In this document: positions 1-39,933 of the stretch, piece by piece
How positions within the stretch are numbered: position 1 is the stretch's first letter
Layout: every line of letters begins with the position of its first letter
Source of the DNA: a virus
Taxonomy: Duplodnaviria > Heunggongvirae > Uroviricota > Caudoviricetes
IMG/VR virus record: IMGVR_UViG_2778261217_000006
Coordinates: 1-39,933 of that record
Length of the DNA stretch: 39,933 nucleotides
Direction: 5' to 3' (one strand)
Translations under genes and position numbers: made by a program
The notes under the pieces: generated by a model
Told to the model about the DNA's origin: nothing
Seen by the model: only the letters and a program-made list of their open reading frames with translations
Database searches by the model: none

Positions 1-483
1 ATGACGAAGAAAAAAGCACATAAACCTGGTTCAGCGACCATCGCGCTTAACAAGCGCGCCCGTCACGAATACTTTATCGAAGAAGAGTTCGAAGCGGGAC
101 TTGCCCTGCAAGGCTGGGAGGTTAAATCCCTGCGCGCAGGAAAAGCCAATATCAGCGACAGCTACGTCCTTCTGCGTGACGGAGAGGCATTTCTGTTTGG
201 CGCTAACATCACGCCAATGGCCGTGGCCTCCACGCATGTGGTGTGCGATCCTACCCGTACCCGCAAGTTACTTCTCAACCAACGCGAACTGGACTCATTG
301 TACGGTCGCGTCAATCGAGAAGGCTATACCGTAGTGGCGCTCTCCCTGTACTGGAAAAATGCCTGGTGCAAAGTGAAAATCGGCGTCGCCAAAGGTAAAA
401 AACAGCACGATAAACGTTCAGATATCAAAGAACGCGAATGGCAGGTGGATAAAGCACGTATCATGAAAAACGCCCACCGTTAA
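1..483 (+). CDS. smpB: SsrA-binding protein SmpB, full length (160 aa)
   Basis: Translation recognisable over its whole length as enterobacterial SmpB; sits immediately upstream of the tmRNA gene as in E. coli. Confidence 0.95.
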
Positions 484-697
484 ACCTGCACTCCAATTAT
501 TGACCAGTTCCTCACCGCGCCTCCCTCTCCGGCGGCGCGAATGAACATCTTATTGGCTATCACATCCGACACAAATGTTGCCATCCCATTGCTTAATCGA
601 ATAAAAATCAGGCTACATGGGTGCTAAATCTTTAACGATAACGCCATTGAGGCTGGTCATGGCGCTCATAAATCTGGTATACTTACCTTTACACATT

Positions 698-1060
698 GGG
701 GCTGATTCTGGATTCGACGGGATTTGCGAAACCCAAGGTGCATGCCGAGGGGCGGTTGGCCTCGTAAAAAGCCGCAAAAAATAGTCGCAAACGACGAAAA
801 CTACGCTTTAGCAGCTTAATAACCTGCTTAGAGCCCTCTCTCCCTAGCCTCCGCTCTTAGGACGGGGATCAAGAGAGGTCAAACCCAAAAGAGATCGCGT
901 GGAAGCCCTGCCTGGGGTTGAAGCGTTAAAACTTAATCAGGCTAGTTTGTTAGTGGCGTGTCCGTCCGCAGCTGGCAAGCGAATGTAAAGACTGACTAAG
1001 CATGTAGTACCGAGGATGTAGGAATTTCGGACGCGGGTTCAACTCCCGCCAGCTCCACCA
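698..1060 (+). ncRNA. ssrA: tmRNA (transfer-messenger RNA, SsrA)
   Basis: Starts GGGGCTGATTCTGGATTCGACGGG, contains the tag-reading-frame region (GCAAACGACGAAAACTACGCTTTAGCAGCTTAA) and ends ...GGTTCAACTCCCGCCAGCTCCACCA; 363 nt. Confidence 0.95.
1016..1060 (+). repeat. attL core: ssrA 3'-end copy of a 45-bp direct repeat
   Basis: Identical 45-mer ATGTAGGAATTTCGGACGCGGGTTCAACTCCCGCCAGCTCCACCA recurs at 34500..34544. Confidence 0.85.
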
Positions 1061-1070
1061 AATAAATCAA

Positions 1071-1100
1071 GGGGTTACGTGAAAGCGTAGCCCCTTTTTC
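1071..1100 (+). terminator. Rho-independent terminator after ssrA (now phage-derived sequence)
   Basis: Hairpin GGGGTTACG / CGTAGCCCC followed by TTTTTC. Confidence 0.55.
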
Positions 1101-1183
1101 TTTGGTAGTGGCGGCAAAATGGCGACAGACTTTTGCGTCCATCTTGCCTGTCGCCATCTTGAAATCATGCAAAGAGGTTTCAC

Positions 1184-1666
1184 ATGGAAGAACTTCACTT
1201 TGTTTACATCAATGCAAATGGTCGTATCGCTGTTCACTCTATACAGAGCATCAGTTATAGCGAAAATCATATACAGGGCATTTGTAAGAACACCGATCGA
1301 ATAAAAACCTTCCGAAAAGACCGCATTCTTAAACAGTACGATTCACCAGAACAAGCCATTCAGGAATGCGCGTCATTCCTCCCCGAAAGCTACTCACATC
1401 TCACTAAGCAGTCTGGTCCGAAAAAAAATACATTCGATGTGTGTTTCACCGGATTTAAGAAAGCAGATAAAGAAAGATTGGTTGATAAGGCGAATGAACA
1501 AGGATTAACGGTAAGAACCTCTATAACCCAAAGCCTTCAGATGCTCTGTTGCGGTTACAATGCAGGCCCATCAAAAGTATCGGCAGCCAGGATGAAAGGC
1601 ACAATCATCATAGATGAGCCTGGCTTTATACATTTTCTTGAAACGGGTGAGATCCCAGATGAATAA
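1184..1666 (+). CDS. Hypothetical protein with C-terminal BRCT-like domain (prophage moron between attL and ogr)
   Basis: ATG preceded by AGAGG. C-terminal ~75 aa (FDVCFTGF...GPSKVSAARMKGTIIIDEPGFIHFLETG) follows the BRCT pattern of NAD-ligase C-termini; N-terminal ~80 aa unrecognised. Confidence 0.6.
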   Translation: MEELHFVYINANGRIAVHSIQSISYSENHIQGICKNTDRIKTFRKDRILKQYDSPEQAIQECASFLPESYSHLTKQSGPKKNTFDVCFTGFKKADKERLVDKANEQGLTVRTSITQSLQMLCCGYNAGPSKVSAARMKGTIIIDEPGFIHFLETGEIPDE

Positions 1667-1692
1667 AAACCTGCCGTAGCAGGTTCTCTTTC

Positions 1693-1911
1693 TCAAAAAT
1701 TCATATGCCCCTGACCACCTGGCAATGGATGTGGAGGAGCAGTAGCAATCAGTGCGGGTGTCACAATAAACCGGACCACTGTTTCATGAGTAACAAAAGT
1801 GCTCCCGCAGTTAATATTTTGGCACTGGCAGTAACGCTCTTTGGTGCTTTCAGTTACTTGAAAACTGCTCCTTGTGTGTGCCGCATGACCACACTTTGGA
1901 CAATTCATCAT
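1693..1911 (-). CDS. ogr: Ogr/Delta-family zinc-finger late-gene transcription activator
   Basis: MNCPKCGHAAHTRSS...ERYCQCQNINCGSTF...PHPLPGG, a C4 zinc finger like P2 Ogr. The ORF track extends to 1956; start chosen at the internal ATG-ATG. Confidence 0.8.
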   Translation of the reverse strand: MMNCPKCGHAAHTRSSFQVTESTKERYCQCQNINCGSTFVTHETVVRFIVTPALIATAPPHPLPGGQGHMNF

Positions 1912-1979
1912 ATCCAGATCCCTACCTTTGCTATCAGAATCATTATAATGATACACAAAATATCAATATTGAGAACACT

Positions 1980-3080
1980 TTATTCCATTTCAAGATCATT
2001 AATCTTCACTTCGAGTTCAATACTGGTTGTAAAACCGTTATCCGGGCTGACGGTATGTGTCAGAGTCGTAATGGTCCATTCCGCATCATCTATCGGCTGT
2101 TTAAAACCACTGACCTTCACAGGCATTTCCGTGTAGAGATCTGCCCGCCCTTCTGCCAGTTGTAGCGAAAATGACGCAACGCCGCGTTGCAGGCGTTCCC
2201 ACTGCATTTTCGCCGCTCGTTCGGCGTTGCTCCGGTTGGCATAAGTGCGATTAAGTACCAGCACGTTTTCATCCGTACCCACCAGGTAATCGCCCTGCTT
2301 CGCTTCTGGCTCTTTCTTCTGCTTCTTAGTTCTGCGCTTACGCTTCACCGTGGTGCTTTCTTTCTTCGCAGGTTCGCGGGTATGCAACCAGCTGGCAATT
2401 ACGCCCGTGTAGGCTCCGCGATCTGCCAGGGTAAATCGGTGACTGTCGCCGTCCTTGCGTGTGATAGTGATCACTGGCAGAGGTTTACCAGTGGCGCTTT
2501 TGCCCTGCCCCTGCCGGATGAATAACAGATTGCCATTTTTCACCGACGCGATGGCACCGTACTGTCGCGCCAGCCGCATCAGAAAACTGCCGTCACTCTC
2601 ATTAGTCTGGTCTATATGCTCCACTGGCTTATCCGACAGGTCTTTACCCAGTGCCATCTTCAGCTTGTGCCGCGCGGCTATTTCCTTCACCACTTCCCCG
2701 ACGGTGGTCTTATGCCACGATTTTTCACGGCGGGTATTCAGCGTTTCCCGAAAATCAGCACTTCGCGCCCGGATAGTCAGGCGGTCCGGTGCGCCAGTGT
2801 GTTCAATCTCGTCCACTGTGAATGCCCCTTTCGGGAAAAGCGGCTGCCCCTTCCAGCCCAGCGCCAGCGTAATAACCGCACCACGGCGCGGCAGCACGAT
2901 TTTTCCGTCAGCGTCATCCAGCTCCAGATCAAGCTGGTCCGCTTCAAAGCCCCGGTTATCCGTCAGCGTCAAACTCATCAGGCGGTTATCCAGCACAGTG
3001 GTGATATCCCTGCCCTCAATACTGATGCTGAATGCGGGAGTTTTGTTGCCTTTGTTAAGCAGTTCAGAGCTGAAATTCAC
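1980..3080 (-). CDS. D: Tail protein gpD
   Basis: 366 aa, P2 gpD-like, at the end of the tail operon next to ogr. Confidence 0.85.
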   Translation of the reverse strand: MNFSSELLNKGNKTPAFSISIEGRDITTVLDNRLMSLTLTDNRGFEADQLDLELDDADGKIVLPRRGAVITLALGWKGQPLFPKGAFTVDEIEHTGAPDRLTIRARSADFRETLNTRREKSWHKTTVGEVVKEIAARHKLKMALGKDLSDKPVEHIDQTNESDGSFLMRLARQYGAIASVKNGNLLFIRQGQGKSATGKPLPVITITRKDGDSHRFTLADRGAYTGVIASWLHTREPAKKESTTVKRKRRTKKQKKEPEAKQGDYLVGTDENVLVLNRTYANRSNAERAAKMQWERLQRGVASFSLQLAEGRADLYTEMPVKVSGFKQPIDDAEWTITTLTHTVSPDNGFTTSIELEVKINDLEME

Positions 3081-3562
3081 GACAGCAGCCCTCCCACCGT
3101 TTTACTGATATCGCTTAAGGCAGACGTTGCCGTGTCCTGCAGATTATTCAGTTGCGCACTGAGATCACCGAACATATCGGACAGGGATTCATCCACTCGT
3201 TTGAGCGACAGGGTGAACTCAATCCGGCGCGGCATACCGTCGCGGAAAAACTCCGTTTTAGTCTGATTCAGTCCCTCAATCACATACATGCCGTAAATCG
3301 TGCCGCTGCCTTCAATCAGGGGCCATGCTTTCCCCTGTTCTGCCATCTGCTCCAGTGCCAGCAACGACAGCCTGCCGCCTGTTATTTCCGGCATAAGAAT
3401 ACCGGAAAGCGTCAGCATGTCGTTTTCCGGTCCCAGAAACTGCGTGGACGGACGTCGGTTTACCCGACTGTTTGCCGCATGTCGCCAGCTGCGTTGATAC
3501 TGCAGTTCCTGATACGGAACGGTGCGCAGCATAAACACGTACAATCCCAGCACCATCATCAT
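3077..3562 (-). CDS. U: Tail protein gpU
   Basis: 161 aa; position and size match P2 gpU; overlaps D and T by 4 nt. Confidence 0.8.
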   Translation of the reverse strand: MMMVLGLYVFMLRTVPYQELQYQRSWRHAANSRVNRRPSTQFLGPENDMLTLSGILMPEITGGRLSLLALEQMAEQGKAWPLIEGSGTIYGMYVIEGLNQTKTEFFRDGMPRRIEFTLSLKRVDESLSDMFGDLSAQLNNLQDTATSALSDISKTVGGLLS

Positions 3563-6500
3563 GCGTCGTATCCCCCCTGATCGCTGTAGTTACTCCTGGC
3601 TTTTGCCTTCAGCCTGCGTTCACGTTCATCAAGCTGGCGTGCCACCTCCCGCGCAATATCCTGCGCACTTTGTCCTGGCTGCGTCTGAATGATGATCTGC
3701 GTCGGTGCCTCAATCCGTTGAACGAGCGGCACAGTGGCTGCGCGACTCACAATTGCTTCTCCACCTTTCGCGGGAAGTGCCAAAGGGTGCAACGGTGGAA
3801 GCTCTGCTGGCGCGGCAGCAACGCCCATCATTCCGGCAACAACGGCAGCCAGTGCAGCTGTATTTCTCCGGCTGGTCACATTTGCCGGGCCGTTAACAAT
3901 TTCCGGCCCGTTTTCACCGACGATGCCAAACTGCCCGCGCGGGATATACCCGCCGCTGTCATACATCCCCGCAAAGCCATATCCCCATGATGGAAAACCA
4001 CCCGATGGCATCATCACTTTACCGTCTGCATTCACCGTCGCAGGTTGCTGACGCGTCACGCTTTCCGGCAGTTTTGCCTTTGCGGCCTCTTTACTGACAA
4101 TGCCGAGCTTCTCCAGCAACCAGGAAACGCCGGATTTCAGGGAGTCCAGCGGATGCATGACCATATTCAGCCCTTCCGCCAGTGCCTCCCCGAATCGCCG
4201 CCCCATTGCCGCTGCGCTCTGCAGTTCGGCAGAGGTCGACTTAACGGGCGTCAGCAGATCAGTAAACCAGCCCCACAGCGCCTGCACTTTGTCGCCAATC
4301 CACTGGAACACGGGCTTAAGCGGTTCGAACGCTGCACTGATGGGACCTGCCGCCGCTTTGAATCCTTCCACCACGCCACCGAGAAATGCGGTGATGGGTT
4401 GCCAGTATTTCCAGACAACCAGCGCCACGCCCGCCAGTGCAGTAACCACAAGACCTATCGGACTGAGCAGAGCACCTAACAGACCAGATATGGCATACAG
4501 GGCAACGCGCAGCATCGCCAGTGGACCAGATGCCAGTACTCGCAGCACCGTGCCTGCGGCGGCCAGTCCACCGCGCAGTACCGCCAGAGGATTCATAAAC
4601 ATCACAGCAACAGCACGTAAACCGGATAATCCAGACCGCAAAAGTACAACCGGCGCACCTGCTACAGTTTTCAGGACATTTCCCGTCAGTGATGCCGTGC
4701 GGCGCAAAGACGACAACGGCGCAGTAAGTAAACCTGCGGCGTTGCCCGATGAAGCAAGCCCGCGTCGCAGCAGTGCCAGTGGTGCGCCAGCCAGCCAGGA
4801 CAACGCGCTGCTGGTTCGAGTTACTGCTGCCGTAACGGAAGATAACGTTTTGATACCCAACACAGAGAATCCCAGACGGATCACTGCCAGCGGCCCCAGC
4901 ACTGCAGCCAGCGCCAGCGCTAAGGTGCCAAGGCCGACGGTAACCGCAGCCACAACAGCCGATGCTTTCATCAGTGTGCCTGTCAGTTCCGGGTTAGCTT
5001 CCACCCAGCGACGCAACGCCCCCGTGACGATTTTCACCGTGTACAGAATATCCATCAGCGGCTGGCGCAGCGTTTCGCCCAGGCTGCTGAAGGTGTTCTG
5101 CGCTCCGGTTTTGACCAGCAACCACTGCGCAGAAAGTGAATCCTTGTTAATGTCGGATTCTTTCTGCATGGAGCCGAGCGCATCATTGCCCGCTGTCAGT
5201 TTTAACTGACGCTGCAGTTCCGGCAGGTTGTTTGCCAGTTTCGCCGCGTCATCGCCAAACTCTTTACCAAACAACATAGTCATGGCAGACAGGCGCTTGT
5301 CCTGCGGCAGCGCGTTTACCTTCTCCAGCACGCGCTGGATGGTTCCCATCGCATCCTTCGTCATCTGCTTTTCAATCACTTCAGGATTGAGTTTCAGCAG
5401 ATTCATCCCTTCAAAGAAACTCTTGCTTTGCATGGTGGCAATGGACAATTCACGCACCATCGCGTTTGCTGCACTGGCTGCAACCTCTGGCGCAGCGCCC
5501 AGTGTCAGGAAGGTGGAACCCAGCGCCGCCGCTTTACGATAATCCAGACGGTCAGCCACACCGCCCAGACGTTGCATCACATCAATGATGTCTGCCCCTT
5601 TCGACATGGCGTTATCATCCAGATAGTTCAGCGCATCACCGAGCTGTTCAATATTGCGGGTGGGGATTTTGTAGAGCTGGGCGATTTTCCCCAGACTTTC
5701 TGACAGTTCATCCGCTGGCAGCTCAAAGGCTGTTGCCGCCTTTGCTGCCGTACTGGCGAAGGCCAGCAGGTCACGTTTCTGATCTTCCCAGCTGTCGTCA
5801 GGGTTTGCGACGTTCATGCGCGCACCACCTTCAACCAGTGCAGCGAAGTCCACCGCACCGTTTTCCATCGGCAACTGTTCGCTGGCAGCCTTGATGGCAT
5901 CCTGCATTTCATAAAAACGTGCAGTGCGGTTGCCATTATCGTCACGCAGACCATTGACCTGCTTTGCCACACCTTTCATGGCATCTTCCATGCTGGTATA
6001 GCTTTTTACTGCCGCCATCACTGGCGCACCCATTGCCAGCCCTGCAGCCGTGGTGGTGGCTCCGGCACCTGCAATACGATCACGCACCTCCAGCGAACGG
6101 GCATAACTGGCACGCGCTGCATTCATCCTGCGCTGAGCTTCCCCCAGTCGCTTCAGCCGCGCCTCCTGTTTCGAAAGTTCCTGGTTATAACGTGATGTTT
6201 CACGGGCTAAACGGGCAGTTGCTCCCGCATCGTCTTTCGCAGAAATTCCCGCCCGGTACAGTTCAGCACGCACAAGCGCCGTCTGCTGCTGCAGCTTTTT
6301 CTGGCGTTCTTCCAGGCGCTGAACAGCCAGCCGTTGACGGCCCAGAGCAACAACCTGACGTTGCGAAGGCGGCCCCATCGCTCCCAGTTCCTGACTGAGC
6401 AAATTTGCACGCTGGCGGGCATAGTTCAGCCTGTCGCCTAATTTCTGATTTTCTGCCTGCAGCTTTCGGAAGCTGTCCAGACTGCTCCCGGCCTGATCAA

Positions 6501-6636
6501 GCTGCTTTATTGCATCGCGGGATTTTTTGACAGCAGCAGCCAGTTCTCTTGAACTGGCCTGCGCAGATCGAAATGGGCGGGTGAGCTTGTCAACCGCATT
6601 AAGAATGACCTGCAGACGCAGGTTGTTATCACTCAT
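3559..6636 (-). CDS. T: Tail tape measure protein gpT
   Basis: 1025 aa, coiled-coil and Ala/Gly-rich hydrophobic repeats typical of tape measure proteins; follows E/E'. Confidence 0.9.
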   Translation of the reverse strand: MSDNNLRLQVILNAVDKLTRPFRSAQASSRELAAAVKKSRDAIKQLDQAGSSLDSFRKLQAENQKLGDRLNYARQRANLLSQELGAMGPPSQRQVVALGRQRLAVQRLEERQKKLQQQTALVRAELYRAGISAKDDAGATARLARETSRYNQELSKQEARLKRLGEAQRRMNAARASYARSLEVRDRIAGAGATTTAAGLAMGAPVMAAVKSYTSMEDAMKGVAKQVNGLRDDNGNRTARFYEMQDAIKAASEQLPMENGAVDFAALVEGGARMNVANPDDSWEDQKRDLLAFASTAAKAATAFELPADELSESLGKIAQLYKIPTRNIEQLGDALNYLDDNAMSKGADIIDVMQRLGGVADRLDYRKAAALGSTFLTLGAAPEVAASAANAMVRELSIATMQSKSFFEGMNLLKLNPEVIEKQMTKDAMGTIQRVLEKVNALPQDKRLSAMTMLFGKEFGDDAAKLANNLPELQRQLKLTAGNDALGSMQKESDINKDSLSAQWLLVKTGAQNTFSSLGETLRQPLMDILYTVKIVTGALRRWVEANPELTGTLMKASAVVAAVTVGLGTLALALAAVLGPLAVIRLGFSVLGIKTLSSVTAAVTRTSSALSWLAGAPLALLRRGLASSGNAAGLLTAPLSSLRRTASLTGNVLKTVAGAPVVLLRSGLSGLRAVAVMFMNPLAVLRGGLAAAGTVLRVLASGPLAMLRVALYAISGLLGALLSPIGLVVTALAGVALVVWKYWQPITAFLGGVVEGFKAAAGPISAAFEPLKPVFQWIGDKVQALWGWFTDLLTPVKSTSAELQSAAAMGRRFGEALAEGLNMVMHPLDSLKSGVSWLLEKLGIVSKEAAKAKLPESVTRQQPATVNADGKVMMPSGGFPSWGYGFAGMYDSGGYIPRGQFGIVGENGPEIVNGPANVTSRRNTAALAAVVAGMMGVAAAPAELPPLHPLALPAKGGEAIVSRAATVPLVQRIEAPTQIIIQTQPGQSAQDIAREVARQLDERERRLKAKARSNYSDQGGYDA

Positions 6637-6762
6637 CGTTGGCCCCGCTTCTCTGAATCGCTTTATACCGCCATTCCAGCACTTCGGTCAGCGGCATAAC
6701 GTCAGTAACGGATGGCGGCCAGTGAAAAATGGTGGCGATATCTGCCACCAGATCGTCAACCG

Positions 6763-7065
6763 TCAGGCTGTCGGTAAACCGGCAAGCACCGACTTCTTCA
6801 ACAAAAAAGTGACAACCTCAACCGACATGGCAGTGAGATCTGCCGGGTCCATCTCTGCAATTTCCTGTGCAGTCAGTGCCGGACTGGAGATGCGGGGGAT
6901 CACGGTCATCATCGCGTTTACATCCATATCCATAATGGCCTGCAGGCGTGTACCGCGCAGCGCACCGGACTGCGGTTTACGCAGCACAATTTCGGTGATT
7001 TCTGTTTTACCGCGCTTGATGGGGGTATCCAGTTGAATGGTCTTTTCAGTCTGCTTATCGCTCAT
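6763..7065 (-). CDS. E: Tail chaperone gpE; -1 frameshift product E+E' would extend to 6629
   Basis: 100 aa ORF; slippery heptamer T_TTT_TTG at 6802..6808 (minus strand) with the -1 frame open to a TGA at 6629 overlapping the T start. Confidence 0.8.
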   Translation of the reverse strand: MSDKQTEKTIQLDTPIKRGKTEITEIVLRKPQSGALRGTRLQAIMDMDVNAMMTVIPRISSPALTAQEIAEMDPADLTAMSVEVVTFLLKKSVLAGLPTA

Positions 7066-7119
7066 TTTGCTGTCCTGTCAATTGGGTTCTGGCGCGGTAT
7101 CCCGCGCCGTTCAGATATA

Positions 7120-7635
7120 TCAGAGGCCGAGGGCGTTGCGGTGCGCTTCCATCAGGTCCACACCGTCCACAATTTCCACCATGTTGATAAGGTCCACTTC
7201 ATAGAGCACCTCACCATTGATGGTCAGCTTCGCGTAGCTGTTGGTACTGGTCACTTTGGTGGTGTTGCTTTCGCCCGTCTTCCACTCGCCGGAATCCACT
7301 TCTTTGTGACGTCCACGCACGACAAGCTCCACGGCCTGCACTTCCCCGGTATCGTCACGCTGAATAGAGCCGGTAAAGCGCAGCTGGATGCCATCCACCG
7401 TGGCTTTACCCATCTGTTTAAACAGCAGCAATTCAGTACCACCAATGGAAAATTCTGTGTCCAGCGCACTGTCATCAAGCCCCAGATCCACATCCACCGC
7501 ACCCGGCATTCCGCCGCCGCGATACTTCTCATATTTGCGGGTAAATTTCGGCAGCGTCAGCGACTCAACGATCCCCTGCCAGTTGTTCCCGTCGTTAAAC
7601 AGGTTCAGGTGTTTTAATTTGCGTGGTAAAGCCAT
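7120..7635 (-). CDS. FII: Tail tube protein gpFII
   Basis: 171 aa; position after the sheath gene and size match P2 FII. Confidence 0.85.
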   Translation of the reverse strand: MALPRKLKHLNLFNDGNNWQGIVESLTLPKFTRKYEKYRGGGMPGAVDVDLGLDDSALDTEFSIGGTELLLFKQMGKATVDGIQLRFTGSIQRDDTGEVQAVELVVRGRHKEVDSGEWKTGESNTTKVTSTNSYAKLTINGEVLYEVDLINMVEIVDGVDLMEAHRNALGL

Positions 7636-7644
7636 GTTGTCCCC

Positions 7645-8817
7645 TTACGCGCTGACCTGGCTGGCGAAATTCACCAGGTACTGATCGGTGATGCGCTGAC
7701 GCAGCATCAGGTTTTCAAGTGGCGGCACTGGCGTGTAGTCGTAGTCGATGGTGAGTTTTCCGGCTTTCAGCGTGTCTTTGTCGTTCACCGACTCATCCAG
7801 CCAGCAATCACCACCAATGAGATAGCCCTGACTGACCAGGCTGCGCATTTTGGCGCGGATACCCTCGATAATGTCGCGCGCCAGCGACGGGTTAAGCGGT
7901 TTATCCACCGCCCACATGTGTGCTTCTGCCATCGTGTCCATCAGCACCTGCGCCGTGCGGGTGTAGTTTTCGAAGGCAAAGAGCGGGTCATCACTCAGGC
8001 AGCGGGAACCCCAGAAGCGGAAACCGTCTTTACGCACAAGCGTGGTGACGTCGTTCTGGTTCAGCAGACCTGCATCGGTTGCCGGGTCCTGCAGATCCCA
8101 GAACACATCTGCAGAAATTCCGGTGACACCGTTCACGCCCACGTTGGACAGGCTTTTGTGCCATCCGGTCTGCTCATCAATTTTGGCGCGCAGACCAAGC
8201 GCACGGGCGGTAGCATATGCCGTTGCTTCGGCATTCAGCACCGTGTCCCAGCCAGTAAAGTCAGGCCAGATCAGCATCCCTTCGCGCTGGCTGAAGTTTT
8301 CGCGGTAAGTGATCGCCTCCTGCACTGTCTTGCAGCCATACGCTGACAGGTAAGCAAATCCACGCAGGCTTTGCGCCACGCTCAGCAACTCAGTAGCTAC
8401 CGCCTTGGTGTCGTGGCCTGGCACGCCGAGAATGCGCGGTTTAACGCCGAGCTGTGACTGGGCAGATAACAGGGCTTTCATACCTGTTTTTTTACCTTCA
8501 GCAGTCACTGCGCCGATGATATTGGTCGTGGTTTCGTCTTCCGTTTCACCCTGCGGCACACGCACAACAATGGTCACGGGTTTTGCCTGGTCAGCGATGG
8601 CATCCAGCGAACGGGCCAGAGTACCTGACTCACCCGCTTTACCGCTGGCAGTCAGCACATCAGTGATCAGCACGGGTTTATTAAGAGGAAACATTTTTGC
8701 ATCGGCATCATCGCCCGTGCAGACCATACCCACGATGGCGGTGCTCACCGTGGTAATAGATCGGGTGCCTTCGTTGACTTCAACAACGCGCACCCCGTGG
8801 TGGTAATCCTGAGCCAT
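7645..8817 (-). CDS. FI: Contractile tail sheath protein gpFI
   Basis: 390 aa, P2 FI-like. Confidence 0.9.
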
Positions 8818-8893
8818 AGTGGCGAACCTCCTGATTGGATTAGGCTTCGCCCTATGTTGAAGTGATTGTGCCTGACAAACAGCTAAGCGCAGT

Positions 8894-8911
8894 TGTGTCG
8901 TTATTCACACA
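8894..8911 (-). promoter_or_regulatory. Candidate Ogr-dependent late promoter element upstream of FI
   Basis: TGT-N12-ACA dyad (TGTGTCGTTATTCACACA) about 80 to 95 bp upstream of the FI start. Confidence 0.5.
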
Positions 8912-8959
8912 AAATAACGGTATTTGTCTGCTTGCAGGGATAATCAACATAATGCTGAT

Positions 8960-9532
8960 TCAGGGGGATTCATTGATCTTATTTGCCGGAAATTTTCTAT
9001 AAATGGTAGAAACGCCTACATCAAAAATCAGTGCAATACGCTGTCTTGATTCTCCGGCCTCGAGTAAACGCCCAATCTGTGCCCACTGTTCGGTGGTCAA
9101 CTTAGGACGGCGTCCACCTACTCTGCCTTTGGCACGAGCTGCAGCCAGCCCTGCCCTGGTACGTTCAACTATCAGTTCGCGTTCCATTTCAGCCAGGGCA
9201 CCCATGACATGAAAAAAGAAACGGCCCATTGGGGTACTGGTATCAATACTGTCAGTCAGGCTTCTGAAATTCACACCACGCTGGCGCAACTCTTCTATCA
9301 GCGTAACAAGATGCCGCATACTGCGCCCCAACCTGTCCAGCTTCCAGACAACTAGCGTGTCTCCTGCCGATAGTGTCCTGAGTAGTTTTTTCAGCCCCGG
9401 TCTGTCGGACTTAGTGCCACTGATTTTGTCCTCAAAAATCCGCTCACATCCCGCGCAGTTCAGTGCATTACGTTGCAAATCGGTGTTCTGGTCATTTGTT
9501 GACACGCGTACATAGCCAATAAGCATGATCAT
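8960..9532 (-). CDS. Serine DNA invertase (Hin/Gin/Cin/Pin family)
   Basis: N-terminal resolvase catalytic domain (GYVRVSTNDQNTDLQ, VWKLDRLGRS) and C-terminal HTH; lies immediately beside the invertible tail-fibre segment. Confidence 0.9.
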   Translation of the reverse strand: MIMLIGYVRVSTNDQNTDLQRNALNCAGCERIFEDKISGTKSDRPGLKKLLRTLSAGDTLVVWKLDRLGRSMRHLVTLIEELRQRGVNFRSLTDSIDTSTPMGRFFFHVMGALAEMERELIVERTRAGLAAARAKGRVGGRRPKLTTEQWAQIGRLLEAGESRQRIALIFDVGVSTIYRKFPANKINESP

Positions 9533-9553
9533 CCCCCTGAATAAAAACCGGAG

Positions 9554-10093
9554 ATGATGCCAGTTAGCTGTTACCTCTGCATTTTCTTAAACGTTGGTTT
9601 GGGAGAAGGCTCTGCATTACCTGTTGGTGTCCCTGTTCCGTGGCCTTCAGCCACTCCGCCAACAGGCTGGCTGAAATGCAATGGTGCAGCTTTTTCTGCT
9701 GAAGAATACCCGGAACTGGCAAAAGTTTACCCGACAAATAAATTGCCTGATTTACGTGGTGAGTTTATTCGTGGCTGGGATGACGGGCGGGGGATTGATA
9801 CAGGTCGCTCTATTTTAAGTATTCAGGGATATGCAACGGAGGATCATGCTCATGGATTACCGTCAAGATCCACGATTGTGACTGATGCAACTATTAATTT
9901 CTATTTTGATGAAAGCTGGGTAAATAGTGGCACTGACATTATCAAAAGAGGAAACACAAACGATGCCGGATTACCAGCACCGGATTATGGAACCTTTAAA
10001 ACATATAAACAATCAGTGGCTGGTTTAGGTGCCGCAGCCTCAGAAACGCGTCCGCGTAATATTGCATTTAACTATATCGTGAGGGCAGCCTGA
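9554..10093 (+). CDS. Alternative tail-fibre C-terminal variable exon (silent in this orientation)
   Basis: Begins GLGEG..VPVPWPS.TPP.GWL.CNG..F....YPEL, a tail-collar-type fibre tip; shares the GLGEG junction with H at the crossover site; the true N-terminus would be supplied by H after inversion. Confidence 0.6.
   Translation: MMPVSCYLCIFLNVGLGEGSALPVGVPVPWPSATPPTGWLKCNGAAFSAEEYPELAKVYPTNKLPDLRGEFIRGWDDGRGIDTGRSILSIQGYATEDHAHGLPSRSTIVTDATINFYFDESWVNSGTDIIKRGNTNDAGLPAPDYGTFKTYKQSVAGLGAAASETRPRNIAFNYIVRAA
9582..9607. repeat. Left hix/gix-like 26-bp inversion crossover site
   Basis: TTTTCTTAAACG TT GGTTTGGGAGAA; the 16-bp core 9594..9609 is a perfect inverted repeat of 11407..11422. Confidence 0.65.
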
Positions 10094-10695
10094 TGCATAA
10101 AGCAATATTAAATAGTGAGCTCATTGCAACAAAGGCAGGGGATGTTACCGTTTATAACTATGATGGTGAAACACGGGAATATATTTCCACTTCAAATGAA
10201 TATCTTGCCGTTGGTGTCGGCATTCCGGCATGTTCCTGTTTAGATGCCCCTGGCACACATAAGGCTGGTTATGCAATCTGCCGTTCTGCAGATTTTAACT
10301 CATGGGAATATGTGCCAGACCATCGCGGTGAAACGGTCTATAGCACCGAAACAGGAGAATCAAAAGAAATCACCGCTCCGGGTGATTACCCTGAAAATAC
10401 AACCACTATCGCCCTATTAACGCCATATGATAAATGGGATGGTGAGAAATGGGTGACGGATATCGAGGCACAGCATAGCGCCGCAGTAGATGCAGCAGAA
10501 GCACAGCACCAGTCGCTGATTGATACTGCAATGGCTTCCATTAGTCTGATTCAACTGAAATTGCAGGCCGGGAGGAAGCTGACGCAGACAGAAACCACCC
10601 GACTAAACGCTGTGCTGGATTACATTGACGCGGTGACGGCAACGGATACCAGCACCGCGCCGGATGTCATCTGGCCTGAACTGCCGGAGGCGTAG
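10093..10695 (+). CDS. Tail fibre assembly protein, alternative orientation (Tfa')
   Basis: 200 aa with C-terminal ...DTSTAPDVIWPELPEA typical of Mu U / P2 G chaperones. Confidence 0.7.
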   Translation: MHKAILNSELIATKAGDVTVYNYDGETREYISTSNEYLAVGVGIPACSCLDAPGTHKAGYAICRSADFNSWEYVPDHRGETVYSTETGESKEITAPGDYPENTTTIALLTPYDKWDGEKWVTDIEAQHSAAVDAAEAQHQSLIDTAMASISLIQLKLQAGRKLTQTETTRLNAVLDYIDAVTATDTSTAPDVIWPELPEA

Positions 10696-11080
10696 GCCAT
10701 TCAATATCTGGTGCACTGGATGTATCAACCAGTTCCAGTGCTTCCAGATAATCCAGCCACAAATTATATTGTTTCAGCTCATCTTCTTTAAGTCTTCCCA
10801 ATGCAGCCTTACCCTGCCACTGTCTGCTATTGATAAAATCAGTTGCATCAGAGATAAGCATCTGCTTTTGAAAGTTCGCATCTGCGACTTCATCATCATG
10901 AGTACGGATAACCTCTTTAATAGAAGGAGGAAAAACAGAAAAATCGATCACGCCTCCTTCAGCTTGAGATTTTAATAATGACTGCCAGTGTTCTGCCGTT
11001 ATTTCTTTAGAATCTGGCGGAATGATGCCACAGCCATCCATAAAAAAACCAACGGTATTTAAGCAACAGTATATTTTCAT
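10667..11080 (-). CDS. Tail fibre assembly protein, expressed orientation (Tfa)
   Basis: C-terminal ...LVDTSSAPDIEWPTPPA; start set at the ATG just after the H stop (the track ORF runs further upstream to 11299 in a frame overlapping H). Confidence 0.65.
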   Translation of the reverse strand: MKIYCCLNTVGFFMDGCGIIPPDSKEITAEHWQSLLKSQAEGGVIDFSVFPPSIKEVIRTHDDEVADANFQKQMLISDATDFINSRQWQGKAALGRLKEDELKQYNLWLDYLEALELVDTSSAPDIEWPTPPAVQAR

Positions 11081-11081
11081 C

Positions 11082-12470
11082 TTAATACCCAATAGCAATC
11101 CAGTTATAGTAATAACTACCCGTTTGAGCTGCGCACCGTAATAAAAACGAAGTGGTTGTATATCCCCCCGTTGCCACTGCATTGATAGGTGCGCTGACAT
11201 TGTCATAATTTGCAACAACGGCAACACAGGCATTATTAAACGCAACCGGGAATACAACTGTATTTCCATCCCCCCCAGAGGCAGATGCTTTTGCGGCATT
11301 CCACCCCCACTGAATGATTACTGATTGCTCAATACCACCAATCATAACCGGTATAGCTATGAAACCGGTGCGTCCTAATGTAGCCGTTGCTGCATTGAGT
11401 TTTGCTCCTTCTCCCAAACCAAGGTATGTGAGAAGACCAGCTACATCCTTTCCACTCAAATTGGTAAGCGTATTGTCCAGCGGTTGTTTACCTGCCAGCG
11501 CATTAAGCATTGTCGTGGCAAAGTTCGGATCATTCCCCAGTGCCGCCGCCAGTTCGTTCAGTGTATCCAGTGCAGCAGGTGCAGAACCCACCATTCCTGC
11601 AATCGCCGATTTCACAAAAGCCGTAGTGGCAATCTGTGTATTGTTGACCGACTGCGCCGCCGTGGGGGCTGTTGGCGTTCCGGTGAGTGCCGGACTCGAC
11701 AACGGTGCTTTTAGTGCCAGCGCATTGTTAATGGTGGTACTGAAATTCGGATCATTGTTAATGGCTGCGGCTATTTCTTTCAGCGTGTCCAGCGTGGCTG
11801 GCGCACCATTAATAAGGGCCGTCAGTGCCGCCTGTACAAACGCAGTGGTCGCAACCTGCGTGGTATTATTCCCCGCCGCTGGCGTTGGCGCTTTGGGGGT
11901 TCCGGTAAATGTCGGGCTGGCTTTTGGCGCGTACTGTGAATGCGGGTCCGGCGCGGCAAGATGTTTTGCCATCTGATCATCCGCGTACACCTTCAGCTCC
12001 AGTGCCTTGTCATCCACATACTTGCGGGTTGCCAGCACTACAGCAGGGTCGATTTTCAGGGTGATATTGTCCGTGCTGCTGGTAATCAGCACCATGCGCA
12101 CGGTCTGAGTGCGCCCGCTACCTTCAGCCAGTTGCGGCTTATAGCTTTCCGGGCAGTTGCCCACGGCAATCAATGCCCCGGACTCATCAAACAAGCCCAC
12201 TTCACGTATCCACCAACCGCCCTCGTTTTCAGGGATCACCTGTTCGGCAATAATCTGGCTGCTGTTCTGCGGGTCGATATAAAGCATATTCAGCGCAGCC
12301 CGGCGTTTCTCATTTACCAGTGCCGTCTGCTTTGCGTCCGGCGTTGGCAATACTCCACCGCCATCGCCCACCGCCATATGGGTAATTTTTAGCGGCACAC
12401 CGAGCGCGGCGGCGCTGGCAAGTTTCGCCGCGCCAATATCCGTCAGCAGGGTATAAAATTTTGTGCTCAT
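11082..12470 (-). CDS. H: Tail fibre protein gpH (constant N-terminus plus currently selected variable C-terminus)
   Basis: 462 aa with internal tandem ~55-aa repeats and a variable C-terminus; the right crossover site lies inside it at 11409..11434. Confidence 0.85.
   Translation of the reverse strand: MSTKFYTLLTDIGAAKLASAAALGVPLKITHMAVGDGGGVLPTPDAKQTALVNEKRRAALNMLYIDPQNSSQIIAEQVIPENEGGWWIREVGLFDESGALIAVGNCPESYKPQLAEGSGRTQTVRMVLITSSTDNITLKIDPAVVLATRKYVDDKALELKVYADDQMAKHLAAPDPHSQYAPKASPTFTGTPKAPTPAAGNNTTQVATTAFVQAALTALINGAPATLDTLKEIAAAINNDPNFSTTINNALALKAPLSSPALTGTPTAPTAAQSVNNTQIATTAFVKSAIAGMVGSAPAALDTLNELAAALGNDPNFATTMLNALAGKQPLDNTLTNLSGKDVAGLLTYLGLGEGAKLNAATATLGRTGFIAIPVMIGGIEQSVIIQWGWNAAKASASGGDGNTVVFPVAFNNACVAVVANYDNVSAPINAVATGGYTTTSFLLRCAAQTGSYYYNWIAIGY
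11409..11434. repeat. Right hix/gix-like 26-bp inversion crossover site (inside H)
   Basis: Reverse complement reads TTCTCACATACC TT GGTTTGGGAGAA; core is the inverted repeat of the left site. Confidence 0.65.
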
Positions 12471-13072
12471 GGATTCACTCTCATTGTGTCAATAACATGG
12501 ACCGCCCCGCCTTCATGCGCGGTGCCACCGGAAATAATCGTTTCGTTGATATAGGGATAGATCGTGATTTCTTCGCCAAGATAGCTGGCGGCTCCCAGCC
12601 AATGCGGGCCGCTGGTCTGCAGATTGATGGACATGCCGATCATGTGGCGGCTACATGGTTTGGCATCGCTTATCAGTCGCTCAAGTTCCAGATAGGTATC
12701 TTCAGTGATGCCCTGGTCCTGCACGCCGATATCCAGGCGAAACGTACCCGGTGTTTCTCCGGTCTGCCACCACTCAATAATGCGGATCAGGAATCCGAAC
12801 GGTTCCACCACCCGCCGCACGGCACTGGTGGTTCCTTTATGCTGATGAATATAAAAAGCATCCTTCACTACCTGGCGTTTGACGCTTTCTGTCCAGCCCT
12901 CGTCCCAGCGATCCACAGAGAACGCCCAGGCGAGATAAGGCAGGAAGCTGACCGGACAGGTAGCCGGATTCCACAAGTCACGCAGCGGCACCTGCAAATC
13001 AGAAATCCCGCTACAGGTTTGCGCCAGTCGGCGCTCCAGTGAAGTTGAACCCGGTGGCAGCAGACTATTCAT
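12467..13072 (-). CDS. I: Baseplate protein gpI
   Basis: 201 aa; position between J and H as in P2. Confidence 0.8.
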   Translation of the reverse strand: MNSLLPPGSTSLERRLAQTCSGISDLQVPLRDLWNPATCPVSFLPYLAWAFSVDRWDEGWTESVKRQVVKDAFYIHQHKGTTSAVRRVVEPFGFLIRIIEWWQTGETPGTFRLDIGVQDQGITEDTYLELERLISDAKPCSRHMIGMSINLQTSGPHWLGAASYLGEEITIYPYINETIISGGTAHEGGAVHVIDTMRVNP

Positions 13073-13973
13073 CCGTTCCTCCGTTGGTTACGCTCCACTG
13101 CGTACATGATGCCGCCTGTGTTTTGTTCAGGACCACATCCGCCAGCGGAGAAGCCAGTTCCACACGTTGAACACCCTCAACATGCAGAGCAGCAAAGATG
13201 GCGCTACGGCGAATATCCCGACCAAGCCTCGTCTGGCTGGCAATGTACTTCTGCAGACTGGCTTTTGCCGCTGCCATTACCGGCTCTGCTTCCGGTCCCG
13301 GATAGAGAAAAATGGTGGCTTCCACGCGATACGGGATGATTTCTGCGCTGCGAACCGTAAGACGGTCAGCCACCGGGCGGACGTTCTCACTGTTCAGAGC
13401 TTTTTCCACCACGTCCAGCAGGTCTTTTTCTGCAGTTCCATCGCCTTCGCGGCTAAGGACAGTCAGCACCACCTCTGCAGGTGCCGGGCTGGTTGCACTG
13501 GCATCCGCCACCCGACCGTCGGCGCTTCGGGCATGAAATTCATAAGCTGCAGTTGGCCCCGCAACAGAAAGCCCTTCAAAGGCTGCAGGCACACGCAGGC
13601 GCAACGCTTCATCGCTTTCCATCACAGCTGCAACGGGCGGCACAGCATCATTATCAGCAGGCGTCACCGTCAGGCGTGTCACGTTGTAGTTGGCAGCGAG
13701 CTGGTCAAGATCGCCGCCCATCGCGTAAGCCACCATCACCGCCTGCGCGGCTTCGTTAATACGCTGGCGCAGAAGCAACTCACGGTAAGCGTTCTCCTGC
13801 AACAATTTAGTGGCGGGTTCAGATTCCAGTTCCAGCGTGCGGATCACTGCTTCCTGCTCATCTTTCGGATGAAGCGCCACAAATTCTGCCTTGCGTTCGG
13901 CAAGCAGCGTCTCAAAGTCCGGCACATCCACAATCTGCGGTGCAGGCAACTGCGAAAGGTCAATCACTGCCAT
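13065..13973 (-). CDS. J: Baseplate protein gpJ
   Basis: P2 J-like; the track ORF extends to 14012, start chosen at the internal ATG (MAVIDLSQ...). Confidence 0.8.
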   Translation of the reverse strand: MAVIDLSQLPAPQIVDVPDFETLLAERKAEFVALHPKDEQEAVIRTLELESEPATKLLQENAYRELLLRQRINEAAQAVMVAYAMGGDLDQLAANYNVTRLTVTPADNDAVPPVAAVMESDEALRLRVPAAFEGLSVAGPTAAYEFHARSADGRVADASATSPAPAEVVLTVLSREGDGTAEKDLLDVVEKALNSENVRPVADRLTVRSAEIIPYRVEATIFLYPGPEAEPVMAAAKASLQKYIASQTRLGRDIRRSAIFAALHVEGVQRVELASPLADVVLNKTQAASCTQWSVTNGGTDE

Positions 13974-14319
13974 TCTCTGCTCCTGTTGATACGGAAAGGG
14001 ACACAGGCACACCGTTATTCCGCCGCCCGGTCAGCTCCACCACCATTGAACCGTCAAAATTGCTGTTGATGGTGATGGAATCCAGCGTCAACCGTGGCTC
14101 CCAGCGACTCAGCGCCACATACACTGCCGACATGACCTGCAGGCGTAATGCCGGATTTTGTGGCTGATCTATCAGTGCCGACAGCAGGGAACCATATTCC
14201 CGGCGGGCAATACGGCTACCCTGCGGTGTCAGCAGAATGTCCCGCACCGACTGGCGCAGATGATCAATATCAGTAATGACTTTGCCGCTGGTATTGTTCA
14301 TCCCGCTATAAAGCGTCAT
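13960..14319 (-). CDS. W: Baseplate wedge protein gpW (gp25-like)
   Basis: 119 aa; position between V and J. Confidence 0.8.
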   Translation of the reverse strand: MTLYSGMNNTSGKVITDIDHLRQSVRDILLTPQGSRIARREYGSLLSALIDQPQNPALRLQVMSAVYVALSRWEPRLTLDSITINSNFDGSMVVELTGRRNNGVPVSLSVSTGAENGSD

Positions 14320-14894
14320 ACCGGGCCTCCGGTTGTATCGCCGCCTTTCAGGACGCCAGTATGCTGATGCGCATCAACCACGATCCCGTTAGAACTCATC
14401 GCTCCGCCGCCCTGGGTAACGCCACCATTGATCACCACTTCGCTGTTAATGCGCGTGCGGTCAGCCTCCAGTACAAACTCACTGGTTTTCATGGTGATGT
14501 TGTCAGCAGCCTCAATGACCATTGATTTGATGCCCCTGACATACCAGCGCCCGGTGGCGGGTTCGTATTCAAACCAGCCACCGTCAGGATGTTCTGTCAC
14601 GCAGGCGTCCGCCGACGTCGACGGTGGTGCGAACTGATTCGAATAGACAGCGGGCAGCGCAAAGGCGGTTTCCAGATTGCCGCCCAGACTCAGCAGCACC
14701 ACCTGCTCACCTTCCGATGGTCGCCACCATGTACGGGCATTCCCGGCACGCAGCGTCAGCCAGCTGATCCAGTTGGTTTCAAGCTCGCCCGTTTTCACCC
14801 GGCAAAGCCAGTTTTCCCTGTCCACTTCGGTGACTACCCCTGTGCGGATCAGGTTGGTGATAAGGCGCATGATTTCGGTTAATTGTGCGTTCAT
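14316..14894 (-). CDS. V: Baseplate spike/assembly protein gpV
   Basis: 192 aa; first gene of the V-W-J-I-H operon. Confidence 0.8.
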   Translation of the reverse strand: MNAQLTEIMRLITNLIRTGVVTEVDRENWLCRVKTGELETNWISWLTLRAGNARTWWRPSEGEQVVLLSLGGNLETAFALPAVYSNQFAPPSTSADACVTEHPDGGWFEYEPATGRWYVRGIKSMVIEAADNITMKTSEFVLEADRTRINSEVVINGGVTQGGGAMSSNGIVVDAHQHTGVLKGGDTTGGPV

Positions 14895-14940
14895 AGGGAA
14901 AGGTTGCCATCAGGGGAAGAAAGGCGGCAGTGCTGCAACT

Positions 14941-14958
14941 TGTATCAGTGCTGATACA
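14941..14958 (-). promoter_or_regulatory. Candidate Ogr-dependent late promoter element upstream of V
   Basis: Perfect dyad TGTATCAGTGCTGATACA (TGT-N12-ACA) in the S-V junction. Confidence 0.5.
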
Positions 14959-14962
14959 AAGA

Positions 14963-15409
14963 TCACCCCGCCAGCCATTGCAGAATCATGTCGCGGGTCA
15001 TTGCCTCAACATCATCATTTACACCCAGCAGGCGGCGCTCTGCGTAACGGACCTCCGGTCCTTTGCGACTGACGCGATCACGCAGGCCGTAATGGTGAAC
15101 ACGGGCAATACGCTGCACCTTGCCTTCAAACTGTACGCTGGCAGAGTCGGCGCTGGCGGCAGTTTTCAGGTATTTTGTGGTGCGCAACTTTGCAAACATC
15201 TGACGTTTGATGCGGCCTTTTTTGCTGCGTGCTGTTACCCTGCGCGGTTCATAACTGCTGCCATCTGGATTGCGCTGCATCCTGATATTCTGCTGCTGTG
15301 TCCGGCGCAGTTCCTGCGCCAGCTGGCGCATCATGCGGCTTCTCGTGGCTGGTTCCAGATTCGCCAGCAAGGCACTCAGCCAGTCGTCCACCTTCTGCAG
15401 TTCAGCCAC
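14963..15409 (-). CDS. S: Tail completion protein gpS
   Basis: 148 aa; position after R. Confidence 0.75.
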   Translation of the reverse strand: MAELQKVDDWLSALLANLEPATRSRMMRQLAQELRRTQQQNIRMQRNPDGSSYEPRRVTARSKKGRIKRQMFAKLRTTKYLKTAASADSASVQFEGKVQRIARVHHYGLRDRVSRKGPEVRYAERRLLGVNDDVEAMTRDMILQWLAG

Positions 15410-15854
15410 GTTTCACCGTCCACATTTCTTCAGGTTCATCGGGTTCTGTTACAGCTTCAACGCTCGACACACTGCCGTCAGTACTGACCAGCACACGTTC
15501 CGTCAATTGCAGGTTAAGGCTGATATCACAGACATCGTTGCGCAAAATATCCACCTCAAAGGTGAATAGCTTTTCCCGTAACGCCGGGTTATTGATGGCA
15601 TCGGGCTGGTTATCCCGAAGCCACAGTAAAACCGGGGCCATCAGCAGATTCTGGTCGCCGCTGAAATCCTCTATCACCACGTTCAGGGTATAGCGGTACT
15701 CCCATGACATGGAGCTGGCCCCCGTGGCAACCAGCGAACCGTTATCCACAAACAGATGCAGTTTGTCCGGGTTATTGCGGACATAAGGCACCGCTTTATT
15801 GAGGGCGTGGCGCAGGGATTGTGGTTTGTTCACTGTTTCGCTCCTGACACGCAA
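15402..15854 (-). CDS. R: Tail completion protein gpR
   Basis: 150 aa; position after the lysis genes. Confidence 0.75.
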   Translation of the reverse strand: MRVRSETVNKPQSLRHALNKAVPYVRNNPDKLHLFVDNGSLVATGASSMSWEYRYTLNVVIEDFSGDQNLLMAPVLLWLRDNQPDAINNPALREKLFTFEVDILRNDVCDISLNLQLTERVLVSTDGSVSSVEAVTEPDEPEEMWTVKRG

Positions 15855-16086
15855 TAATCATGTCCACTTTGTCTGCACAGACCGCCCAGGCGGCCTCCGT
15901 TTCATCCAGCAACGCGTTCAGGCCACCGTTAGTGCGCGGCGCTGCCTGTCTCAGCCGACACGGCGTCACTCGCGGACAACCACTGACGGTAAGCTGCACC
16001 TCCGGTGAGTGTGGGGCGTTCCCGCAGCCGGATAATGTCAGCAGGCAAAGGAGTATCAGCCCAGCGGCGTAAATCCTCGTTCTCAC
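15796..16086 (-). CDS. lysC: LysC, Rz1-like outer-membrane lipoprotein spanin, overlapping lysB and R in another frame
   Basis: N-terminal lipoprotein signal with lipobox LSGC; Pro-rich; embedded in or overlapping the Rz-like gene. Confidence 0.55.
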   Translation of the reverse strand: MRTRIYAAGLILLCLLTLSGCGNAPHSPEVQLTVSGCPRVTPCRLRQAAPRTNGGLNALLDETEAAWAVCADKVDMIIACQERNSEQTTIPAPRPQ

Positions 16087-16357
16087 GTTTCAGTTCCTCA
16101 ATCCGGTGTTGTCGTTGTCTCAGCAGTACACTGGTCTGTTCTGCTTCGGCATAGAGCCGCGCCTGCTCCCGGTTATTGGTTTCAGTCAGAATGGACAGGC
16201 TAATAAGCTGGCTGTTGCTCTTTGCCAGTGCCTGGCTTTTGCTCTGCAGCTCGTCTGACTGCGTGCTGATGGTCTGGCTGGCATCAGCCAGCCGCCACGT
16301 CTGCCAGCCCAGCGCCGCCAGTAATAACGCCAGCACAACCAGCAGCAACCGGTTCAT
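15929..16357 (-). CDS. lysB: LysB, Rz-like inner-membrane spanin
   Basis: N-terminal transmembrane segment followed by a coiled-coil-rich periplasmic domain. Confidence 0.7.
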   Translation of the reverse strand: MNRLLLVVLALLLAALGWQTWRLADASQTISTQSDELQSKSQALAKSNSQLISLSILTETNNREQARLYAEAEQTSVLLRQRQHRIEELKRENEDLRRWADTPLPADIIRLRERPTLTGGAAYRQWLSASDAVSAETGSAAH

Positions 16358-16731
16358 GCTGCTACCTGTTGCGCCATCTGATTACGGGTGATCCAGAAGG
16401 CAATAACGGTCAGCAGATAAAAGACCAGGGTAATAGCCCACCCCGTCCAGGCGAGACTTACGACAATCAGCAATCGCATCACCCAACTGATAAATACGTT
16501 TTCTTTTCGGGTAATTGTCTTCAGCAAAGATGCCCTTAACTCCTGCCAGAGCGGGCTATTCTTAATTAACGCAGCCAGTGCTACCGGAATTACCGCCCAT
16601 GTCAGCAAACAGGCTACCCAAACGCCGGACGCTGCCAGTACCGGAAGAATCCCCTGCGGATACACCATTGCTGCGATTAACAACGCCATCCATAACATCA
16701 GAAACAGTCCGCTGATTAATTTCTTTTTCAT
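16354..16731 (-). CDS. lysA: LysA-like membrane protein (lysis timing)
   Basis: Multi-pass hydrophobic protein between endolysin and lysB; start set at the internal ATG (MKKKLISG...) abutting the K stop. Confidence 0.6.
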   Translation of the reverse strand: MKKKLISGLFLMLWMALLIAAMVYPQGILPVLAASGVWVACLLTWAVIPVALAALIKNSPLWQELRASLLKTITRKENVFISWVMRLLIVVSLAWTGWAITLVFYLLTVIAFWITRNQMAQQVAA

Positions 16732-16732
16732 T

Positions 16733-17245
16733 TCAGTTTGCTCCCTGTAAACACCAGGCCATCTCCCGCGCACGGCGGTTATCCAGCCCCTGATTAAACA
16801 CACCTTTTACATAAACCCAGCGCGGCAACTGTCGGCACGCATCCGCCCAGCGCCGCTGATTGAGCAATTTCACCAGCGTGGAGCTGCAGGCATTGCCTGT
16901 CCCCACGTTGAAGGCAAACGACACCACCGAGTCATACACCTTTTGTGGCGGCTGTTGCTTCACACATCTTTCCAGCGCCCGCTCCACACGCAGCACGTTG
17001 GAGATAAGCCCTTCTGCTGCCTGTCGTTCCGTAATGGTTTTGCCGGGAATGACGCCCGACGTATTACCAATGCCGTCAGTCCATACACCCGCGCTGCACT
17101 GATACGGCTGCAGACGACAGCCTTCGTAATCGGCAATCAGTTTCAGTCCTTCCACGGAGGTGTGAAGCTGCTGAAAACCCGGCAGCGTGGCAGCAATAGC
17201 CAGCACGGTCCCGACAAGGCAGCGTTTAACGATTGATGGATTCAT
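16733..17245 (-). CDS. K: Endolysin (lysozyme) gpK with N-terminal signal-anchor-like segment
   Basis: 170 aa; lysozyme-like motifs (GIGNTSG...TITERQA, FNVGTGN). Confidence 0.85.
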   Translation of the reverse strand: MNPSIVKRCLVGTVLAIAATLPGFQQLHTSVEGLKLIADYEGCRLQPYQCSAGVWTDGIGNTSGVIPGKTITERQAAEGLISNVLRVERALERCVKQQPPQKVYDSVVSFAFNVGTGNACSSTLVKLLNQRRWADACRQLPRWVYVKGVFNQGLDNRRAREMAWCLQGAN

Positions 17246-17441
17246 AGTCCTCCCGCGTGATCTGCCCGTCGCGCAGAAGCTGGTAGGCTTTGTGTTTGTA
17301 GTACCAGTTAATAGCCAGCATCAGCACACCGATCATCAGGCCGCCCAGCGTTGAGGCATCCTTGATGGACAAATCGCCCAGCCAGGCCAGCACGACGGCG
17401 ATGCAATACGTGATAAAGGCGCTGATTCGCTCAAGCGTCAT
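17226..17441 (-). CDS. Holin (P2 Y position)
   Basis: 71 aa small membrane protein with a charged C-terminus, directly upstream of the endolysin. Confidence 0.6.
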   Translation of the reverse strand: MTLERISAFITYCIAVVLAWLGDLSIKDASTLGGLMIGVLMLAINWYYKHKAYQLLRDGQITREDYESINR

Positions 17442-17444
17442 AAT

Positions 17445-17648
17445 TCAGTCCCATAGCTGGACGGTCTGCACGGTGGTGGTTGTCGGAATGTCCGGCAGCT
17501 CCACCTGCAGCCCGTGAGGTAAAAAGGGGCCATATTCGGCAAGCCCCGGATTTGCCTTCAGTACCTGCTCCGTGACACCCTGCGTGCGCCCGTAATGACG
17601 CCAGCAAAGCGCGTCCACCGTGTCATACTGATGCGCACGCACTTTCAT
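17445..17648 (-). CDS. X: Tail protein gpX
   Basis: 67 aa; P2 X position between L and the holin. Confidence 0.7.
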   Translation of the reverse strand: MKVRAHQYDTVDALCWRHYGRTQGVTEQVLKANPGLAEYGPFLPHGLQVELPDIPTTTTVQTVQLWD

Positions 17649-18175
17649 CAGATAAGCTCCACTGTGCAGTGCGGCGCGTCCTGTACCCGGCTGATGGCCC
17701 AGCGGGCGTCACGCCATAAATCACCGCTGGCTTCCGCCAGTTCCTCGCCCCGCTTCACACCGGATGCCGTGGCGTCATAGTCCTGGTAACGTTCGTTGAG
17801 CATGGCGCGTGCCCAGCAGTAAACCGCGTTGAAATAGTGCTGAATGCGCTCACTTTTGCCGTCCAGCTGTTCCGCCGGAACCTCTGCCAGCGAGGCATAC
17901 CCCAGCATCTGCTGGCGTCTGCGAAACTCATACAGCTCTGCGTTGACCTCCGAAATTGCCGACAGCGCAACCTGCTTTAAACGCGGCTGCGTCACCGTGC
18001 CGTCAGTGCGCATGACACTGCGAAACTCCGACAGGTCCACATCAGGCCAGAACGGCGTATTTCTGATGATTTCCGCCTGTTCCGGTGCCTGTTCTGGCGC
18101 AACAAACTTCATGCTGCTTTCTCCTGAAATAGAGGGCGGTGGACGGGGTTTTGATGTGGCAGTGCCTTTCGCCAC
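17648..18175 (-). CDS. L: Head completion/stabilisation protein gpL
   Basis: 175 aa; position after M. Confidence 0.8.
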   Translation of the reverse strand: MAKGTATSKPRPPPSISGESSMKFVAPEQAPEQAEIIRNTPFWPDVDLSEFRSVMRTDGTVTQPRLKQVALSAISEVNAELYEFRRRQQMLGYASLAEVPAEQLDGKSERIQHYFNAVYCWARAMLNERYQDYDATASGVKRGEELAEASGDLWRDARWAISRVQDAPHCTVELI

Positions 18176-18207
18176 CCCGTGCCGCCCGTGCGCGGGGGCA
18201 CGTTCTG

Positions 18208-18858
18208 TCAGCGGCTGTCATTGCGCAGTCTGCGCTCCAGCTGCTGTTTGTCTTTTTTCACGCCACAGCGGGGATCGAGCTGTAACGCATGGTTGAGATG
18301 ATTAAGGGCAGACGCCGGATTGCTTTCACTCAGGACCGCGCCAATCGCTTTATGCAGACGCGCCCGTGACTGGTCCGGCATATCCAGACCGTCTGTCAGC
18401 TCCAGCGTCTGCAGCAACAGATCGGCATCAAAGCCGGTGGTGGCAAGCATTGCGCTCTGCGCGGCGTCTGCCATTTCCTCTGCCAGCACGGTCTGCACGT
18501 TGCGGTTACCCAGCGGCATCACCCAGCCATGACGCAGGGCATGACGCCCGATCTCCAGCGCTCCGGCATAATCTCCGGCATCAATGCGCCACAGCATCAC
18601 GTACATCAGCACGTCATCCTGTTGAGCGCCTCCGGCAGCCAGGACACCCTCTGCCCAGGCGGCGTACTTCGGCAGCAGCTCCACCTTGATTTCCGCTTTT
18701 TTGACCGTGGACTGAACGCCCTTGAGACGGCGGCGGTCTTCCGCCAGTTGCAGCAGCATCAGGTCATAGCCCGATGCGTGGCGAACACTGCCGCCCTCGC
18801 GGGCGGCCTGTTCAGCCTGAACGCGCAGGCGATGCTGCCGTGCGGGACTCAGGCTCAT
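18208..18858 (-). CDS. M: Terminase small (endonuclease) subunit gpM
   Basis: 216 aa; position after N. Confidence 0.8.
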   Translation of the reverse strand: MSLSPARQHRLRVQAEQAAREGGSVRHASGYDLMLLQLAEDRRRLKGVQSTVKKAEIKVELLPKYAAWAEGVLAAGGAQQDDVLMYVMLWRIDAGDYAGALEIGRHALRHGWVMPLGNRNVQTVLAEEMADAAQSAMLATTGFDADLLLQTLELTDGLDMPDQSRARLHKAIGAVLSESNPASALNHLNHALQLDPRCGVKKDKQQLERRLRNDSR

Positions 18859-18861
18859 GGA

Positions 18862-19920
18862 TTACGCTCCGGTTTCGGCTGCGGCGGCGCTGAAATCACC
18901 AATCTGGATGTTTTCCACCAGTGCGGCGCAGCGGTAGTCCTCAACCACATAGGCTTCGTTAACGGATTCAAAGTTTTCAATCCGGTCACGTTTCGGGTTG
19001 TCGATAACTGAACGGCGGCGGGTGTCTTCCTGCCAGTAGATGGACAGGTTATCCAGACGGGTGATCAGCAGCGCATTCGGCGGGAAGAACGGCGCACGCA
19101 CGGCCTGCAGGCCACCCATGCGTTTCTGACTGATGATCATATCGGCAGCCAGTTTTTCACTGTTTTCCTGCTCTTTGTTGACCAGCGGGAAATACTTGTC
19201 AGACAGCAGTTCACGACCGCAAATCACCACCAGATCGTCATCGTCCTGATAGACCACGTCGATAAGCTCATTAACGGCATCCATCACCACGGCGTCCAGG
19301 TTGGCATATTCGCCACCTTTCCCGACTTTCACCGCACCCGGTGTGGTTTCACCGCCCGTGGTGGTGCTGCCCATGACGTGATCCGGTGCATCCTCACGGA
19401 TTTTCTGCAGCCAGCCTTTGTTCACATCCTGCAGCAGCGGGTTTTCGCTACGGTTGGAGGTTTTCGCACGCTTCACGCCGTTAAAGCCGATCATGATGCG
19501 GTCCAGTGCCTGACGTTTCACGATGGCGTTACGGATACGCACCTGGAAATCCTGAAACTTCGCCCACAGGTCCAGCTTCGCGTAGGTCAGCACCGTGTCA
19601 AAGTTGGTCTGCTCGCATTTATATTCCACATCGACCATCAGCGTCGGATCGACAGGCTCACGCTCTTTTGCGGTGGTATCAGTGGTTCCGGCAATGGTGC
19701 TGCCAACCCCCAGCCCCAGCAACTGCCCAGACTGCTCAGTCACTGGCGTGACGTTAATCAGCGTCAGGAAAGCGGCGGACTGCTGGATCTGGTCTTCCAG
19801 CGTCTGCTGTACAGACGGCTCCACGGTGAACTTGCTGGACAGTTCTTCAACTGCCACACCGTTCAGACGCGCCAGCTGCTGCAGGTAAGCGTTAAAAGCA
19901 AAGCGGGTATTCTTCTTCAT
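18862..19920 (-). CDS. N: Major capsid protein gpN
   Basis: 352 aa; P2 N-like. Confidence 0.9.
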   Translation of the reverse strand: MKKNTRFAFNAYLQQLARLNGVAVEELSSKFTVEPSVQQTLEDQIQQSAAFLTLINVTPVTEQSGQLLGLGVGSTIAGTTDTTAKEREPVDPTLMVDVEYKCEQTNFDTVLTYAKLDLWAKFQDFQVRIRNAIVKRQALDRIMIGFNGVKRAKTSNRSENPLLQDVNKGWLQKIREDAPDHVMGSTTTGGETTPGAVKVGKGGEYANLDAVVMDAVNELIDVVYQDDDDLVVICGRELLSDKYFPLVNKEQENSEKLAADMIISQKRMGGLQAVRAPFFPPNALLITRLDNLSIYWQEDTRRRSVIDNPKRDRIENFESVNEAYVVEDYRCAALVENIQIGDFSAAAAETGA

Positions 19921-19936
19921 CAGGTTTTGTGCTCCA

Positions 19937-20770
19937 TCAGCAATTGGTCAGAGTGTCAGCGGGGGCGTTACCGCCTGTTGCACGCTGGCGGTAGTCCTGG
20001 CGGCTGTCTTCATGGCTCAGCTTATTCACCAGTTCGTTAAAGGCGGTTTGCTGCTCCTGCAGAGCAGTCTCCAGCTCAGACAGGCGTTCTTCCTGCTCAG
20101 ACAGGGATTTTTCGGTGCGTGCGCTCAGGTTCTGCTGCTCAGTGGCGACCAGCTCCACGGCTTTATGCACATCAGAGAACCGGGCATCGTCTGACTGCTC
20201 TTTTTTGGTGAACAGCGCCGTGACGCGGGCAAACAGGGACGGTTTGTCATCCTGGATTTCTTCCAGTTCGATCACCGTTTCCTCTGCAGCGGTAAAGAGA
20301 TTGGCGGGATTCTGCTTGCGGTTTGCCAGCGGGTTATGGGCTGCACTGGCGCTGAATGTCAGCATTTCCGTACCCAGACTGGCGGGATCATCAGTGGCAG
20401 CCAGGCCAACCAGGTAGGCTTTGCCCGTATCAGCGAACTTCGGGCTGACTTCCATAGAGGTGAATAATTTCTGGCCTTTTTTCACCAATTCCACCAGGGA
20501 TTCCGTTGGCTCAACGTCGGCATACAGCGCCATCTTGCCAGCCAGCGGACCTTCCGTGATTTCTTCAGCAAACAGCGCCGTCACCTTGCCGTAGCGGTTA
20601 AAGGTGCTGTCCGGCAAATAAGACTTGATGTGCTCAAGGTTAATCAGCGCGGTATACACCGCCGGGTTGTAGCTGGCTGCCATCTGTTCCAGCCATTCAC
20701 GCTGGATTTCACGTCCGTCGGTAGTGGCACCTTCCACCCCGATGCGAAAACGCTTTGCTTTCACTGTCAT
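19937..20770 (-). CDS. O: Capsid scaffolding protein gpO
   Basis: 277 aa with acidic coiled-coil C-terminus; first gene of the O-N-M-L operon. Confidence 0.85.
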   Translation of the reverse strand: MTVKAKRFRIGVEGATTDGREIQREWLEQMAASYNPAVYTALINLEHIKSYLPDSTFNRYGKVTALFAEEITEGPLAGKMALYADVEPTESLVELVKKGQKLFTSMEVSPKFADTGKAYLVGLAATDDPASLGTEMLTFSASAAHNPLANRKQNPANLFTAAEETVIELEEIQDDKPSLFARVTALFTKKEQSDDARFSDVHKAVELVATEQQNLSARTEKSLSEQEERLSELETALQEQQTAFNELVNKLSHEDSRQDYRQRATGGNAPADTLTNC

Positions 20771-20848
20771 GAGCCGTGCTCCGTTAGAAAAAACTTACTG
20801 GAGCCTTATGGTTGCGGTGATGGGGGCAGTGAAACAATGCGCGCCGCT

Positions 20849-20866
20849 TGTACCGACAACCACACA
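20849..20866. promoter_or_regulatory. Candidate Ogr-dependent late promoter element in the divergent O/P control region
   Basis: TGTACCGACAACCACACA (TGT-N12-ACA) between the divergent O and P starts. Confidence 0.45.
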
Positions 20867-20912
20867 AACCGCAGGCGGGGAAAGCCTTCTTTCAAGGCTG
20901 TAGGTTTGTGCC

Positions 20913-22679
20913 ATGAACACCACACTGACACCCGCAGATCTCGATCCCCGTCGGCAGGCCATGCTGCTGTACTTTCAGGGATACCGCGTAGCCCGCATTG
21001 CTGAAATGCTGGGCGAGAAAGTTGCAACCGTTCACAGCTGGAAAAAACGCGACAAGTGGGGTGACTATGGGCCGCTGGATCAGATGCAGCTCACCACCGC
21101 CGCACGCTATTGCCAGCTCATTATGAAGGAGCACAAAGAAGGGAAAGATTTCAAAGAAATTGACCTGCTGGCACGCCAGTCGGAGCGCCACGCGCGGATC
21201 GGCAAGTTTAACAATGGCGGCAACGAAGCCGACTTAAACCCTAACGTCGCCAACCGCAACAAAGGGCCGCGCCGTCAGCCGGAAAAGAATGTTTTCACCG
21301 ATGAACAGATTGAGAAGCTGGAAGAAATCTTCCATTCCTCCATGTTCAACTACCAGCGCCACTGGTGGGAAGCTGGAAAAACCAACCGCATCCGTAATCT
21401 GCTGAAGTCACGCCAGATCGGCGCGACCTTTTACTTTGCCCGTGAAGCCCTGATTGACGCCCTGCTTACCGGACGTAACCAGATTTTCCTTTCTGCCAGT
21501 AAGGCACAGGCTCACGTCTTTAAGCAATACATCATCGACTTCGCCAAAGAAGTCGAGGTGGAGCTGAAAGGCGATCCGATGGTGCTTCCTAACGGGGCCA
21601 CGCTTTACTTCCTCGGCACCAATGCCCGCACTGCCCAGAGTTATCACGGCAACCTATATCTGGATGAATATTTCTGGATACCGAAATTCCAGGAGCTGCG
21701 CAAAGTGGCTTCCGGTATGGCTATTCACAAAAAATGGCGACAAACCTATTTTTCCACGCCATCCAGCCTGACACACAGTGCTTATCCGTTCTGGTCTGGT
21801 GCGCTGTTCAACCGTGGGCGCAACAAAGCCGATAAGGTGGACATCGACCTGTCCCACAGCAATCTGGCCCCCGGCCTGCTGTGCGCAGACGGGCAATACC
21901 GCCAGATAGTCACCGTGGAAGATGCAGTGCGCGGCGGATGTAACCTTTTCGACCTCGATCAGTTGCGCATGGAGTACAGCCCGGACGAATACCAGAACCT
22001 GCTGATGTGCGAGTTTGTGGACGATCTCGCGTCCGTGTTCCCGCTCAGCGAGCTGCAGGCGTGCATGGTGGACAGTTGGGAAGTCTGGAGCGACTTTCAT
22101 GCACTGGCCCTGCGCCCGTTTGGCTGGCGCGAAGTGTGGATCGGTTATGACCCGGCAAAAGGTACGCAAAACGGCGACAGCGCCGGGTGCGTGGTGGTGG
22201 CACCGCCAGCCGTGCCGGGCGGTAAGTTCCGCATTCTTGAGCGTCACCAGTGGCGCGGGATGGACTTCCGCGCCCAGGCTGACGCCATCAAAAAACTGAC
22301 TGAACAGTACAACGTGACCTACATCGGCATCGACTCAACCGGCGTCGGTCACGGGGTTTACGAGAACGTGAAAGCGTTTTTTCCTGCCGTCCGGGAGTTT
22401 GTCTACAACCCCAACGTTAAAAACGCCCTGGTACTCAAGGCCTACGACATTATTAGCCACCGCCGCCTGGAGTTTGACGCTGGGCACACCGACATAGCGC
22501 AGTCCTTTATGGCAATCCGTCGCGCCACCACTGCCAGCGGCAACCGCCCGACCTATGAAGCCAGCCGCAGCGAAGAAGCCAGCCACGCCGATCTGGCCTG
22601 GGCAACAATGCACGCACTGTTTAATGAACCGCTGCAGGGCGAGTCCGCCAATACCAGCAATATTGTGGAGATTTTTTGA
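20913..22679 (+). CDS. P: Terminase large (ATPase) subunit gpP
   Basis: 588 aa, P2 P-like. Confidence 0.9.
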   Translation: MNTTLTPADLDPRRQAMLLYFQGYRVARIAEMLGEKVATVHSWKKRDKWGDYGPLDQMQLTTAARYCQLIMKEHKEGKDFKEIDLLARQSERHARIGKFNNGGNEADLNPNVANRNKGPRRQPEKNVFTDEQIEKLEEIFHSSMFNYQRHWWEAGKTNRIRNLLKSRQIGATFYFAREALIDALLTGRNQIFLSASKAQAHVFKQYIIDFAKEVEVELKGDPMVLPNGATLYFLGTNARTAQSYHGNLYLDEYFWIPKFQELRKVASGMAIHKKWRQTYFSTPSSLTHSAYPFWSGALFNRGRNKADKVDIDLSHSNLAPGLLCADGQYRQIVTVEDAVRGGCNLFDLDQLRMEYSPDEYQNLLMCEFVDDLASVFPLSELQACMVDSWEVWSDFHALALRPFGWREVWIGYDPAKGTQNGDSAGCVVVAPPAVPGGKFRILERHQWRGMDFRAQADAIKKLTEQYNVTYIGIDSTGVGHGVYENVKAFFPAVREFVYNPNVKNALVLKAYDIISHRRLEFDAGHTDIAQSFMAIRRATTASGNRPTYEASRSEEASHADLAWATMHALFNEPLQGESANTSNIVEIF

Positions 22680-23716
22680 TGGGAAAGAGTAAGAAAAACC
22701 GCGCTGCGGCGACGAATCAGCTCAAGCATAAAAGCCAAACTTTAGCCGAAGCATTCAGCTTTGGCGATCCCGTTCCTGTTCTGGACCGCCGTGAACTGCT
22801 GGACTATGTGGAATGCGTACAGATGGATCGCTGGTATGAGCCGCCCGTCAGCTTTGACGGACTGGCACGAACCTTCCGCGCCGCCGTGCATCACAGCTCA
22901 CCAATTGCGGTGAAATGCAACATTCTGACCAGTACCTACATCCCTCACCCGCTGCTCAGCCAGCAGGCTTTTTCACGTTTTGTGCAGGACTATCTGGTAT
23001 TTGGTAACGCCTACCTGGAGAAACGCACGAACCGCTTCGGTGAAGTTATCGCCCTTGAGCCTGCTCTGGCAAAATACACCCGACGCGGGTTAGACCTGGA
23101 TACCTACTGGTTTGTGCAATACGGTATGACAACCCAGCCGTATCAGTTCACGAAAGGCAGCATTTTTCATCTGATGGAACCTGACATCAACCAGGAGATC
23201 TACGGCCTACCAGGTTATCTTTCTGCCATTCCGTCAGCCCTGCTCAACGAGTCCGCCACGCTGTTCCGCCGGAAGTATTACATTAACGGCAGCCATGCAG
23301 GCTTCATCATGTACATGACCGATGCCGCGCAGAACCAGGAGGATGTGAACAACCTCCGCAATGCGATGAAAAGCGCCAAAGGCCCTGGCAACTTCCGCAA
23401 CCTGTTTATGTACTCGCCTAACGGCAAAAAGGACGGACTTCAGATTATCCCGTTGTCAGAAGTCGCAGCGAAGGATGAGTTTCTGAATATCAAGAACGTG
23501 AGCCGTGATGACATGATGGCTGCGCACCGCGTGCCGCCGCAAATGATGGGGATTATGCCTAATAATGTCGGGGGATTTGGTGATGTGGAAAAGGCCAGCA
23601 AAGTCTTTGTCCGAAACGAGCTAATTCCGCTACAGAAGCGGCTGCAAGAACTTAACCAATGGGTTGGTGAAGAGGTAGCTCGCTTTGAATCATATTGTCT
23701 AGAACCAAGGGAATAA
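22676..23716 (+). CDS. Q: Portal protein gpQ
   Basis: 346 aa, P2 Q-like; overlaps P by 4 nt. Confidence 0.9.
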   Translation: MMGKSKKNRAAATNQLKHKSQTLAEAFSFGDPVPVLDRRELLDYVECVQMDRWYEPPVSFDGLARTFRAAVHHSSPIAVKCNILTSTYIPHPLLSQQAFSRFVQDYLVFGNAYLEKRTNRFGEVIALEPALAKYTRRGLDLDTYWFVQYGMTTQPYQFTKGSIFHLMEPDINQEIYGLPGYLSAIPSALLNESATLFRRKYYINGSHAGFIMYMTDAAQNQEDVNNLRNAMKSAKGPGNFRNLFMYSPNGKKDGLQIIPLSEVAAKDEFLNIKNVSRDDMMAAHRVPPQMMGIMPNNVGGFGDVEKASKVFVRNELIPLQKRLQELNQWVGEEVARFESYCLEPRE

Positions 23717-23719
23717 ATG

Positions 23720-23755
23720 TACTGTTTGTTCAAATTGAACACACAGTACTTTTTA
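23720..23755 (+). terminator. Hairpin with T-run after Q (likely terminator between the convergent Q and cargo operon)
   Basis: GTACTGTTTGTTCAA-A-TTGAACACACAGTAC followed by TTTTT. Confidence 0.4.
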
Positions 23756-23760
23756 ATATA

Positions 23761-24600
23761 TTAGATGGCTGGGTTGATGTAATCACCCACGTCATCACCT
23801 TGTAGACTAATGTACTCAACCCGCCACTGGTCCATTCGCCGTAACGCATACAGACTGAATTCAACGTCAGGAACTGCGTTACAAGACATAAGCGCAATGA
23901 GTTCACTTTCAGACGCATCACCATGGTACGTTACAAAGAACTCTTCAATTTGTGTTGCCGCCTGCTCTGCCTCTGCTCTTGCATCCGGCCCACCATCTAT
24001 AGAATCATAGACAAGATGAATATTCAGTTCGTAAGGTACACCTTCCTCTAAATCATTGAAACGATCTTCGCCTAAATCAAAGAATACACCTATCAAATAG
24101 ACTGAATGTTTGCTAATTATCTTTGCGAGTTCTTTTTCGAATCTAAATTTCTTTGTGTCGAAAGCTCTTAGCCTACTCTCAAAAACATCAGGAAAGGCAG
24201 GTCGCCCATAGCGGGCAGCAAGCCATTGTTTTAAACCTTGCTTTTCCTCAGGGGATATTTGGCAAGTAGGGTCACATCCCACACACGTGAAACGTTCTTT
24301 ATCAATACGAAATTTGTTGTCATGTCTTAGTTCAATTGCATTTTGATTCGCGTCACGCGCTTGCTCTAAATGCAAATGCAGAACTCTGGGATGTTTAGCA
24401 CGTGCATAATTGCTGGCCCCCTTAATGAGAGGGCCAGCAATAAGCTCAACGCTGGGTTCAGAAGAGCTTTGCAAGTCACAATCATGACTGATCACGACAA
24501 CTTTAACGCCTATTTCCTCTTCGGTAAGAATACCCAAAGAAACTGCATCCTCATGCCTAAGAACCTGGCCTTGGCGCCATGCTGTAGCAATATCAACCAT
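23761..24600 (-). CDS. Hypothetical protein, cargo operon gene 3 (279 aa)
   Basis: ATG with AAGGAG upstream; 10 bp after the gene 2 stop; no family I can recognise (Cys cluster FTCVGCDPTC, acidic C-terminus). Confidence 0.7.
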   Translation of the reverse strand: MVDIATAWRQGQVLRHEDAVSLGILTEEEIGVKVVVISHDCDLQSSSEPSVELIAGPLIKGASNYARAKHPRVLHLHLEQARDANQNAIELRHDNKFRIDKERFTCVGCDPTCQISPEEKQGLKQWLAARYGRPAFPDVFESRLRAFDTKKFRFEKELAKIISKHSVYLIGVFFDLGEDRFNDLEEGVPYELNIHLVYDSIDGGPDARAEAEQAATQIEEFFVTYHGDASESELIALMSCNAVPDVEFSLYALRRMDQWRVEYISLQGDDVGDYINPAI

Positions 24601-24610
24601 AAATGACTAT

Positions 24611-25252
24611 CTACTCCTTCATTCCTGAACCAGGTATAGAAACAGACGACATCCACCCGTCAGTTGGCGTGCTTTTGCTCCCAGTTAAATTCGCTTTTAC
24701 ACCTGCAATTTTAAGCTGGCGAGCTTCATCGATTAAGAGATTCACAGACGACTTCCAGTCATCGCCTCGCTTAATCAAATCAATAATAGATAAGCCGTCA
24801 AACGCTTTCATTTTTGACATCAACTTAGCATTTTCTACTCCTGCTTTGTTAAAGCGATCGGCTAATCTACTGAGTTCAATGATGTAACCAGCTTTCCCAA
24901 TATCATCAGGCTGACTGTCACCGGATAACCATTTGTATAATGCTTGCCTAGTAATACCCAAATCTTTAGCCAGTTCTGACATTGATGGAGAAAGAGTATC
25001 CCTAACATTACTTAAATGTTCTGAAATTGTCCTGATATCAACAGGGTCATTATCTGTATCCCCATGATTTTCAAGTTTAGATAACCCAAAATGGACTTTA
25101 GGTTGTACAAAACCACGCCACTGGTTTACATCCTTCACAGAATAGCTCGCTCCTGTTCCACTCAGGAACATAGAGGTTGCAACAAATAACGCTCCAGCAA
25201 TAGGAGCTAAACCAGGAGTCCCATAGCAACTACCAGTCATGGATTGACGCAT
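24611..25252 (-). CDS. Hypothetical protein with central XRE-type helix-turn-helix, cargo operon gene 2 (213 aa)
   Basis: Start set at the ATG preceded by GGGGAGGTG (the track ORF begins at a GTG at 25279); HTH MSELAKDLGITRQALYKWLSG; hydrophobic Gly-rich N-terminal segment. Confidence 0.7.
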   Translation of the reverse strand: MRQSMTGSCYGTPGLAPIAGALFVATSMFLSGTGASYSVKDVNQWRGFVQPKVHFGLSKLENHGDTDNDPVDIRTISEHLSNVRDTLSPSMSELAKDLGITRQALYKWLSGDSQPDDIGKAGYIIELSRLADRFNKAGVENAKLMSKMKAFDGLSIIDLIKRGDDWKSSVNLLIDEARQLKIAGVKANLTGSKSTPTDGWMSSVSIPGSGMKE

Positions 25253-25269
25253 ATTACACCTCCCCGGTG

Positions 25270-26076
25270 TTATACCCACCTATTAATGGCATGTTGGGAT
25301 ACCATTTTATTAAAGCTTTCCTTTACAACACCATGTAGTGAATTGAACTGTTGCTCAATTGAATCTATTTCTGGCGGCATGTTTCCTTCAACATAATGGT
25401 CTGTATCAATAATTCCATGCCAAAGAGCCTTGTCGCTCCTGAACCGCTCAAGCATTTCAACCCCAAAGGGCAAGATATCTGGAGGAAAACTCAACTGACC
25501 AAACATCTTATGCAAACGAGTTACTAAAAAGCCAGTACTTATAACAGGACCAACATTTGTTTGGAAAACCATCTCGTTAACCGATTGTATCGGAGATAAA
25601 TCCAAATCTACACCATGTAAGCCATTGCAAAGGTACTGCTCAATCTTTTCACCCTCACTAGGTATTACGGCATCCAGATACCTCAAACCAAGTCTTGTCA
25701 AAAGGGCTGGGTTAGCATGTTCTATTACGACAGACAATCCTTCCATCAATGCTTTAAAGAACGGTTCATGTTCTTTGTAATCAGTCGTCTGGAAAGTAAT
25801 AAAATCGTTACCCAAGACAAAACCTGAAGTCTTAGTGATGTCAGACATATACCACTGCTGGACCATTTCAAAAGATGGCTGAGGCGATTCACCGGGCGTA
25901 TTAACATCAAACACCATTTGCATTGCCTCTCTTCTTTCAAAGAGTGGATAGCCCCTTAAACGCAATGCTTCCTGAATGTCATCGACATACTTTTTCATCG
26001 CCTTGATAGGCGTAAACTTAACTTGCGCCAGCACATAGTATACGGGTGCATTGGACATGCGATTGCTGTCACTCAT
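25270..26076 (-). CDS. Hypothetical protein, cargo operon gene 1 (268 aa)
   Basis: ATG preceded by AGGAGG; first gene of a co-directional trio; no recognisable P2/186 core homolog. Confidence 0.75.
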   Translation of the reverse strand: MSDSNRMSNAPVYYVLAQVKFTPIKAMKKYVDDIQEALRLRGYPLFERREAMQMVFDVNTPGESPQPSFEMVQQWYMSDITKTSGFVLGNDFITFQTTDYKEHEPFFKALMEGLSVVIEHANPALLTRLGLRYLDAVIPSEGEKIEQYLCNGLHGVDLDLSPIQSVNEMVFQTNVGPVISTGFLVTRLHKMFGQLSFPPDILPFGVEMLERFRSDKALWHGIIDTDHYVEGNMPPEIDSIEQQFNSLHGVVKESFNKMVSQHAINRWV

Positions 26077-26211
26077 GTCGCCCTCCTAATTTTAAAATCC
26101 ATCAATAACGTTCTTTTCAATATAGTTTACATCTTGGTTGACACATTAACCATAACAAAGTTCCATCAAAACATCTTTTGATAACTTTATATTTAAACTA
26201 CCGGGCGCGCG

Positions 26212-26230
26212 CTCGTATCCCCGCCACGCC
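26212..26230 (-). other. Candidate cos (cohesive end) site
   Basis: Minus strand reads GGCGTGGCGGGGATACGAG; the first 13 nt match the conserved core of the P2/186 19-nt cohesive ends as I recall them (GGCG[A/T]GGCGGGGA...). Confidence 0.5.
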
Positions 26231-26275
26231 TGCCCGCTTTATGTAGTGGTTTTCATGCACCTGCATGATCTACGC

Positions 26276-26299
26276 AAAAGCCCGCCAGTTCTGGCGGGC
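26276..26299 (-). terminator. Hairpin downstream of the DinI-like gene
   Basis: GCCCGCCAG-TT-CTGGCGGGC stem-loop with a short U-run on the minus strand. Confidence 0.45.
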
Positions 26300-26434
26300 C
26301 TTAGCAAAAACGATCCTCAAACGATCATGCGATCTCATGCGGCATAGACATGCACTACAGAGCTAACGCCTCGCAAGGACTCGTTGTTCAACCTTGCTGA
26401 CGCCAGAAGCAAGTTCAGACGCCAGCAACGTTTC

Positions 26435-26668
26435 TTAATGCAGCCAGCTGTCGTCTTCCCACACCTTCTGCATAATTTTCATCACTTGTTTTCTTTCTTC
26501 GTCCTGTTGCAGCCCGGTCAGTTCCACACCGTTAGAGCTACCTTTGCGGATACGAATTACCATTTTGGGATACAGGGGGCGCAGATTGCGGTAAAGCTCG
26601 GATTCAAGGGCGTCCAGGGTAGACTGGCTAATCTTCTGCTCTTTATCGATCATTATTTCAATGCGCAT
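26435..26668 (-). CDS. DinI-family protein (78 aa)
   Basis: MRIEIMIDK...IDALESEL...VWEDDSWLH aligns along its length with E. coli DinI; start set at the ATG with GAGG upstream (the track ORF begins at 26740). Confidence 0.8.
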   Translation of the reverse strand: MRIEIMIDKEQKISQSTLDALESELYRNLRPLYPKMVIRIRKGSSNGVELTGLQQDEERKQVMKIMQKVWEDDSWLH

Positions 26669-26678
26669 AAAAGTCACC

Positions 26679-26867
26679 TCAGCTGATGACATCCATTGAG
26701 CGGTTGTATTCGTGGCTTCTGATTTTTGCCATGAGTTCATCAGTCAATTCAGAAACCCACTGCAGAGCCAGCCCCTTCTCTTCATCACTACACTCACTAG
26801 CCGCTACAAGCTTAAGAAAAAAATCAATGCGCTGGAGCTTCAAAGACTCCAAAAAAAAGTCCTGCAT
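26679..26867 (-). CDS. Small hypothetical protein (62 aa), first gene of the LexA-box operon
   Basis: ATG preceded by AGGAGGAAAG; directly downstream of the LexA box. Confidence 0.55.
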   Translation of the reverse strand: MQDFFLESLKLQRIDFFLKLVAASECSDEEKGLALQWVSELTDELMAKIRSHEYNRSMDVIS

Positions 26868-26908
26868 CTTTCCTCCTATGACACCACAAGCAATACTGTA
26901 TATATAAC

Positions 26909-26928
26909 CACTGTTTATAATTACAGTA
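26909..26928. promoter_or_regulatory. LexA operator (SOS box)
   Basis: CACTGTTTATAATTACAGTA matches CTGT-N8-ACAG with AT-rich spacer; located in the promoter region of the minus-strand small-ORF/DinI operon. Confidence 0.6.
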
Positions 26929-27021
26929 TATAATAATCTTACTGATGTAAAACGTTTTTTTTACGTTCATCAGCCTAATATGCCTGGTATTATTAAGAGC
27001 ACGAATTGTTAACCTGCGTAA

Positions 27022-29436
27022 TCAATACAGGTTCCGCCACTTATCATCTTCCTGCAAACGCTGGTTCCGATAGAAGATACGCAGGCCTGCTCCTGACGGA
27101 ATACTGCCGCCGCGAATGAGTAAATCGACCTCTTTCTCGCTGCCATCAAATCCTCTGGACTTCAGTTCATAGACGAGCTGCTGTCGTTGATGGTCAGTAA
27201 TTCGCTGTTTGTAGTCTCTACGCCGTTTCGGTTTCACCAGGCGTAACCTTGCAGCCAGTTCCCGGCGCTCTTTTTTGTTCATACTGTGCAGGTAATCGTG
27301 CAACTCCTTGTCATCCATGCGGGTGATATCCGTTCTGGTATCCCCATCAGCTGATTTGTCTTTCCCTTGTTGGTACAAATTTTCAGCAAGGGGACAGTTA
27401 TTGCCACGAGTCCAAGGGGCGCAAGCGCCCTGGTCGGCTGCCGCCTCCTGAACGTCAACGGCCTTACGAACCATTTTCCACTTCACTGCATGAGTGCAGA
27501 TCTTGCCCTCTGCAATGGGTGACCAGATGCCATAAATACGAATACCGTGATCGCCATAGGCGGTCGGCTCTTCGTTAATTTCATAAGCAGTTCTGATGAG
27601 GTGATATTTACGGGGAACCAGTACACCTCCCTGCTTCATGATATAGGTGGCAAAACAACCAGCATCAGCAGCAGCCAGAATGGCATCAAGGCGCGGGTTA
27701 TCCAGTACCGGCACACCTGCTTTTTTGTCACCCTGCTGCCTTGCCGCCTGACCAGCCAGCAATCGCAGTTCACGGTAAGCCTGACGCCCCGGAATGCCAA
27801 AGAAGCGGAATTGCTGAACACGATGCAAAGACGCCCAGGCATTCACGTATTCAGCGTTATCACGCAGAGATTTACCCGTTTCCTTGCTGATCTCGCCAGC
27901 CAGACCACGCCCGTCAATGTTCTTGCTGATATATTTCGCGATGTAGCTTGTCGGCGTTCCTTTGCGCGGGTTAATCAACTCAGACTTAAAGCGTGGTCCC
28001 GTGTTATTCCCCAGCTCCTCGCGGTCTTCACGAATGGCAAACTTACGCAACAAAGCAGTAATGGCGCGGCGATCTTTTTTGCGCATGAAACACAACAGGT
28101 GCCAGTGAACTGTGCCGTCATGATGCGGCTCAGCCACCCGCACGCCATACCAGCGCAACCCGGCTTTGTGCATAGCCTTACGAAATGCAGCAAACATACC
28201 GACCAGATAATCGCTGCTTTGTCTTACTGTCGCGTTGGTCCAGGTCGGGTTTGGCCTGCCGTTATTTAGCGTGGAATGGAAACGTGACGGACAGGTGATG
28301 GTGTAGAAAACGGCGCAGTCACCACGCATTTCCGCGATAAGCTCCAGACCTTTAACGCAGGCCATCATCTCATTGCGGCGATGCGCCGGGTTGCTGCTGC
28401 TGGCGTTTACCACATCCTCCATGTCCAGCATGTCGCCGTCTTCGTTCACCAGTTCATGAGAACGGAAAAACTCCAGCGACTTACGGCGCTGCTCACGTTT
28501 ATGCATCACGGCTTCATAGCTGACATAGGGAGATGCTTTTTTGCTGACCAGACAGACAGCACGCAACTGCTCTTCCCGCCATTCGCAACGCATCTTCCAT
28601 AATTTCCGATACCACCAGTCGGCGCACAGCATACGCGCCAGCGAACCCGGAATGAGTTCATAGGGCACAGGTTTGCGGCGGTTTCTTTTCCGGCGGAGTT
28701 GCTCAAACGCAGGCGGTATGACATCCAGTCGCAGGGTTTCTGCTGCCACCTTTTCCCATGTCTTGCGGATTTCTTCCGGCTTAACATCATCGGAGGCGTA
28801 CAAATCACCACAAGCGGCATCAAGACACATGCTCATATGCGCAGCGACAAGGGTGGACAGGCGTTTCACCTGATCCTGACTCATTTCAGGCAGGATCAGC
28901 AGACCATCCAGCCCTTCATGGCTTGCCATAAAACGAAAAGATGCAGATAGCTGGCTGTCGCGTACATGCTCCAGTCGTTCCAGGCATGGCTTAATCGTCT
29001 CACGCAAATAGCGGGAATAAGCCTTTGGCCTGCCCAGGTTGCTGAAGTATTTAATACGTTGCATCAGCGGCTTGCTGATATGGGAAGGCTGGGCGTTGAC
29101 ATCCGCCAGAATGACCATGTCTGGATTAAAACGCTGCTGCTCATGCGCCAGCTTTGCCCGGCTAATTAGCTTATCCTGCTCCATTTCGCGCTGGACAGGA
29201 TCACGGGATTCATTAAAGAAATAACGCTCCCAGACCTGATCACTCAGTGCCTCGCGGCGCAGTTGTTCCTGCTCGTTATCGGCAGCGTACAGAGTGATCA
29301 GATTTGAAAGCGCAGAAACCGGCGCAACTTCCGCCGGGTCCAGATAAGGGTTAATGGCCTTTTTCGGGCTGTTCCATGAGAATGCTGCGGCAGCCTCGTT
29401 AAAGCCGCAGCAGTTGTTCATATCGGCATGACTCAT
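27022..29436 (-). CDS. A: Replication initiation endonuclease gpA (rolling-circle)
   Basis: 804 aa, P2/186 A-like. Confidence 0.9.
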
Positions 29437-30290
29437 GCACGTACTCCGTACACGGCAGAACTGTCCACGCCACGCGAATAATCAAATCCCACCCAGCAGC
29501 GCGGCCCGGAAACAGCAATGATTTCTGTTGCTGATTTACCCTCGCCAGCTGCCACACCGATGCTGCGTTTTACCTTGATATAGTGGTGAGTAAAATTGCG
29601 ATACAGCGAACGGATCAGGGATGTGTCACTGTTAGAAACAATGACCGGATGTCCTTCTGATGACCGATGTTCAAGAACGGATGCCAGGTGATACTGGTCA
29701 TCTTCAGTGAAACCATCAGTGTGATAGCCGGAAAACGTACCGTCATACGGCGGATCGCAATACACCACATCCCCCGCCTTCAACATCGCCAGCGTTTCAT
29801 CAAAGCTGGCGCAGATAAACGTTGCTCGCTGGGCTTTTTCTGCAAATGCGCGAATTTCTTTTTCAGGGAAATACGGATTTTTATAATTACCGTAGGGAAT
29901 GTTGAAATGCCCGCTCTTGTTATAGCGACATAAACCACGGTAACCGTGACGATTGAGATACAGGAAATATACTGCTTTCATGAAATCAGTAATTTCAGTT
30001 GAGTAATTAAACTCCTGCCTTATGTTGTAATAAGCCATCTCCCTGTTTGCGTTCTCAAATAAAACTCTGGCGCGAGATATAAACGATTCACAATCAGCAG
30101 CAACCTTTTTATAGAGGTTGATTAAATCAGGATTAATATCCGCAACAAGATAGCTGGGGTACTCCGTCTCCATCATCACTGCACAGGAACCCGCGAAAGG
30201 TTCAACCAGTCGCGGGCCAGCAGGAAGATGCTTTTTCAGTTCGGACATAATGGCGGTTTTATTTCCCGCCCATTTCAGGATGGTGCTCAT
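29433..30290 (-). CDS. DNA adenine methyltransferase (Dam family)
   Basis: ILKWAGNK and DPPY motifs; start set at the ATG with GGAGGTG upstream (the track ORF begins at 30350). Confidence 0.85.
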
Positions 30291-30514
30291 ACAGCACCTC
30301 CGTTGTAATGTTTGCCTTTCAGCTCTGCGATTTCCTGACAGGTAATGCAAAGCTGCACACCCGGAATGGCACGACGGCGTGCTGGCGGAATTGGCGCTTC
30401 ACACTCAACGCAAAGCACGCGGGACACGCCCGGCGTTTTGGCACGGGCAGCACGGATATGACGTTGGCGTTCTTCTTCAACTCGCTGCTGTACGAGATCC
30501 ATTGCATCAGCCAT
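30287..30514 (-). CDS. TraR/DksA-family C4 zinc-finger protein
   Basis: 75 aa with CVECEAPIP...CITCQ. Confidence 0.7.
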   Translation of the reverse strand: MADAMDLVQQRVEEERQRHIRAARAKTPGVSRVLCVECEAPIPPARRRAIPGVQLCITCQEIAELKGKHYNGGAV

Positions 30515-30744
30515 TAGTGCCAGTCTCCCCGTGATTCAGCTTCATAACGTGCCACTTCACGGCGCAGCAATTCCGCCGCTTCCACTCCATTCATACCCTC
30601 TCGAAGAATGTGGATCGCCAGTGATTCCATTCGTATTGAAACGGAAAAAGCACAGGTGCGGCGCTCGTCAATTCTTGCTTCATTAAATAATTGCTCCAGT
30701 TCTGTTTTTCCTGTTTTGCGCGGAATTGATAAAACATTAGCCAT
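30514..30744 (-). CDS. Small hypothetical protein (76 aa), paralog of the next gene
   Basis: Shares A[AR][IL]DER..C.FS.S.R......I..E.M.G.EA.ELLRRE...YEAE with the 30737..30979 product. Confidence 0.5.
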   Translation of the reverse strand: MANVLSIPRKTGKTELEQLFNEARIDERRTCAFSVSIRMESLAIHILREGMNGVEAAELLRREVARYEAESRGDWH

Positions 30745-30979
30745 TACTTCCTACCTCCTTTGCTTCAGCTTCATAGATTTCACTTTCACGGCGCAGTAAT
30801 TCCACCGCTTCTTCTCCACTCATACTCTCTTGCGCAATTTGTAACGCCATTTGCAGCAGTCGGTTTGAAAAGGAAAACGTGCAATTTTTTCGTTCATCCA
30901 GACGAGCGGCGTTAATCATCTGGCACAGACCAGTATCATCTGGTCCGGTTTTGGTGGTGCTGGTTTCAGTATTTCGCAT
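30737..30979 (-). CDS. Small hypothetical protein (80 aa), paralog of the previous gene
   Basis: Tandem duplicate pattern; overlaps its neighbour by 8 nt. Confidence 0.5.
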   Translation of the reverse strand: MRNTETSTTKTGPDDTGLCQMINAARLDERKNCTFSFSNRLLQMALQIAQESMSGEEAVELLRRESEIYEAEAKEVGSNG

Positions 30980-31046
30980 TGTTGTTTCTCCTGAACTTTG
31001 GCAATAAGAAGCCCGGCGGGTTTACGCCATTAATTTCATTAGTTGG

Positions 31047-31388
31047 TTAATTCGGCATGGTTAGCCGTCTGGGAAATAAGCTCACCACTGCACGAAGATG
31101 ATTCATTACTTTAATCAACTCCCGCTTTTCGTCAGTGGTCAGTTCATTAATGCTGATGCTATGACGTTCAGCTGGAATTTTTGCTATAAAGAATATAGCA
31201 GCCAGTGCCCGTTTATTTCGTTCATAATTAACATCCCGTGGATCACGTATATCTTTAATAAACCGCTCAAGCTCTGACTCAATATTCAGGCCAAATACTT
31301 TCGCCCTTAACTCCGCAATATGATTAAGTCCATTCAGGCGTTCACCTGGGCTTAATGGAACAGTCGCCGCAGCGCCATTAATTGCCAT
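31047..31388 (-). CDS. Hypothetical early protein (113 aa)
   Basis: Co-directional ORF in the early operon; no recognisable family. Confidence 0.5.
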   Translation of the reverse strand: MAINGAAATVPLSPGERLNGLNHIAELRAKVFGLNIESELERFIKDIRDPRDVNYERNKRALAAIFFIAKIPAERHSISINELTTDEKRELIKVMNHLRAVVSLFPRRLTMPN

Positions 31389-31410
31389 AATTCATATCCC
31401 CCAAACGCAG

Positions 31411-31635
31411 CTATCGTTCTTTGTTCTTACGGTAACGCTCAAGAGGAGATACATTTTTTCGTATCGTCTCTTTAACCTGCTCTCCCCGTAAAAACGTCCC
31501 ATCCTTTAACGTGAAAAAGTAACTGCCATCGCCCGACAATGACGGATAGCAACAGAGCAAATCATCTTCAGGTACTGAATAACTCTCCCCTCTGTAACGA
31601 AACTGATAAACCACTTCACTTTCTGCCGCATACAT
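31411..31635 (-). CDS. Hypothetical early protein (74 aa)
   Basis: ATG preceded by GGAG. Confidence 0.45.
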   Translation of the reverse strand: MYAAESEVVYQFRYRGESYSVPEDDLLCCYPSLSGDGSYFFTLKDGTFLRGEQVKETIRKNVSPLERYRKNKER

Positions 31636-31802
31636 TTGGACTTTCTCCGTTTCCTCGTGGTCAATTCAGACAGCAATTCATCTTGTGAATGACATGGATG
31701 CCAGCGTTTTCCATCCTCACCCATGATCCAGCCGTGACCGTAGTGCATTGCCGGGCTTTGTTTAACAAGCAGCGATGCAAATGATGGTTCTTTCGTAAGC
31801 AT
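31506..31802 (-). CDS. Hypothetical early protein (about 99 aa), overlaps the previous gene in another frame
   Basis: ATG at 31802 preceded by GAGGTG; whether the whole ORF is translated is unclear. Confidence 0.35.
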   Translation of the reverse strand: MLTKEPSFASLLVKQSPAMHYGHGWIMGEDGKRWHPCHSQDELLSELTTRKRRKSKCMRQKVKWFISFVTEGRVIQYLKMICSVAIRHCRAMAVTFSR

Positions 31803-31809
31803 AAGCACC

Positions 31810-32319
31810 TCACAGCAAACCGAATGAAGCACCGAGGCCAGTCACGGTATCAACTGCACTCGCCATCGCAGGGTTAGCCTGTAAACGGGCCTGCAATGAA
31901 ACAGCAGTCAGCGCCATCAGTCGTGTTACAGAGTTAATGCTGCTGATAGCATCACGACGACCTGCACTGGTTTTTACATCGCCAGATACCGCACCTGCAG
32001 CAACACGCCCGATCTCTGCGGTTGCACTCATGACGTAATGTGGCAGTTTCTCTTTTGCCACCTCATTAATTGGTACGCATGGCAGGCAGTGAATCTGTGC
32101 CAGAAAGCCATCTACCAGCGTTGAATCTTCAGTCAGATCGGTAAGCAACCAGATTTCTGGCGCTGTGAGCTGATGCGGTTGATCTGGGTTGAGTTTGTTT
32201 CGCAGTGTCTGAACATTCATTCCTGCACGTTCTGCCAGCTTCGCCATATTGTGGCGTAGTGCAAAAGCTCTACAGGCTTCATCAAAATGCGGATGTTTGG
32301 AAATCTTGTAATCAAACAT
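31810..32319 (-). CDS. cII: CII-like lysogeny-establishment transcription activator (phage 186 CII family)
   Basis: 169 aa; near full-length resemblance to 186 CII as I recall it (HNMAKLAERAGMNVQTLRNKLNP...TDLTEDSTLVDGFLAQIHCLP). Confidence 0.8.
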   Translation of the reverse strand: MFDYKISKHPHFDEACRAFALRHNMAKLAERAGMNVQTLRNKLNPDQPHQLTAPEIWLLTDLTEDSTLVDGFLAQIHCLPCVPINEVAKEKLPHYVMSATAEIGRVAAGAVSGDVKTSAGRRDAISSINSVTRLMALTAVSLQARLQANPAMASAVDTVTGLGASFGLL

Positions 32320-32351
32320 GCTGCCCCCTTAGAAAGTTCTCATAATTGAAC

Positions 32352-32600
32352 TTAGCCACCAACGATGACATTAAAATTGAAATTGGATTGGCCCATGTTT
32401 TTCCTGACTTGTTCCTTTTTGTACTCAAGGTAACGTATACATACTCTGTCTTTCGGTTTTTCCTTTTTTTCCAAGAACTTAGCGAGCTTACCATTATGAA
32501 TCATTTGATATACCGAACCGCGAGAGCGGCCTTCCCATTCCGCGAACTCTGCAGGTGTCGCCATCACTTTTGGTACACGAATTGAAATGTCGTTGCTCAT
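32352..32600 (-). CDS. Apl/Cox-like small DNA-binding regulator/excisionase, first lytic-operon gene
   Basis: 82 aa basic protein, divergent from cI. Confidence 0.55.
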   Translation of the reverse strand: MSNDISIRVPKVMATPAEFAEWEGRSRGSVYQMIHNGKLAKFLEKKEKPKDRVCIRYLEYKKEQVRKNMGQSNFNFNVIVGG

Positions 32601-32777
32601 AGTGCAGTATCTCTTGGTTTAAGCTCGTTTTATGATGTTTAACCCCAACTTCTAAACTCTCATATTAGAAGTTAAATACAAAAATACGATCTCGTTATTG
32701 GATTGTCAAATGGAGAGTTCATCTTGAAGATTAGTACAGGTGCAAATACGGGAGGGAGAGAGACCATCAAAAGGCTG

Positions 32778-33353
32778 ATGACAGCCTATGGTTTCAACAC
32801 TCAGATAGCGTTGGTTGAACACCTCGAAGCATCAAAAAGCACCATGGCAAACAGGATGTTACGTGATAGCTTCCCTGCTGACTGGGTTATTCAATGTGCC
32901 CTTGAAACAGGTATTTCTCTTCTTTGGCTGACAACGGGCCAAGGGGAAATGTATCCTCAAACAGAAGAAAAAAATAAGTTCAAAAACGAGAGTTCACCTA
33001 CAGTTCGCCCCCTTTCAAAGATAGTTATCCCATCAGTAAGGCAGGCAACCATTGAGAACGGAACGCTCGAAGAGATGGGGGATGTTTTCCTTGATCAGAC
33101 TTTGATACCCGGAAAAGCCGAATATTGTTTGTACGTCAAAGCTAACGACGGCAATTACATTGTTGATACATCAACAAAACAGCTTAGTAACGGAATTTGG
33201 CTCATAGACATCGACGGTATGAAAAACATCGTCAAAATTGCGCGCATACCTGGAAACAAAATAGTAGTTAACCAAGATGACACTTCATTTGAATGTTCTG
33301 TAGATGATGTGGAAGTCGTAGGACGTGCAGTCAAAGTAATCAAGAACCTCTAA
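32778..33353 (+). CDS. cI: Immunity repressor CI (186 CI-like, no S24 peptidase domain)
   Basis: N-terminal HTH ending CALETGISLLWLTTGQGE; start set at the ATG at 32778 giving 191 aa (the track ORF begins at a TTG at 32703). Confidence 0.7.
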   Translation: MTAYGFNTQIALVEHLEASKSTMANRMLRDSFPADWVIQCALETGISLLWLTTGQGEMYPQTEEKNKFKNESSPTVRPLSKIVIPSVRQATIENGTLEEMGDVFLDQTLIPGKAEYCLYVKANDGNYIVDTSTKQLSNGIWLIDIDGMKNIVKIARIPGNKIVVNQDDTSFECSVDDVEVVGRAVKVIKNL

Positions 33354-33356
33354 CTT

Positions 33357-34382
33357 ATGACCATCAGAAAACAGCCGAACGGAAAGTGGTTATGTGAATG
33401 CTACCCAAACGGGAGAGATGGCAAACGCGTACGCAAACAATTTGCGACGAAAGGCGAAGCCATTGCGTTTGAGAATTTCACCATGGATGAGGTAAACAAG
33501 AAACCTTGGCTGGGAGAAAAGGAAGATCGGCGACAACTGTCAGAAGTGATTGAGCAATGGTATTCCCTGTACGGTCAGACACTCGCTGACCCTAAGCGAT
33601 TAATGGCTAAGTTAAAAATCATTTGTAATGGACTTGGCGATCCCATCGCTTCTGAATTGACAGCAGGTGATTTCACAAAGTACCGGGAAGCCAGATTAAA
33701 AGGTGAGGTCAAAAACGAAGATGGCGTGCTCATGTCACCGGTTAAGCCCAGAACGGTGAACCTTGAACAGCGTAACCTATCCTCAGTTTTTGGCACACTG
33801 AAAAAGCTGGGACATTGGTCTGCACCCAACCCCCTCGCCGGTCTGCCAACTTTCAAAATTGCAGAAGGTGAACTGGCGTTCCTTGCTGCTGATGAAATCA
33901 AACGCCTGCTTGACGCATGTGCTGAATCTCAAAGTCCCAGTCTGCTAATGATTGCCAAGATTTGCCTGGCTACCGGGGCAAGATGGAGCGAAGCCGAAAA
34001 CCTGCAAGGTAACCAGATATCAAAGTATCGAATTACCTATACCAAAACAAAAGGAAAGAAAAACCGAACTGTTCCTATTTCTCAGGAACTGTATGAAGAA
34101 TTACCCAAAAACAGAGGAAAGTTATTCACACCATGCCGAAAGGCTTTTGAGCGTGCGGTAAAACGAGCTGGAATTGAACTACCTGAAGGTCAATGTACCC
34201 ACGTTCTGCGCCACACTTTCGCCAGTCACTTTATGATGAACGGCGGAAACATTTTGGTATTGAGGGATATTTTAGGACACGCTGATATTAAAATGACCAT
34301 GATTTATGCCCATTTTGCACCGGATCATCTGGAAGATGCCGTTACCAAAAATCCACTTCATAACCTCAACTGGCATCGCTAA
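33357..34382 (+). CDS. int: Tyrosine integrase (P2/186 type)
   Basis: 341 aa with catalytic RHRY context (ARWSE, HVLRHTF, MIYAHF); 4 nt after cI and about 120 bp from the att repeat. Confidence 0.9.
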   Translation: MTIRKQPNGKWLCECYPNGRDGKRVRKQFATKGEAIAFENFTMDEVNKKPWLGEKEDRRQLSEVIEQWYSLYGQTLADPKRLMAKLKIICNGLGDPIASELTAGDFTKYREARLKGEVKNEDGVLMSPVKPRTVNLEQRNLSSVFGTLKKLGHWSAPNPLAGLPTFKIAEGELAFLAADEIKRLLDACAESQSPSLLMIAKICLATGARWSEAENLQGNQISKYRITYTKTKGKKNRTVPISQELYEELPKNRGKLFTPCRKAFERAVKRAGIELPEGQCTHVLRHTFASHFMMNGGNILVLRDILGHADIKMTMIYAHFAPDHLEDAVTKNPLHNLNWHR

Positions 34383-34499
34383 TAAATGGCGGCATTTTGG
34401 CGGCAGAACACTAAAAACAAGTAAAACAAGCAAATACAGACTAACACTAACACAATGATTTAAAATAAAAAAATATGATTTTGTTAGTATAAAAATGGT

Positions 34500-34544
34500 A
34501 TGTAGGAATTTCGGACGCGGGTTCAACTCCCGCCAGCTCCACCA
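34500..34544 (+). repeat. attR core: second copy of the 45-bp ssrA 3'-end repeat; also the left boundary of the next island
   Basis: Identical to 1016..1060. Confidence 0.85.
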
Positions 34545-34709
34545 CTTTTTAGTTGTTTGAAGTTCAATGAAGTCTACTAAGCCCACACAGCACAAGCTCT
34601 GCGGGCTTTTTTACGTCTATTGTCGTCCAGTGAGAATTGCTGAGAACTACGAGTTATGGCACCCTGAATGGGACCCATTAAGAAGGGTCCAAAAACCGAG
34701 GGTCCCAAA

Positions 34710-35939
34710 ATGGCAAAAATCGCTAAGAAGCTCACTGACACTGAAATCAAAAGCACCAAGCCAGCCGATAAAGAAATCAACTTGTTTGACGGTGATGGTC
34801 TGATTCTACGAATCGCTCCTTTGGCGAAAGGAGGCAAGAAAAATTGGTATTTCAGGTATGCAGTACCAGTGAGCAAGAAAAGAACCAAAATGAGCCTTGG
34901 GACATATCCTCACCTTACCCTTGCAAGAGCCAGAGCCTTACGTGATGAATATCTCTCCTTTCTGGCAAATGGTGTTGATCCCCAAATCCATAACAACGAT
35001 AAGGCGAAGGCATTAAAGAGTGCTACTGAGCACACTCTCCAAGCCGTAGCGCGGAAATGGTTAGATGAGAAGGTAAAGACATCAGGTATCTCACAAGACC
35101 ATGCAGCAGACATCTGGCGCAGCTTAGAGAGAAATGTCTTTCCCGGTCTGGGTAATGTCCCTATCAATGAGATCCGACCTAAGCTCTTAAAACAACACCT
35201 TGATCCTATTGAGCAACGAGGCGTATTGGAAACTCTACGCCGTATCATTTCACGTCTGAATGAAATCTTCCGGTGGGCAGCTACTGAAGAACTTATTGAG
35301 TTCAACCCGGCTGACAACCTTGGTCAAAGATTCAGTAAACCAAAAAAGCAAAATATGCCTGCCCTTCCCCCAAGCGAATTGCCAAGGTTTATGGAATCTT
35401 TGACGAATGCGTCAATCCGGTTGGAAACACGTATGCTAATTGAATGGCAATTGTTGACATGGGTTCGTCCGGGTGAAGCCGTTCGCGCAAGGTGGTCTGA
35501 TATTGATACAACCAACAGCATTTGGAACATTCCTGCTGATTTCATGAAAATGAAAAAGCTTCACAAAGTTCCTTTGAGTAAAGAAGCTTTGCGCATCCTT
35601 GAATTAATGAAATCAATAAGTGGGCATAGAGAATGGGTTTTCCCCAGCATAAAAGCGCCTCTTAATCATATGCATGAACAAACAGCCAACGCAGCTATCA
35701 TCCGAATGGGGTTCGGAGGCGAGCTTGTAGCTCACGGTATGCGTTCTATTGCACGAACAGCGGCAGAGGAGTCTGGTAAATTCAGAGCTGAAGTTCTTGA
35801 GGCAGCGCTTGCCCACTCGAAAAAAGATGAAATTATCGCAGCATACAATCGTGCAGAATATCTGATAGAGCGACAGAGTTTGATGCAATGGTGGAGTGAT
35901 TACGTTCAAGCTCAAAGATCAAATGCTCTGGTAGCCTAA
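34710..35939 (+). CDS. P4-type tyrosine integrase (IntA-like)
   Basis: Begins MAKIAKKLTDTEIKSTKPADKEINLFDGDGL..., the typical P4-integrase N-terminus; ATG at 34710 has GAGGG upstream (the track ORF starts at 34668). Confidence 0.85.
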   Translation: MAKIAKKLTDTEIKSTKPADKEINLFDGDGLILRIAPLAKGGKKNWYFRYAVPVSKKRTKMSLGTYPHLTLARARALRDEYLSFLANGVDPQIHNNDKAKALKSATEHTLQAVARKWLDEKVKTSGISQDHAADIWRSLERNVFPGLGNVPINEIRPKLLKQHLDPIEQRGVLETLRRIISRLNEIFRWAATEELIEFNPADNLGQRFSKPKKQNMPALPPSELPRFMESLTNASIRLETRMLIEWQLLTWVRPGEAVRARWSDIDTTNSIWNIPADFMKMKKLHKVPLSKEALRILELMKSISGHREWVFPSIKAPLNHMHEQTANAAIIRMGFGGELVAHGMRSIARTAAEESGKFRAEVLEAALAHSKKDEIIAAYNRAEYLIERQSLMQWWSDYVQAQRSNALVA

Positions 35940-35977
35940 GTATCAGAATAGCTAATATAATCCTGAAGGTAAAGAAA

Positions 35978-36394
35978 ATGGAAACCCTATTCAAAGTTTT
36001 TGAAAAATTTAGTTCCAGACCACTTTTTTTTATTTTTTTCGGACTCTCACTTTGTGAATTTTTTCAGAAACAATCTGTTCTGATGAATCCATCAGCAGAT
36101 AACATCGCGAAATTATTCGCAGCCATGATATTAGTTGTTTTTTTTACTTGGGGATTTGAATGGCTAATCTTCAAGTTCAATGTAAACCTTGAACCTCATG
36201 ATCAAGGCGATATTGGACCAACAATTGGAACGGCTACTTTAGCTGTATACTTAGTTTATGCCTTTCACTTTCTCAGTGAAAATCCTGAAGCATTAAATTT
36301 AAAGTTATTAACTAACTCTGGCTTTATATACAGCACAACTCTATTATTATTCTCATTAGAATGCATGAAGCTTAGAAGACTTAAACAAAAATAA
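35978..36394 (+). CDS. Small hydrophobic membrane protein (138 aa), hypothetical
   Basis: Several predicted transmembrane stretches; AT-rich; AAGG upstream of the ATG. Confidence 0.45.
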   Translation: METLFKVFEKFSSRPLFFIFFGLSLCEFFQKQSVLMNPSADNIAKLFAAMILVVFFTWGFEWLIFKFNVNLEPHDQGDIGPTIGTATLAVYLVYAFHFLSENPEALNLKLLTNSGFIYSTTLLLFSLECMKLRRLKQK

Positions 36395-36465
36395 ACAACA
36401 TCATTGTGATGATAAATATAAAATAGGCATGGCGAAAAAAAATCACCACGCCTAAAATATAATAA

Positions 36466-38214
36466 TTATGGTAGCATCATTGATACATAATCCACACCAA
36501 TCCTTGAGCTATACTGAGACGCTATAGCCTGATATCTTTCTGCATAACCAGTTCTCAGTTGAGATTTAAGTTTGAGTCGGACAGGAACATTTTGCACGTT
36601 GCCATCCATATTACTTAAAAACACGGCAGAAATAATATTTTTTTCTTCGCCATCAACTGTTGTTCCATGATTCAACACCACCATATAATCAACAACAGGA
36701 AGCGTTTTATCCCCTTCGAAAATAGAGAGATATTTTCTTTGATTTTTATGCATTACATATATATATTTCGAATGTTCAGCAAATGGCAATGCTTTACTCT
36801 GACTGGCGTTAAAAAGCTCCAGAACTTTAATGAGCCTGTGCGGACTTAATCTTACATGGTGAGGGTCGTTACCCTGAGTAGGAACCAAATCACATGCCGC
36901 AGATACACATAAATACCATTTGTTCGACTCTGTATCAAAGAAAATAGTGCCAGTAGAAATATGACCATCTTCAAAATTCTTTGAAGACAAATTCATATTT
37001 AAAGCATGATACATTTCGTGATAAGTATCATTATTTGATGGCAGATCCATTTTTGAAGAGCAATATTGGAGCAATGCAGCAACTCCGCTGTTAGCGTATT
37101 CATTTGAATAGCTATCAAAAACACTTTTGATAAATTCATCCAGCGTATTATTATTTTTAAGTCTTTGATAAAGCTCTTCTGATAAATTACCAAATACAAA
37201 GTCAATATTTCTACATCTAATATCAGGCGAGTCTGATTTTAATATCTCATTTAACCACGCAGCTTGACCGTAATGATCGTTAGCCAAATGATTTACAAAA
37301 GATAAAGCCTCAGCTTCGATTGCATTCTGAATTTCAGATTTTATTAACTGATAATAAGATGGTTTCCATTCAATGAGAGAATCATTGAGAGTTTGCCAAA
37401 TCCTATCTCCATCGTTTTCATGATCATCTTGAACCTTATGAAATAGGGAGACAAAGATATTACCACATTGAATCCATTTTACTCCGCTTTCATCACCCCG
37501 AATGACATTGCCAGATGTGTTGCTAGAAATAATTGCATTTCTAGACACAGCATATTCTGCAATCATTTTTGCAATGAAGTTTTTATCCTTTTGATCCTCC
37601 AACACAGCATCATCATGTATTAATCTTTTAATTCTTCTACAAGGCTTACTGTCTTTAATATAGGCTATTGTTTCATCTCTTGTGAGAGCTTTATTACCAT
37701 TATCATTTAAGTTCGGTAATACAACGTCTTCCCAATAACTTTGGACATCTTCATTATCGTAGTCAATGATCAAGCTGTTGATATCCAGAGCACCTTTGAG
37801 AGTCGATGATATCTGCATCCAAACCGTTTCTAAATTCTCTCTAGTATATATTACAATCATATTTAAATGATCGGAGTCTTTCAAATCTTGTAATAGTTTA
37901 AGTGTTTTATCAGGTGCATTATTATCAAGATGATAATCTACAATAATAAGATCTGATTTTCTAATCCGATCCACATCGAAATTAACAGAACCATTGTCAA
38001 CATCACAAATCATATTTTTAGATTGAAAAAAGCTCTCAAGAGTAGCGGCTCGTTTAGATGAGTCAATTTTGTTGTAGTCTAAATCAACTTCGTTATTCAA
38101 CGCCCTGATTGATTCAGAATACGTCAGAAAATCGTCATCAATCATGACAACGGAACGAATTGCATTTTCGCAGAAAGTTTTCTGGACAAGAGAATTATAA
38201 TTTGCCACTGTCAT
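36466..38214 (-). CDS. Receiver (REC)-like domain protein with large uncharacterised C-terminal domain
   Basis: N-terminus has receiver-like landmarks (VVMIDDD, DLIIVDYHL, NMIVIYT); about 440 aa C-terminal region unrecognised; start set at the ATG overlapping the kinase stop (TAATATG); the track ORF extends to 38232. Confidence 0.65.
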   Translation of the reverse strand: MTVANYNSLVQKTFCENAIRSVVMIDDDFLTYSESIRALNNEVDLDYNKIDSSKRAATLESFFQSKNMICDVDNGSVNFDVDRIRKSDLIIVDYHLDNNAPDKTLKLLQDLKDSDHLNMIVIYTRENLETVWMQISSTLKGALDINSLIIDYDNEDVQSYWEDVVLPNLNDNGNKALTRDETIAYIKDSKPCRRIKRLIHDDAVLEDQKDKNFIAKMIAEYAVSRNAIISSNTSGNVIRGDESGVKWIQCGNIFVSLFHKVQDDHENDGDRIWQTLNDSLIEWKPSYYQLIKSEIQNAIEAEALSFVNHLANDHYGQAAWLNEILKSDSPDIRCRNIDFVFGNLSEELYQRLKNNNTLDEFIKSVFDSYSNEYANSGVAALLQYCSSKMDLPSNNDTYHEMYHALNMNLSSKNFEDGHISTGTIFFDTESNKWYLCVSAACDLVPTQGNDPHHVRLSPHRLIKVLELFNASQSKALPFAEHSKYIYVMHKNQRKYLSIFEGDKTLPVVDYMVVLNHGTTVDGEEKNIISAVFLSNMDGNVQNVPVRLKLKSQLRTGYAERYQAIASQYSSRIGVDYVSMMLP

Positions 38215-38215
38215 A

Positions 38216-39052
38216 TTAGAACTCCACTCCATTGAACTGGATCACAAAATTAGCGCCATCTTTTATTAAATAGTTATCGCCTTCATCAGGTTCTGAATAC
38301 CATATTTTATGATGTGCAACAGCAAGGTTTTCTCGACATAGATACAGACCTACCCCATGTCCATTTGCTCTTTTGCTATAAAATAGTTCAAATAGTCGCG
38401 GGATATCATCGGTATCAATTGCCGGACCAGAATTTGCTATGATAACCAAAGAATTCACAAAACCAATCTTTATGAGCCTATTATTTGACAGACTGACCCA
38501 ATACATTGCATTGTTGATAATATTAGTAAAAACAGGATAGATCCTTGATGGTATATCTGTTATTGCGATTTGCTTAAACTCTTCACTAAATTCAATAGTT
38601 ATTCGTTGCCGTTCGAAACGCTCCCCAAAGAACTTCAGGACATAATCCATGATATTTTTTCCAGTTATTCTCTGCCTGGATTGATAACCTGATATTTTCA
38701 AAGGTGATAAGAAACGTATTTGTTGAGTAAGCGATCTGTGAGCATTTAACGCCAATGAAAAACCAGGGTGTTCTTTTACAGAAGTAGGAAGAGAGTTTAG
38801 TCCTCTGGTTACCATAGAATCCATTTCTTCAAGTTCATGAGATATTATCTCAACACTAATACCTAACTGTGCAAGCGCGTTTAAACTTTTAGCTTTTTCT
38901 TCAAAATATGAGCGTTCTTCTTCAGATAATGAGAATGCTGAATCTAAGTTTATACCTTCAAATAATCTATCGAGACCTTTTATTATTGATTGATATTTGA
39001 AAGTTAGGGTATCAACTGACTCAACATATAAACTATCGAGCAAATTAAACAC
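38216..39052 (-). CDS. Histidine-kinase-like protein (HisKA H-box plus HATPase_c N, G1, G2 boxes); frame is open upstream to 39226 with no start codon
   Basis: H-box ISHELEEM, N-box NIINNAMYW, G-boxes IANSGPAID and GHGVGLYL; the track start is a GTG; the frame continues upstream into the overlap with the next ORF. Confidence 0.7.
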   Translation of the reverse strand: MFNLLDSLYVESVDTLTFKYQSIIKGLDRLFEGINLDSAFSLSEEERSYFEEKAKSLNALAQLGISVEIISHELEEMDSMVTRGLNSLPTSVKEHPGFSLALNAHRSLTQQIRFLSPLKISGYQSRQRITGKNIMDYVLKFFGERFERQRITIEFSEEFKQIAITDIPSRIYPVFTNIINNAMYWVSLSNNRLIKIGFVNSLVIIANSGPAIDTDDIPRLFELFYSKRANGHGVGLYLCRENLAVAHHKIWYSEPDEGDNYLIKDGANFVIQFNGVEF

Positions 39053-39195
39053 ATTTTCAATTTGTGAATCATTATCTATTGAATCAACAACTGATATAGT
39101 TTTAGCATAATAATCACTTCGATCAACCTTTATTTCATCGGCCCATTTTTTTAAAAGAGAATGTATCTTCTCCTCTATCGTGTTATTAAACTTAG

Positions 39196-39933
39196 TTAGT
39201 TTAGAATTAATAATACCTTGATTTTTTCAAGGTGATTTTTCGCTGACAATGAAGGCTCAAGTTTATTTAATTCAGAATCAAGTTTATTAATTGCTAACTT
39301 CATTTGTAGAATATACGCAGAGAACTCATTAAATTTATCTCTGTAGTCTCTATATTTCTCTTCATACATTCCAAGTTTTGGAGGTTTGATAGGCGTTTTA
39401 ATTTCACTGCGCAACGCATCTAAGTTTGTAAGATCACTGTCTATAATTTTAAGATAGTTTAAATCTAACGAACCATCAGTTTTATCAAGCTTAGTTTTCA
39501 GCCTTTTAACAGCCTCCAAGGAAGCATCAAGAACTGGTGTCTGATTCTTCAAAGCTTCTGAAAAACTTTTTTGTGTTGATTTTCGAGCTTGTTGTTGAGC
39601 AGATTTTCTTAACTCTTTTTCACGCTTAACTTGTTCTAAAAGCTCTTTACGGTCATCAGAACGTGAACCAAAAAATCTATCAGCAAGTTCAGTTAACAAA
39701 TTAGATATAATAGTTTTCAGTTCTCTTGCAGCCTGGTTTCTTATGAATCCCTCTCTCCCCGACTTATCTTTCAGCTCTTTATTACTGGATTGAGTAATTC
39801 CAATATAACCAAAAATCCTTCTATTAGACCAATAATATCGCCCTGCATTCCATGAACGTCTTTCTTCTATCTGGAAGAAATCATTATCTACTCGACCATA
39901 AGGTAATACTCTCAAGCTATCCCTAAAAATCAT
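39196..39933 (-). CDS. Coiled-coil-rich ORF, 5' end beyond the window; probably the N-terminal part of the kinase gene separated by a frameshift
   Basis: Ends 30 nt inside the open upstream extension of the kinase frame; an A6 run lies at the frame junction. Confidence 0.55.
   Translation of the reverse strand: MIFRDSLRVLPYGRVDNDFFQIEERRSWNAGRYYWSNRRIFGYIGITQSSNKELKDKSGREGFIRNQAARELKTIISNLLTELADRFFGSRSDDRKELLEQVKREKELRKSAQQQARKSTQKSFSEALKNQTPVLDASLEAVKRLKTKLDKTDGSLDLNYLKIIDSDLTNLDALRSEIKTPIKPPKLGMYEEKYRDYRDKFNEFSAYILQMKLAINKLDSELNKLEPSLSAKNHLEKIKVLLILN

Follow-up and report, generated by a model that had tools for sequence, protein, structure and literature searches.

The DNA analysed here, the whole 39,933-nucleotide viral record IMGVR_UViG_2778261217_000006 (hereafter the window), contains the 3′ end of a bacterial tmRNA gene (ssrA) twice, with a different integrase gene on either side of the second copy. 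This arrangement raises the question of which elements occupy the ssrA site, in which order they arrived, and which of them may still be able to leave it.

The ssrA gene and its repeated 3′ end

The window opens with chromosomal sequence carrying smpB (1–483, + strand; a 160-aa ORF), which matches the smpB–ssrA region of Escherichia coli SJ7, followed downstream by a single complete tmRNA gene, ssrA (698–1060, + strand; tag ANDENYALAA), on which ARAGORN and Rfam agree (RF00023, 295.8 bits, full length). The 45-mer with which ssrA ends, ATGTAGGAATTTCGGACGCGGGTTCAACTCCCGCCAGCTCCACCA, occurs exactly twice in the window, at 1016–1060 and 34500–34544, both on the + strand; none would be expected by chance, and 100 dinucleotide-preserving shuffles of the window gave 0 matches. 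The initial annotation had reported an exact 45-bp copy of the ssrA 3′ end 33.5 kb downstream, and this observation is fully reproduced. Because the two copies are directly preceded by different bases (g versus t), the length of the repeat is exactly 45 bp. The left copy, which spans 17 nt followed by the T-arm, the 3′ acceptor strand, and the CCA of the tRNA-like domain of tmRNA, is assigned as the attL core, since the same core is also found in free-phage attP sites, and the right copy as the attR core, a piece of the ssrA 3′ end that has been displaced. Under the attP-integration model, the attL core within ssrA now derives in part or in whole from the phage. A second tmRNA-like gene at 34500–34544 was considered and rejected, as Rfam at its gathering threshold reports 698–1060 only. 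Such displaced ssrA fragments are at times annotated by PGAP as a 177-nt tmRNA.

An apparently intact Fels-2-type prophage between the repeats

The two repeats are the attachment sites (attL and attR) of a P2/186-like prophage of the Fels-2 type, 33.4 kb long and apparently intact, whose boundaries fall at 1016/1061 and 34499/34544. Its body (1184–34382) is defined by Pfam and PHROG matches and by collinearity with annotated prophages and phages. The gene order starts with a 160-aa BRCT/ligase-like ORF, ogr, gpD, gpU, the tape measure, and the tube and sheath genes, continues with an invertase and its invertible tail-fibre segment, the baseplate, lysis, and head genes, the terminase, and the portal, and ends with a 2.5-kb cargo insert, a DinI-like gene, gpA, Dam, CII, Apl, CI, and Int. 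The P2-type set recognised by Pfam and PHROG between the repeats thus includes gpD, T, FI/FII, N, O, P, Q, and A, as well as CI, Apl, and CII. The Apl/Cox-type excisionase and switch protein (32352–32600, − strand; PHROG excisionase, Cox-like excisionase) is 72% identical to Fels-2 Apl. The CI repressor (32703–33353, + strand; PHROG transcriptional repressor), whose counterpart in the collinear prophage of E. coli UTAK-18 is annotated as ‘phage repressor protein CI’, lies directly upstream of int (33357–34382, + strand), which encodes a 341-aa tyrosine integrase with Int_N and Phage_integrase domains and 95% identity to Fels-2 Int over its full length, and which ends 117 bp before the attR core. 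With the full P2-type gene set and this Int, the earlier description of the repeats as bracketing a P2/186-like prophage with its integrase beside the right copy is confirmed. No phage record covering at least 80% of the right third of the prophage was found, and no complete E. coli genome covers at least 80% of its right half (best match, 78%). A PADLOC search of the islet described below and of the prophage cargo returned a single weak match, PDC-S48 (E = 4e-7), to the 160-aa ORF at 1184–1666.

It may be asked whether the repeat simply marks a past integration, with both elements now inert and the prophage no longer excising or making particles. The exact prophage is absent among the sequenced phages, which would fit such a loss of activity: the best phage record covers 91% of the left two-thirds at 96.8% identity. 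However, all the P2-type structural, lysis, replication, and switch genes are full-length and collinear with those of annotated prophages and of Escherichia phage Cartapus, none of Int, Apl, and CI is disrupted, the two att cores match at all 45 positions, and Yersinia phage MLG42 has a closely related attP in its complete genome record. We therefore hold general inertness of the locus to be decidedly improbable. Because Int, Apl, CI, and perfect att cores are all retained, the prophage should, as far as its sequence can tell, be capable of precise excision, of which the neighbouring islet is probably incapable.

The islet beyond the right repeat

Immediately after the attR core begins the left end of a second element (34545–34709, + strand), a segment that in SJ7 directly follows the ssrA CCA. 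It leads into the gene for a 409-aa P4-family (IntA-like) tyrosine integrase (34710–35939, + strand), starting 166 bp past the core, with the longest possible ORF beginning at 34668. The assertion that a P4-type integrase begins another island is well founded: the protein contains the three diagnostic domains (Arm-DNA-bind_3, Phage_int_M, and Phage_integrase), shares 34% identity with P4 Int over the full length and 48% with IntA of the K-12 element CP4-57, and scores 440.6 bits against NCBIfam NF007246 (cut-off 434). Kinship between this integrase and the prophage Int was rejected, there being no significant similarity between the two (E = 17). The remaining cargo (35978–39933) comprises a 138-aa ORF and, both assigned by domain matches, the gene for a Response_reg_2 protein (36466–38232, − strand) and a HEF_HK/HATPase_c gene (38216–39933, − strand), which is frameshifted here and reaches the window edge. 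The element is thus an islet of about 5.4 kb with four genes.

None of these four genes matches an AlpA/Vis-type excisionase in Pfam, NCBIfam, or PHROGs. As had been suggested, a third repeat that would delimit the island was sought: the terminal 14, 17, 18, and 24 nt of ssrA were compared, with mismatches and indels permitted, against the window and the genomes of SJ7, UTAK-18, WP3-S18-ESBL-09, and K-12. No such repeat was found in these genomes, which yielded the known copies and chance 14-mers within unrelated genes only; for the sequence past the window, the missing attR of the islet rests on two related genomes, SJ7 and UTAK-18. In both of them the distal end of the islet is a truncated ygaQ, and homology to K-12 resumes inside ygaQ. 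Nor is the islet ancestral chromosome, as judged from genome comparison, because it is variable between strains: E. coli TUM13936 does not have it, and K-12 carries CP4-57 instead. An immobilised remnant is the reading that suits it best. The tandem is real, and since the islet has neither an excisionase nor a third ssrA repeat and ends at a truncated ygaQ, only the prophage looks mobile. The initial view of two integrases using ssrA in series accordingly stands as a history of the site, and falls as a description of two elements that are both excisable today. It is conceivable, though not likely, that the islet integrase, intact and conserved despite the missing attR, might still act on both of the ssrA-derived cores around the prophage.

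Order of the two integrations

The locus is found in several occupancy states across E. coli. In SJ7, which carries the islet only, ssrA directly abuts the islet and the flanks are joined through one ssrA 3′ end, representing a precise empty site for the phage; the window is 100% identical to SJ7 over 1–1060 and 99.9% identical over 34500–39933. UTAK-18 carries both phage and islet, TUM13936 carries the phage followed by native ypjA-side sequence, with the islet absent, and in K-12, CP4-57 occupies the place of the islet. Among 5,426 complete E. coli genomes, the left junction is present in 171 and this right junction in 51, and the islet is present at a coverage of at least 80% in 560.

We consider it very likely that the 3′ end of the E. 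coli ssrA was the target of site-specific integration twice in succession, first by a P4-type island and then by a Fels-2-type phage. In the first event, a P4/CP4-57-family island would have entered the extreme 3′ end of ssrA, and a later deletion into ygaQ may have removed its distal part, the attR, and any excisionase, leaving the fixed islet of about 5.4 kb with its integrase, the 138-aa ORF, and the Response_reg_2/HEF_HK gene pair. The second event, as comparison with related genomes shows, was the integration of a Fels-2-type P2/186-like temperate phage into the same gene; in its attP, two arms flank a 45-bp sequence identical to the ssrA 3′ terminus. Recombination of this attP with ssrA, mediated by Int, placed the phage between the ssrA body and the islet, regenerated the tmRNA sequence without change, and displaced the old 45-bp ssrA end together with its terminator 33.5 kb downstream, beside int. 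The order would be fixed by the lengths of the target sequences: the identity block of the P4-type element appears to be only about the last 17–19 bp of ssrA, as estimated from the K-12 attR (psaA), which requires two single-base deletions for alignment to the ssrA end. As the phage needs about 45 bp, it would therefore enter only on the ssrA-proximal side of the islet; the strand-exchange sites of both integrases are placed here according to how far the identity reaches.

This order is argued from parsimony, and the reverse has to be weighed against it, namely that the Fels-2-type phage first entered an island-free ssrA and that the P4-type island then integrated into the phage attR and decayed later. 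Such an entry into the attR of a resident phage is possible in principle, because both phage att cores, and thus the attR, include the short P4-type target (the last 17–19 bp); according to PMC7192596, a newcomer may integrate at either end of an element already in place, and phage-only genomes do exist. Yet an islet-only genome matches the window flanks at 100% and 99.9% identity, and the islet is far more widespread than its junction with this phage (560 genomes at coverage of at least 80% versus 51). The islet, moreover, shows decay, lacking an attR and an excisionase and adjoining a truncated gene, whereas the prophage is intact and its repeats are perfect, and the same islet also adjoins unrelated ssrA phages, so that phage-first integration would demand repeated independent acquisition of the islet followed by identical decay. 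An islet arriving after the phage consequently seems to us most improbable.

Attachment arms and the ssrA terminator

The sequences next to the cores allow the phage attP to be compared with those of free phages. The P′ arm (1061–1183, + strand), directly after the attL core, and the P arm (34385–34499, + strand), directly before the attR core, are both contiguous with the core in Cartapus and MLG42, in which an identical 45-bp core lies between matching P and P′ arms; the MLG42 record is a circular complete phage genome. In the Fels-2 record, a split attP is annotated at its two ends. The P′ arm contains paired TGGCGRCA repeats (1109–1116 and 1120–1127), which are candidate arm-type Int binding sites, and the P arm contains paired TGGCGGCA repeats (34387–34394 and 34398–34405).

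The P′ arm further contains a hairpin (1069–1096; −19.8 kcal/mol) that starts 8 nt past the ssrA CCA and is followed by a T-run. It is predicted to be the terminator that now closes the ssrA transcription unit, in a position that integration of the phage gave it, and its DNA is that of the phage P′ arm. The proposal that phage sequence now supplies the ssrA terminator thus agrees with the core-adjacent position of this hairpin in free phage genomes, the terminator function itself being predicted. In phage-free strains, the hairpin following ssrA corresponds to 34594–34608 here, with a larger stem from about 34579, and relative to the phage hairpin the native ssrA terminator lies about 35–50 nt (islet) or about 150 nt (native sequence) further downstream. 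One might imagine a dual use of the P′-arm hairpin, which would terminate or stabilise the CI–int transcript in the phage and replace the native ssrA terminator in the lysogen, although we regard this as improbable. If it were true, the 3′ maturation or abundance of tmRNA could shift in the lysogen, while int would gain the old ssrA terminator, an integration-dependent rewiring of int and tmRNA expression resembling that of lambda sib.

Comparison with known systems

The arrangement at this locus is ordinary and already documented, with published accounts of Fels-2 and SopEPhi integrating into ssrA and of tandem arrays at that gene, and it opens no new question. It adds one more case of ssrA as a busy integration hotspot and illustrates why the length of target-gene sequence contained in each attP limits the possible order of elements in an array. 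Its value is mainly in annotation: exact prophage boundaries are set, the 45-bp copy is recognised as a displaced fragment rather than a second tmRNA gene, and a probably active phage can be told apart from an islet that appears fixed.

Fels-2 and SopEPhi of Salmonella, reported to integrate into ssrA (PMC3448106), and the Elveevirus phages such as Cartapus are P2/186-like, ssrA-integrating phages, as is the prophage described here. The likeness to Fels-2 extends to Int (95% identical), Apl (72%), and the CI–int–attP order, and in the Fels-2 record int likewise lies beside the attP half at the record end. The prophage differs from its Fels-2-type relatives in its E. coli host, in a 2.5-kb insert of its own, which carries three genes and is situated between portal and gpA, and in its invertible tail-fibre module.

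The islet is worth comparing with CP4-57 of K-12, whose IntA acts at ssrA (PMC3105296). In both, the ssrA 3′ end is followed directly by a P4-family integrase gene in the matching orientation (48% identity), and CP4-57 and the left end of the islet share about 92% identity over the first ~150 bp past ssrA, a stretch that includes the terminator hairpin. However, CP4-57 is 22 kb long, contains AlpA, has an attL in ssrA and a degenerate 17-bp attR (psaA), and excises experimentally, whereas the islet, 5.4 kb long and with other cargo, lacks both AlpA and an attR and adjoins a truncated ygaQ. The same islet is found beside the ssrA-integrated Stx prophages CP-1639 (AJ304858; Creuzburg et al. 2005), an Stx phage cited for ssrA integration, and phi467 (LN997803). 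In both records it lies distal to the phage, its integrase being 92% identical in CP-1639, where intA is truncated by IS elements, and 100% identical in phi467. GenBank AJ304858 labels it a ‘remnant integrative element’ with intA, a 138-aa ORF, a 582-aa protein, and a histidine-kinase-like protein. The proximal phage in these two records is a lambdoid Stx phage, in contrast to the Fels-2-type myovirus present here.

A mechanism for tandem arrays at tRNA and tmRNA genes is set out in PMC7192596, which refers to Williams 2003 (‘Traffic at the tmRNA gene’). Such arrays (Williams 2003; Islander, TIGER) consist of the intact target, a first element, a displaced target fragment, and a second element, with each element having its own integrase, a pattern like that observed here. 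The strict Islander definition requires a gene fragment for every member of an array (PMC4383910); two integrases are accompanied here by only one displaced fragment, and as the islet has no target fragment of its own, Islander would call only the prophage. Altogether, the region works like a tandem array with a decayed distal member.

Results

The window holds a single tmRNA gene (ssrA; 698–1060, + strand, tag ANDENYALAA), called by ARAGORN in agreement with a full-length RF00023 match of 295.8 bits, and no other Rfam match rises above the gathering threshold anywhere in the window. The last 45 nt of ssrA, ATGTAGGAATTTCGGACGCGGGTTCAACTCCCGCCAGCTCCACCA, which as read from the sequence comprise the T-arm, 3′ acceptor strand, discriminator base and CCA together with 17 nt upstream, occur exactly twice and on the same strand (1016–1060 and 34500–34544), with zero matches across 100 dinucleotide-preserving shuffles; the initial annotation was thus correct that an exact copy of the ssrA 3′ end recurs far downstream. 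Because the bases beside the two copies differ on both the left and the right, the repeat length is exactly 45 bp. In E. coli WP3-S18-ESBL-09, and likewise in several further genomes, RefSeq/PGAP labels a 177-nt stretch (5983–6159, corresponding to window ~34368–34544) as 'ssrA tmRNA', made up of the displaced 45-bp fragment and the phage DNA to its left (the P arm). A tmRNA at this position was rejected, Rfam at the gathering threshold finding none there in the window, and the PGAP label is an annotation artefact.

The interval between the repeats has a G+C content of ~55%, against 50% in the smpB–ssrA flank, and its ORFs make up a complete P2-type set, including gpD (1980–3080), tape measure (3559–6636), sheath (7645–8817), tail fibre (11082–12470), large terminase (20913–22679), portal (22676–23716), GPA replication nuclease (27022–29436), Dam methylase (29433–30350), Apl/Cox excisionase (32352–32600), CI repressor (32703–33353) and tyrosine integrase (Int; 33357–34382). 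The Int is 95% identical to that of Fels-2 over all 341 residues and the Apl 72% identical to its Fels-2 counterpart. This gene set and the Int identity bear out the description of a P2/186-like prophage bracketed by the repeats, with its integrase beside the right copy. The annotated prophage of E. coli UTAK-18 is collinear at 89–99% identity, except for some short gaps and an insert of 2.5 kb, and Peduoviridae records including phages 500465-1 and Cartapus are 96–98% identical across most late genes.

The insert (23690–26204), missing in UTAK-18, is of low G+C (~41%), lies between the portal and DinI-like/gpA genes, and encodes on the minus strand ORFs of 279 aa (no family), 222 aa (weak HTH match) and 268 aa (TIGR04255 family), for which PADLOC gave zero matches. 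In other strains, genes annotated over the corresponding prophage stretch include ones for TIR, DUF262 or P-loop NTPase proteins, perhaps in this very slot, and the position of the insert points to an anti-phage or accessory module that is uncharacterised. In the region 8960–12470, a serine invertase (8960–9532, − strand) adjoins a segment with 28-nt inverted repeats at its ends (9582–9609/11407–11434); on this segment are alternative C-termini for the tail fibre and, in opposite orientations, two chaperone genes of the Caudo_TAP type, an arrangement that looks like a Gin/Cin-type host-range switch.

When the right arm and core (34300–34544) were joined to the left arm (1061–1300) and searched against a phage collection, the joined sequence was contiguous, in one piece at 91.5% identity, in Escherichia phage Cartapus and also contiguous in Yersinia phage vB_YpM_MLG42, the record of which is a circular complete genome; in both, the identical 45-mer is flanked by homologous arms. 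Both ends of the Fels-2 record are annotated as attP halves. E. coli SJ7 is 100% identical to window 1–1060 across smpB–ssrA and, from the ssrA 3′ end onward, 99.9% identical to window 34500–39933, and provides a precise empty site for the prophage. At ssrA, TUM13936 carries a prophage whose Int is of the same kind, its right core being followed by the ypjA-side sequence that in K-12 follows the attR of CP4-57, which indicates that the phage occurs independently of the islet neighbour. These genomes and the window-type cases give three states in E. coli, namely islet alone, phage alone and both. On such comparisons the two repeats are attL and attR of the prophage. The right core of TUM13936 (5116–5160) starts with ACGTAGG instead of ATGTAGG, so that the identity block there is 43 bp; this mismatch, at the P-arm edge, is consistent with strand exchange 3′ of core position 2. 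One further record, a separate entry at replicon level (NZ_CP019275.1/CP019275.1, E. coli 13P477T, 37,446 bp), is listed under E. coli and again in the phage collection. Its prophage is closely related and comes with >200 bp of ssrA, and the record is 100% identical to window 860–1260; an artefact of assembly or classification is more probable here than a free phage.

Phage DNA (the P′ arm) begins straight after 1060, and 8 nt past the CCA a hairpin with a 12-bp stem (1069–1096; predicted −19.8 kcal/mol) precedes TTTTTCTTT; the stem is kept in Cartapus and in MLG42, where an A-U pair replaces one G·U pair. The hairpin found after ssrA in strains with the islet but no phage is here located past the displaced fragment (34594–34608), inside a larger stem. 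The proposal that phage sequence now supplies the ssrA terminator is therefore right as sequence anatomy; an effect of the swapped sequence on tmRNA or int expression is speculative. Both arms carry pairs of TGGCGRCA 11 bp apart (34387–34394/34398–34405 and 1109–1116/1120–1127), conserved in Cartapus and MLG42. Across the window, 14 copies of the motif are seen where 4.1 would be expected. By analogy to the P2/186 attP organisation summarised in PMC3448106, the arm pairs are candidate arm-type Int binding sites. Also in the P′ arm, a 160-aa ORF immediately adjoins attL (1184–1666, +) and keeps this attP-adjacent place in Cartapus, MLG42 and 500465-1. Its PHROG hit is to family 2561 ('DNA ligase'), and there are weak matches to the LigA C-terminal tail, PADLOC PDC-S48 and a model of DEDDh exonucleases.

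After the right core, the gene that starts at 34710 codes for an integrase of 409 aa. It has Arm-DNA-bind_3, Phage_int_M and Phage_integrase domains, scores above the NCBIfam NF007246 cut-off (440.6 versus 434 bits) and is 34% identical to P4 Int over its full length (E = 2e-82); similarity to the Int of the prophage is not detectable. These features, together with 48% identity to K-12 IntA of CP4-57, justify the name 'P4-type' previously given to it. The islet (island 2) is small and further encodes a 138-aa ORF and, at 36466–39933 (−), two proteins unmatched in PADLOC as a pair, one with Response_reg_2 (PF19192) and one with HEF_HK/HATPase_c. Relative to SJ7, the HATPase gene is frameshifted by one T fewer in the T7 run at 39221, probably reflecting a pseudogene or a homopolymer sequencing error. 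K-12 homology returns in the ygaQ pseudogene ~120 bp past the islet genes in SJ7, and in UTAK-18 an IS3 intervenes. A third repeat delimiting island 2, sought downstream with the final 14–24 nt of the ssrA gene and with mismatches and indels tolerated, is not found in SJ7 or UTAK-18, the two genomes reaching past the window, nor is an excisionase present among the islet genes. The islet is missing in TUM13936 and replaced by CP4-57 in K-12, and is not ancestral chromosome; it no longer resembles an excisable element and is best taken as an immobilised remnant.

Discussion

The observation of the initial annotation is confirmed and its interpretation, serial use of the tmRNA 3′ end by two integrases, is supported, with the caveat that island 2 appears immobilised. 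In the simplest history, the islet would have integrated first and the phage second, since the window flanks match a genome with the islet alone almost exactly, since the islet is found at ≥80% coverage in 560 complete genomes versus 51 with the phage–islet junction, and since the islet has decayed while the phage remains intact and its repeats are perfect. A P4-type attR presumably keeps ~17–19 bp of ssrA versus the 45-bp phage identity block, so that the full phage target would exist only at the ssrA-proximal site. The reverse order is formally conceivable, as the short P4-type target is present in either core of the phage and a second element can enter at either end (PMC7192596), but would demand repeated identical decay of the islet. 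Among the complete E. coli genomes, 5,426 in number, 171 have the left junction and 51 have the right junction with the islet.

CP4-57 of K-12, the excision of which has been shown experimentally to leave a one-base change in ssrA (PMC3105296; also PMC5148205), encodes AlpA and has a degenerate attR of 17 bp (annotated psaA), whereas the islet has neither excisionase nor third repeat. In GenBank, the record for Stx1 prophage CP-1639 labels these same four genes a "remnant integrative element"; CP-1639 is the Stx phage that PMC8065619 cites for integration into ssrA. The islet also stands at the end of the Stx phage phi467 record. Integration of Fels-2 and SopEPhi into ssrA was published by Pelludat et al. 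2003, as cited in PMC3448106. No integration target is more enriched than the tmRNA gene (PMC4383910, PMC7192596), and tandem arrays there, described by Williams (2003), are routine in Islander and TIGER (PMC4383910, PMC7192596). Under the strict Islander rule, by which every member of an array must have a gene fragment of its own (PMC4383910), only the prophage would qualify here. Altogether, nothing at the locus departs from known biology, and the region works like a tandem array with a decayed distal member.

What the first reader, a model, noticed from the sequence alone, without database searches (positions are those of the whole stretch)
1184..1666. Small BRCT-domain protein encoded as a moron between attL and ogr
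P2-type genomes normally have no gene between ogr and the attachment site. Here a 160-aa ORF with a good ribosome-binding site sits there, transcribed away from ssrA. Its C-terminal half follows the BRCT fold pattern seen in NAD-ligase C-termini (F.TG...R......G......S.......L..G...G.SK...A...G..II.E..F), and its N-terminal ~80 aa are unrecognisable. BRCT modules bind phosphoproteins or DNA ends, so this could be a host-targeting or defence-related accessory protein expressed from the lysogen.
Basis: inference. Interest (0 to 1): 0.55.

Follow-up and report, generated by a model that had tools for sequence, protein, structure and literature searches.

The report
Prophage WYL–BRCT protein linked to repressor
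The 160-residue gene next to ssrA is a real, conserved prophage gene whose protein joins a WYL domain to a ligase/RFC1-type BRCT domain; in related phages it sits directly behind the repressor gene, so it is probably a DNA-structure-binding factor made in lysogens, and its function has never been tested.

Summary
The ORF (1184-1666, +) is real, has a good ribosome-binding site, and lies between the ssrA attL and ogr of a 186-like prophage. Orthologues show strong purifying selection (dN/dS 0.04-0.15).

It is not a random moron. In phages of Xenorhabdus, Yersinia ruckeri, Pectobacterium, Serratia, Mannheimia, Vibrio and Burkholderia the homologue lies directly downstream of the repressor, usually in the order cI-X-int. 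In this lineage the circular order is cI-int-attP-X, so integration moves it to the far end of the prophage.

Many remote relatives carry N-terminal membrane helices, and the two checked occupy the same post-repressor position. There is no catalytic domain, so the "DNA ligase" annotation is wrong.

Most likely it binds ssDNA/5'-phosphate junctions in the lysogen. I favour superinfection exclusion or defence as the outcome; tuning of the DNA-damage response is the main rival. The function is inferred, not shown. Interest is moderate.

The parts
1016..1060 (+). attL core: the 3' end of ssrA, repeated exactly at 34500-34544 (attR)
   Evidence: A 45-bp exact repeat was found by script. The tmRNA gene spans 698-1060.
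1069..1103 (+). Phage-supplied intrinsic terminator for ssrA (stem-loop 1069-1096 plus T tract). It also lies between int and the ORF in the circular phage.
   Evidence: Terminator scan: 12-pair stem with 6 GC pairs. The MFE fold retains it. It is conserved in orthologous loci.
1108..1128 (+). Conserved block GTGGCGGCAAAATGGCG(A/G)CAG in the attP P' arm. It may be an Int arm or IHF site; that is inference only.
   Evidence: The block is invariant in 5 aligned loci, while the next ~50 bp diverge.
1172..1177 (+). Ribosome-binding site AAGAGG, 6 nt before the ATG
   Evidence: Read directly from the sequence.
1184..1666 (+). WYL-BRCT gene, 160 aa (RefSeq WP_000391793.1 'BRCT domain-containing protein'; phrog_2561)
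   Evidence: dN/dS is 0.04-0.15.
1184..1345 (+). WYL domain (residues 1-54): five-stranded Sm-like barrel. Y8 and T42 are invariant, F43 is 95% conserved, and K41, R44, K45 and R47 are conserved basic residues.
1346..1432 (+). Linker (residues 55-83): two short helices and a lower-confidence loop
   Evidence: AF2 secondary structure and a pLDDT dip to 67. This is the length-variable region in the family alignment.
1433..1645 (+). BRCT domain (residues 84-154), LigA/RFC1 class. T89, G90, F91 and K131 are invariant. K96 is always K or R. K92, K93, R111 and T115 are conserved.
1640..1657 (+). Conserved C-terminal motif ETGEIP (residues 153-158), role unknown
   Evidence: T154, G155 and E156 are at least 90% conserved.
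1668..1685 (.). Hairpin between the convergent WYL-BRCT and ogr genes (candidate shared terminator)
   Evidence: Terminator scan.
1693..1911 (-). ogr (late-gene activator), convergent neighbour
   Evidence: ORF list. RefSeq annotation of near-identical genomes.
32703..33353 (+). 186-type cI repressor. This is the gene the WYL-BRCT gene follows directly in related phages.
   Evidence: Pfam Phage_CI_repr plus Phage_CI_C.
33357..34382 (+). Integrase. In the circular phage it lies 285 bp upstream of the WYL-BRCT start, across attP.
   Evidence: Pfam Int_N plus Phage_integrase. Distance computed. The same order is seen in the circular Yersinia phage MLG42 record.
34500..34544 (+). attR core
   Evidence: Exact repeat of 1016-1060.

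Best explanation
The gene encodes a small cytoplasmic two-domain protein with no catalytic or helix-turn-helix domain.

Domains:
- The N-terminal WYL domain belongs to the ligand-sensing barrel family that binds single-stranded DNA in PafBC, DriD and CapW.
- The C-terminal BRCT domain is of the LigA/RFC1 class. That class holds a 5'-phosphate DNA end and prefers one next to single-stranded DNA.
- A flexible linker joins the two.

Genomic place: it is an accessory gene of the prophage lysogeny module. In most relatives it is the next gene after the repressor and is presumably co-transcribed with it. In this E. coli/Citrobacter/Yersinia lineage it lies after cI-int across attP, so integration strands it at the ssrA end of the prophage.

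Proposed mechanism (inferred): the two domains together recognise ssDNA/dsDNA junctions that carry a 5'-phosphate. Such junctions occur in gaps, resected ends, nicks and cohesive phage ends.

Most likely outcome: the lysogen uses this to interfere with incoming or replicating foreign phage DNA, that is, superinfection exclusion or defence. It could do so by occupying ends or nicks that must be annealed, ligated or processed.

Likelihoods: domain identities about 0.95; lysogeny-module membership about 0.85; binding of nucleic-acid junctions about 0.55; exclusion/defence as the biological outcome about 0.35-0.4.
For: Shown here:
- A real, constrained gene.
- BRCT by profile and fold, with nearest sequence relatives RFC1 and LigA.
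- The phosphate-pocket triad T89-G90...K131 is invariant, and K96 aligns with the Arg of yeast Rfc1 'LER'.
- WYL by fold, by Pfam across the family and by profile against PafBC/PafC.
- In the alignment, PafC R201 and R204 correspond to R44 and R47. These two arginines are essential for ssDNA binding (PMC11804915). R44 is 98% and R47 is 84% K/R in the family.

Synteny:
- The homologue lies 2-45 nt downstream of, and co-oriented with, the repressor or repressor operon in Mannheimia PHL101, Vibrio PV94 and Burkholderia phages.
- The same holds in Xenorhabdus, Serratia, Y. ruckeri and Pectobacterium prophages and one metagenomic contig.
- In a one-genome-per-species sample, 11 of 28 same-strand upstream neighbours are repressors.
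- The circular order cI-int-attP-X is seen in Yersinia phage MLG42 and reconstructed for the window.
- ORF GC content (41.7%) matches cI (42.4%) rather than the prophage mean of 51.7%.

Pointing to exclusion/defence:
- About 36 of the 150 best remote relatives carry 1-5 N-terminal membrane helices, followed by a K/R-rich segment and a linker.
- Two such forms were examined, and both sit directly after an S24-type repressor.
- Non-prophage relatives neighbour AbiGi, MrcB_N/HNH and Mrr-type genes.
- There is a weak BRCT-region hit to the PADLOC candidate PDC-S48.
- The prophage already has a Tum-like DinI-family gene for SOS induction.

Literature:
- The RFC1 BRCT domain prefers 5'-phosphate ends with a 3' ssDNA overhang, with Kd about 10 nM (PMC9293009).
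- CapW, DriD and PafBC WYL domains bind ssDNA (PMC11662680; PMC11804915).
Against: - No binding, expression or phenotype data exist for any family member. Literature searches found none.
- The window protein has no membrane helix and no effector domain.
- The protein is near neutral overall, and its BRCT domain is net acidic (median pI 5.5). It is therefore not a general DNA-coating protein.
- The arginines that flank the WYL motif in CapW (RWHVR) are absent. The beta-2 Arg equivalent to PafB R181 is His in this subfamily. The ligand could therefore differ.
- The T-G...K pocket is shared with phosphopeptide-binding BRCTs.
- In the window the gene is not next to cI. It is preceded by a strong terminator with no convincing promoter, so expression in the lysogen is uncertain.
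- Very low dN/dS is more typical of a housekeeping-like phage function than of an arms-race gene.
- There is no hit to a validated defence system.
Confidence: 0.45

Rival explanations
1. DNA-damage sensor or modulator of the lysis-lysogeny switch. The protein binds gaps (ssDNA plus the 5'-phosphate junction that RecFOR also recognises). By doing so it tunes formation of activated RecA, or signals directly to the switch, and so adjusts prophage induction or stabilises lysogeny.
For: - All characterised stand-alone WYL sensors (PafBC, DriD, CapW) respond to ssDNA made by DNA damage.
- The tight, conserved linkage to the repressor gene holds across three repressor types: 186-type CI, S24-cleavable CI and short HTH.
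- Strong purifying selection fits a core regulatory role.
- A 2026 preprint on Roseobacter prophages lists BRCT-domain genes, beside cI, as DNA-damage-responsive lysis-lysogeny modules (PMC13345283).
Against: - There is no DNA-binding output domain and no conserved partner gene downstream.
- Membrane-anchored variants in the same genomic position fit poorly with sensing chromosomal gaps.
- This prophage already has a Tum-like antirepressor.
- P2 and 186 themselves gave no hit, so they appear to lack the gene. It is therefore dispensable for the switch.
Confidence: 0.27
2. The protein serves the phage's own DNA transactions. It could protect or bring together the cohesive ends after injection, recruit host LigA to the cos nicks, or assist Int-mediated recombination at attP.
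For: - The BRCT domain is closest to ligase and clamp-loader BRCTs that bind nicks and 5' ends.
- P2-family genomes have 5'-protruding cos ends (general knowledge).
- The gene is always near int/attP or cI.
- In the circular genome it lies just downstream of int.
Against: - It is absent from most P2-like prophages: about 171 of about 1325 E. coli genomes with an ogr-D match carry it. P2 and 186 gave no hit. It is therefore not needed for circularisation or integration.
- It would have to be made before the ends anneal.
- Several relatives lie far from any integrase.
Confidence: 0.13
3. Phosphoprotein-binding adaptor that targets a host or phage protein. The BRCT domain would read a phospho-Ser/Thr mark and the WYL domain a small nucleotide ligand.
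For: - The conserved T-G...K triad is the same pocket those domains use.
- One WYL regulator binds c-di-GMP rather than ssDNA (PMC11880434, listed).
Against: - At the sequence-profile level the nearest relatives are the DNA-binding LigA/RFC1 class, not the tandem phosphopeptide readers.
- It is a single BRCT rather than a tandem pair.
- No kinase gene is associated with it.
Confidence: 0.08
4. It is a DNA ligase or an exonuclease, as annotated in PHROGs and in some phage records.
For: - phrog_2561 is labelled 'DNA ligase'.
- RefSeq phage records call it 'DNA ligase' or 'putative exonuclease'.
- There are weak NCBIfam hits to LigA and to a DEDDh exonuclease.
Against: - All of those hits cover only the C-terminal BRCT portion of the models. 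For example, they match positions 548-650 of the 652-position TIGR00575 model, at 17.6 bits against a cut-off of 444.
- The 160-aa protein is fully accounted for by WYL, linker and BRCT. It has no adenylation, OB or DEDD domain.
Confidence: 0.01

Closest known systems
wHTH-WYL-WCX regulators (PafBC, DriD, CapW, BrxR)
   Different: It has no wHTH DNA-binding domain and no WCX domain, so it cannot be a transcription factor of this family. The arginines flanking the WYL motif in CapW/BrxR (RWHVR) are missing. The WYL domain is paired with a BRCT domain instead.
BRCT domains of bacterial NAD-dependent DNA ligase LigA and eukaryotic RFC1 (p140)
   Different: Here the BRCT domain is not attached to a ligase or clamp-loader core. 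Similarity to E. coli's own LigA is weak (E=0.058), so it is not a recent capture of the host gene.
Lysogen-expressed exclusion genes next to the repressor (lambda rexAB, lactococcal sie2009, Vibrio phage K139 glo; from general knowledge)
   Same: The genomic logic is the same: an accessory gene directly downstream of, or beside, the repressor in the lysogeny module, dispensable for the phage life cycle. Many relatives are membrane-anchored.
   Different: There is no sequence or fold relationship. The window protein is soluble, and in the integrated state it is separated from cI. No exclusion phenotype has been tested.
WYL+BRCT domain architecture listed by Makarova et al. 2014 (PMC4012209)
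   Same: That paper lists the same two-domain combination among WYL fusions.
   Different: It records only the architecture. It gives no function, no genomic-context analysis and no link to prophage repressors.
LigB subunit of the split NAD-dependent ligases of T5-like phages (PDB 9hu3_B; Eps7 LigB)
   Different: LigB works with a catalytic LigA subunit encoded nearby. No such partner exists in this prophage or in related loci, and LigB has no WYL domain.

Membership tests
BRCT domain (PF00533), LigA/RFC1 DNA-binding class | beta-alpha-beta-beta-alpha-beta-alpha BRCT fold | tested here: met
BRCT domain (PF00533), LigA/RFC1 DNA-binding class | Significant match to the family profile | tested here: met
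   The single sequence falls just below Pfam's cut-off (18.6 vs 21.3 bits). The family profile hits RFC1/LigA BRCT at 4e-5 and 1.4e-10. 37 of 43 remote homologues hit PF00533, with best E=7.5e-21.
BRCT domain (PF00533), LigA/RFC1 DNA-binding class | Phosphate-binding pocket residues (T/S-G after beta-1, basic residue in alpha-1, Lys at the start of alpha-2) | tested here: met
   T89, G90 and K131 are invariant, and K96 is 100% K/R across 44 sequences. They align with T-G, R and K of yeast Rfc1.
BRCT domain (PF00533), LigA/RFC1 DNA-binding class | Binding of 5'-phosphorylated DNA ends or nicks | not testable with these tools
   This needs EMSA or fluorescence polarisation with purified protein.
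WYL domain (PF13280) | Five-stranded Sm/SH3-like barrel superimposable on known WYL domains | tested here: met
WYL domain (PF13280) | Significant match to the family profile | tested here: met
   The window sequence alone gives no Pfam hit. However, 10/32 close and 25/43 remote relatives hit PF13280, best E=1.2e-8. A profile that includes the window sequence hits PafBC at 3.4e-6 and PafC at 1.8e-5.
WYL domain (PF13280) | Conserved arginine pair of the R-x-F-R-x-D-R-I strand required for ssDNA binding | tested here: met
   R44 and R47 align with PafC R201 and R204. They are 98% and 84% K/R in the family. Their requirement for binding is shown in PMC11804915.
wHTH-WYL-WCX transcription regulators (PafBC/DriD/CapW/BrxR) | N-terminal winged-helix DNA-binding domain and C-terminal WCX domain | tested here: not met
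   The 160 aa are fully accounted for by WYL, linker and BRCT. No HTH family matched.
NAD-dependent DNA ligase (annotation of phrog_2561 and several phage records) | Adenylation (nucleotidyltransferase) and OB domains | tested here: not met
   Only the last ~100 positions (BRCT) of the LigA models match, at 17.6 bits against a cut-off of 444. The protein is too short and has no other domain.
Known anti-phage defence systems (PADLOC-DB v2) | Full-length match to a model of a validated system | tested here: not met
   The only matches are a partial BRCT-region hit to the candidate PDC-S48 (E=4e-7, positions 334-406 of 411) and marginal hits to SspE and WYL.
Variable cargo ('moron') of a P2-like prophage hotspot | Presence/absence and alternative cargo at the same site among otherwise related prophages | tested here: inconclusive
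   171 genomes carry the gene, against about 1325 with an ogr-D match. One related prophage has a reverse-transcriptase gene plus IS4 at the site. Across genera, however, the gene behaves as a conserved lysogeny-module member. The ogr-att site is not among the published P2 hotspots.
Repressor-linked lysogeny-module accessory genes (works-like class: rexAB, sie2009, glo) | Directly downstream of, and co-oriented with, the prophage repressor | tested here: inconclusive
   This is met in at least 11 surveyed relatives and in 11 of 28 species-level loci. It is not met in the integrated window, where int and attP intervene and integration moves the gene 31 kb away.
Repressor-linked lysogeny-module accessory genes (works-like class: rexAB, sie2009, glo) | Exclusion or abortive-infection phenotype against superinfecting phage | not testable with these tools
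   This needs phage challenge of strains with and without the gene.

The most novel reading that the evidence does not exclude
WYL-BRCT proteins, both soluble and membrane-anchored, form a widespread and so far unrecognised class of repressor-linked prophage immunity factors. They have no enzymatic effector. They would act by recognising the ssDNA/5'-phosphate junctions of entering or replicating phage genomes, at the inner face of the membrane in the anchored forms. They would block end joining or processing there. This would be a new, purely 'end-capping' mode of superinfection exclusion, and the first function for a BRCT domain in phage-phage conflict.
Probability: 0.2. Interest if true: 0.75.

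Novelty: new variant of a known kind. Interest (0 to 1): 0.5.

Why it matters
Both domains are well known, but the combination has no characterised member. WYL domains are currently understood as ssDNA sensors wired to transcription factors or enzymes. Here one is wired only to a DNA-end-binding BRCT domain, sometimes with a membrane anchor.

The family is common: 194 clusters at 50% identity reach E<1e-30. It is mis-annotated as "DNA ligase". Its position immediately behind the prophage repressor is strikingly conserved across three unrelated repressor types.

That position is where phages keep genes that act in the lysogen, such as rexAB and sie. The family is therefore a concrete, cheap-to-test candidate for a new exclusion mechanism or a new DNA-damage input to the lysis-lysogeny decision.

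The attP-straddling arrangement in this lineage also creates a natural difference in gene context between the integrated and circular states.

Tried and rejected
- **Single-sequence Pfam on the N-terminal half** gave no hit. A profile of close relatives alone against the PDB returned only noise such as streptokinase and TubZ. The WYL assignment needed the fold search and a broader profile.
- **PADLOC and NCBIfam** returned only BRCT-region partial hits.
- **Literature.** Searches for WYL+BRCT+prophage, BRCT+anti-phage, BRCT+superinfection and P2-like+ogr+BRCT found no functional study. The RFC p140 BRCT papers of Kobayashi et al. are not held, so human residue numbers are from memory.
- **Own promoter.** The scan found no sigma-70 candidate between the terminator and the ATG. 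Inspection of the orthologue alignment found only a TGTAAT too close to the start codon. I dropped the idea of a defined promoter.
- **Structured leader.** A long hairpin at 1104-1158 appears in the window, but its right arm is not conserved, and Rfam has nothing there. I rejected it as a conserved element.
- **Conserved partner gene downstream.** Downstream neighbours are heterogeneous: gpD, ogr, int and assorted unknowns. Rejected.
- **Host-gene remnant.** Rejected. The gene lies inside attL/attR, occurs in phage genome records and is under purifying selection.
- **C-terminal extension of the ~400-aa relatives.** No Pfam or PDB match was found.
- **Ligase or exonuclease function.** Rejected on domain content.

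Full report
**1. What is in the sequence**

The window opens with smpB and the tmRNA gene ssrA (698-1060). The last 45 bases of ssrA (1016-1060) recur exactly at 34500-34544. These are attL and attR of a ~33.5-kb prophage.

The prophage is 186-like. It has:
- a 186-type cI (32703-33353) followed 3 nt later by int (33357-34382);
- a Tum-like DinI-family gene;
- the usual P2-family morphogenesis genes.

Just inside attL there is a strong intrinsic terminator (1069-1096), then an AAGAGG ribosome-binding site (1172-1177), then the ORF at 1184-1666 (160 aa). A hairpin (1668-1685) separates it from convergent ogr (1693-1911) and gpD.

**2. It is a real gene**

- Identical or near-identical copies (at least 97.5% identity) are present in 171 of 5426 complete E. 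coli genomes, always beside ogr.
- Newer RefSeq annotations already call it "BRCT domain-containing protein" (WP_000391793.1).
- It matches phrog_2561 end to end (E=2e-76).
- It occurs in phage records from Escherichia, Yersinia, Mannheimia, Vibrio, Burkholderia and Pseudomonas.
- Orthologues from six enterobacterial genera are all exactly 480 nt with no stops, and give dN/dS of 0.04-0.15.

This excludes a chance ORF or a remnant of a host gene.

**3. Domain content**

An alignment of 44 family members gave an AlphaFold model with mean pLDDT 91 but pTM 0.51. That means two confident domains whose mutual orientation is undefined.

*C-terminal domain (residues 84-154): BRCT.*
- At the sequence-profile level the nearest solved relatives are the BRCT domains of yeast and human RFC1 and of Thermus LigA, at 4e-5. 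With a profile of more distant relatives the values are 1.4e-10 and 8e-10.
- The residues that form the phosphate pocket are the most conserved in the protein. T89, G90 and K131 are invariant, and K96 is always K or R. In the HMMER alignment they fall on the T-G, Arg and Lys of Rfc1.

- Modelled alone it has pLDDT 95.
- Pfam WYL is hit by 10 of 32 close relatives and by 25 of 43 remote relatives, down to E=1.2e-8.
- A profile containing the window sequence hits PafBC at 3.4e-6 and PafC at 1.8e-5.
- In that alignment R44 and R47 of the conserved K-T-F-R-K-D-R-I strand correspond to PafC R201 and R204. Mutating this arginine pair abolishes ssDNA binding by PafBC (PMC11804915).
- Not every ligand contact is kept. 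The arginines flanking the WYL motif in CapW/BrxR (PMC11662680) are absent, and the beta-2 arginine seen in remote relatives is His here.

*What is missing.* There is no HTH, WCX, nuclease, ligase-adenylation or other domain. The "DNA ligase" and "exonuclease" annotations rest only on the BRCT portion of those models and are wrong.

**4. Where the gene belongs**

In the following cases the homologue is the gene immediately downstream of the repressor, or of a short repressor operon. It is co-oriented with gaps of 2-45 nt, and usually followed by int:
- Mannheimia phage PHL101, Vibrio phage PV94 and Burkholderia phages;
- prophages of Xenorhabdus, Serratia, Yersinia ruckeri and Pectobacterium, and one metagenomic contig.

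The repressors involved are of three unrelated kinds: 186-type CI, HTH plus S24 peptidase, and short HTH.

In a sample of one genome per species (51 loci), 11 of 28 same-strand upstream neighbours were repressors. Others included AbiGi-like and MrcB_N/HNH proteins. Six further loci were of the attL-ogr type.

The E. coli/Citrobacter/Klebsiella/Yersinia-phage lineage has the attL-ogr arrangement. The circular genome record of Yersinia phage MLG42 shows what it means. The order there is cI, int, 287 bp containing attP, then the gene, then convergent gpD. Reconstructing the circle from the window gives the same order with 285 bp between int and the gene.

So the gene is still "behind the lysogeny operon". 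Integration cuts between int and the gene and carries the gene to the other end of the prophage. Its GC content (41.7%) matches cI (42.4%) and not the prophage average of 51.7%. It has no conserved downstream partner.

**5. Wider family**

A profile search of 1.84 billion cluster representatives found 194 with E<1e-30.

Among the best 150:
- most are stand-alone proteins of 150-190 aa;
- about 36 carry one to five N-terminal hydrophobic helices, followed by a K/R-rich stretch and a low-complexity linker before the WYL-BRCT module. This topology places the module in the cytoplasm, tethered to the membrane;
- about 15 carry an unknown ~230-aa C-terminal domain.

Two membrane-anchored forms and one C-extended form were looked up. 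All three sit in the same post-repressor position.

**6. How it most likely works**

Shown: the two domain identities, the conserved ligand-pocket residues, the absence of any catalytic or output domain, and the repressor-linked synteny.

From the literature: WYL domains of PafBC, DriD and CapW bind ssDNA. The isolated RFC1 BRCT domain binds DNA with Kd about 10 nM and prefers a 5'-phosphate end next to a 3' ssDNA overhang (PMC9293009).

Inferred: the two domains, joined by a flexible linker, together recognise ssDNA/dsDNA junctions with a 5'-phosphate. Such junctions occur in gaps, nicks, resected ends and cohesive ends.

I favour exclusion or defence in the lysogen as the outcome, for these reasons:
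- the gene occupies the slot where temperate phages keep lysogen-expressed exclusion genes;
- a quarter of the relatives are membrane-tethered;
- the function is independent of repressor type;
- some non-prophage relatives lie among restriction- and Abi-like genes;
- this prophage already has a Tum-type induction pathway.

The chief rival is a DNA-damage sensor or modulator of induction. Such a protein could, for example, compete with RecFOR at gap junctions. The biology of all characterised WYL sensors supports this, as do the very low dN/dS and a 2026 preprint that groups BRCT genes with cI as damage-responsive modules.

Lesser rivals are a role in the phage's own end joining or integration, and a phosphoprotein-binding adaptor.

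**7. Caveats specific to the window**

The gene is preceded by a strong terminator in both the integrated and circular states. No convincing sigma-70 promoter lies in the 87 bp between that terminator and the start codon. Expression would therefore depend on read-through from ssrA in the lysogen, read-through from cI-int in the circle, or a weak unrecognised promoter.

The protein is near neutral and its BRCT domain is net acidic. Any DNA binding must therefore be through the two local basic pockets, not by coating DNA.

**8. Novelty**

The WYL+BRCT combination is listed in Makarova et al. 2014, and the protein family exists in databases, mis-named. I found no functional study. The two surveys of P2 defence hotspots do not mention it or the ogr-att site.

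The new elements here are the WYL assignment, the conserved post-repressor synteny, the attP-straddling arrangement and the membrane-anchored relatives. I rate it a new variant of a known kind: a WYL sensor with an unprecedented partner domain and context. Interest is moderate (0.5).

Noticed in passing
window 34668-39933: Immediately after attR there is a second, P4-type integrase (34668-35939; Arm-DNA-bind_3, Phage_int_M). It is followed on the minus strand by a 588-aa Response_reg_2 (PF19192) protein (36466-38232), a 278-aa HEF_HK+HATPase_c kinase-like protein (38216-39052) and a further ORF cut by the window end. This looks like a second island in tandem at ssrA carrying a kinase/receiver conflict system (Detocs-like, from memory). 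PADLOC v2 gave no hit.
   Followed up: partly
window 23761-26076 (- strand): Three ORFs of 279, 222 (weak HTH) and 268 aa lie between the replication gene A and the portal gene. This is the classical P2 defence hotspot. They have no Pfam or PADLOC match, so this is unknown cargo worth a separate look.
   Followed up: partly
window 26435-26740 (- strand): A 101-aa DinI-family protein lies next to gene A. It probably corresponds to the 186 Tum antirepressor, which implies an SOS-inducible prophage.
   Followed up: partly
L028 (E. coli strain 5735, NZ_CP154887.1) 5001-7853: In a related P2-like prophage at ssrA, the space between attL and ogr holds a reverse-transcriptase-domain gene (257 aa), a small ORF and an IS4 element instead of the WYL-BRCT gene. 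The ogr-att junction may be a minor cargo site not listed among the published P2 hotspots.
   Followed up: no
L005 (E. coli LF4-1, NZ_CM141450.1) 5278-7020: In a strain whose copy of the query stretch (window 1061-1700) is 100% identical, a gene annotated 'anti-phage dCTP deaminase' sits 10 bp beyond the prophage integrase. In the window that position is occupied by the second integrase island.
   Followed up: no
L010, L002, L023 (Serratia, Burkholderia and GCA_017750905 prophages): Where the repressor is a short HTH_3 protein, an extra 212-268-aa gene lies between the repressor and the WYL-BRCT gene. One of these hits Pfam Flk_N. It could be a partner or a second repressor-operon member. Homology among the three was not tested.
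   Followed up: no
window 1640-1657 (residues 153-158): A C-terminal ETGEIP motif after the last BRCT helix is conserved in at least 90% of family members. It has no counterpart in LigA or RFC1 BRCTs and may be a protein-interaction tail.
   Followed up: no
window 1061-1122: The first ~62 nt after ssrA (terminator plus the start of the conserved block) are also found in about 650 other E. coli genomes. In the one case examined they lie beside a degraded recombinase fragment near ypjA, far from any intact prophage. These are probably scars of earlier P2-like integrations.
   Followed up: partly

What the first reader, a model, noticed from the sequence alone, without database searches (positions are those of the whole stretch)
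8960..12470. Invertible tail-fibre segment with Hin/Gin-like invertase: a host-range switch in a P2-like prophage
A perfect 16-bp inverted repeat (9594..9609 and 11407..11422) lies within 26-bp sites that fit the hix/gix pattern (TT.TC..AAAC. NN GGTTT..GA.AA). The right site falls inside gene H exactly at a GLGEG junction that is also encoded at the start of the oppositely oriented alternative fibre exon. Two convergent tail-fibre-assembly genes lie between the sites and a serine invertase gene is adjacent. In the current orientation H is joined to the minus-strand tip and Tfa; inversion would swap in the plus-strand tip and Tfa'.
Basis: partly seen in the sequence, partly recalled or inferred. 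Interest (0 to 1): 0.5.

Follow-up and report, generated by a model that had tools for sequence, protein, structure and literature searches.

The report
Pin-type invertible tail-fibre segment
This is a well-known kind of DNA flip-switch: a P2/186-like prophage of E. coli carries the same 1.8-kb invertible "P segment" as the K-12 cryptic prophage e14, so a neighbouring invertase can swap the tip of the tail fibre and its chaperone. The finding is real but ordinary.

Summary
A perfect 16-bp inverted repeat (9594-9609 / 11407-11422) lies inside two 26-bp hix/gix/cix-type sites with matching TT/AA central dinucleotides. An intact 188-aa serine invertase (84% PinE, 77% Cin, 73% Gin) lies next to the left site. 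Between the sites are two convergent cassettes, each a fibre tip plus a Tfa chaperone. In-silico inversion joins tail-fibre gene H in frame to the alternative tip (462 aa becomes 515 aa). The repeat sequence and the 1797-bp spacing are identical to the published e14 P segment of E. coli K-12, and the segment is 97.6% identical to it in DNA. Here it is grafted onto gene H of a complete 186/P2-like prophage integrated at ssrA. Related sequences hold both orientations with breakpoints exactly at the repeats. Two chicken isolates carry the same prophage and differ only by the flip; their invertase is 187/188 identical to this one. Inversion in e14 and in P2-like E. coli prophages has already been shown experimentally. 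One small open point remains. A start codon outside the segment would, after inversion, give a protein nearly identical to StfE2, recently reported to block phage T2 adsorption.

The parts
8960..9526 (-). Serine DNA invertase, 188 aa, Pin/Gin/Cin/Hin family. It is transcribed away from the segment and occupies the position between the fibre module and FI where P2 has Z/fun.
   Evidence: Resolvase 2.3e-53 and HTH_7 1.5e-15. Gin structures 3UJ3/4M6F match at E about 1e-92 over residues 1-184. Identity is 83.5% to PinE, 76.6% to Cin and 72.5% to Gin. RefSeq annotates 567-nt genes in relatives. P2 layout.
9437..9508 (.). Stretch homologous to the recombinational (Fis-dependent) enhancer, inside codons 7-30 of the invertase gene and centred about 120 bp from the left crossover.
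   Evidence: It corresponds in position to the enhancer annotated in P1 cin. It aligns without gaps at 88% to pinE, 78% to cin and 72% to gin, slightly above the gene-wide identity in each case. Fis binding was not tested.
9554..9593 (+). Short leader with ATG ATG lying outside the segment, in frame with whichever tip faces the invertase. It is homologous to the start of e14 stfE.
   Evidence: ORF 9554-10093. Leader alignment with e14. After inversion it gives a 126-aa StfE2-like ORF. No promoter was detected.
9582..9607 (.). Left (invertase-proximal) 26-bp recombination site, TTTTCTTAAACG TT GGTTTGGGAGAA, with its crossover dinucleotide at 9594-9595.
   Evidence: It differs by 1 base from the e14 pin-proximal site.
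9594..11422 (.). Invertible segment between the two central dinucleotides, with 1797 bp between the 16-bp repeats. It is the counterpart of the e14 P segment.
   Evidence: 97.6% identical over 1829 bp without gaps to K-12 e14. The repeat sequence and the 1797-bp length match PMC12529663. It is inverted at 99.3% identity in CP027462.
9596..10093 (+). Alternative fibre tip B, 165 aa, with a tail-collar domain. It is StfE-like and is not joined to H in the present orientation.
   Evidence: Collar PF07484, 4.7e-15. 162/165 identical to the e14 StfE C-terminal part.
10093..10695 (+). Tail-fibre assembly chaperone B, 200 aa, TfaE-like.
   Evidence: Caudo_TAP 7e-31. 191/200 identical to TfaE.
10667..11080 (-). 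Tail-fibre assembly chaperone A, 137 aa, TfaP-like. It is currently co-oriented with H, and its 3' end overlaps the other tfa gene by 29 nt.
   Evidence: Caudo_TAP 1.1e-19. 136/137 identical to TfaP.
11082..11420 (-). Fibre tip A, 112 aa, with a gp53-like C-terminal domain. It is currently fused to H.
   Evidence: Gp53-like_C 6.7e-15. 112/112 identical to the C-terminus of e14 StfP.
11409..11434 (.). Right 26-bp recombination site inside gene H, TTCTCCCAAACC AA GGTATGTGAGAA, with its crossover dinucleotide at 11421-11422.
11423..12470 (-). Constant part of tail-fibre gene H, about 350 aa, ending ...LLTYL before the GLGEG junction.
   Evidence: Phage_tail_fib N-terminal domain 3.3e-65. 44% identical to P2 H overall; residues 181-340 are 80% identical to the constant part of P1 S.

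Best explanation
This is a functional Pin-type, G/C/P-segment-style DNA inversion switch in the tail-fibre module of an apparently complete 186/P2-like prophage of E. coli.

Proposed mechanism:
- Invertase dimers bind the two 26-bp sites. A Fis-bound enhancer inside the 5' part of the invertase gene helps assemble a synaptic tetramer.
- The tetramer cuts both sites at the central TT/AA dinucleotide and rotates by 180 degrees, which inverts about 1.83 kb.
- Gene H is read from the late V-W-J-I-H operon, and the crossover lies inside H. Each orientation therefore fuses the same roughly 350-aa fibre shaft to one of two unrelated receptor-binding tips.
- Each orientation also places the matching Tfa chaperone directly downstream.
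- At present H carries the StfP-type, gp53-like tip followed by the TfaP-like chaperone.
- After inversion it would carry the StfE-type collar tip followed by the TfaE-like chaperone.
- A lysogen population would thus release a mixture of virions with two adsorption specificities.

Shown here: the anatomy, the in-frame junction, an intact enzyme and sites, and both orientations among relatives.

Inferred: Fis and enhancer dependence, actual flipping in this strain, and a change of host range.
For: - The sites and repeat are present and well beyond chance.
- The sites fall in the cix/pix class with a TT core, alongside Mu gix, P1 cix and e14.
- The invertase is intact, with Ser9 and wild-type M114. 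It also keeps the basic helix-B residues K46, K47 and R50, which correspond to Hin K47, R48 and K51, the residues that contact the enhancer.
- An enhancer-homologous stretch sits about 120 bp from the left site. In hin the enhancer lies about 100 bp from hix.
- In-silico inversion gives an in-frame H of 515 aa.
- The cassettes are 98-100% identical in protein to e14 StfP-C, TfaP and StfE-C, and 95.5% to TfaE.
- The repeats and the 1797-bp length are identical to the e14 P segment, which is inverted experimentally by PinE, PinQ and PinR.
- The opposite orientation is found with breakpoints at the repeats in NC_049342 and CP027462.
- GPEC1366 and GPEC1040 have flanks 100% and 99.96% identical and a 1914-bp interior that is inverted with 1 mismatch. 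Their invertase is 187/188 identical to this one.
- Inversion phase variation was measured by sequencing and PCR in e14, and by sequencing in P2-like prophages of EPEC.
- The prophage is collinear with a fully annotated relative and is bounded by 45-bp att repeats at ssrA.
Against: - No reads are available, so flipping in this very strain is unobserved.
- Fis sites were not verified beyond homology.
- No sigma-70 promoter for the invertase was picked up by the simple scan.
- The receptors of both tips are unknown, so a host-range change is an inference by analogy with Mu and P1.
- The present H-to-StfP-type-tip junction is rare: 2 of 5426 complete E. coli genomes, against 381 for the H-to-collar-tip junction. 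In one of those two genomes H is annotated as a frameshifted pseudogene. It is therefore unproven that this particular chimeric fibre assembles.
Confidence: 0.9

Rival explanations
1. The switch serves the lysogen as well as, or instead of, the virion. Inversion would place the StfP-type tip behind the leader start codon at 9554/9557 next to the invertase gene. That creates a 126-aa StfE2-like protein, which may block adsorption of T2-like phages, as reported for the e14 P segment.
For: The leader ATG lies outside the segment and is homologous to the e14 stfE start. The predicted post-inversion product is 126 aa, and its C-terminal 112 aa are identical to the in-silico K-12 StfE2. Kirigo et al. 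2025 report that inversion-generated StfE2 blocks T2 adsorption.
Against: No promoter was detected upstream of the leader. GGAG lies only 1-4 nt from the ATGs. The leader may be conserved simply because the DNA is homologous. The claim rests on a single recent study of a defective prophage. This prophage looks complete, so the classical virion role is sufficient. In the present orientation the leader ORF encodes the StfE-like form, not the StfE2-like form.
Confidence: 0.1
2. The segment is a frozen relic. The structure is inherited from an ancestor, no longer inverts in this prophage, and has no present function.
For: There are no read data for this strain. The H-to-StfP-type-tip junction is rare. 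Several relatives carry frameshifted H or tfa genes.
Against: The invertase, both sites and all four cassette ORFs are intact here. A 187/188-identical invertase accompanies a very recent flip between GPEC isolates. Other Pin-family invertases in E. coli act on the same repeats in trans.
Confidence: 0.06
3. The orientation differences between genomes arise from RecA-dependent homologous recombination between the repeats, or from assembly artefacts, and not from site-specific inversion.
For: Only assembled genomes were compared. Mixed populations can be collapsed arbitrarily by assemblers.
Against: The repeats are only 16-28 bp, which is a poor RecA substrate. The breakpoints coincide with canonical invertase sites that have matching core dinucleotides. 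An assembler choosing one orientation from a mixed population would itself imply active switching. Inversion of this same segment by Pin enzymes has been shown experimentally.
Confidence: 0.03

Closest known systems
e14 P segment and PinE of E. coli K-12 (Plasterk and van de Putte 1985, cited from the reference list of PMC4272514; Kirigo et al. 2025, PMC12529663)
   Same: The 16-bp repeats are identical and 1797 bp apart. The DNA is 97.6% identical over the whole segment. The four cassette genes are the same (StfP-C 112/112, TfaP 136/137, TfaE 191/200, StfE-C 162/165). The invertase lies outside the segment with its 5' end next to the site, and the pin-proximal sites differ by 1 base.
   Different: The host element is a complete 186/P2-like myovirus prophage at ssrA, not the defective lambdoid e14 at icd. 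The constant part is P2-type H, unrelated to the StfP N-terminus. The invertase is only 83.5% identical to PinE. The outer half of the H-side site differs.
Mu G segment with Gin, and P1 C segment with Cin
   Same: The logic is the same: the crossover lies inside the fibre gene, a constant N-terminal part joins one of two alternative C-terminal tips, and two convergent chaperone genes (U and U') lie between the sites. The sites are 26 bp, and the P1 record annotates an enhancer within the invertase gene. The invertase is 73-77% identical.
   Different: The segment is shorter (1.8 kb against 3 kb in Mu and 4.2 kb in P1). The tips are unrelated: blastp found no match between either tip and Mu S or S', or the variable part of P1 S (P1 Sv' was not in the comparison set). 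The core dinucleotide is TT as in cix and pix, against TC/GA in gix. P1 cin points towards the segment, whereas this invertase points away.
Invertible tail-fibre loci of P2-like prophages in E. coli, including EPEC E2348/69 (Goldberg et al. 2014, PMC4272514) and Escherichia phage 500465-1 (Wadgaonvirus, NC_049342)
   Same: The phage family is the same, as is the position between H and FI. In 500465-1 the flanks are 99.6-99.7% identical and the invertase 187/188 identical. The collar tip and 200-aa Tfa cassette is present there in the opposite orientation.
   Different: The partner cassette differs: 500465-1 has a 131-aa tip and a 147-aa Tfa where this window has the e14 StfP/TfaP pair. One EPEC locus has three repeats and four variants, whereas this locus has only two sites.
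Phage P2 itself (NC_001895)
   Same: The late-gene order V-W-J-I-H-(tfa)...FI-FII-E-T-U-D is shared. The H N-terminal part is 44% identical. P2 H reads YLGLQE where this H reads YLGLGEG.
   Different: P2 has a single fixed tip and a single chaperone G, with no invertase. The Z/fun gene occupies the slot where the invertase sits here.
Salmonella Hin/hix flagellar switch
   Same: The enzyme family, the 26-bp site architecture and the Fis/enhancer invertasome mechanism are the same.
   Different: Hin flips a promoter and lies inside its own segment. Here the flip exchanges coding exons and the invertase lies outside the segment.

Membership tests
DNA invertases of the small serine recombinase family (Hin/Gin/Cin/Pin) | N-terminal resolvase-type catalytic domain with the nucleophilic serine (Ser9 in Gin, Ser10 in Hin) and the D/R/R catalytic cluster | tested here: met
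   PF00239 at 2.3e-53. The YVRVSTNDQ motif has S9, and D64, R65 and R68 are present. Alignment to Gin structures gives E about 1e-92.
DNA invertases of the small serine recombinase family (Hin/Gin/Cin/Pin) | C-terminal helix-turn-helix DNA-binding domain in a protein of about 185-195 aa | tested here: met
   PF02796 HTH_7 at 1.5e-15 over residues 140-183 of the 190-aa ORF as scanned (138-181 counted from the 9526 start). The protein is 188 aa, and the Hin DNA-binding-domain structures also match.
DNA invertases of the small serine recombinase family (Hin/Gin/Cin/Pin) | Two 26-bp imperfectly palindromic sites in inverted orientation with identical central dinucleotides | tested here: met
   The sites are at 9582-9607 and 11409-11434, with cores TT and AA. 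Each scores 27.2 bits against a background maximum of 18.
DNA invertases of the small serine recombinase family (Hin/Gin/Cin/Pin) | Cis-acting recombinational enhancer with two Fis sites near one recombination site | tested here: inconclusive
   9437-9508 is homologous (72-88% identity, no gaps) to the region annotated as the enhancer in P1 cin, and is centred about 120 bp from the left site. Third-codon-position identity is higher inside the stretch than outside for pinE (17/24 against 66/116) and cin (12/24 against 48/116), but not for gin (9/24 against 48/116). Fis binding is not testable here.
DNA invertases of the small serine recombinase family (Hin/Gin/Cin/Pin) | The segment actually inverts | not testable with these tools
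   No reads are available for this strain. Indirect support comes from both orientations among near-identical relatives and from published inversion of the same segment in e14.
e14-type P segment | 16-bp repeats TTGGTTTGGGAGAAGG / CCTTCTCCCAAACCAA flanking 1797 bp | tested here: met
   Searches compared with the published values. The same repeats occur in the MG1655 locus.
e14-type P segment | Content StfP-C / TfaP / TfaE / StfE-C in convergent pairs | tested here: met
   Protein identities are 100%, 99.3%, 95.5% and 98.2%, and DNA identity is 97.6% over 1829 bp.
e14-type P segment | Residence in the lambdoid defective prophage e14 with StfP as the constant part | tested here: not met
   The constant part is P2-type H, and the element is a 186/P2-like prophage at ssrA. 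The segment is therefore the same but its carrier is different.
P2/186-like prophage (Peduoviridae) | P2-type late and early gene set and order, with an integrase and att repeats | tested here: met
   The window is collinear at about 97% with an annotated prophage in CP027462, running from ogr and D through to cII and CI. CI and Int domains are present. 45-bp direct repeats lie at 1016-1060 and 34500-34544. The closest phage record belongs to the Peduoviridae.

The most novel reading that the evidence does not exclude
The switch may be dual-purpose. It would diversify the virion tail fibre, and inversion in the lysogen would also fuse the StfP-type tip to a conserved leader start codon beside the invertase gene. 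That fusion encodes a 126-aa StfE2-like protein, which could protect the lysogen by blocking adsorption of T2-like phages. If so, an intact temperate phage would use one inversion both for host range and for recombinase-activated superinfection exclusion.
Probability: 0.08. Interest if true: 0.5.

Novelty: already known. Interest (0 to 1): 0.12.

Why it matters
The finding matters little beyond correct annotation. It shows that annotation pipelines tend to split or mislabel the H gene and the silent tip as pseudogenes or as separate 'phage tail protein' entries. It also shows that the orientation seen in an assembly is one arbitrary snapshot of a phase-variable locus. A modest further point is that the e14 P segment is a portable module. 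The same 1.8-kb cassette sits on a lambdoid relic and on a P2-like myovirus, with the mosaic joint exactly at the recombination site. This fits the long-standing view that tail-fibre tips are exchanged horizontally between unrelated phages. If the StfE2-type defence role reported in 2025 extends to intact prophages, loci like this one would be a place to test it.

Tried and rejected
- **More than two sites.** I looked for additional recombination sites, as in a Min/p15B-type or three-repeat multi-inversion system like one EPEC locus. Nothing else in the window scored above the shuffle background.
- **Promoters and terminators.** The simple scan of 8800-12700 found no more promoter-like sites than in shuffles, and none for the invertase or the leader ORF. 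A weak minus-strand terminator-like hairpin lies at 9565-9546, between the left site and the invertase start; I give it no weight.
- **First shuffle test.** My first test of the repeat was inflated by self-palindromes (21 of 300). I repeated it requiring separated arms (1 of 1000).
- **Similarity of the tips to Mu S/S' and P1 S.** There is none at blastp level. Only the H shaft matches the constant part of P1 S.
- **Orientation ratio.** I tried to estimate one from junction counts: 2, 381 and 866 genomes. The three queries sample different sets of prophages, and the last also hits e14 loci. They show only that both junction types are common and do not give a true ratio.
- **PADLOC on neighbouring cargo genes.** No credible hits.
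- **Not used.** The large protein-database, structure-prediction and metagenome tools were not needed.


Full report
**Observation.** Positions 9594-9609 read TTGGTTTGGGAGAAGG, and 11407-11422 are the perfect reverse complement, with 1797 nt between the arms. A separated 16-bp inverted repeat in this 4.5-kb region is expected about 0.002 times by chance and appeared in 1 of 1000 shuffles. An earlier test was inflated by self-palindromes and was discarded.

The repeats sit inside two 26-bp sites:
- 9582-9607, TTTTCTTAAACG TT GGTTTGGGAGAA
- 11409-11434, TTCTCCCAAACC AA GGTATGTGAGAA

The central dinucleotides match once the inverted orientation is taken into account, as inversion by a serine invertase requires. 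I built a half-site matrix from the Mu gix, P1 cix and e14 sites only. With it both sites score 27.2 bits, the next best position in the whole 39.9-kb window scores 11.3, and the maximum over 20 shuffles was 18.0. This is a simple two-site system. The inner half-site here is identical to that of e14, so the matrix is not fully independent.

**Genes.** The genes in and around the segment are as follows:
- 8960-9526 (-): a 188-aa protein with Resolvase and HTH_7 domains.
- 11082-12470 (-): tail-fibre gene H, with a P2-type N-terminal domain and a gp53-like C-terminal domain.
- 10667-11080 (-): a 137-aa Caudo_TAP chaperone directly downstream of H.
- 9596-10093 (+): a 165-aa tip with a tail-collar domain.
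- 10093-10695 (+): a 200-aa Caudo_TAP chaperone.

The two chaperone genes converge and overlap by 29 nt.

**Reading frame across the junction.** Reading H on the minus strand, the constant part ends ...LLTYL. The crossover lies in the Leu codon CTT. The next residues, GLGEG, are encoded inside the segment. The plus-strand tip begins with the same GLGEG. Exchanging DNA in silico at the central dinucleotides gives an uninterrupted H of 515 aa in place of 462 aa.

**Enzyme.** The invertase aligns end to end with the Gin crystal-structure sequences at E about 1e-92. It is 83.5% identical to PinE, 76.6% to Cin and 72.5% to Gin. It has Ser9 and D64/R65/R68. It keeps Met114, where the Gin crystal sequences carry Val; from my own knowledge that substitution is an activating, Fis-independent one. 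It also keeps the basic helix-B residues K46, K47 and R50, which correspond to the Hin residues K47, R48 and K51 that clamp the enhancer.

**Enhancer.** The P1 record annotates the Cin enhancer within codons 7-30 of cin. The homologous stretch here is 9437-9508. It is 88%, 78% and 72% identical to pinE, cin and gin respectively, without gaps, and is centred about 120 bp from the left crossover. In Salmonella the enhancer lies about 100 bp from hix. Dependence on Fis and the enhancer is thus inferred from homology and was not tested.

**What it is.** The segment is the P segment of the E. coli K-12 cryptic prophage e14. Tip A is 112/112 identical to the C-terminus of StfP. Chaperone A is 136/137 identical to TfaP, chaperone B 191/200 to TfaE, and tip B 162/165 to StfE. 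The DNA is 97.6% identical over 1829 bp with no gaps. Kirigo et al. 2025 give the e14 repeats as 5'-TTGGTTTGGGAGAAGG-3' and 5'-CCTTCTCCCAAACCAA-3' flanking a 1797-bp segment. That is the same sequence and the same length as here. The invertase-proximal sites differ by a single base.

**The carrier.** What differs from e14 is the element that carries the segment.
- The window begins with smpB and ssrA (tmRNA at 698-1060), which are 99.9% identical to E. coli.
- A 45-bp direct repeat of the ssrA 3' end (1016-1060 and 34500-34544) bounds a 33.5-kb prophage.
- That prophage is collinear at about 97% with an annotated 186/P2-like prophage in E. coli 07-4299, from ogr, D, U, T, E, FII and FI through the baseplate, lysis, head and replication genes to cII and CI.
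- CI and Int domains were confirmed here.
- The closest phage record, Escherichia phage 500465-1, is classified in the Peduoviridae.

In P2 itself the slot between the fibre genes and FI holds Z/fun, and there is one fixed tip and one chaperone. The H shaft is a mosaic. It is 44% identical to P2 H, with a 160-aa block 80% identical to the constant part of P1 S. P2 H reads YLGLQE where this H reads YLGLGEG. The mosaic joint with e14 lies exactly at the recombination site.

**Does it flip?** No reads are available for this strain, but relatives hold both orientations with breakpoints at the repeats.
- In phage 500465-1 the flanks match up to window 9608 and from 11407 onwards at 99.6-99.7%. The collar tip and 200-aa Tfa cassette lies reversed and joined to H.
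- In E. coli 07-4299 the whole interior (9594-11434) is reversed at 99.3% identity, and the in-silico inverted construct matches in one piece at 98.1%.
- E. coli strain 2547 has the orientation seen here.
- The chicken isolates GPEC1366 and GPEC1040 carry the same prophage. Their flanks are 100% and 99.96% identical, and a 1914-bp interior is inverted with a single mismatch.
- The GPEC invertase is 187/188 identical to the one here.

The literature agrees. Goldberg et al. 2014 measured coexisting orientations of e14 in MG1655 cultures by sequencing and PCR. They also found inversion phase variation by sequencing in two P2-like prophages of EPEC, one with two variants and one with four. Kirigo et al. 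quantified P-segment inversion by PinE, PinQ and PinR.

**How common is it?** Among 5426 complete E. coli genomes:
- the H-to-collar-tip junction occurs in 381;
- the invertase-side-to-collar-tip junction occurs in 866, a count that includes e14-type loci;
- the present H-to-StfP-type-tip junction occurs in only 2.

The collar cassette is therefore a common partner of P2-type H genes, and the e14 StfP/TfaP cassette is a rare one. These counts come from different sets of prophages and do not give an orientation ratio.

**Mechanism.** The best explanation (confidence 0.9) is the classical one. Invertase dimers at the two sites and a Fis-bound enhancer form an invertasome. Both sites are cut at the central dinucleotide and the subunits rotate, which inverts about 1.83 kb. 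The late V-W-J-I-H transcript then reads the constant shaft into one of two tips, followed by the matching chaperone. Induced lysogens would release two virion types. The change of host range is inferred from Mu and P1, and the receptors of these two tips are unknown.

**Rival explanations.**
- A frozen relic (0.06). This is contradicted by the intact parts and by the recent flip in isolates with a near-identical invertase.
- RecA-dependent recombination or assembly artefacts (0.03). The repeats are too short, and the breakpoints fall at canonical sites.
- An added or alternative role for the lysogen (0.10). An ATG ATG at 9554/9557 lies outside the segment, is in frame with whichever tip faces the invertase, and is homologous to the e14 stfE start. 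After inversion it would encode a 126-aa protein whose C-terminal 112 aa are identical to K-12 StfE2. StfE2 is the inversion-generated protein reported to block T2 adsorption. No promoter was detected upstream, so this remains speculative.

**Verdict.** The system is already known in all its elements: enzyme family, sites, segment, gene content, and occurrence in P2-like prophages. The only specific feature is a rare cassette combination. Interest is low.

Noticed in passing
window 1016-1060 and 34500-34544: A 45-bp perfect direct repeat of the 3' end of ssrA (tmRNA at 698-1060) marks attL and attR of the 33.5-kb prophage. The smpB-ssrA flank is 99.9% identical to E. coli.
   Followed up: yes
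window 34668-39933: Directly after attR lies a second, P4-type integrase (Arm-DNA-bind_3, Phage_int_M and Phage_integrase domains; 34668-35939). It is followed by a 138-aa ORF with no family match and, on the minus strand, a pair of genes: HEF_HK/HATPase_c (38216-39052) and Response_reg_2 (36466-38232). This looks like a second island integrated in tandem at ssrA, carrying an unusual kinase/receiver pair. PADLOC gave no hit.
   Followed up: partly
window 23761-26076: A three-gene minus-strand cargo locus lies next to the portal gene. Its products are 279 aa with no family match, 222 aa with a weak HTH_3 match, and 268 aa of the TIGR04255 family. It has no megablast match to the otherwise 97%-identical relative (gap at 23628-26204), although that relative has the same architecture (hypothetical, XRE, TIGR04255). 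This appears to be a rapidly diversifying accessory locus of unknown function, with no PADLOC hit.
   Followed up: partly
window 1184-1666: A 160-aa ORF lies between attL and the ogr-like gene. It has only weak matches: PADLOC PDC-S48 at 4e-07, and C-terminal regions of LigA and a DEDDh exonuclease. It is conserved as 'hypothetical protein' in the relative.
   Followed up: no
window 9554-9593: A start codon outside the invertible segment heads an ORF that continues into whichever tip faces the invertase. After inversion it would give a 126-aa product nearly identical to K-12 StfE2.
   Followed up: partly
window 11423-12470: The H shaft is a mosaic. It is 44% identical to P2 H overall, but residues 181-340 are 80% identical to residues 253-412 of P1 S, its repeated constant part.
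   Followed up: partly
window 9594-11434 compared with flanks, against L004 (CP027462): The invertible segment is 99.3% identical to that relative, whereas the flanking prophage DNA is about 97% identical. Identity dips to 94% just inside the H constant part, at 11500-12000. This suggests the cassette has a separate exchange history from the rest of the prophage.
   Followed up: no
L002, L003, L004 and L008 (relatives): RefSeq annotation of this locus in relatives often marks H or the silent tip as a frameshifted or partial pseudogene, or splits it into separate 'phage tail protein' genes. Part of this is probably an artefact of annotating a phase-variable split gene.
   Followed up: no

What the first reader, a model, noticed from the sequence alone, without database searches (positions are those of the whole stretch)
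11500..11900. Internal tandem repeats in tail-fibre gene H
The H product contains two consecutive ~55-aa repeat units (PT..AG.N.TQ[VI]ATTAFV..A.......AP..LDTL.E.AAA..NDPNF.TT..NALA.K.PL) that are also visible as imperfect DNA repeats. Such repeats are recombination substrates for fibre length variation.
Basis: seen in the sequence. Interest (0 to 1): 0.2.

Follow-up and report, generated by a model that had tools for sequence, protein, structure and literature searches.

The report
Tandem shaft repeats in tail-fibre gene
The tail-fibre gene of this P2-like prophage contains two back-to-back copies of a 74-amino-acid fibre-shaft building block, the same pair already annotated in phage P1; relatives carry one, three or four copies made by in-frame recombination, so the feature is real but ordinary.

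Summary
Gene H (window 11082-12470, minus strand, 462 aa) contains two contiguous repeat units. They are 74 aa (222 nt) long, not about 55 aa: unit A is aa 185-258 (11697-11918) and unit B is aa 259-332 (11475-11696). The units share 59% aa and 61% nt identity. Third codon positions are only 38% identical, and the longest exact in-register DNA match is 12 nt. The pair is far beyond chance (diagonal score 243 against 35 ± 4.5 in shuffles), but Tandem Repeats Finder does not detect it.

The pair corresponds to the annotated "repeated elements b1 and b2" of the phage P1 S gene. A is 81% identical to b1 and B is 82% identical to b2. Both pairs have a 222-nt period and lie just upstream of a Cin-type inversion site. 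No Pfam family covers the unit, yet it occurs in more than 25,000 protein clusters, in arrays of up to 9-11 copies.

Close relatives have 1, 3 or 4 units. The extra or merged units are clean A/B chimeras whose junctions fall in conserved-motif codons, at 2-12 nt of shared sequence. This is the signature of rare unequal recombination or slippage.

The feature is already known in kind and of low interest.

The parts
11082..12470 (-). Tail-fibre gene H, 462 aa, in its present orientation: constant part aa 1-355 plus invertible C-terminal part aa 356-462.
   Evidence: ORF. PF12571 matches aa 1-150 and PF21882 matches aa 384-462. phrog_327 tail protein, E = 8e-168.
12021..12470 (-). N-terminal P2 gpH-type domain (aa 1-150), presumed to attach the fibre to the baseplate.
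   Evidence: PF12571 Phage_tail_fib over positions 1-150 of 150, E = 3.3e-65.
11697..11918 (-). Repeat unit A (aa 185-258): SPTFTGTPKAPTPAAGNNTTQVATTAFVQAALTALINGAPATLDTLKEIAAAINNDPNFSTTINNALALKAPLS.
   Evidence: Self-comparison. 81% aa identity to P1 S repeated element b1.
11475..11696 (-). Repeat unit B (aa 259-332): SPALTGTPTAPTAAQSVNNTQIATTAFVKSAIAGMVGSAPAALDTLNELAAALGNDPNFATTMLNALAGKQPLD.
   Evidence: Self-comparison. 82% aa identity to P1 S repeated element b2. The single units of P2 H and Fels-2 H are of this type in their C-terminal part.
11746..11756 (-). 11-nt exact direct repeat AATGATCCGAA (codons NDPN) in unit A. Its partner lies 222 nt away at 11524-11534 in unit B.
   Evidence: In-register exact runs. 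The one-unit relative L032 has its A/B junction in exactly this 12-nt interval.
11524..11534 (-). Partner copy in unit B of the 11-nt direct repeat AATGATCCGAA.
   Evidence: sequence read.
11715..11726 (-). 12-nt exact direct repeat AATGCGCTGGCA (codons NALA) in unit A. Its partner is at 11493-11504 in unit B. This is the longest identical stretch between the units.
   Evidence: Also, family D4.
11407..11434 (.). Cin/Gin/Pin-type crossover site inside H (codons for YLGLGEG). This is the right end of the invertible segment, 41 nt downstream of unit B.
   Evidence: Inverted repeat with 9582-9609, 28 nt, 82% complementary. The core TTCTCACATACCTTGGTTTGGGAGAA resembles P1 cixR TTATCCAATACCTTGGTTTAAGAGAA. 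Nucleotide similarity to other phages stops at H nt 1064-1072.
9582..9609 (.). Left crossover site of the invertible segment.
9554..10093 (+). Alternative H C-terminus (phage tail collar domain), silent in the present orientation.
   Evidence: PF07484, E = 5e-15. The predicted fusion of the H constant part with this ORF is 100% identical to P0104, a 515-aa protein recorded on 55 contigs.
10093..10695 (+). Tail-fibre assembly gene that goes with the alternative C-terminus.
   Evidence: PF02413 Caudo_TAP, E = 7e-31.
10667..11080 (-). Tail-fibre assembly gene for the present orientation. The likely start is the ATG at 11080, one base after the H stop codon, giving 137 aa.
   Evidence: PF02413, E = 3e-19. 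The start is inferred from the ORF translation and from the 136-aa homologue that follows H in L001.
8960..9532 (-). Serine DNA invertase.
   Evidence: PF00239 plus PF02796. phrog_125 DNA invertase, E = 1e-101.

Best explanation
The two units are tandem copies of a 74-residue structural module of the fibre shaft. The module sits between the N-terminal baseplate-attachment domain and the exchangeable receptor-binding C-terminus.

The A-B pair is an old duplication. It is the same pair as repeated elements b1 and b2 in the constant part of the phage P1 S gene, which also lie just upstream of a Cin-type inversion site. The protein motifs are held by purifying selection while synonymous sites have been randomised.

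Each unit is itself composite. It has an extended N-half (SPxFTGxPxAPT...TQIATTAFV) and a predicted helical C-half (APxxLDTLxELAAAxxNDPNFxTTxxNALAxKxPL). The two halves also occur separately in other fibre proteins.

The conserved motifs force short identical DNA stretches to lie exactly 222 nt apart. Rare in-register events at these stretches add or remove whole units without breaking the reading frame. The events could be unequal crossing-over, replication slippage or relaxed recombination by a phage recombinase.

Shown: the repeat, its correspondence to P1 b1/b2, variants with 1, 2, 3 and 4 units carrying chimeric junctions, and the wide distribution of the module.

Inferred: that each unit adds a fixed length to a trimeric shaft, which recombination pathway acts, and any effect on adsorption or host range.
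For: - Repeat statistics.
- Codon-position identities of 66/80/38% indicate an old duplication under purifying selection.
- P1 S carries annotated 222-nt repeated elements b1 and b2, ending about 150 nt before cixR. A is 81% aa identical to b1 and B is 82% identical to b2, while cross-comparisons give 61-66%.
- Unit counts in reference phages: P2 H has 1, Fels-2 H has 1 with the same flanks as the window, and P1 S has 2.
- Chimeric units in relatives:
  - P0002/L001 is A-[B nt 1-132 | A nt 141-222]-B. It has 3 mismatches to the chimera model, against 33 and 58 for a pure B or pure A unit. The junction interval is the 8-nt ACACTGAA.
  - P0003/L002 and L047 are A-[B|A]-B with the switch at the ATTAF codons. 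P0014 shows the same pattern at protein level.
  - P0004/L003 is A-A-B, with the second A 99% identical in DNA to the first.
  - P0001 is A-A-A-B.
  - L032 has a single [A nt 1-161 | B nt 173-222] unit with its junction in the 11-nt direct repeat. Its N-terminal 552 nt are 99.6% identical to the window.
- Several variants come from complete or multiple assemblies.
- Breadth: 637 phage records. With unit B as query, 25,377 clusters at 50% identity reach E <= 1e-3. A 74-aa spacing predominates, and arrays reach 9-11 full units.
- Half-units occur alone.
- In cyanophage A4 gp24 the N-half motifs lie between the head-binding and cell-wall-binding domains, which the authors describe as linked by a helical stem (PMC12002296).
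Against: - No confident 3D model was obtained. Two AlphaFold2 monomer runs gave pLDDT 40-41. The shaft role and the length per unit rest on position in the protein and on analogy.
- Unit-number variants are rare, about 1-2% of close relatives. The locus is mostly static.
- DNA identity of 61% with at most 12 nt of exact match is well below what efficient RecA recombination needs (my own knowledge). The pathway is unknown.
- The chimeras in L002 and L047 differ at 15-23 positions from their own flanking units. They are either old or were imported from another phage.
Confidence: 0.8

Rival explanations
1. The pair is a frozen ancient duplication. The two units are fixed parts of the fibre, and the DNA repeat plays no part in present-day variation.
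For: - 61% nt identity with third codon positions at 38%.
- TRF detects nothing.
- A and B are each closer to P1 b1 and b2 than to each other.
- 78 of 80 close relatives keep exactly two units.
- The A-to-B junction 60-mer is present in 650 of 5,426 complete E. coli genomes.
Against: Relatives exist with 1, 3 and 4 units, and their chimeric units match their own neighbours almost perfectly. L001 and L032 each have 3 mismatches to the chimera model, and the duplicated unit of L003 is 99% identical to its neighbour. These are recent, independent, in-register events with at least four different junctions.
Confidence: 0.12
2. Unit-number differences arise mainly by importing whole shaft segments from other phages or prophages, through recombination in conserved flanks. 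They do not arise by misaligned exchange between the A and B units of one gene.
For: - Tail-fibre genes are strongly mosaic. The window's H joins a P2-type N-terminus to a P1-type b1-b2 and cix region.
- Nucleotide similarity to other phages ends at the inversion site.
- The middle units of L002 and L047 differ at 15-23 positions from their own flanking units.
- The units of P0001 are only 86-93% identical to those of the window.
- Rad52-like phage recombinases recombine short diverged sequences (PMC3945230).
Against: The variants in L001, L003 and L032 are explained almost base for base by their own (or the window's) A and B units, and their flanks are nearly identical to two-unit relatives. 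That points to events within one lineage, whether between sister copies or between co-resident prophages.
Confidence: 0.2
3. The similarity is a by-product of low-complexity, Ala/Thr-rich fibre sequence and not a true repeat.
For: The region is rich in A, T, N and L. An antisense ORF of 220 aa (11314-11976, + strand) also stays open there.
Against: - The diagonal score of 243 compares with a maximum of 51 in 200 composition-preserving shuffles.
- The register is an exact 74 aa, with matching motifs.
- The same unit recurs with 74-aa spacing in thousands of proteins.
Confidence: 0.01
4. The units are not spacers. They are functional sites, for example docking sites for the assembly chaperone or a flexible hinge, and the copy number matters for that reason.
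For: Nothing direct. The conserved LDTLxELAxAL...NDPNF motif is unusually well kept across very distant phages, including hundreds of actinobacteriophage minor tail proteins. This suggests a specific folding or interaction role.
Against: - The units lie in the constant part, yet that part is combined with many unrelated C-termini, each followed by its own assembly gene.
- Copy number ranges from 1 to 11 in different proteins. That is easier to reconcile with a stackable structural element.
Confidence: 0.07

Closest known systems
Repeated elements b1 and b2 in the constant part (Sc) of the tail-fibre gene S of phage P1. They are misc_features in GenBank AF234172, carried over from locus PP1RP (M81956). 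Sandmeier, Iida and Arber 1992, J Bacteriol 174:3936, is listed as reference 73 in PMC3945230. What that paper says about sequence amplification is from my memory.
   Same: - Two contiguous units of 222 nt (74 aa).
- A is 81% aa identical to b1 and B is 82% identical to b2.
- The units within each pair share about 61% nt identity.
- The pair lies just upstream of the Cin-type crossover site inside the fibre gene.
   Different: - P1 S has a different N-terminus, with additional 'a0/a1' repeats of another type (KGLVQLSSATNS...AATPKAVK).
- The window's gene has the P2 gpH N-terminal domain instead, and no a-type repeats: Pfam reported no fibre-repeat family on it.
- The variable parts differ.
Phage P2 gpH (NP_046775) and Fels-2 gpH-like protein (YP_001718729)
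   Same: - Same N-terminal domain and the same gene order, I - H - assembly gene.
- Both contain the unit.
- Fels-2 H has the same sequences flanking the unit and also has inverted fibre and assembly gene remnants.
   Different: - P2 H and Fels-2 H have one unit where the window has two.
- P2 H also has two a-type repeats upstream of its unit, and no invertible segment is annotated next to it.
Rearranged sequence motifs in phage tail-fibre genes in general. Sandmeier 1994, Mol Microbiol 12:343, and Haggard-Ljungquist et al. 1992, J Bacteriol 174:1462, are cited as references 74 and 72 in PMC3945230. Their content is from my memory.
   Same: Short conserved motifs are shared among P1, P2, Mu and lambda fibre genes, and are repeated and shuffled within genes. 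The tblastn hits to lambda Stf, P1 S, Fels-2 and many others are consistent with this.
   Different: The present data add mapped in-register junctions for gain and loss of one particular 74-aa unit in a single P2-like lineage. I cannot say whether this has been published.
Solved fibre proteins with half-unit motifs: 9d93 'tail collar fibers gp4', 9k09 cyanophage A4 gp24, 9cuy/9mjn putative tail fibre, 6v8i phage 80alpha FibU
   Same: - 9d93 and 6v8i match the C-half (LDTLxELAxA...).
- 9k09 and 9cuy match the N-half (SPxxTGxPxxxT...IATTAxV).
   Different: - None contains a whole unit.
- In 80alpha FibU the matching region (residues 268-298) was not modelled, because no density was seen beyond residue 123 (PMC7048315).
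- These are sequence matches only, and the folds were not compared.

Membership tests
P2 gpH-type tail fibre | N-terminal Phage_tail_fib domain (PF12571) | tested here: met
   E = 3.3e-65 over the full 150-position profile.
P2 gpH-type tail fibre | Gene order V-W-J-I-H-assembly gene, with sheath and tube genes downstream | tested here: met
   TIGR01634 tail_P2_I. Baseplate_J, GPW_gp25, Phage_base_V, sheath and tube families. Caudo_TAP.
P2 gpH-type tail fibre | Homotrimeric fibre attached to the baseplate | not testable with these tools
   Only monomer prediction was available. Both models had pLDDT 40-41.
P1 Sc b-type repeated element | Tandem units of 222 nt (74 aa) | tested here: met
   Offset of 74 aa. 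P1 b1 and b2 are 223 and 222 nt.
P1 Sc b-type repeated element | Sequence similarity unit for unit to b1 and b2 | tested here: met
   A against b1: 81% aa, 73% nt. B against b2: 82% aa, 70% nt. Cross pairs: 61-66% aa.
P1 Sc b-type repeated element | Position in the constant part, directly upstream of the cix crossover site | tested here: met
   Unit B ends at 11475 and the crossover site is at 11407-11434. In P1, b2 ends about 150 nt before cixR.
Cin/Gin/Pin invertible tail-fibre segment | Serine invertase next to a segment bounded by inverted crossover sites of about 26 bp | tested here: met
   PF00239 plus PF02796. Inverted repeat of 28 nt, 82% complementary. The site matches P1 cixR at 20 of 26 positions by my count of the sequences.
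Cin/Gin/Pin invertible tail-fibre segment | Two alternative C-termini, each with its own assembly gene, in opposite orientations | tested here: met
   9554-10093 (+) with 10093-10695 (+), against H aa 356-462 with 10667-11080 (-).
Cin/Gin/Pin invertible tail-fibre segment | Inversion actually occurs | tested here: met
   The predicted flipped fusion protein is 100% identical to P0104, recorded on 55 contigs. This is indirect: it shows the other orientation exists in other genomes, not switching in this strain.
Recombination-proficient tandem DNA repeat (long, near-identical units) | High DNA identity between units, detectable by TRF, with identical stretches of tens of bases | tested here: not met
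   61% identity, longest exact run 12 nt. TRF finds no array at score 30.
Pfam phage fibre repeat families | Match of the unit to a curated repeat model | tested here: not met
   No fibre family matched the units or the 203-aa repeat region even at E <= 10. Only spurious sub-threshold hits appeared.

The most novel reading that the evidence does not exclude
The conserved-motif codons of the unit may act as built-in, in-frame microhomology hot spots. P2-like prophage populations would then continually produce fibres of 1, 2, 3 or 4 units, and selection would pick the length that matches the depth of the host's O-antigen or capsule layer. This would be a quantised fibre-length switch working alongside the invertase-driven switch of the receptor-binding tip. 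In some relatives the tip switch itself adds or removes a unit.
Probability: 0.12. Interest if true: 0.4.

Novelty: already known. Interest (0 to 1): 0.15.

Why it matters
- For annotation, this very common 74-aa fibre module has no Pfam model. It matched more than 25,000 clusters at 50% identity and forms arrays of up to 9-11 units. Fibre genes carrying it are therefore labelled only 'phage tail protein'.
- For phage biology and engineering, the natural 1-, 2-, 3- and 4-unit variants of an otherwise near-identical fibre are a ready-made series. They could be used to test whether shaft length affects adsorption or host range.
- Beyond that, the finding does not change current understanding. 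Tandem motif repeats in tail-fibre genes, including this exact pair in P1, have been described since the early 1990s.

Tried and rejected
- Tandem Repeats Finder on 10500-14000 at minimum score 30 found nothing, because the units are too diverged.
- Pfam and NCBIfam scans of the unit and of H gave no family for the repeat region.
- AlphaFold2 on the 203-aa repeat region alone gave pLDDT 40. A run on the two-unit region with a 26-row alignment of diverse two-unit segments gave pLDDT 41. Both models are too poor for fold searches, so none was run.
- I tried to count unit-number variants in 5,426 complete E. coli genomes with 60-nt junction probes. The A-to-B probe gave a clean denominator of 650 genomes. 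The A-to-A and B|A probes could not be interpreted, because the tool joins the two half-matches 222 nt apart into one full-coverage place.
- The publication behind PDB 9d93 could not be identified.
- The 1992 and 1994 Sandmeier papers, Haggard-Ljungquist 1992 and the P1 genome paper are not held in the library.
- The antisense ORFs over the repeat (for example 11314-11976, + strand) were not analysed further. I treat them as by-products of the coding strand's composition.

Full report
**Observation.** The finding lies in ORF 11082..12470 on the minus strand, which encodes 462 aa. Comparing the protein with itself gives one dominant off-diagonal, at an offset of 74 residues. It covers aa 181-259 against aa 255-333 and scores 243 with BLOSUM62. 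In 200 shuffles of the same protein the mean was 35.4 (SD 4.5, maximum 51). The units are contiguous:
- Unit A is aa 185-258 (window 11697-11918).
- Unit B is aa 259-332 (window 11475-11696).

They share 59% of residues and 61% of nucleotides. Identity by codon position is 66%, 80% and 38%. The longest in-register exact DNA matches are 8, 11 and 12 nt. Tandem Repeats Finder finds no array, and the repeat finder recovers only a 27-nt piece at spacing 222. A dot-plot-type scan of 11400-12000 still picks out offset 222. Its best 200-nt window is 63% identical, against a mean of 28% (SD 4) at other offsets, z = 8.3. The repeat is therefore real and well beyond chance. The period is 74 aa, not about 55 aa, and the DNA similarity is marginal.

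**Gene and surroundings.** The product has the P2 gpH-type N-terminal domain (PF12571, E = 3e-65) and a Gp53-like C-terminal domain. Upstream in the direction of transcription are gene I (TIGR01634) and the J, W and V genes. Downstream are a tail-fibre assembly gene, then the sheath, tube and tape-measure genes. This is a P2-like prophage. The closest phage record is Escherichia phage 500465-1, at 99.7% identity over H nt 1-1064.

Similarity to other phages stops at H nt 1064-1072. That position coincides with a 28-nt inverted repeat, 11407-11434 paired with 9582-9609. Its core, TTCTCACATACCTTGGTTTGGGAGAA, resembles P1 cixR, TTATCCAATACCTTGGTTTAAGAGAA. A serine invertase gene lies at 8960-9532. 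Inside the segment are an alternative C-terminus (9554-10093, tail collar domain) and a second assembly gene (10093-10695), both in the opposite orientation. The fusion protein predicted after inversion is 100% identical to P0104, a 515-aa protein recorded on 55 contigs. The two repeat units therefore end the constant part of H, 41 nt before the crossover site.

**What the units are.** No Pfam or NCBIfam model covers them. Dozens of PHROG tail-fibre families do. A tblastn search of 50,697 phage records finds the region in 637 records. Phage P1 matches over all 148 residues at 82% identity.

The P1 record annotates exactly this stretch of gene S as "repeated element b1" (223 nt) and "repeated element b2" (222 nt). 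These lie in the constant part Sc and end about 150 nt before cixR. Unit A is 81% identical to b1 and unit B is 82% identical to b2. The cross pairs are 61-66% identical, and b1 against b2 is 61% at nucleotide level, the same as A against B. The A-B pair is thus an old duplication shared with P1, not a recent event in this prophage.

P2 H and Fels-2 H each carry a single unit. Fels-2 H has the same flanking sequences as the window.

With unit B as query, 25,377 protein clusters at 50% identity reach E <= 1e-3, and 7,485 reach 1e-10. Among the 150 best hits, a start-to-start spacing of 74 aa predominates. Arrays reach 9 and 11 full units.

The unit is composite:
- The N-half (SPxFTGxPxAPT...IATTAFV) occurs alone, sometimes in long arrays.
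- The C-half (APxxLDTLxELAAA..NDPNF) occurs alone in lambda Stf and in hundreds of actinobacteriophage minor tail proteins.

Solved structures match only half-units by sequence. These are 9d93 gp4 and 80alpha FibU for the C-half, and cyanophage A4 gp24 and 9cuy for the N-half. In FibU the matching part was not modelled (PMC7048315). In A4 gp24 the motifs lie between two terminal domains that the authors describe as linked by a helical stem (PMC12002296).

Two AlphaFold2 monomer models were of low confidence, pLDDT 40-41. They suggest only an extended N-terminal stretch of about 25 residues followed by two or three helices per unit.

**Copy-number variation.** Among the 120 best protein-cluster hits to the constant part:
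- 106 have two units.
- Six have three tandem units.
- One has four.
- Seven have two tandem units plus a third, divergent unit downstream of the crossover site.

Among 80 IMG/VR loci at least 97% identical in the N-terminal domain, 78 have two units, one has three and one has one.

The variants are in-register chimeras:

| Variant | Arrangement | Junction and fit |
|---|---|---|
| P0002 / L001 | A-[B\|A]-B | Switch inside the LDTL codons, in the 8-nt interval ACACTGAA. 3 mismatches to a chimera of its own A and B, against 33 for pure B and 58 for pure A. |
| P0003 / L002 and L047 | A-[B\|A]-B | Switch at the ATTAF codons, with 15-23 later differences. P0014 shows the same pattern at protein level. 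|
| P0004 / L003 | A-A-B | The second A is 99% identical in DNA to the first. |
| P0001 | A-A-A-B | Protein level only. |
| L032 | single [A\|B] unit | Junction in the 12-nt interval AATGAYCCGAA, at the position of the 11-nt exact direct repeat present 222 nt apart in the window (11746-11756 and 11524-11534). Its flank is 99.6% identical to the window. |

A-[B_N A_C]-B and the single [A_N B_C] unit are the two reciprocal products expected from misaligned exchange between A and B. At least four different junctions are seen, so the events are independent. Several variants come from complete genomes or from more than one assembly. Units only 61% identical would not mislead an assembler.

**Mechanism.** The best reading is that the units are stackable segments of the trimeric shaft. 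Purifying selection on the protein motifs keeps a few short identical DNA stretches exactly 222 nt apart. Rare misaligned exchange or slippage at those stretches adds or deletes whole units in frame.

The repeat, its correspondence to P1, the variants and their junctions are shown. The fixed length per unit, the pathway and any phenotypic effect are inferred. On the pathway, 2-12 nt of shared sequence is too short for efficient RecA recombination (my own knowledge). Phage Rad52-like recombinases tolerate short diverged homology (PMC3945230), and RecA-independent slippage is also possible.

Variation is infrequent. The A-to-B junction 60-mer is present in 650 of 5,426 complete E. coli genomes, and about 98% of close relatives keep two units.

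**Comparison with what is known, and novelty.** The feature is the counterpart of the P1 Sc b1/b2 repeated elements, here attached to a P2-type N-terminus. Repetition and rearrangement of such motifs in fibre genes is long established (Sandmeier et al. 1992 and Sandmeier 1994, cited in PMC3945230; their content is from my memory). The mapped junctions for unit gain and loss are a small addition.

Noticed in passing
window 8960-11434: A complete Cin/Gin/Pin-type invertible tail-fibre segment. It comprises a serine invertase (8960-9532, -), crossover sites at 9582-9609 and 11407-11434, and two alternative H C-termini, each with its own assembly gene. The fusion protein predicted after inversion is 100% identical to a database protein seen on 55 contigs (P0104).
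   Followed up: yes
L004-L083 (IMG/VR relatives), about 1050-1180 nt after the H start: Many contigs of close relatives end at or just after the inversion site. Ten truncated H ORFs are exactly 354 aa long. This looks like assembly breakage caused by mixed orientations of the segment in the sequenced populations.
   Followed up: partly
P0007-P0013 (543-aa relatives), aa 361-434: One alternative variable C-terminus carries a third, divergent copy of the 74-aa unit (about 53% identical to A and B) downstream of the crossover site. In those prophages, inversion would change the unit number as well as the receptor-binding tip.
   Followed up: partly
window 10667-11299 (-): The ORF listed for the assembly gene overlaps the 3' end of H by 218 nt. 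The likely true start is the ATG at 11080, one base after the H stop codon, giving a 137-aa Caudo_TAP protein like the 136-aa homologue in L001.
   Followed up: partly
window 11314-11976 (+) and 11484-11714 (+): Long antisense ORFs of 220 and 76 aa stay open opposite the repeat region. I took them to be by-products of the coding strand's composition and did not test them.
   Followed up: no
P0121-P0270 (representative proteins): The 74-aa unit has no Pfam family, yet it occurs in more than 25,000 clusters at 50% identity. Arrays reach 9-11 full units (for example P0122, 1039 aa). The N-half alone is matched in up to 23 stretches in one protein (P0127).
   Followed up: partly

What the first reader, a model, noticed from the sequence alone, without database searches (positions are those of the whole stretch)
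23761..26076. Three-gene cargo operon of unknown function between the candidate cos site and portal gene Q
Three tightly packed co-directional genes (268 aa; 213 aa with a central XRE-type HTH and a Gly-rich hydrophobic N-terminus; 279 aa with a Cys cluster) have strong ribosome-binding sites (AGGAGG, GGGGAGGTG, AAGGAG) and a hairpin separating them from the convergent Q gene. None resembles a P2/186 structural, lysis, replication or regulatory protein that I can recognise. They occupy a genome-end position where P2-like phages are known to carry variable anti-phage cargo (old, tin and other systems at the cos-proximal hotspot). This is the best candidate in the window for an undescribed prophage-encoded defence or superinfection-exclusion system, but the function is entirely inferred from context.
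Basis: partly seen in the sequence, partly recalled or inferred. Interest (0 to 1): 0.85.

Follow-up and report, generated by a model that had tools for sequence, protein, structure and literature searches.

The report
Uncharacterised three-gene prophage cargo cassette
Between the packaging site and the portal gene of a P2/186-like E. coli prophage sits a rare, self-contained three-gene cassette with its own conserved control site; the same cassette turns up in several bacterial phyla, often beside known anti-phage genes, so it is a good but still untested candidate for a new phage-defence or toxin-antitoxin-like system.

Summary
Three tightly packed minus-strand genes lie between a cos-like site and the convergent portal gene Q: A (268 aa, 26076..25270), B (213 aa, 25252..24611) and C (279 aa, 24600..23761). 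A strong hairpin closes the unit.

- **Cargo, not core.** The region is about 42% GC against about 55% in the flanks. The exact trio is in 1 of 5,426 complete E. coli genomes, and a variant 55-60% identical in protein is in 18, while 1,277 share the flank.
- **Parts.** A is a TIGR04255-family protein. Its model looks most like guanidino-kinase catalytic domains, at fold level only. B is a Cro/XRE HTH protein. C has no family; its N-terminal half models as a MazF-like barrel with an invariant DCD/E/E/R cluster, without sequence homology to MazF.
- **New here.** A-B-C order is intact in every locus with room, across Proteobacteria, Omnitrophota, Deinococcota and Cyanobacteria. All carry 12-bp-phased TGTMAAS heptamers upstream of A, probably B's operator.
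- **Context.** Outside phages the cassette sits in integrase/IS islands next to Hhe, Hma, restriction-modification systems and PD-Lambda-1.
- **Prior record.** It is absent from PADLOC and is not Rst_3HP. Rousset 2022 listed the variant as untested system #59.

Best reading: an autoregulated, TA-like defence cassette. Function is unproven.

The parts
25270..26076 (-). Gene A, 268 aa: TIGR04255-family protein, first gene of the cassette
24611..25252 (-). Gene B, 213 aa: Cro/XRE-type HTH protein (HTH at about residues 80-116), with a conserved C-terminal aromatic/acidic tail
   Evidence: ORF; RefSeq annotates the same 213-aa product. HTH_3 E 6e-5; 21 of 21 relatives hit HTH_3. Invariant R102, Q103, Y106, K107 and W108 in the recognition helix, and W200 and S205 in the tail. 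No other domain by Pfam or by a PDB profile search.
23761..24600 (-). Gene C, 279 aa: two-domain protein of an unnamed family, the predicted effector
26113..26164 (-). Conserved promoter/operator region upstream of A: GGAACTT (26164..26158), heptamers TGTCAAC (26143..26137) and TGTAAAC (26131..26125), and a degenerate third heptamer TGAAAAG (26119..26113), all at 12-bp phasing
   Evidence: The TGT[CA]AA[CT]-N5-TGT[CA]AAC pair lies 50-100 nt upstream of A's ATG in 57 loci, 42 distinct sequences. Related heptamer pairs occur in the deep branch, including Deinococcota and Cyanobacteria. Each pattern matches the 39.9-kb window essentially only here: one GGAACTT-N15-17-TCAA match (0.10 expected), and two overlapping heptamer-pair matches, both in this stretch (0.20 expected).
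23719..23749 (.). Hairpin between the convergent stops of C and portal gene Q, a likely bidirectional terminator
   Evidence: strand folding: 13-bp stem, dG -15.5 kcal/mol, z -3.95, 0 of 200 shuffles as stable, followed by AUUUAUU.
26212..26230 (-). cos-like cohesive-end sequence GGCGTGGCGGGGATACGAG, the upstream boundary of the cargo slot
   Evidence: Read. It matches the cos regions printed for P2 and for an E. coli P2-like clone in Rousset 2022 Table S2.

Best explanation
The locus is a self-contained, horizontally mobile three-gene cassette carried as accessory cargo in the cos-proximal hotspot of a 186/P2-like prophage.

**Shown**
- A, B and C are always found together, in this order and with tight spacing.
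- They sit behind a phylum-spanning array of 12-bp-phased TGTMAAS heptamers.
- The cassette moves between P2-like phages, integrase/IS islands and plasmids.
- It often neighbours known defence systems.

**Inferred**
- B, the Cro/XRE HTH protein, binds the heptamers and represses the operon's own promoter, as type II antitoxins do. It probably also holds the effector in check, perhaps through its conserved C-terminal aromatic tail.
- C is the effector. It has a MazF-fold barrel carrying an invariant D40-C41-D42 / E48 / E52 / R72 cluster (H39 nearly invariant). Once released, it would damage a nucleic acid or another essential target.
- A (TIGR04255) has a curved antiparallel sheet lined with invariant Arg, Asp and Glu residues. 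Its nearest structural neighbours are ATP-using guanidino kinases and glutamine-synthetase-type ligases. It would be the sensor or nucleotide-dependent switch that couples infection to release of C.

The net effect would be abortive infection or superinfection exclusion that benefits the lysogen.
For: **Cargo status**
- GC is 0.41-0.44 against about 0.55-0.58 in the flanking phage genes.
- The exact trio is in 1 of 5,426 complete E. coli genomes, while 1,277 share the flank. A trio whose proteins are 54-61% identical sits at the same spot in 18 genomes.
- The position is the gpA-gpQ hotspot where old, tin and many validated systems lie (PMC9122126; PMC9519451).

**Module integrity**
- A-B-C is present in order in every locus with room.
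- This includes P2-like phages whose portal is only 59-62% identical, a Serratia P2-like prophage whose C is 43% identical, and Methylomonas, Omnitrophica, Paraburkholderia and Arenimonas loci.
- It also includes a Meiothermus plasmid and a Gloeocapsa plasmid.

**Own regulation**
- The heptamer array is conserved upstream of A in all lineages, and the HTH recognition helix of B is invariant.

**Defence neighbourhood**
- 137 flanking ORFs from 21 non-P2 loci include Hhe (E 0), HmaA (E 0), type I restriction-modification proteins, a type IV methyl-directed restriction enzyme (6e-144), BrxHI/II, PD-Lambda-1 (5e-85), MzaC and DrmD.

**Effector-like features**
- C's N-terminal half matches the MazF fold and carries an invariant polar cluster.

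**Weak outside hint**
- The DefensePredictor SHAP table gives 'TIGR04255 family protein' neighbours a positive mean contribution.
Against: - No experiment exists. No paper in the library mentions TIGR04255. The cassette was not among the systems Rousset et al. cloned.
- No PADLOC model matches A or C.
- The MazF resemblance is fold-only. hhalign against a MazF/Kid profile gives probability 0.1%. By my own reading of the sequences, the residues I recall as catalytic in MazF are not conserved.
- Which protein is toxic, and whether any is, remains unknown.
- Several loci sit among ordinary metabolic genes.
- Neighbourhood evidence is descriptive and has no background control.
Confidence: 0.5

Rival explanations
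1. It is a plain addiction (toxin-antitoxin) module that stabilises the prophage or other mobile element and has no role against phages. B would be the labile antitoxin and repressor, C or A the toxin, and the third protein an accessory factor, as in other tripartite TA systems.
For: An HTH protein precedes a MazF-fold protein. An operator-like repeat overlaps the likely promoter. The cassette occurs on plasmids and small integrative islands. TA modules also populate the same hotspots.
Against: Three strictly co-inherited genes of 200-280 aa are larger and more complex than typical type II pairs. The frequent placement next to defence systems and in the P2 defence hotspot fits defence at least as well. 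Many TA-like systems have turned out to be defensive (PMC9519451), so the two readings are not exclusive.
Confidence: 0.2
2. It is a stress-responsive accessory module that the host envelope-stress sigma factor (RpoE type) switches on. It would carry out an enzymatic or regulatory task for the lysogen, a form of lysogenic conversion, rather than taking part in a conflict.
For: GGAACTT-N16-TCAAC lies upstream of A, close to the canonical RpoE motifs GGAACTT and TCAAA (PMC4890791 and PMC2893595). The same GAACTT spacing is seen in many loci, including one from an Omnitrophica genome. A has an enzyme-like fold.
Against: The GAACTT box is missing or degenerate in several lineages, whereas the heptamers are universal. 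A sigma-70 reading fits non-enteric loci equally well: TTGnnn or TGGAGA, 17-18 nt, then TAAACT. No transcription start data exist. This reading does not explain the mobility or the defence neighbourhood.
Confidence: 0.1
3. It is counter-defence or inter-phage competition cargo that helps the prophage or its progeny overcome host or rival systems, rather than protecting the cell.
For: The cassette sits at the very end of the packaged genome, next to cos. A DinI-like SOS modulator is its neighbour. Phage hotspots can hold anti-defence genes.
Against: The same cassette is common in non-phage chromosomal islands and plasmids in several phyla. That is unexpected for a phage-specific counter-defence. 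It also has an autoregulated, TA-like layout.
Confidence: 0.07
4. It is a conserved P2/186 core, structural, lysis, replication or regulatory function that the first reader failed to recognise.
For: None found.
Against: The cassette is absent from almost all related prophages that share both flanks. PHROGs has no family for A and no significant one for C. GC content is foreign to the phage. The cassette occurs outside phages.
Confidence: 0.01

Closest known systems
Accessory systems of the P2 cos-proximal (gpA-gpQ) hotspot: old, tin, Rst_3HP, DUF4238, DprA-PRTase and others (Rousset et al. 2022, PMC9122126)
   Same: Same genomic slot in P2-like prophages, foreign GC content, high turnover between otherwise near-identical prophages, and a small operon with its own promoter.
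   Different: No sequence relation to Rst_3HP, whose proteins are 333, 359 and 227 aa (best BLAST E 0.31, no HMM hit). No relation to any PADLOC model either. The cassette was only listed, as system #59 'HTH_31' and never tested. It lies on the Q side of cos, whereas by my recollection P2's old and tin lie on the A side.
MazEF / Kid-Kis type II toxin-antitoxin systems
   Different: No sequence-profile similarity (hhalign probability 0.1%; no PemK hit in Pfam). C is 279 aa with an extra alpha/beta domain and its own invariant DCD/E/E/R cluster (H39 nearly invariant). B is a 213-aa Cro/XRE protein rather than, as I recall it, an AbrB-type MazE. A third obligatory gene, A, is present.
Tripartite TA-like defence systems with an Xre component, for example PD-lambda-2 (Vassallo et al. 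2022, PMC9519451)
   Same: A three-gene operon, prophage-borne, with a central Xre-family HTH protein and TA-like logic in which the third component is needed for defence.
   Different: PD-lambda-2 has a HigB-like toxin, an Xre-peptidase fusion and a P4-antitoxin-like protein. None of its PADLOC models matches A, B or C.
Guanidino (arginine, taurocyamine, McsB) kinases and the glutamine-synthetase-type ligase fold
Minimal nucleotidyltransferase (MNT) antitoxins and AbiE-type HTH plus NTase pairs
   Different: The scores are weak. By my reading, the G[SG]...DxD nucleotidyltransferase motif is not present in recognisable form. No NTP_transf Pfam hit.

Membership tests
P2-like cos-proximal (gpA-gpQ) variable cargo / defence hotspot | Located between replication gene A / cos and portal gene Q of a P2-like prophage | tested here: met
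   gpA at 27022..29436 (-), cos-like site at 26212..26230, trio at 23761..26076, Q at 22676..23716. The same layout appears in the RefSeq annotation of H1 and in most IMG/VR loci.
P2-like cos-proximal (gpA-gpQ) variable cargo / defence hotspot | Content varies between otherwise closely related prophages | tested here: met
   1,277 genomes match the DinI-side flank and only 1 holds the trio. The diverged variant is in 18 of 5,426 genomes. Rousset Table S5B gives 69 occurrences, out of the 18,150 loci analysed in that study.
P2-like cos-proximal (gpA-gpQ) variable cargo / defence hotspot | Confers resistance to phage when cloned | not testable with these tools
   Requires plaque assays. The cassette is not among the systems cloned by Rousset et al. 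(Table S2).
TIGR04255 family (gene A) | Score above the NCBIfam curated cut-off over the full model | tested here: met
   161.2 bits against a cut-off of 30, E 3.9e-47, model positions 1-251 of 252. RefSeq names the gene TIGR04255 family protein.
Cro/C1 (XRE) HTH family (gene B) | HTH_3-type helix-turn-helix detectable by profile | tested here: met
   HTH_3 23.4 bits against a cut-off of 23. 21 of 21 aligned relatives hit HTH_3, and 21 of 21 hit P22_Cro.
Rst_3HP (Rousset 2022 'hp + hp + hp' P2-hotspot system) | Sequence homology of the three proteins | tested here: not met
   BLASTP best E 0.31. The A, B and C profile HMMs find nothing in the three 3HP proteins.
Any system in PADLOC-DB v2.0.0 | Profile match of the component proteins | tested here: not met
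   A and C have 0 families. B has only weak HTH-level hits (RmrA, mad1; E about 3e-3).
MazF/PemK toxin family (N-terminal half of C) | Fold: SH3-like barrel of MazF/Kid/CcdB | tested here: met
MazF/PemK toxin family (N-terminal half of C) | Sequence or profile homology, and the catalytic residues I recall for MazF | tested here: not met
   hhalign of A1 against a MazF/Kid alignment gives probability 0.14%. No PemK Pfam hit and no MazF hit in the PDB profile search. The conserved residues in C are a different set, DCD/E/E/R.
Type II toxin-antitoxin system | Toxic protein neutralised by an adjacent DNA-binding antitoxin that autoregulates the operon | tested here: inconclusive
   The layout fits: an HTH gene lies before a MazF-fold gene, and a conserved repeat array lies at the promoter. 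Toxicity, neutralisation and DNA binding are untested.
Phosphagen / protein-arginine (guanidino) kinases (gene A) | Homology to the ATP:guanidino phosphotransferase catalytic domain | tested here: inconclusive
RpoE (sigma-E) regulon promoter | GGAACTT at -35 and TCAAA at -10 with a spacer of about 16 nt | tested here: inconclusive
   GGAACTT-N16-TCAAC at 26164..26137 is the only such match in the window, with 0.10 expected. The consensus is taken from PMC4890791 and PMC2893595. The spacing is conserved in many loci but not all. No transcript data exist.

The most novel reading that the evidence does not exclude
The cassette is a previously unrecognised, pan-bacterial tripartite immune module.

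- TIGR04255, a protein with a guanidino-kinase / glutamine-synthetase-like fold, acts as a nucleotide-dependent sensor enzyme.
- On infection it modifies or displaces the Cro-like protein B, for example by phosphorylation or ligation. Infection might be signalled through envelope stress, acting on a sigma-E-type promoter.
- That releases a new kind of effector, a MazF-fold barrel with a D-C-D/E/E/R catalytic centre.

This would give the TIGR04255 family its first function and define a new effector chemistry on the MazF scaffold.
Probability: 0.15. Interest if true: 0.8.

Novelty: new variant of a known kind. Interest (0 to 1): 0.62.

Why it matters
TIGR04255 is a curated but functionless family, described as 'sporadically distributed'. 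This work explains that distribution: the protein travels as the first gene of a fixed three-gene mobile cassette.

The cassette is sizeable and ancient. Its third gene alone has about 2,000 clusters at 50% identity, and it occurs in at least four phyla. It carries its own conserved operator and sits in the best-validated defence hotspot of E. coli prophages.

If it is defensive, it adds a system with no homology to any catalogued one. It would also add two uncharacterised protein folds-in-context: an enzyme-like sensor, and a MazF-fold effector with a new conserved centre.

The conserved heptamer operator and the short list of invariant residues make the hypothesis directly testable with a few clones and point mutants.

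Tried and rejected
- **Rst_3HP.** I suspected the trio was the 'three hypothetical proteins' P2-hotspot system. The published sequences are unrelated.
- **Known defence systems.** PADLOC has no model for A or C. The Vassallo PD systems are three-gene in only two cases and have different domains.
- **B as an Xre antitoxin with an MbcA/ParS-type C-terminal toxin-binding domain.** Neither Pfam, on 21 relatives, nor a PDB profile search gave such a hit. No support found.
- **B as a membrane-anchored regulator.** The hydrophobic stretch is borderline (Kyte-Doolittle 1.56) and not conserved in distant relatives.
- **C's CxxCxxxC as a zinc site.** Those cysteines are not conserved.
- **C as a true MazF homologue.** hhalign probability is 0.1%.
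- **Sequence searches of A, B and C profiles against the PDB.** Nothing significant.
- **Simple sigma-70 promoter scan.** It found no site upstream of A. The promoter readings come from cross-locus conservation instead.
- **Literature.** Searches for TIGR04255, CHP04255, IPR026349 and the RefSeq accessions returned nothing.
- **AFDB Foldseek library.** Not available.
Full report
**1. What is in the sequence**

The finding's coordinates hold three minus-strand ORFs:
- A: 26076..25270, 268 aa.
- B: 25252..24611, 213 aa from the ATG that RefSeq also uses.
- C: 24600..23761, 279 aa.

The gaps between them are 17 and 10 nt, and Shine-Dalgarno sequences precede each gene. C ends 44 nt from the stop of the convergent portal gene Q (22676..23716). 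Between the two stops lies a 13-bp hairpin at 23719..23749 (dG -15.5 kcal/mol, z -3.95).

Upstream of A lies a cos-like GGCGTGGCGGGGATACGAG at 26230..26212. It matches the cos regions printed in Rousset 2022 Table S2. Beyond it come a terminator, a DinI-like gene (PF06183, E 5e-23), a 62-aa phrog_698 ORF and gpA.

The window is a 186/P2-like prophage. It encodes terminase, portal, capsid, tail proteins, gpA, a Dam-type methylase, CI and an integrase. The trio region is 41-44% GC, against about 55-58% in the neighbouring phage genes.

**2. Cargo, not core**

A megablast of 23700..26450 against 5,426 complete E. coli genomes found the flank in 1,277 genomes. The trio was in one, strain MFDS1001074, at 99.8% identity.

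A second version of the trio occupies exactly the same slot in another 186-like prophage. Its proteins are 57%, 54% and 61% identical to A, B and C. That version is present in 18 genomes.

**3. Prior knowledge**

Rousset et al. 2022 (PMC9122126) defined this gpA-gpQ interval as a defence hotspot.
- Their validated 'hp + hp + hp' system (Rst_3HP) is unrelated to this trio.
- The window's own B and C proteins (WP_130055671, WP_042104940) appear in their Table S5A as 'hypothetical'.
- The diverged trio is system #59 ('HTH_31', 69 occurrences) in Table S5B.
- It is not among the cloned systems.

PADLOC-DB v2 has no model for A or C. No paper in the library mentions TIGR04255. The DefensePredictor paper only lists 'TIGR04255 family protein' in its SHAP table, with a positive mean contribution as a neighbour.

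**4. The three proteins**

*A.* A is a full-length TIGR04255 member (E 4e-47).
- Its AlphaFold model is confident (pLDDT 91, pTM 0.87) and shows two beta-alpha-beta4-alpha-type repeats that form one large antiparallel sheet.
- AdoMetDC, TBP, class II aminoacyl-tRNA synthetase, glutamine synthetase, glutamate-cysteine ligase and PafA folds follow.
- This is fold-level similarity only. There is no sequence hit in Pfam or the PDB.
- Invariant R39, R128, R132, D135, E168, D224 and D226 are compatible with a nucleotide-Mg site, but this is inference.

*B.* B has a Cro/XRE HTH at about residues 80-116.
- The recognition helix is invariant (R102, Q103, Y106, K107, W108).
- An invariant Trp and Ser sit in a C-terminal tail, DW.S..SIPG. 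Deep-branch relatives keep an acidic/aromatic tail instead.

*C.* C belongs to an unnamed family.
- The family holds 2,081 representative clusters at 50% identity at E<=1e-3 and 1,435 at E<=1e-10. The 150 best-scoring members are mostly 260-290 aa.
- Its model (pLDDT 81, pTM 0.55) has two domains.
- hhalign against a MazF/Kid profile is negative (probability 0.1%), so C is not a MazF family member.
- Across relatives down to 26% identity the invariant residues are D40, C41, D42, E48, E52, R72, W126, R133 and S265. H39 and the W8-R9-Q10-G11 motif are nearly invariant. This is an enzyme-like polar cluster on the barrel.

**5. A fixed, mobile cassette**

Profile HMMs for A, B and C were run on all fetched loci. 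A-B-C appears in the same order and spacing in every locus with room; the only exceptions are loci cut by a contig end. The loci include:
- 47 IMG/VR contigs, most of them P2-like, with portal identity down to 59-62% and the trio always between cos and Q.
- A Serratia P2-like prophage whose C is 43% identical.
- Methylomonas, Omnitrophica, Paraburkholderia and Arenimonas loci.
- Integrase-bounded or IS-rich islands.
- Plasmids of Klebsiella, Meiothermus (Deinococcota) and Gloeocapsa (Cyanobacteria).

Distant TIGR04255 proteins, 29-36% identical to A, still have B and C homologues downstream.

**6.

A direct repeat, TGT[CA]AA[CT]-N5-TGT[CA]AAC, lies 50-100 nt upstream of A's start codon in 57 loci (42 distinct sequences).
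- In the window these heptamers are TGTCAAC (26143..26137) and TGTAAAC (26131..26125). A third, degenerate heptamer, TGAAAAG, follows 12 bp further on.
- Non-enteric loci carry a second 19-bp unit.
- The deep branch keeps 12-bp-phased TGTAAAG, TGTCAAG or TGTAAAC pairs, including in Meiothermus and Gloeocapsa.
- In the 39.9-kb window, the only matches (two overlapping ones) fall in this stretch.

A cis element that stays with a mobile cassette across phyla, next to an invariant HTH recognition helix, is best read as the operator of B. This is inferred, not shown.

Two promoter readings fit, and I could not decide between them.
- **Sigma-E type.** GGAACTT-N16-TCAAC at 26164..26137 resembles the RpoE consensus GGAACTT and TCAAA (PMC4890791 and PMC2893595). 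The spacing is conserved in many loci but not all.
- **Sigma-70 type.** The -10 would be TAAACT inside the second heptamer. The -35 would be TGGAGA or TTGnnn, 17-18 nt upstream. In this reading the heptamers sit on the core promoter.

**7. Neighbourhood**

I scanned 137 ORFs flanking the cassette in 21 non-P2 loci against PADLOC. They include Hhe (E 0), HmaA (E 0), PDC-S37, type I restriction-modification subunits, a type IV methyl-directed restriction enzyme, BrxHI/II, PD-Lambda-1, MzaC and DrmA/DrmD.

**8. Interpretation**

The best-supported reading is an autoregulated, TA-like defence or exclusion cassette.
- B is the repressor and neutraliser.
- C is the effector.
- A is the sensor or enzyme.

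I give roughly 0.5 to the defensive role and less to the specific wiring. A pure addiction module is the main rival (0.2). Stress-module and counter-defence readings are minor, and a phage core role is refuted.

**9. Novelty**

The cassette is not described functionally anywhere I could search, and it has no homology to catalogued systems. Its genomic logic, small autoregulated hotspot cargo of TA-like design, is of a known kind. I therefore rate it 'new variant of a known kind', with interest 0.62. It is worth cloning, and it offers an unusually clear set of testable residues and a defined operator.

Noticed in passing
window 34668-39933: Just past the prophage integrase (33357..34382) lies a second integrase, with an Arm-DNA-bind_3 domain (34668..35939). 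After it comes an AT-rich stretch, 32-36% GC. It encodes a 588-aa Response_reg_2 (PF19192) protein (36466..38232, -), a 278-aa HEF_HK/HATPase_c protein (38216..39052, -) and a 245-aa ORF that runs to the window end. None has a PADLOC hit. It looks like a separate island carrying a histidine-kinase-like pair, adjacent to the prophage.
   Followed up: partly
window 26113-26164 (-), and upstream of gene A in loci L001-L067: Phylum-spanning 12-bp-phased TGTMAAS heptamer array, plus a GGAACTT-N16-TCAAC box upstream of the TIGR04255 gene. I folded them into the finding as the likely operator and promoter.
   Followed up: yes
L064 7415-8077; L008 5232-5979: In one metagenomic locus C is truncated to 220 aa and lacks the C-terminal part. 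In another, B is split by a frameshift, while the otherwise identical locus L009 has it intact. These could be decay or assembly errors. If real, they bear on which component is dispensable.
   Followed up: no
L052 3417-5300: The reading frame that holds the A homologue stays open for about 628 codons, far longer than the usual ~265 aa. This may be an N-terminal fusion, or simply the absence of upstream stop codons.
   Followed up: no
L001 (NZ_CP106929) 4915-6292: In the only complete E. coli genome with the identical trio, the prophage's tape-measure gene and gpD-like (VgrG/Pvc8-family) gene are annotated as partial pseudogenes. The window has an intact 1,025-aa ORF at the corresponding place. 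The cassette therefore persists in a decaying prophage.
   Followed up: no
window 26435-26867 (-): The A-side of cos carries a DinI-like gene (PF06183, E 5e-23) and a 62-aa phrog_698 ORF. These two are the conserved flank shared by about 1,280 E. coli genomes. Variable cargo in this prophage type is therefore inserted on the Q side of cos.
   Followed up: partly
protein clusters P0190 versus P0001: The cluster holding the window's exact B sequence is recorded on 446 contigs. The clusters holding the exact C and A sequences are recorded on only 2-4 contigs. This could be an indexing difference, or it could mean B is shared between trio variants.
   Followed up: no

What the first reader, a model, noticed from the sequence alone, without database searches (positions are those of the whole stretch)
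26435..26928. LexA-box-controlled small-ORF/DinI-like cassette beside a repressor that lacks an autocleavage domain
A near-consensus SOS box (CACTGTTTATAATTACAGTA) sits in the promoter region of a two-gene minus-strand operon encoding a 62-aa protein and a DinI homologue. The CI repressor of this prophage is of the 186 type with no LexA/lambda-CI-like peptidase domain. That combination suggests prophage induction is coupled to the SOS response through a LexA-repressed antirepressor (186 Tum-like logic), with the 62-aa protein as the antirepressor candidate and DinI modulating RecA.
Basis: partly seen in the sequence, partly recalled or inferred. Interest (0 to 1): 0.5.

Follow-up and report, generated by a model that had tools for sequence, protein, structure and literature searches.

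The report
SOS-controlled split Tum antirepressor cassette
This is the known switch that lets phage-186-type prophages wake up after DNA damage: a small anti-repressor gene plus a DinI-like gene, both kept off by the host LexA protein. It is the split "tumA/tumB" form already described for phages PSP3 and Fels-2, so it is ordinary.

Summary
A LexA box lies in the promoter of a two-gene minus-strand operon: a 62-aa ORF (26679-26867) and a 77-aa DinI-family gene (26435-26668). The operon sits just downstream of replication gene A in a 186/Fels-2-like prophage. Its CI (32703-33353) has the 186-type Pfam domains and no S24 peptidase domain.

The 62-aa protein is 95% identical to Fels-2 STM2728. 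At profile level it is homologous to the N-terminal half of 186 Tum and to PSP3 TumA. Lemire et al. 2011 state that Fels-2 and PSP3 carry tum split into an upstream antirepressor gene and a downstream DinI gene.

Additions from this work:
- The operator is double. A second box (26894-26913) overlaps the first and aligns with the two-box operators of colicin operons. It is present in 25/34 relatives, but not in 186 or PSP3.
- A LexA box precedes the gene in all 195 related loci with enough upstream sequence.
- The DinI gene is optional.
- Nearly identical 62-aa proteins sit beside CI repressors only 30-60% identical to each other, which suggests broad specificity.
- The cassette occurs in 21% of complete E. 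coli genomes, where the 62-aa gene is annotated "hypothetical".

The parts
26946..26951 (-). Probable -35 hexamer, TTTACA
   Evidence: It lies 17 nt upstream of TACTGT and is the commonest hexamer at that position in the family (25 of 34 loci). Inferred by analogy with the annotated 186 p95 promoter.
26909..26928 (-). LexA box 1, TACTGTAATTATAAACAGTG. Its left half, TACTGT (26923-26928), doubles as the probable -10 element.
   Evidence: A CTG-N10-CAG box is present upstream of the homologous gene in all 34 related loci with enough upstream sequence, and in 81/81 Tum-type and 80/80 TumA-type loci.
26894..26913 (-). LexA box 2, CAGTGGTTATATATACAGTA. It overlaps box 1 by 5 nt, giving a colicin-type double operator.
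   Evidence: It matches the 20-mer consensus at 16 of 20 positions. It is in register in 25 of 34 family loci and in none of 161 186/PSP3-type loci. It is identical to the proximal box upstream of a colicin gene on plasmid CP010182.
26872..26877 (-). Ribosome-binding site AGGAGG of the 62-aa gene
   Evidence: Read directly from the sequence. Conserved as AGGAGG(G) in relatives.
26679..26867 (-). tumA-like gene: a 62-aa predicted helical hairpin, the candidate CI antirepressor
   Evidence: phrog_698 at E 1.6e-37. 95% identical to Fels-2 STM2728. Profile links to 186 Tum N-domain and PSP3 TumA. Codon-position pattern 29/17/56. AlphaFold2 model with pLDDT 91, helices 2-23 and 28-61.
26435..26668 (-). 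tumB/DinI-like gene (77 aa). Its GAGGTG ribosome-binding site (26675-26680) overlaps the tumA stop codon.
   Evidence: Pfam DinI E 2.5e-23. phrog_189. 40% identical to 186 Tum residues 71-146. 75% identical to PSP3 TumB.
26276..26302 (-). Probable intrinsic terminator of the operon: a GC-rich hairpin followed by UUUU
   Evidence: Folding energy -24.8 kcal/mol, z-score -4.3. A second hairpin without a U-run lies at about 26390-26432.
32703..33353 (+). cI: 186-type immunity repressor, the presumed target. The true start codon is uncertain.
   Evidence: Pfam Phage_CI_repr E 1.5e-28 and Phage_CI_C E 2.1e-30, with no S24 domain. 32% identical to 186 CI.

Best explanation
The cassette is the SOS-induction module of a 186/Fels-2-like prophage, in its split tumA/tumB form.

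Proposed mechanism:
- In undamaged cells LexA occupies a double operator, two overlapping 20-bp boxes at 26894-26928. This operator covers the -10 region of the promoter and keeps the operon silent.
- DNA damage activates RecA and LexA cleaves itself, so the operon is transcribed.
- The 62-aa helical-hairpin protein (TumA-like) binds the CI repressor, which cannot cleave itself. Binding stops CI from holding its operators, so the lytic promoter is released.
- The co-transcribed DinI-like protein (TumB-like) is an accessory that probably tunes RecA filament activity. It is not required for the switch.

Shown here: the sequence features, their conservation, and the homology.
Inferred from 186, PSP3 and Fels-2: LexA binding, the TumA-CI contact, and the effect on induction.
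For: Position and anatomy match the 186 p95-tum operon.

CI is 186-type without an S24 domain.

The 62-aa protein is 95% identical to its Fels-2 counterpart. It is linked by profiles to the Tum N-domain and to PSP3 TumA. The three share the motif C-x6-[IL]A[LI]-x-[LW][IV][AS][ED][LI] at the same spacing.

The PSP3 record annotates tumA as 'UV induction of prophage'.

PMC3121763 states that Fels-2 and PSP3 have tum split in two, with the upstream gene carrying antirepressor activity in PSP3.

A LexA box lies upstream of the gene in 195 of 195 related loci with enough upstream sequence. Its spacer bases vary while CTG and CAG stay fixed.

CI clusters at 80% or more N-domain identity are pure for antirepressor family, with 1 exception among 168 loci.

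The double operator aligns with colicin operators, which are reported to bind two LexA dimers (PMC2994835).
Against: There is no experiment on this allele or on this CI.

Pairwise BLASTP finds no similarity between the 62-aa protein and Tum or TumA. The profile link to PSP3 TumA is weak: E 0.073 by hhalign and 1.2e-3 against phrog_1993.

Within the family the 62-aa protein does not co-vary with CI. Spearman correlation is about 0 for both CI domains. Proteins 95-98% identical sit beside CIs only 33-57% identical. A strictly allele-specific antirepressor would not be expected to show this.

The association between CI clusters and antirepressor family could reflect shared descent rather than functional pairing.
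Confidence: 0.85

Rival explanations
1. The 62-aa protein is LexA-controlled but is not the antirepressor of the resident CI. It would be a conserved SOS-responsive accessory working with DinI on RecA or LexA, or on another host target. Induction of this prophage would then use another route, or none.
For: The 62-aa protein does not co-vary with CI within the family. The same protein accompanies very different CI alleles. Pfam and NCBIfam have no model for it, and PHROGs calls it 'unknown function'.
Against: It shows profile homology to the antirepressor half of Tum and to PSP3 TumA. It holds the same genomic position and promoter logic as 186 tum. It persists without DinI in 12 of 35 loci. 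CI clusters are pure for antirepressor family. Literature supports the role for Fels-2 and PSP3.
Confidence: 0.09
2. The DinI-like protein is the effector of induction, and the 62-aa protein is only an accessory or a leader peptide.
For: In 186 the DinI-like part belongs to Tum, and truncated DinI-only products are annotated as modulating SOS induction.
Against: DinI is absent from 12 of 35 cassettes of this type and from 30 of 81 PSP3-type cassettes, all of which keep the small gene and the LexA box. In PSP3 the upstream gene is reported to carry the antirepressor activity. Non-polar dinI deletions had no significant effect on Gifsy-1 and Gifsy-3 induction (PMC3121763).
Confidence: 0.04
3. 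The box and the small ORF are chance features or a decayed remnant with no function.
For: The CTGT-N8-ACAG core alone is expected about 0.5 times in a window of this size.
Against: The extended palindrome was found in 0 of 100 shuffles. The box is conserved in 195 of 195 loci. The codon-position pattern shows purifying selection. The cassette is present in 1142 of 5426 complete E. coli genomes.
Confidence: 0.02

Closest known systems
Fels-2 (Salmonella LT2) STM2728.Fels2 plus STM2726.1.Fels2, the split tum locus
   Same: The 62-aa protein is 95% identical and the DinI-like protein 97% identical. The position after gene A is the same. The double LexA operator is the same (L003). The prophage is also inserted at ssrA (the Fels-2 attachment site is from my own knowledge).
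   Different: The CI repressor is only about 57% identical, judged from RE2010 and SE479_1PHIH2, which carry a 62-aa protein equally (95.2%) identical to the window's. Fels-2's own CI was not fetched. The prophage therefore probably has a different immunity type. The cargo genes downstream of the cassette also differ.
PSP3 tumA/tumB
   Same: A two-gene split arrangement: a small antirepressor gene followed by a DinI homologue. It is LexA-boxed, follows gene A, and pairs with a 186-type CI. TumB is 75% identical to the window's DinI-like protein.
   Different: TumA (60 aa) is recognisable only at profile or motif level. PSP3 has a single near-consensus LexA box. Its tumA and tumB are in the same frame, 3 nt apart. 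In the window family the gap is about 9-12 nt and the frame relation varies.
Coliphage 186 p95-tum (Tum, 146 aa)
   Same: A LexA-repressed promoter in which TACTGT serves as both the -10 element and the left half of the box. The antirepressor acts on a non-cleavable CI. The N-domain is homologous to the 62-aa protein, and the C-domain is DinI-like.
   Different: In 186 the two halves are fused in one polypeptide (78 of 81 loci of that type). There is a single LexA box. Internal starts give DinI-only products.
Double overlapping SOS boxes of colicin operons
   Same: The 35-nt operator TACTGT-N8-ACAGTGGTTATATATACAGTA aligns with the operators upstream of colicin genes on plasmids CP010182 and CP023528. 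The proximal box is identical to that of CP010182 and differs at one base from that of CP023528. Colicin operators are reported to bind two LexA dimers and give very tight repression (PMC2994835).
   Different: It controls a prophage antirepressor, not a toxin. The flanking promoter sequence is unrelated. Common origin versus convergence is unresolved.
Gifsy GfoA/GftA and N15 AntC LexA-controlled antirepressors
   Same: The logic is the same: a small LexA-repressed antirepressor, often in an operon with a dinI homologue (PMC3121763).
   Different: The proteins and repressors are unrelated, and the gene order is reversed in Gifsy, with dinI first.

Membership tests
186 Tum / PSP3 TumA LexA-controlled antirepressor module | The gene lies in its own transcription unit just downstream of replication gene A in a P2/186-like genome. 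| tested here: met
   Gene A is at 27022-29436 (Pfam Phage_GPA, E 5.6e-127) and the cassette is at 26435-26928 on the same strand. The layout matches 186, PSP3 and Fels-2.
186 Tum / PSP3 TumA LexA-controlled antirepressor module | A LexA operator overlaps the promoter. | tested here: met
   This is met at sequence level. Boxes lie at 26909-26928 and 26894-26913, and the -10 element is inside box 1. The box is conserved in 195 of 195 related loci. LexA binding itself was not testable.
186 Tum / PSP3 TumA LexA-controlled antirepressor module | Sequence homology to the Tum N-terminal domain or to TumA. | tested here: met
   Met at profile level only. Tum residues 1-70 hit phrog_698 at E 5.9e-6. 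The window protein hits phrog_1993 at 1.2e-3 and phrog_8554 at 6e-9. hhalign gives E 2.4e-4 against the 186 type and 0.073 against the PSP3 type. Pairwise BLASTP is negative.
186 Tum / PSP3 TumA LexA-controlled antirepressor module | The partner repressor is 186-type CI without an autocleavage domain. | tested here: met
   Pfam Phage_CI_repr plus Phage_CI_C, with no Peptidase_S24. There is only a weak PHROG UmuD-like hit at E 0.0025.
186 Tum / PSP3 TumA LexA-controlled antirepressor module | The protein binds CI and blocks its operator binding, and it is required for SOS induction. | not testable with these tools
   Known for 186 Tum (Shearwin et al. 1998, cited). Reported for PSP3 TumA as a personal communication. 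There are no data for this allele.
DinI family (Pfam PF06183) | Match to the family model above its curated threshold. | tested here: met
   82.6 bits against a gathering score of 24.2. For the E. coli DinI equivalog NF007893 the score is 42.4 bits against a cut-off of 111. It is therefore a paralogue, not DinI itself.
DinI family (Pfam PF06183) | Binds RecA filaments. | not testable with these tools
   Not assayable here. The acidic C-terminus (WEDDSWLH) is present.
Colicin-type double SOS operator | Two 20-bp LexA boxes offset by 15 bp, sharing the CAGTG segment. | tested here: met
   The alignment with two colicin-plasmid operators shows the same register, and box 2 is identical to one of them. 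The feature is conserved in 25 of 34 family loci. Occupancy by two LexA dimers was not tested.
Lambda CI / LexA-type autocleavable repressor (considered for the CI) | A C-terminal Peptidase_S24 domain. | tested here: not met
   No S24 match in Pfam at E 0.01 or better.

The most novel reading that the evidence does not exclude
The phrog_698-type TumA may be a broad-specificity antirepressor. A nearly invariant 62-aa hairpin would recognise a conserved surface on many different 186-type CI immunity alleles, probably on the better-conserved N-terminal DNA-binding domain. One SOS-induced copy could then cross-induce co-resident P2-like prophages of other immunity types. Its expression would be gated late in the SOS response by a colicin-type double LexA operator that the 186 and PSP3 lineages lack.
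Probability: 0.3. Interest if true: 0.5.

Novelty: already known. Interest (0 to 1): 0.2.

Why it matters
The cassette explains how a very common class of enterobacterial prophage couples induction to DNA damage without a self-cleaving repressor. It is present in about one in five complete E. coli genomes.

The practical value is in annotation. The 62-aa gene is labelled 'hypothetical protein' in RefSeq and 'unknown function' in PHROGs, and it has no Pfam or NCBIfam model. It can be named a TumA-like antirepressor.

Two side observations are modest but testable leads on how induction timing and cross-talk between P2-like prophages are set:
- the colicin-type double operator;
- the lack of co-variation between the antirepressor and CI.

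Tried and rejected
- Pairwise BLASTP of the 62-aa protein against 186 Tum and PSP3 TumA gave nothing. Profiles were needed.
- Programmed frameshift fusing the two ORFs was rejected. The DinI frame is open for 24 codons upstream of its ATG and overlaps the 62-aa ORF. However, the spacing and frame offset between the two genes vary among relatives (offsets 0, 1 and 2). Each DinI gene also has its own ribosome-binding site.
- A sequence search of the PDB with the 62-aa protein found nothing. With 186 Tum it found only E. coli DinI. The Foldseek search of the predicted hairpin gave only generic helical hairpins with E above 1.
- The generic sigma-70 scan found no promoter. The promoter was placed instead by analogy with the annotated 186 p95 and by family conservation.
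- Fine-scale co-variation between TumA and CI was tested as evidence of a cognate pair, and none was found. Only a family-level association exists.
- A search for CI positions specific to this TumA type gave only three (I22, A49, W61). That is too few to define an interface.
- PADLOC found nothing for the downstream cargo genes.
- Bunny, Liu and Roth 2002 could not be read because it is not held. Its content is cited only through Lemire et al. 2011 and its title.

Full report
**What is there**

The window holds a roughly 33.5-kb 186/Fels-2-like (Peduoviridae) prophage inserted at ssrA. The tmRNA gene is at 698-1060. Its last 45 nt (1016-1060) are repeated at 34500-34544.

On the minus strand, replication gene A (27022-29436, Pfam Phage_GPA E 5.6e-127) is followed by a 154-nt gap. 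After the gap come two genes:
- a 62-aa ORF (26679-26867);
- a 77-aa DinI-family gene (26435-26668, Pfam DinI 82.6 bits against a cut-off of 24.2).

The DinI gene starts 10 nt after the stop of the 62-aa ORF. Its GAGGTG ribosome-binding site overlaps that stop codon. A hairpin without a U-run follows the DinI gene. A strong terminator-like hairpin followed by UUUU lies at 26276-26302.

The immunity region lies about 6 kb away:
- CI at 32703-33353, with Pfam Phage_CI_repr plus Phage_CI_C and no Peptidase_S24 match;
- CII (Phage_CP76), Fil, an Apl-like ORF and the integrase.

**The LexA site**

The CTGT-N8-ACAG core occurs once in the window, at 26911-26926. The core alone is not significant (expected 0.48 per window). 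The extended palindrome ACTGT-W8-ACAGT was found in 0 of 100 shuffles.

On the coding strand the box reads TACTGTAATTATAAACAGTG (26909-26928). Its TACTGT lies 17 nt after TTTACA (26946-26951). This mirrors the annotated 186 p95 promoter, where the -10 is the TACTGT of the LexA box.

Both boxes match the 20-mer consensus at 16 of 20 positions.

A distant BLAST of the 46-nt operator hit more than 1,200 plasmids, mostly mobilizable (792 of 1,236). In the two I opened, the match lies directly upstream of a colicin gene. The 35-nt operator aligns in register with theirs, and box 2 is identical to that of CP010182.

[quoted passage not shown] So the operator here is of the colicin double type. The likely consequence, tighter repression and later firing in the SOS response, is an inference.

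**Is it conserved?**

I collected 197 sequences:
- 32 genomic loci with the window's type of small protein, plus the window and loci from phage records;
- 80 viral contigs with PSP3-type TumA;
- 80 viral contigs with 186-type Tum.

Every locus with at least 100 nt of upstream sequence has a CTG-N10-CAG box within 150 nt of the start codon: 34/34, 80/80 and 81/81. The spacer bases vary while CTG and CAG stay fixed.

The second box is in register in 25 of 34 loci of the window's type, spanning Escherichia, Salmonella, Citrobacter, Enterobacter, Klebsiella and others. Eight of the nine loci that lack it are from Pantoea, Tatumella or Erwinia. It is absent from all 161 loci of the 186 and PSP3 types.

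The 62-aa ORF is a real gene:
- variable columns by codon position are 29/17/56 of 62;
- synonymous codon differences outnumber non-synonymous ones, 8885 to 4810.

**What the 62-aa protein is**

Pfam and NCBIfam have no model for it. PHROGs places it in phrog_698, 'unknown function'. It is 95% identical to Fels-2 STM2728.Fels2. That gene is followed by a DinI gene annotated as similar to PSP3 TumB.

The PSP3 record annotates tumA (60 aa) as 'similar to 5' end 186 tum; UV induction of prophage', and tumB as the DinI-like gene.

186 Tum (146 aa) is DinI-like from residue 71 onward, and that part is 40% identical to the window's DinI-like protein.

Pairwise BLASTP does not connect the window protein with Tum residues 1-70 or with TumA. 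Profiles do:
- Tum 1-70 hits phrog_698 (E 5.9e-6), phrog_8554 (3.4e-12) and phrog_1993 (1.5e-23);
- PSP3 TumA hits phrog_1993 (2.7e-32);
- the window protein hits phrog_8554 (6.2e-9) and phrog_1993 (1.2e-3).

hhalign of family alignments built from the loci gave:

| Comparison | E-value |
|---|---|
| Window type vs 186 type (residues 4-43 of both) | 2.4e-4 |
| 186 type vs PSP3 type | 1e-5 |
| Window type vs PSP3 type | 0.073 |

All three share the motif C-x6-[IL]A[LI]-x-[LW][IV][AS][ED][LI].

AlphaFold2 predicts a helical hairpin with helices 2-23 and 28-61 (pLDDT 91, single sequence). The conserved Cys lies in the turn between them. No informative structural neighbour was found.

**Literature**

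Lemire et al. 2011 (PMC3121763) make four relevant statements:
- Tum looks like an antirepressor fused to DinI.
- Fels-2 and PSP3 have tum split in two by a stop codon.
[quoted passage not shown] 2002).
- dinI deletions had no significant effect on Gifsy-1 and Gifsy-3 induction.

The title of Bunny et al. 2002 attributes lexA-null lethality in Salmonella to Fels-2. That paper itself was not available.

**Extra observations**

1. DinI arrangement differs by type:

| Type | Fused | Separate gene | Absent | Loci |
|---|---|---|---|---|
| 186 Tum | 78 | 2 | 1 | 81 |
| PSP3 TumA | 0 | 51 | 30 | 81 |
| Window type | 0 | 23 | 12 | 35 |

   The small gene is therefore the core of the cassette, and DinI is an accessory.

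2. In PSP3-type loci the two genes are in frame, 3 nt apart. In the window's type the gap is about 9-12 nt and the frame offset varies. A conserved frameshift fusion is therefore ruled out.

3. The antirepressor does not co-vary finely with CI.
   - Proteins 95-98% identical to the window's sit beside CIs only 33-57% identical to the window's.
   - Within the family, Spearman correlation between TumA identity and CI identity is about 0 for both CI domains.
   - At the coarser level, CI clusters at 80% or more N-domain identity are pure for antirepressor family, with 1 exception among 168 loci.
   - Within-type N-domain identity averages 60-79%, against 36-42% between types.
   - This fits an antirepressor that recognises a conserved CI surface, so that one protein serves many alleles. 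Shared ancestry could also explain the coarse association.
   - Among partner CIs, the N-domain (residues 17-81) holds 28 of the 40 positions that are at least 90% conserved.

4. The cassette is present in 1142 of 5426 complete E. coli genomes. There the small gene is annotated 'hypothetical protein'.

**Verdict**

- It is the known split Tum (tumA/tumB) SOS module of Fels-2 and PSP3-like phages.
- The mechanism (LexA release, then TumA sequestering CI, then the lytic switch) is inferred by homology and position. It was not tested for this allele.
- Interest is low. The double colicin-type operator and the apparent breadth of CI partners are the only parts that might merit an experiment.

Noticed in passing
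window 1016-1060 and 34500-34544; tmRNA gene 698-1060: The last 45 nt of ssrA are directly repeated. They bracket the prophage, which is about 33.5 kb with its integrase at 33357-34382. The phage is therefore integrated into ssrA, the site I recall for Fels-2.
   Followed up: partly
window 34668-35939: A second, P4-type integrase (Arm-DNA-bind_3, Phage_int_M, Phage_integrase) lies immediately after the distal ssrA repeat. This suggests a second island in tandem at the same tRNA-like site. By my recollection it resembles CP4-57 intA of E. coli K-12.
   Followed up: no
window 23761-26076, minus strand: Three cargo ORFs lie between the tum cassette's terminator and the portal gene, where 186 has orf97: a 268-aa TIGR04255-family protein (E 3.9e-47), a 222-aa protein with a weak helix-turn-helix match, and a 279-aa protein with no match. 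This position varies between relatives. PADLOC gave no hit. It could be an uncharacterised defence or accessory system.
   Followed up: partly
plasmids CP010182 (L197 1501-1543) and CP023528 (L198 1501-1542): The 35-nt double SOS operator of the prophage cassette is 84-86% identical to operators upstream of colicin genes on Col plasmids. More than 1,200 plasmid records matched. Only the operator is similar, not the flanks. Shared origin versus convergence under LexA constraints is open.
   Followed up: partly
window 32703-33353 (CI residues 135-214): There is a weak PHROG match of the CI C-terminal domain to a UmuD-like family (phrog_3469, E 0.0025), although Pfam finds no S24 domain. This may reflect a distant fold relationship without catalytic function. 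Catalytic residues were not examined.
   Followed up: no
PSP3-type loci L037-L116: In 47 PSP3-type loci tumA and tumB are in the same reading frame, separated only by the stop codon plus 3 nt. Stop-codon read-through would recreate a 186-like fused Tum. This was not examined further.
   Followed up: no
E. coli complete genomes: The cassette occurs in 1142 of 5426 genomes, with up to 4 copies per genome. The 62-aa gene is uniformly annotated 'hypothetical protein', which is an annotation gap for a gene whose function has been inferred in the literature.
   Followed up: partly
window 29433-30350: A D12-class Dam-type adenine methyltransferase gene lies directly upstream of replication gene A (Pfam MethyltransfD12, E 9.9e-77). 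The same gene is annotated at this position in phage vB_EcoM-813R9, but no methylase is annotated in that region of 186.
   Followed up: no
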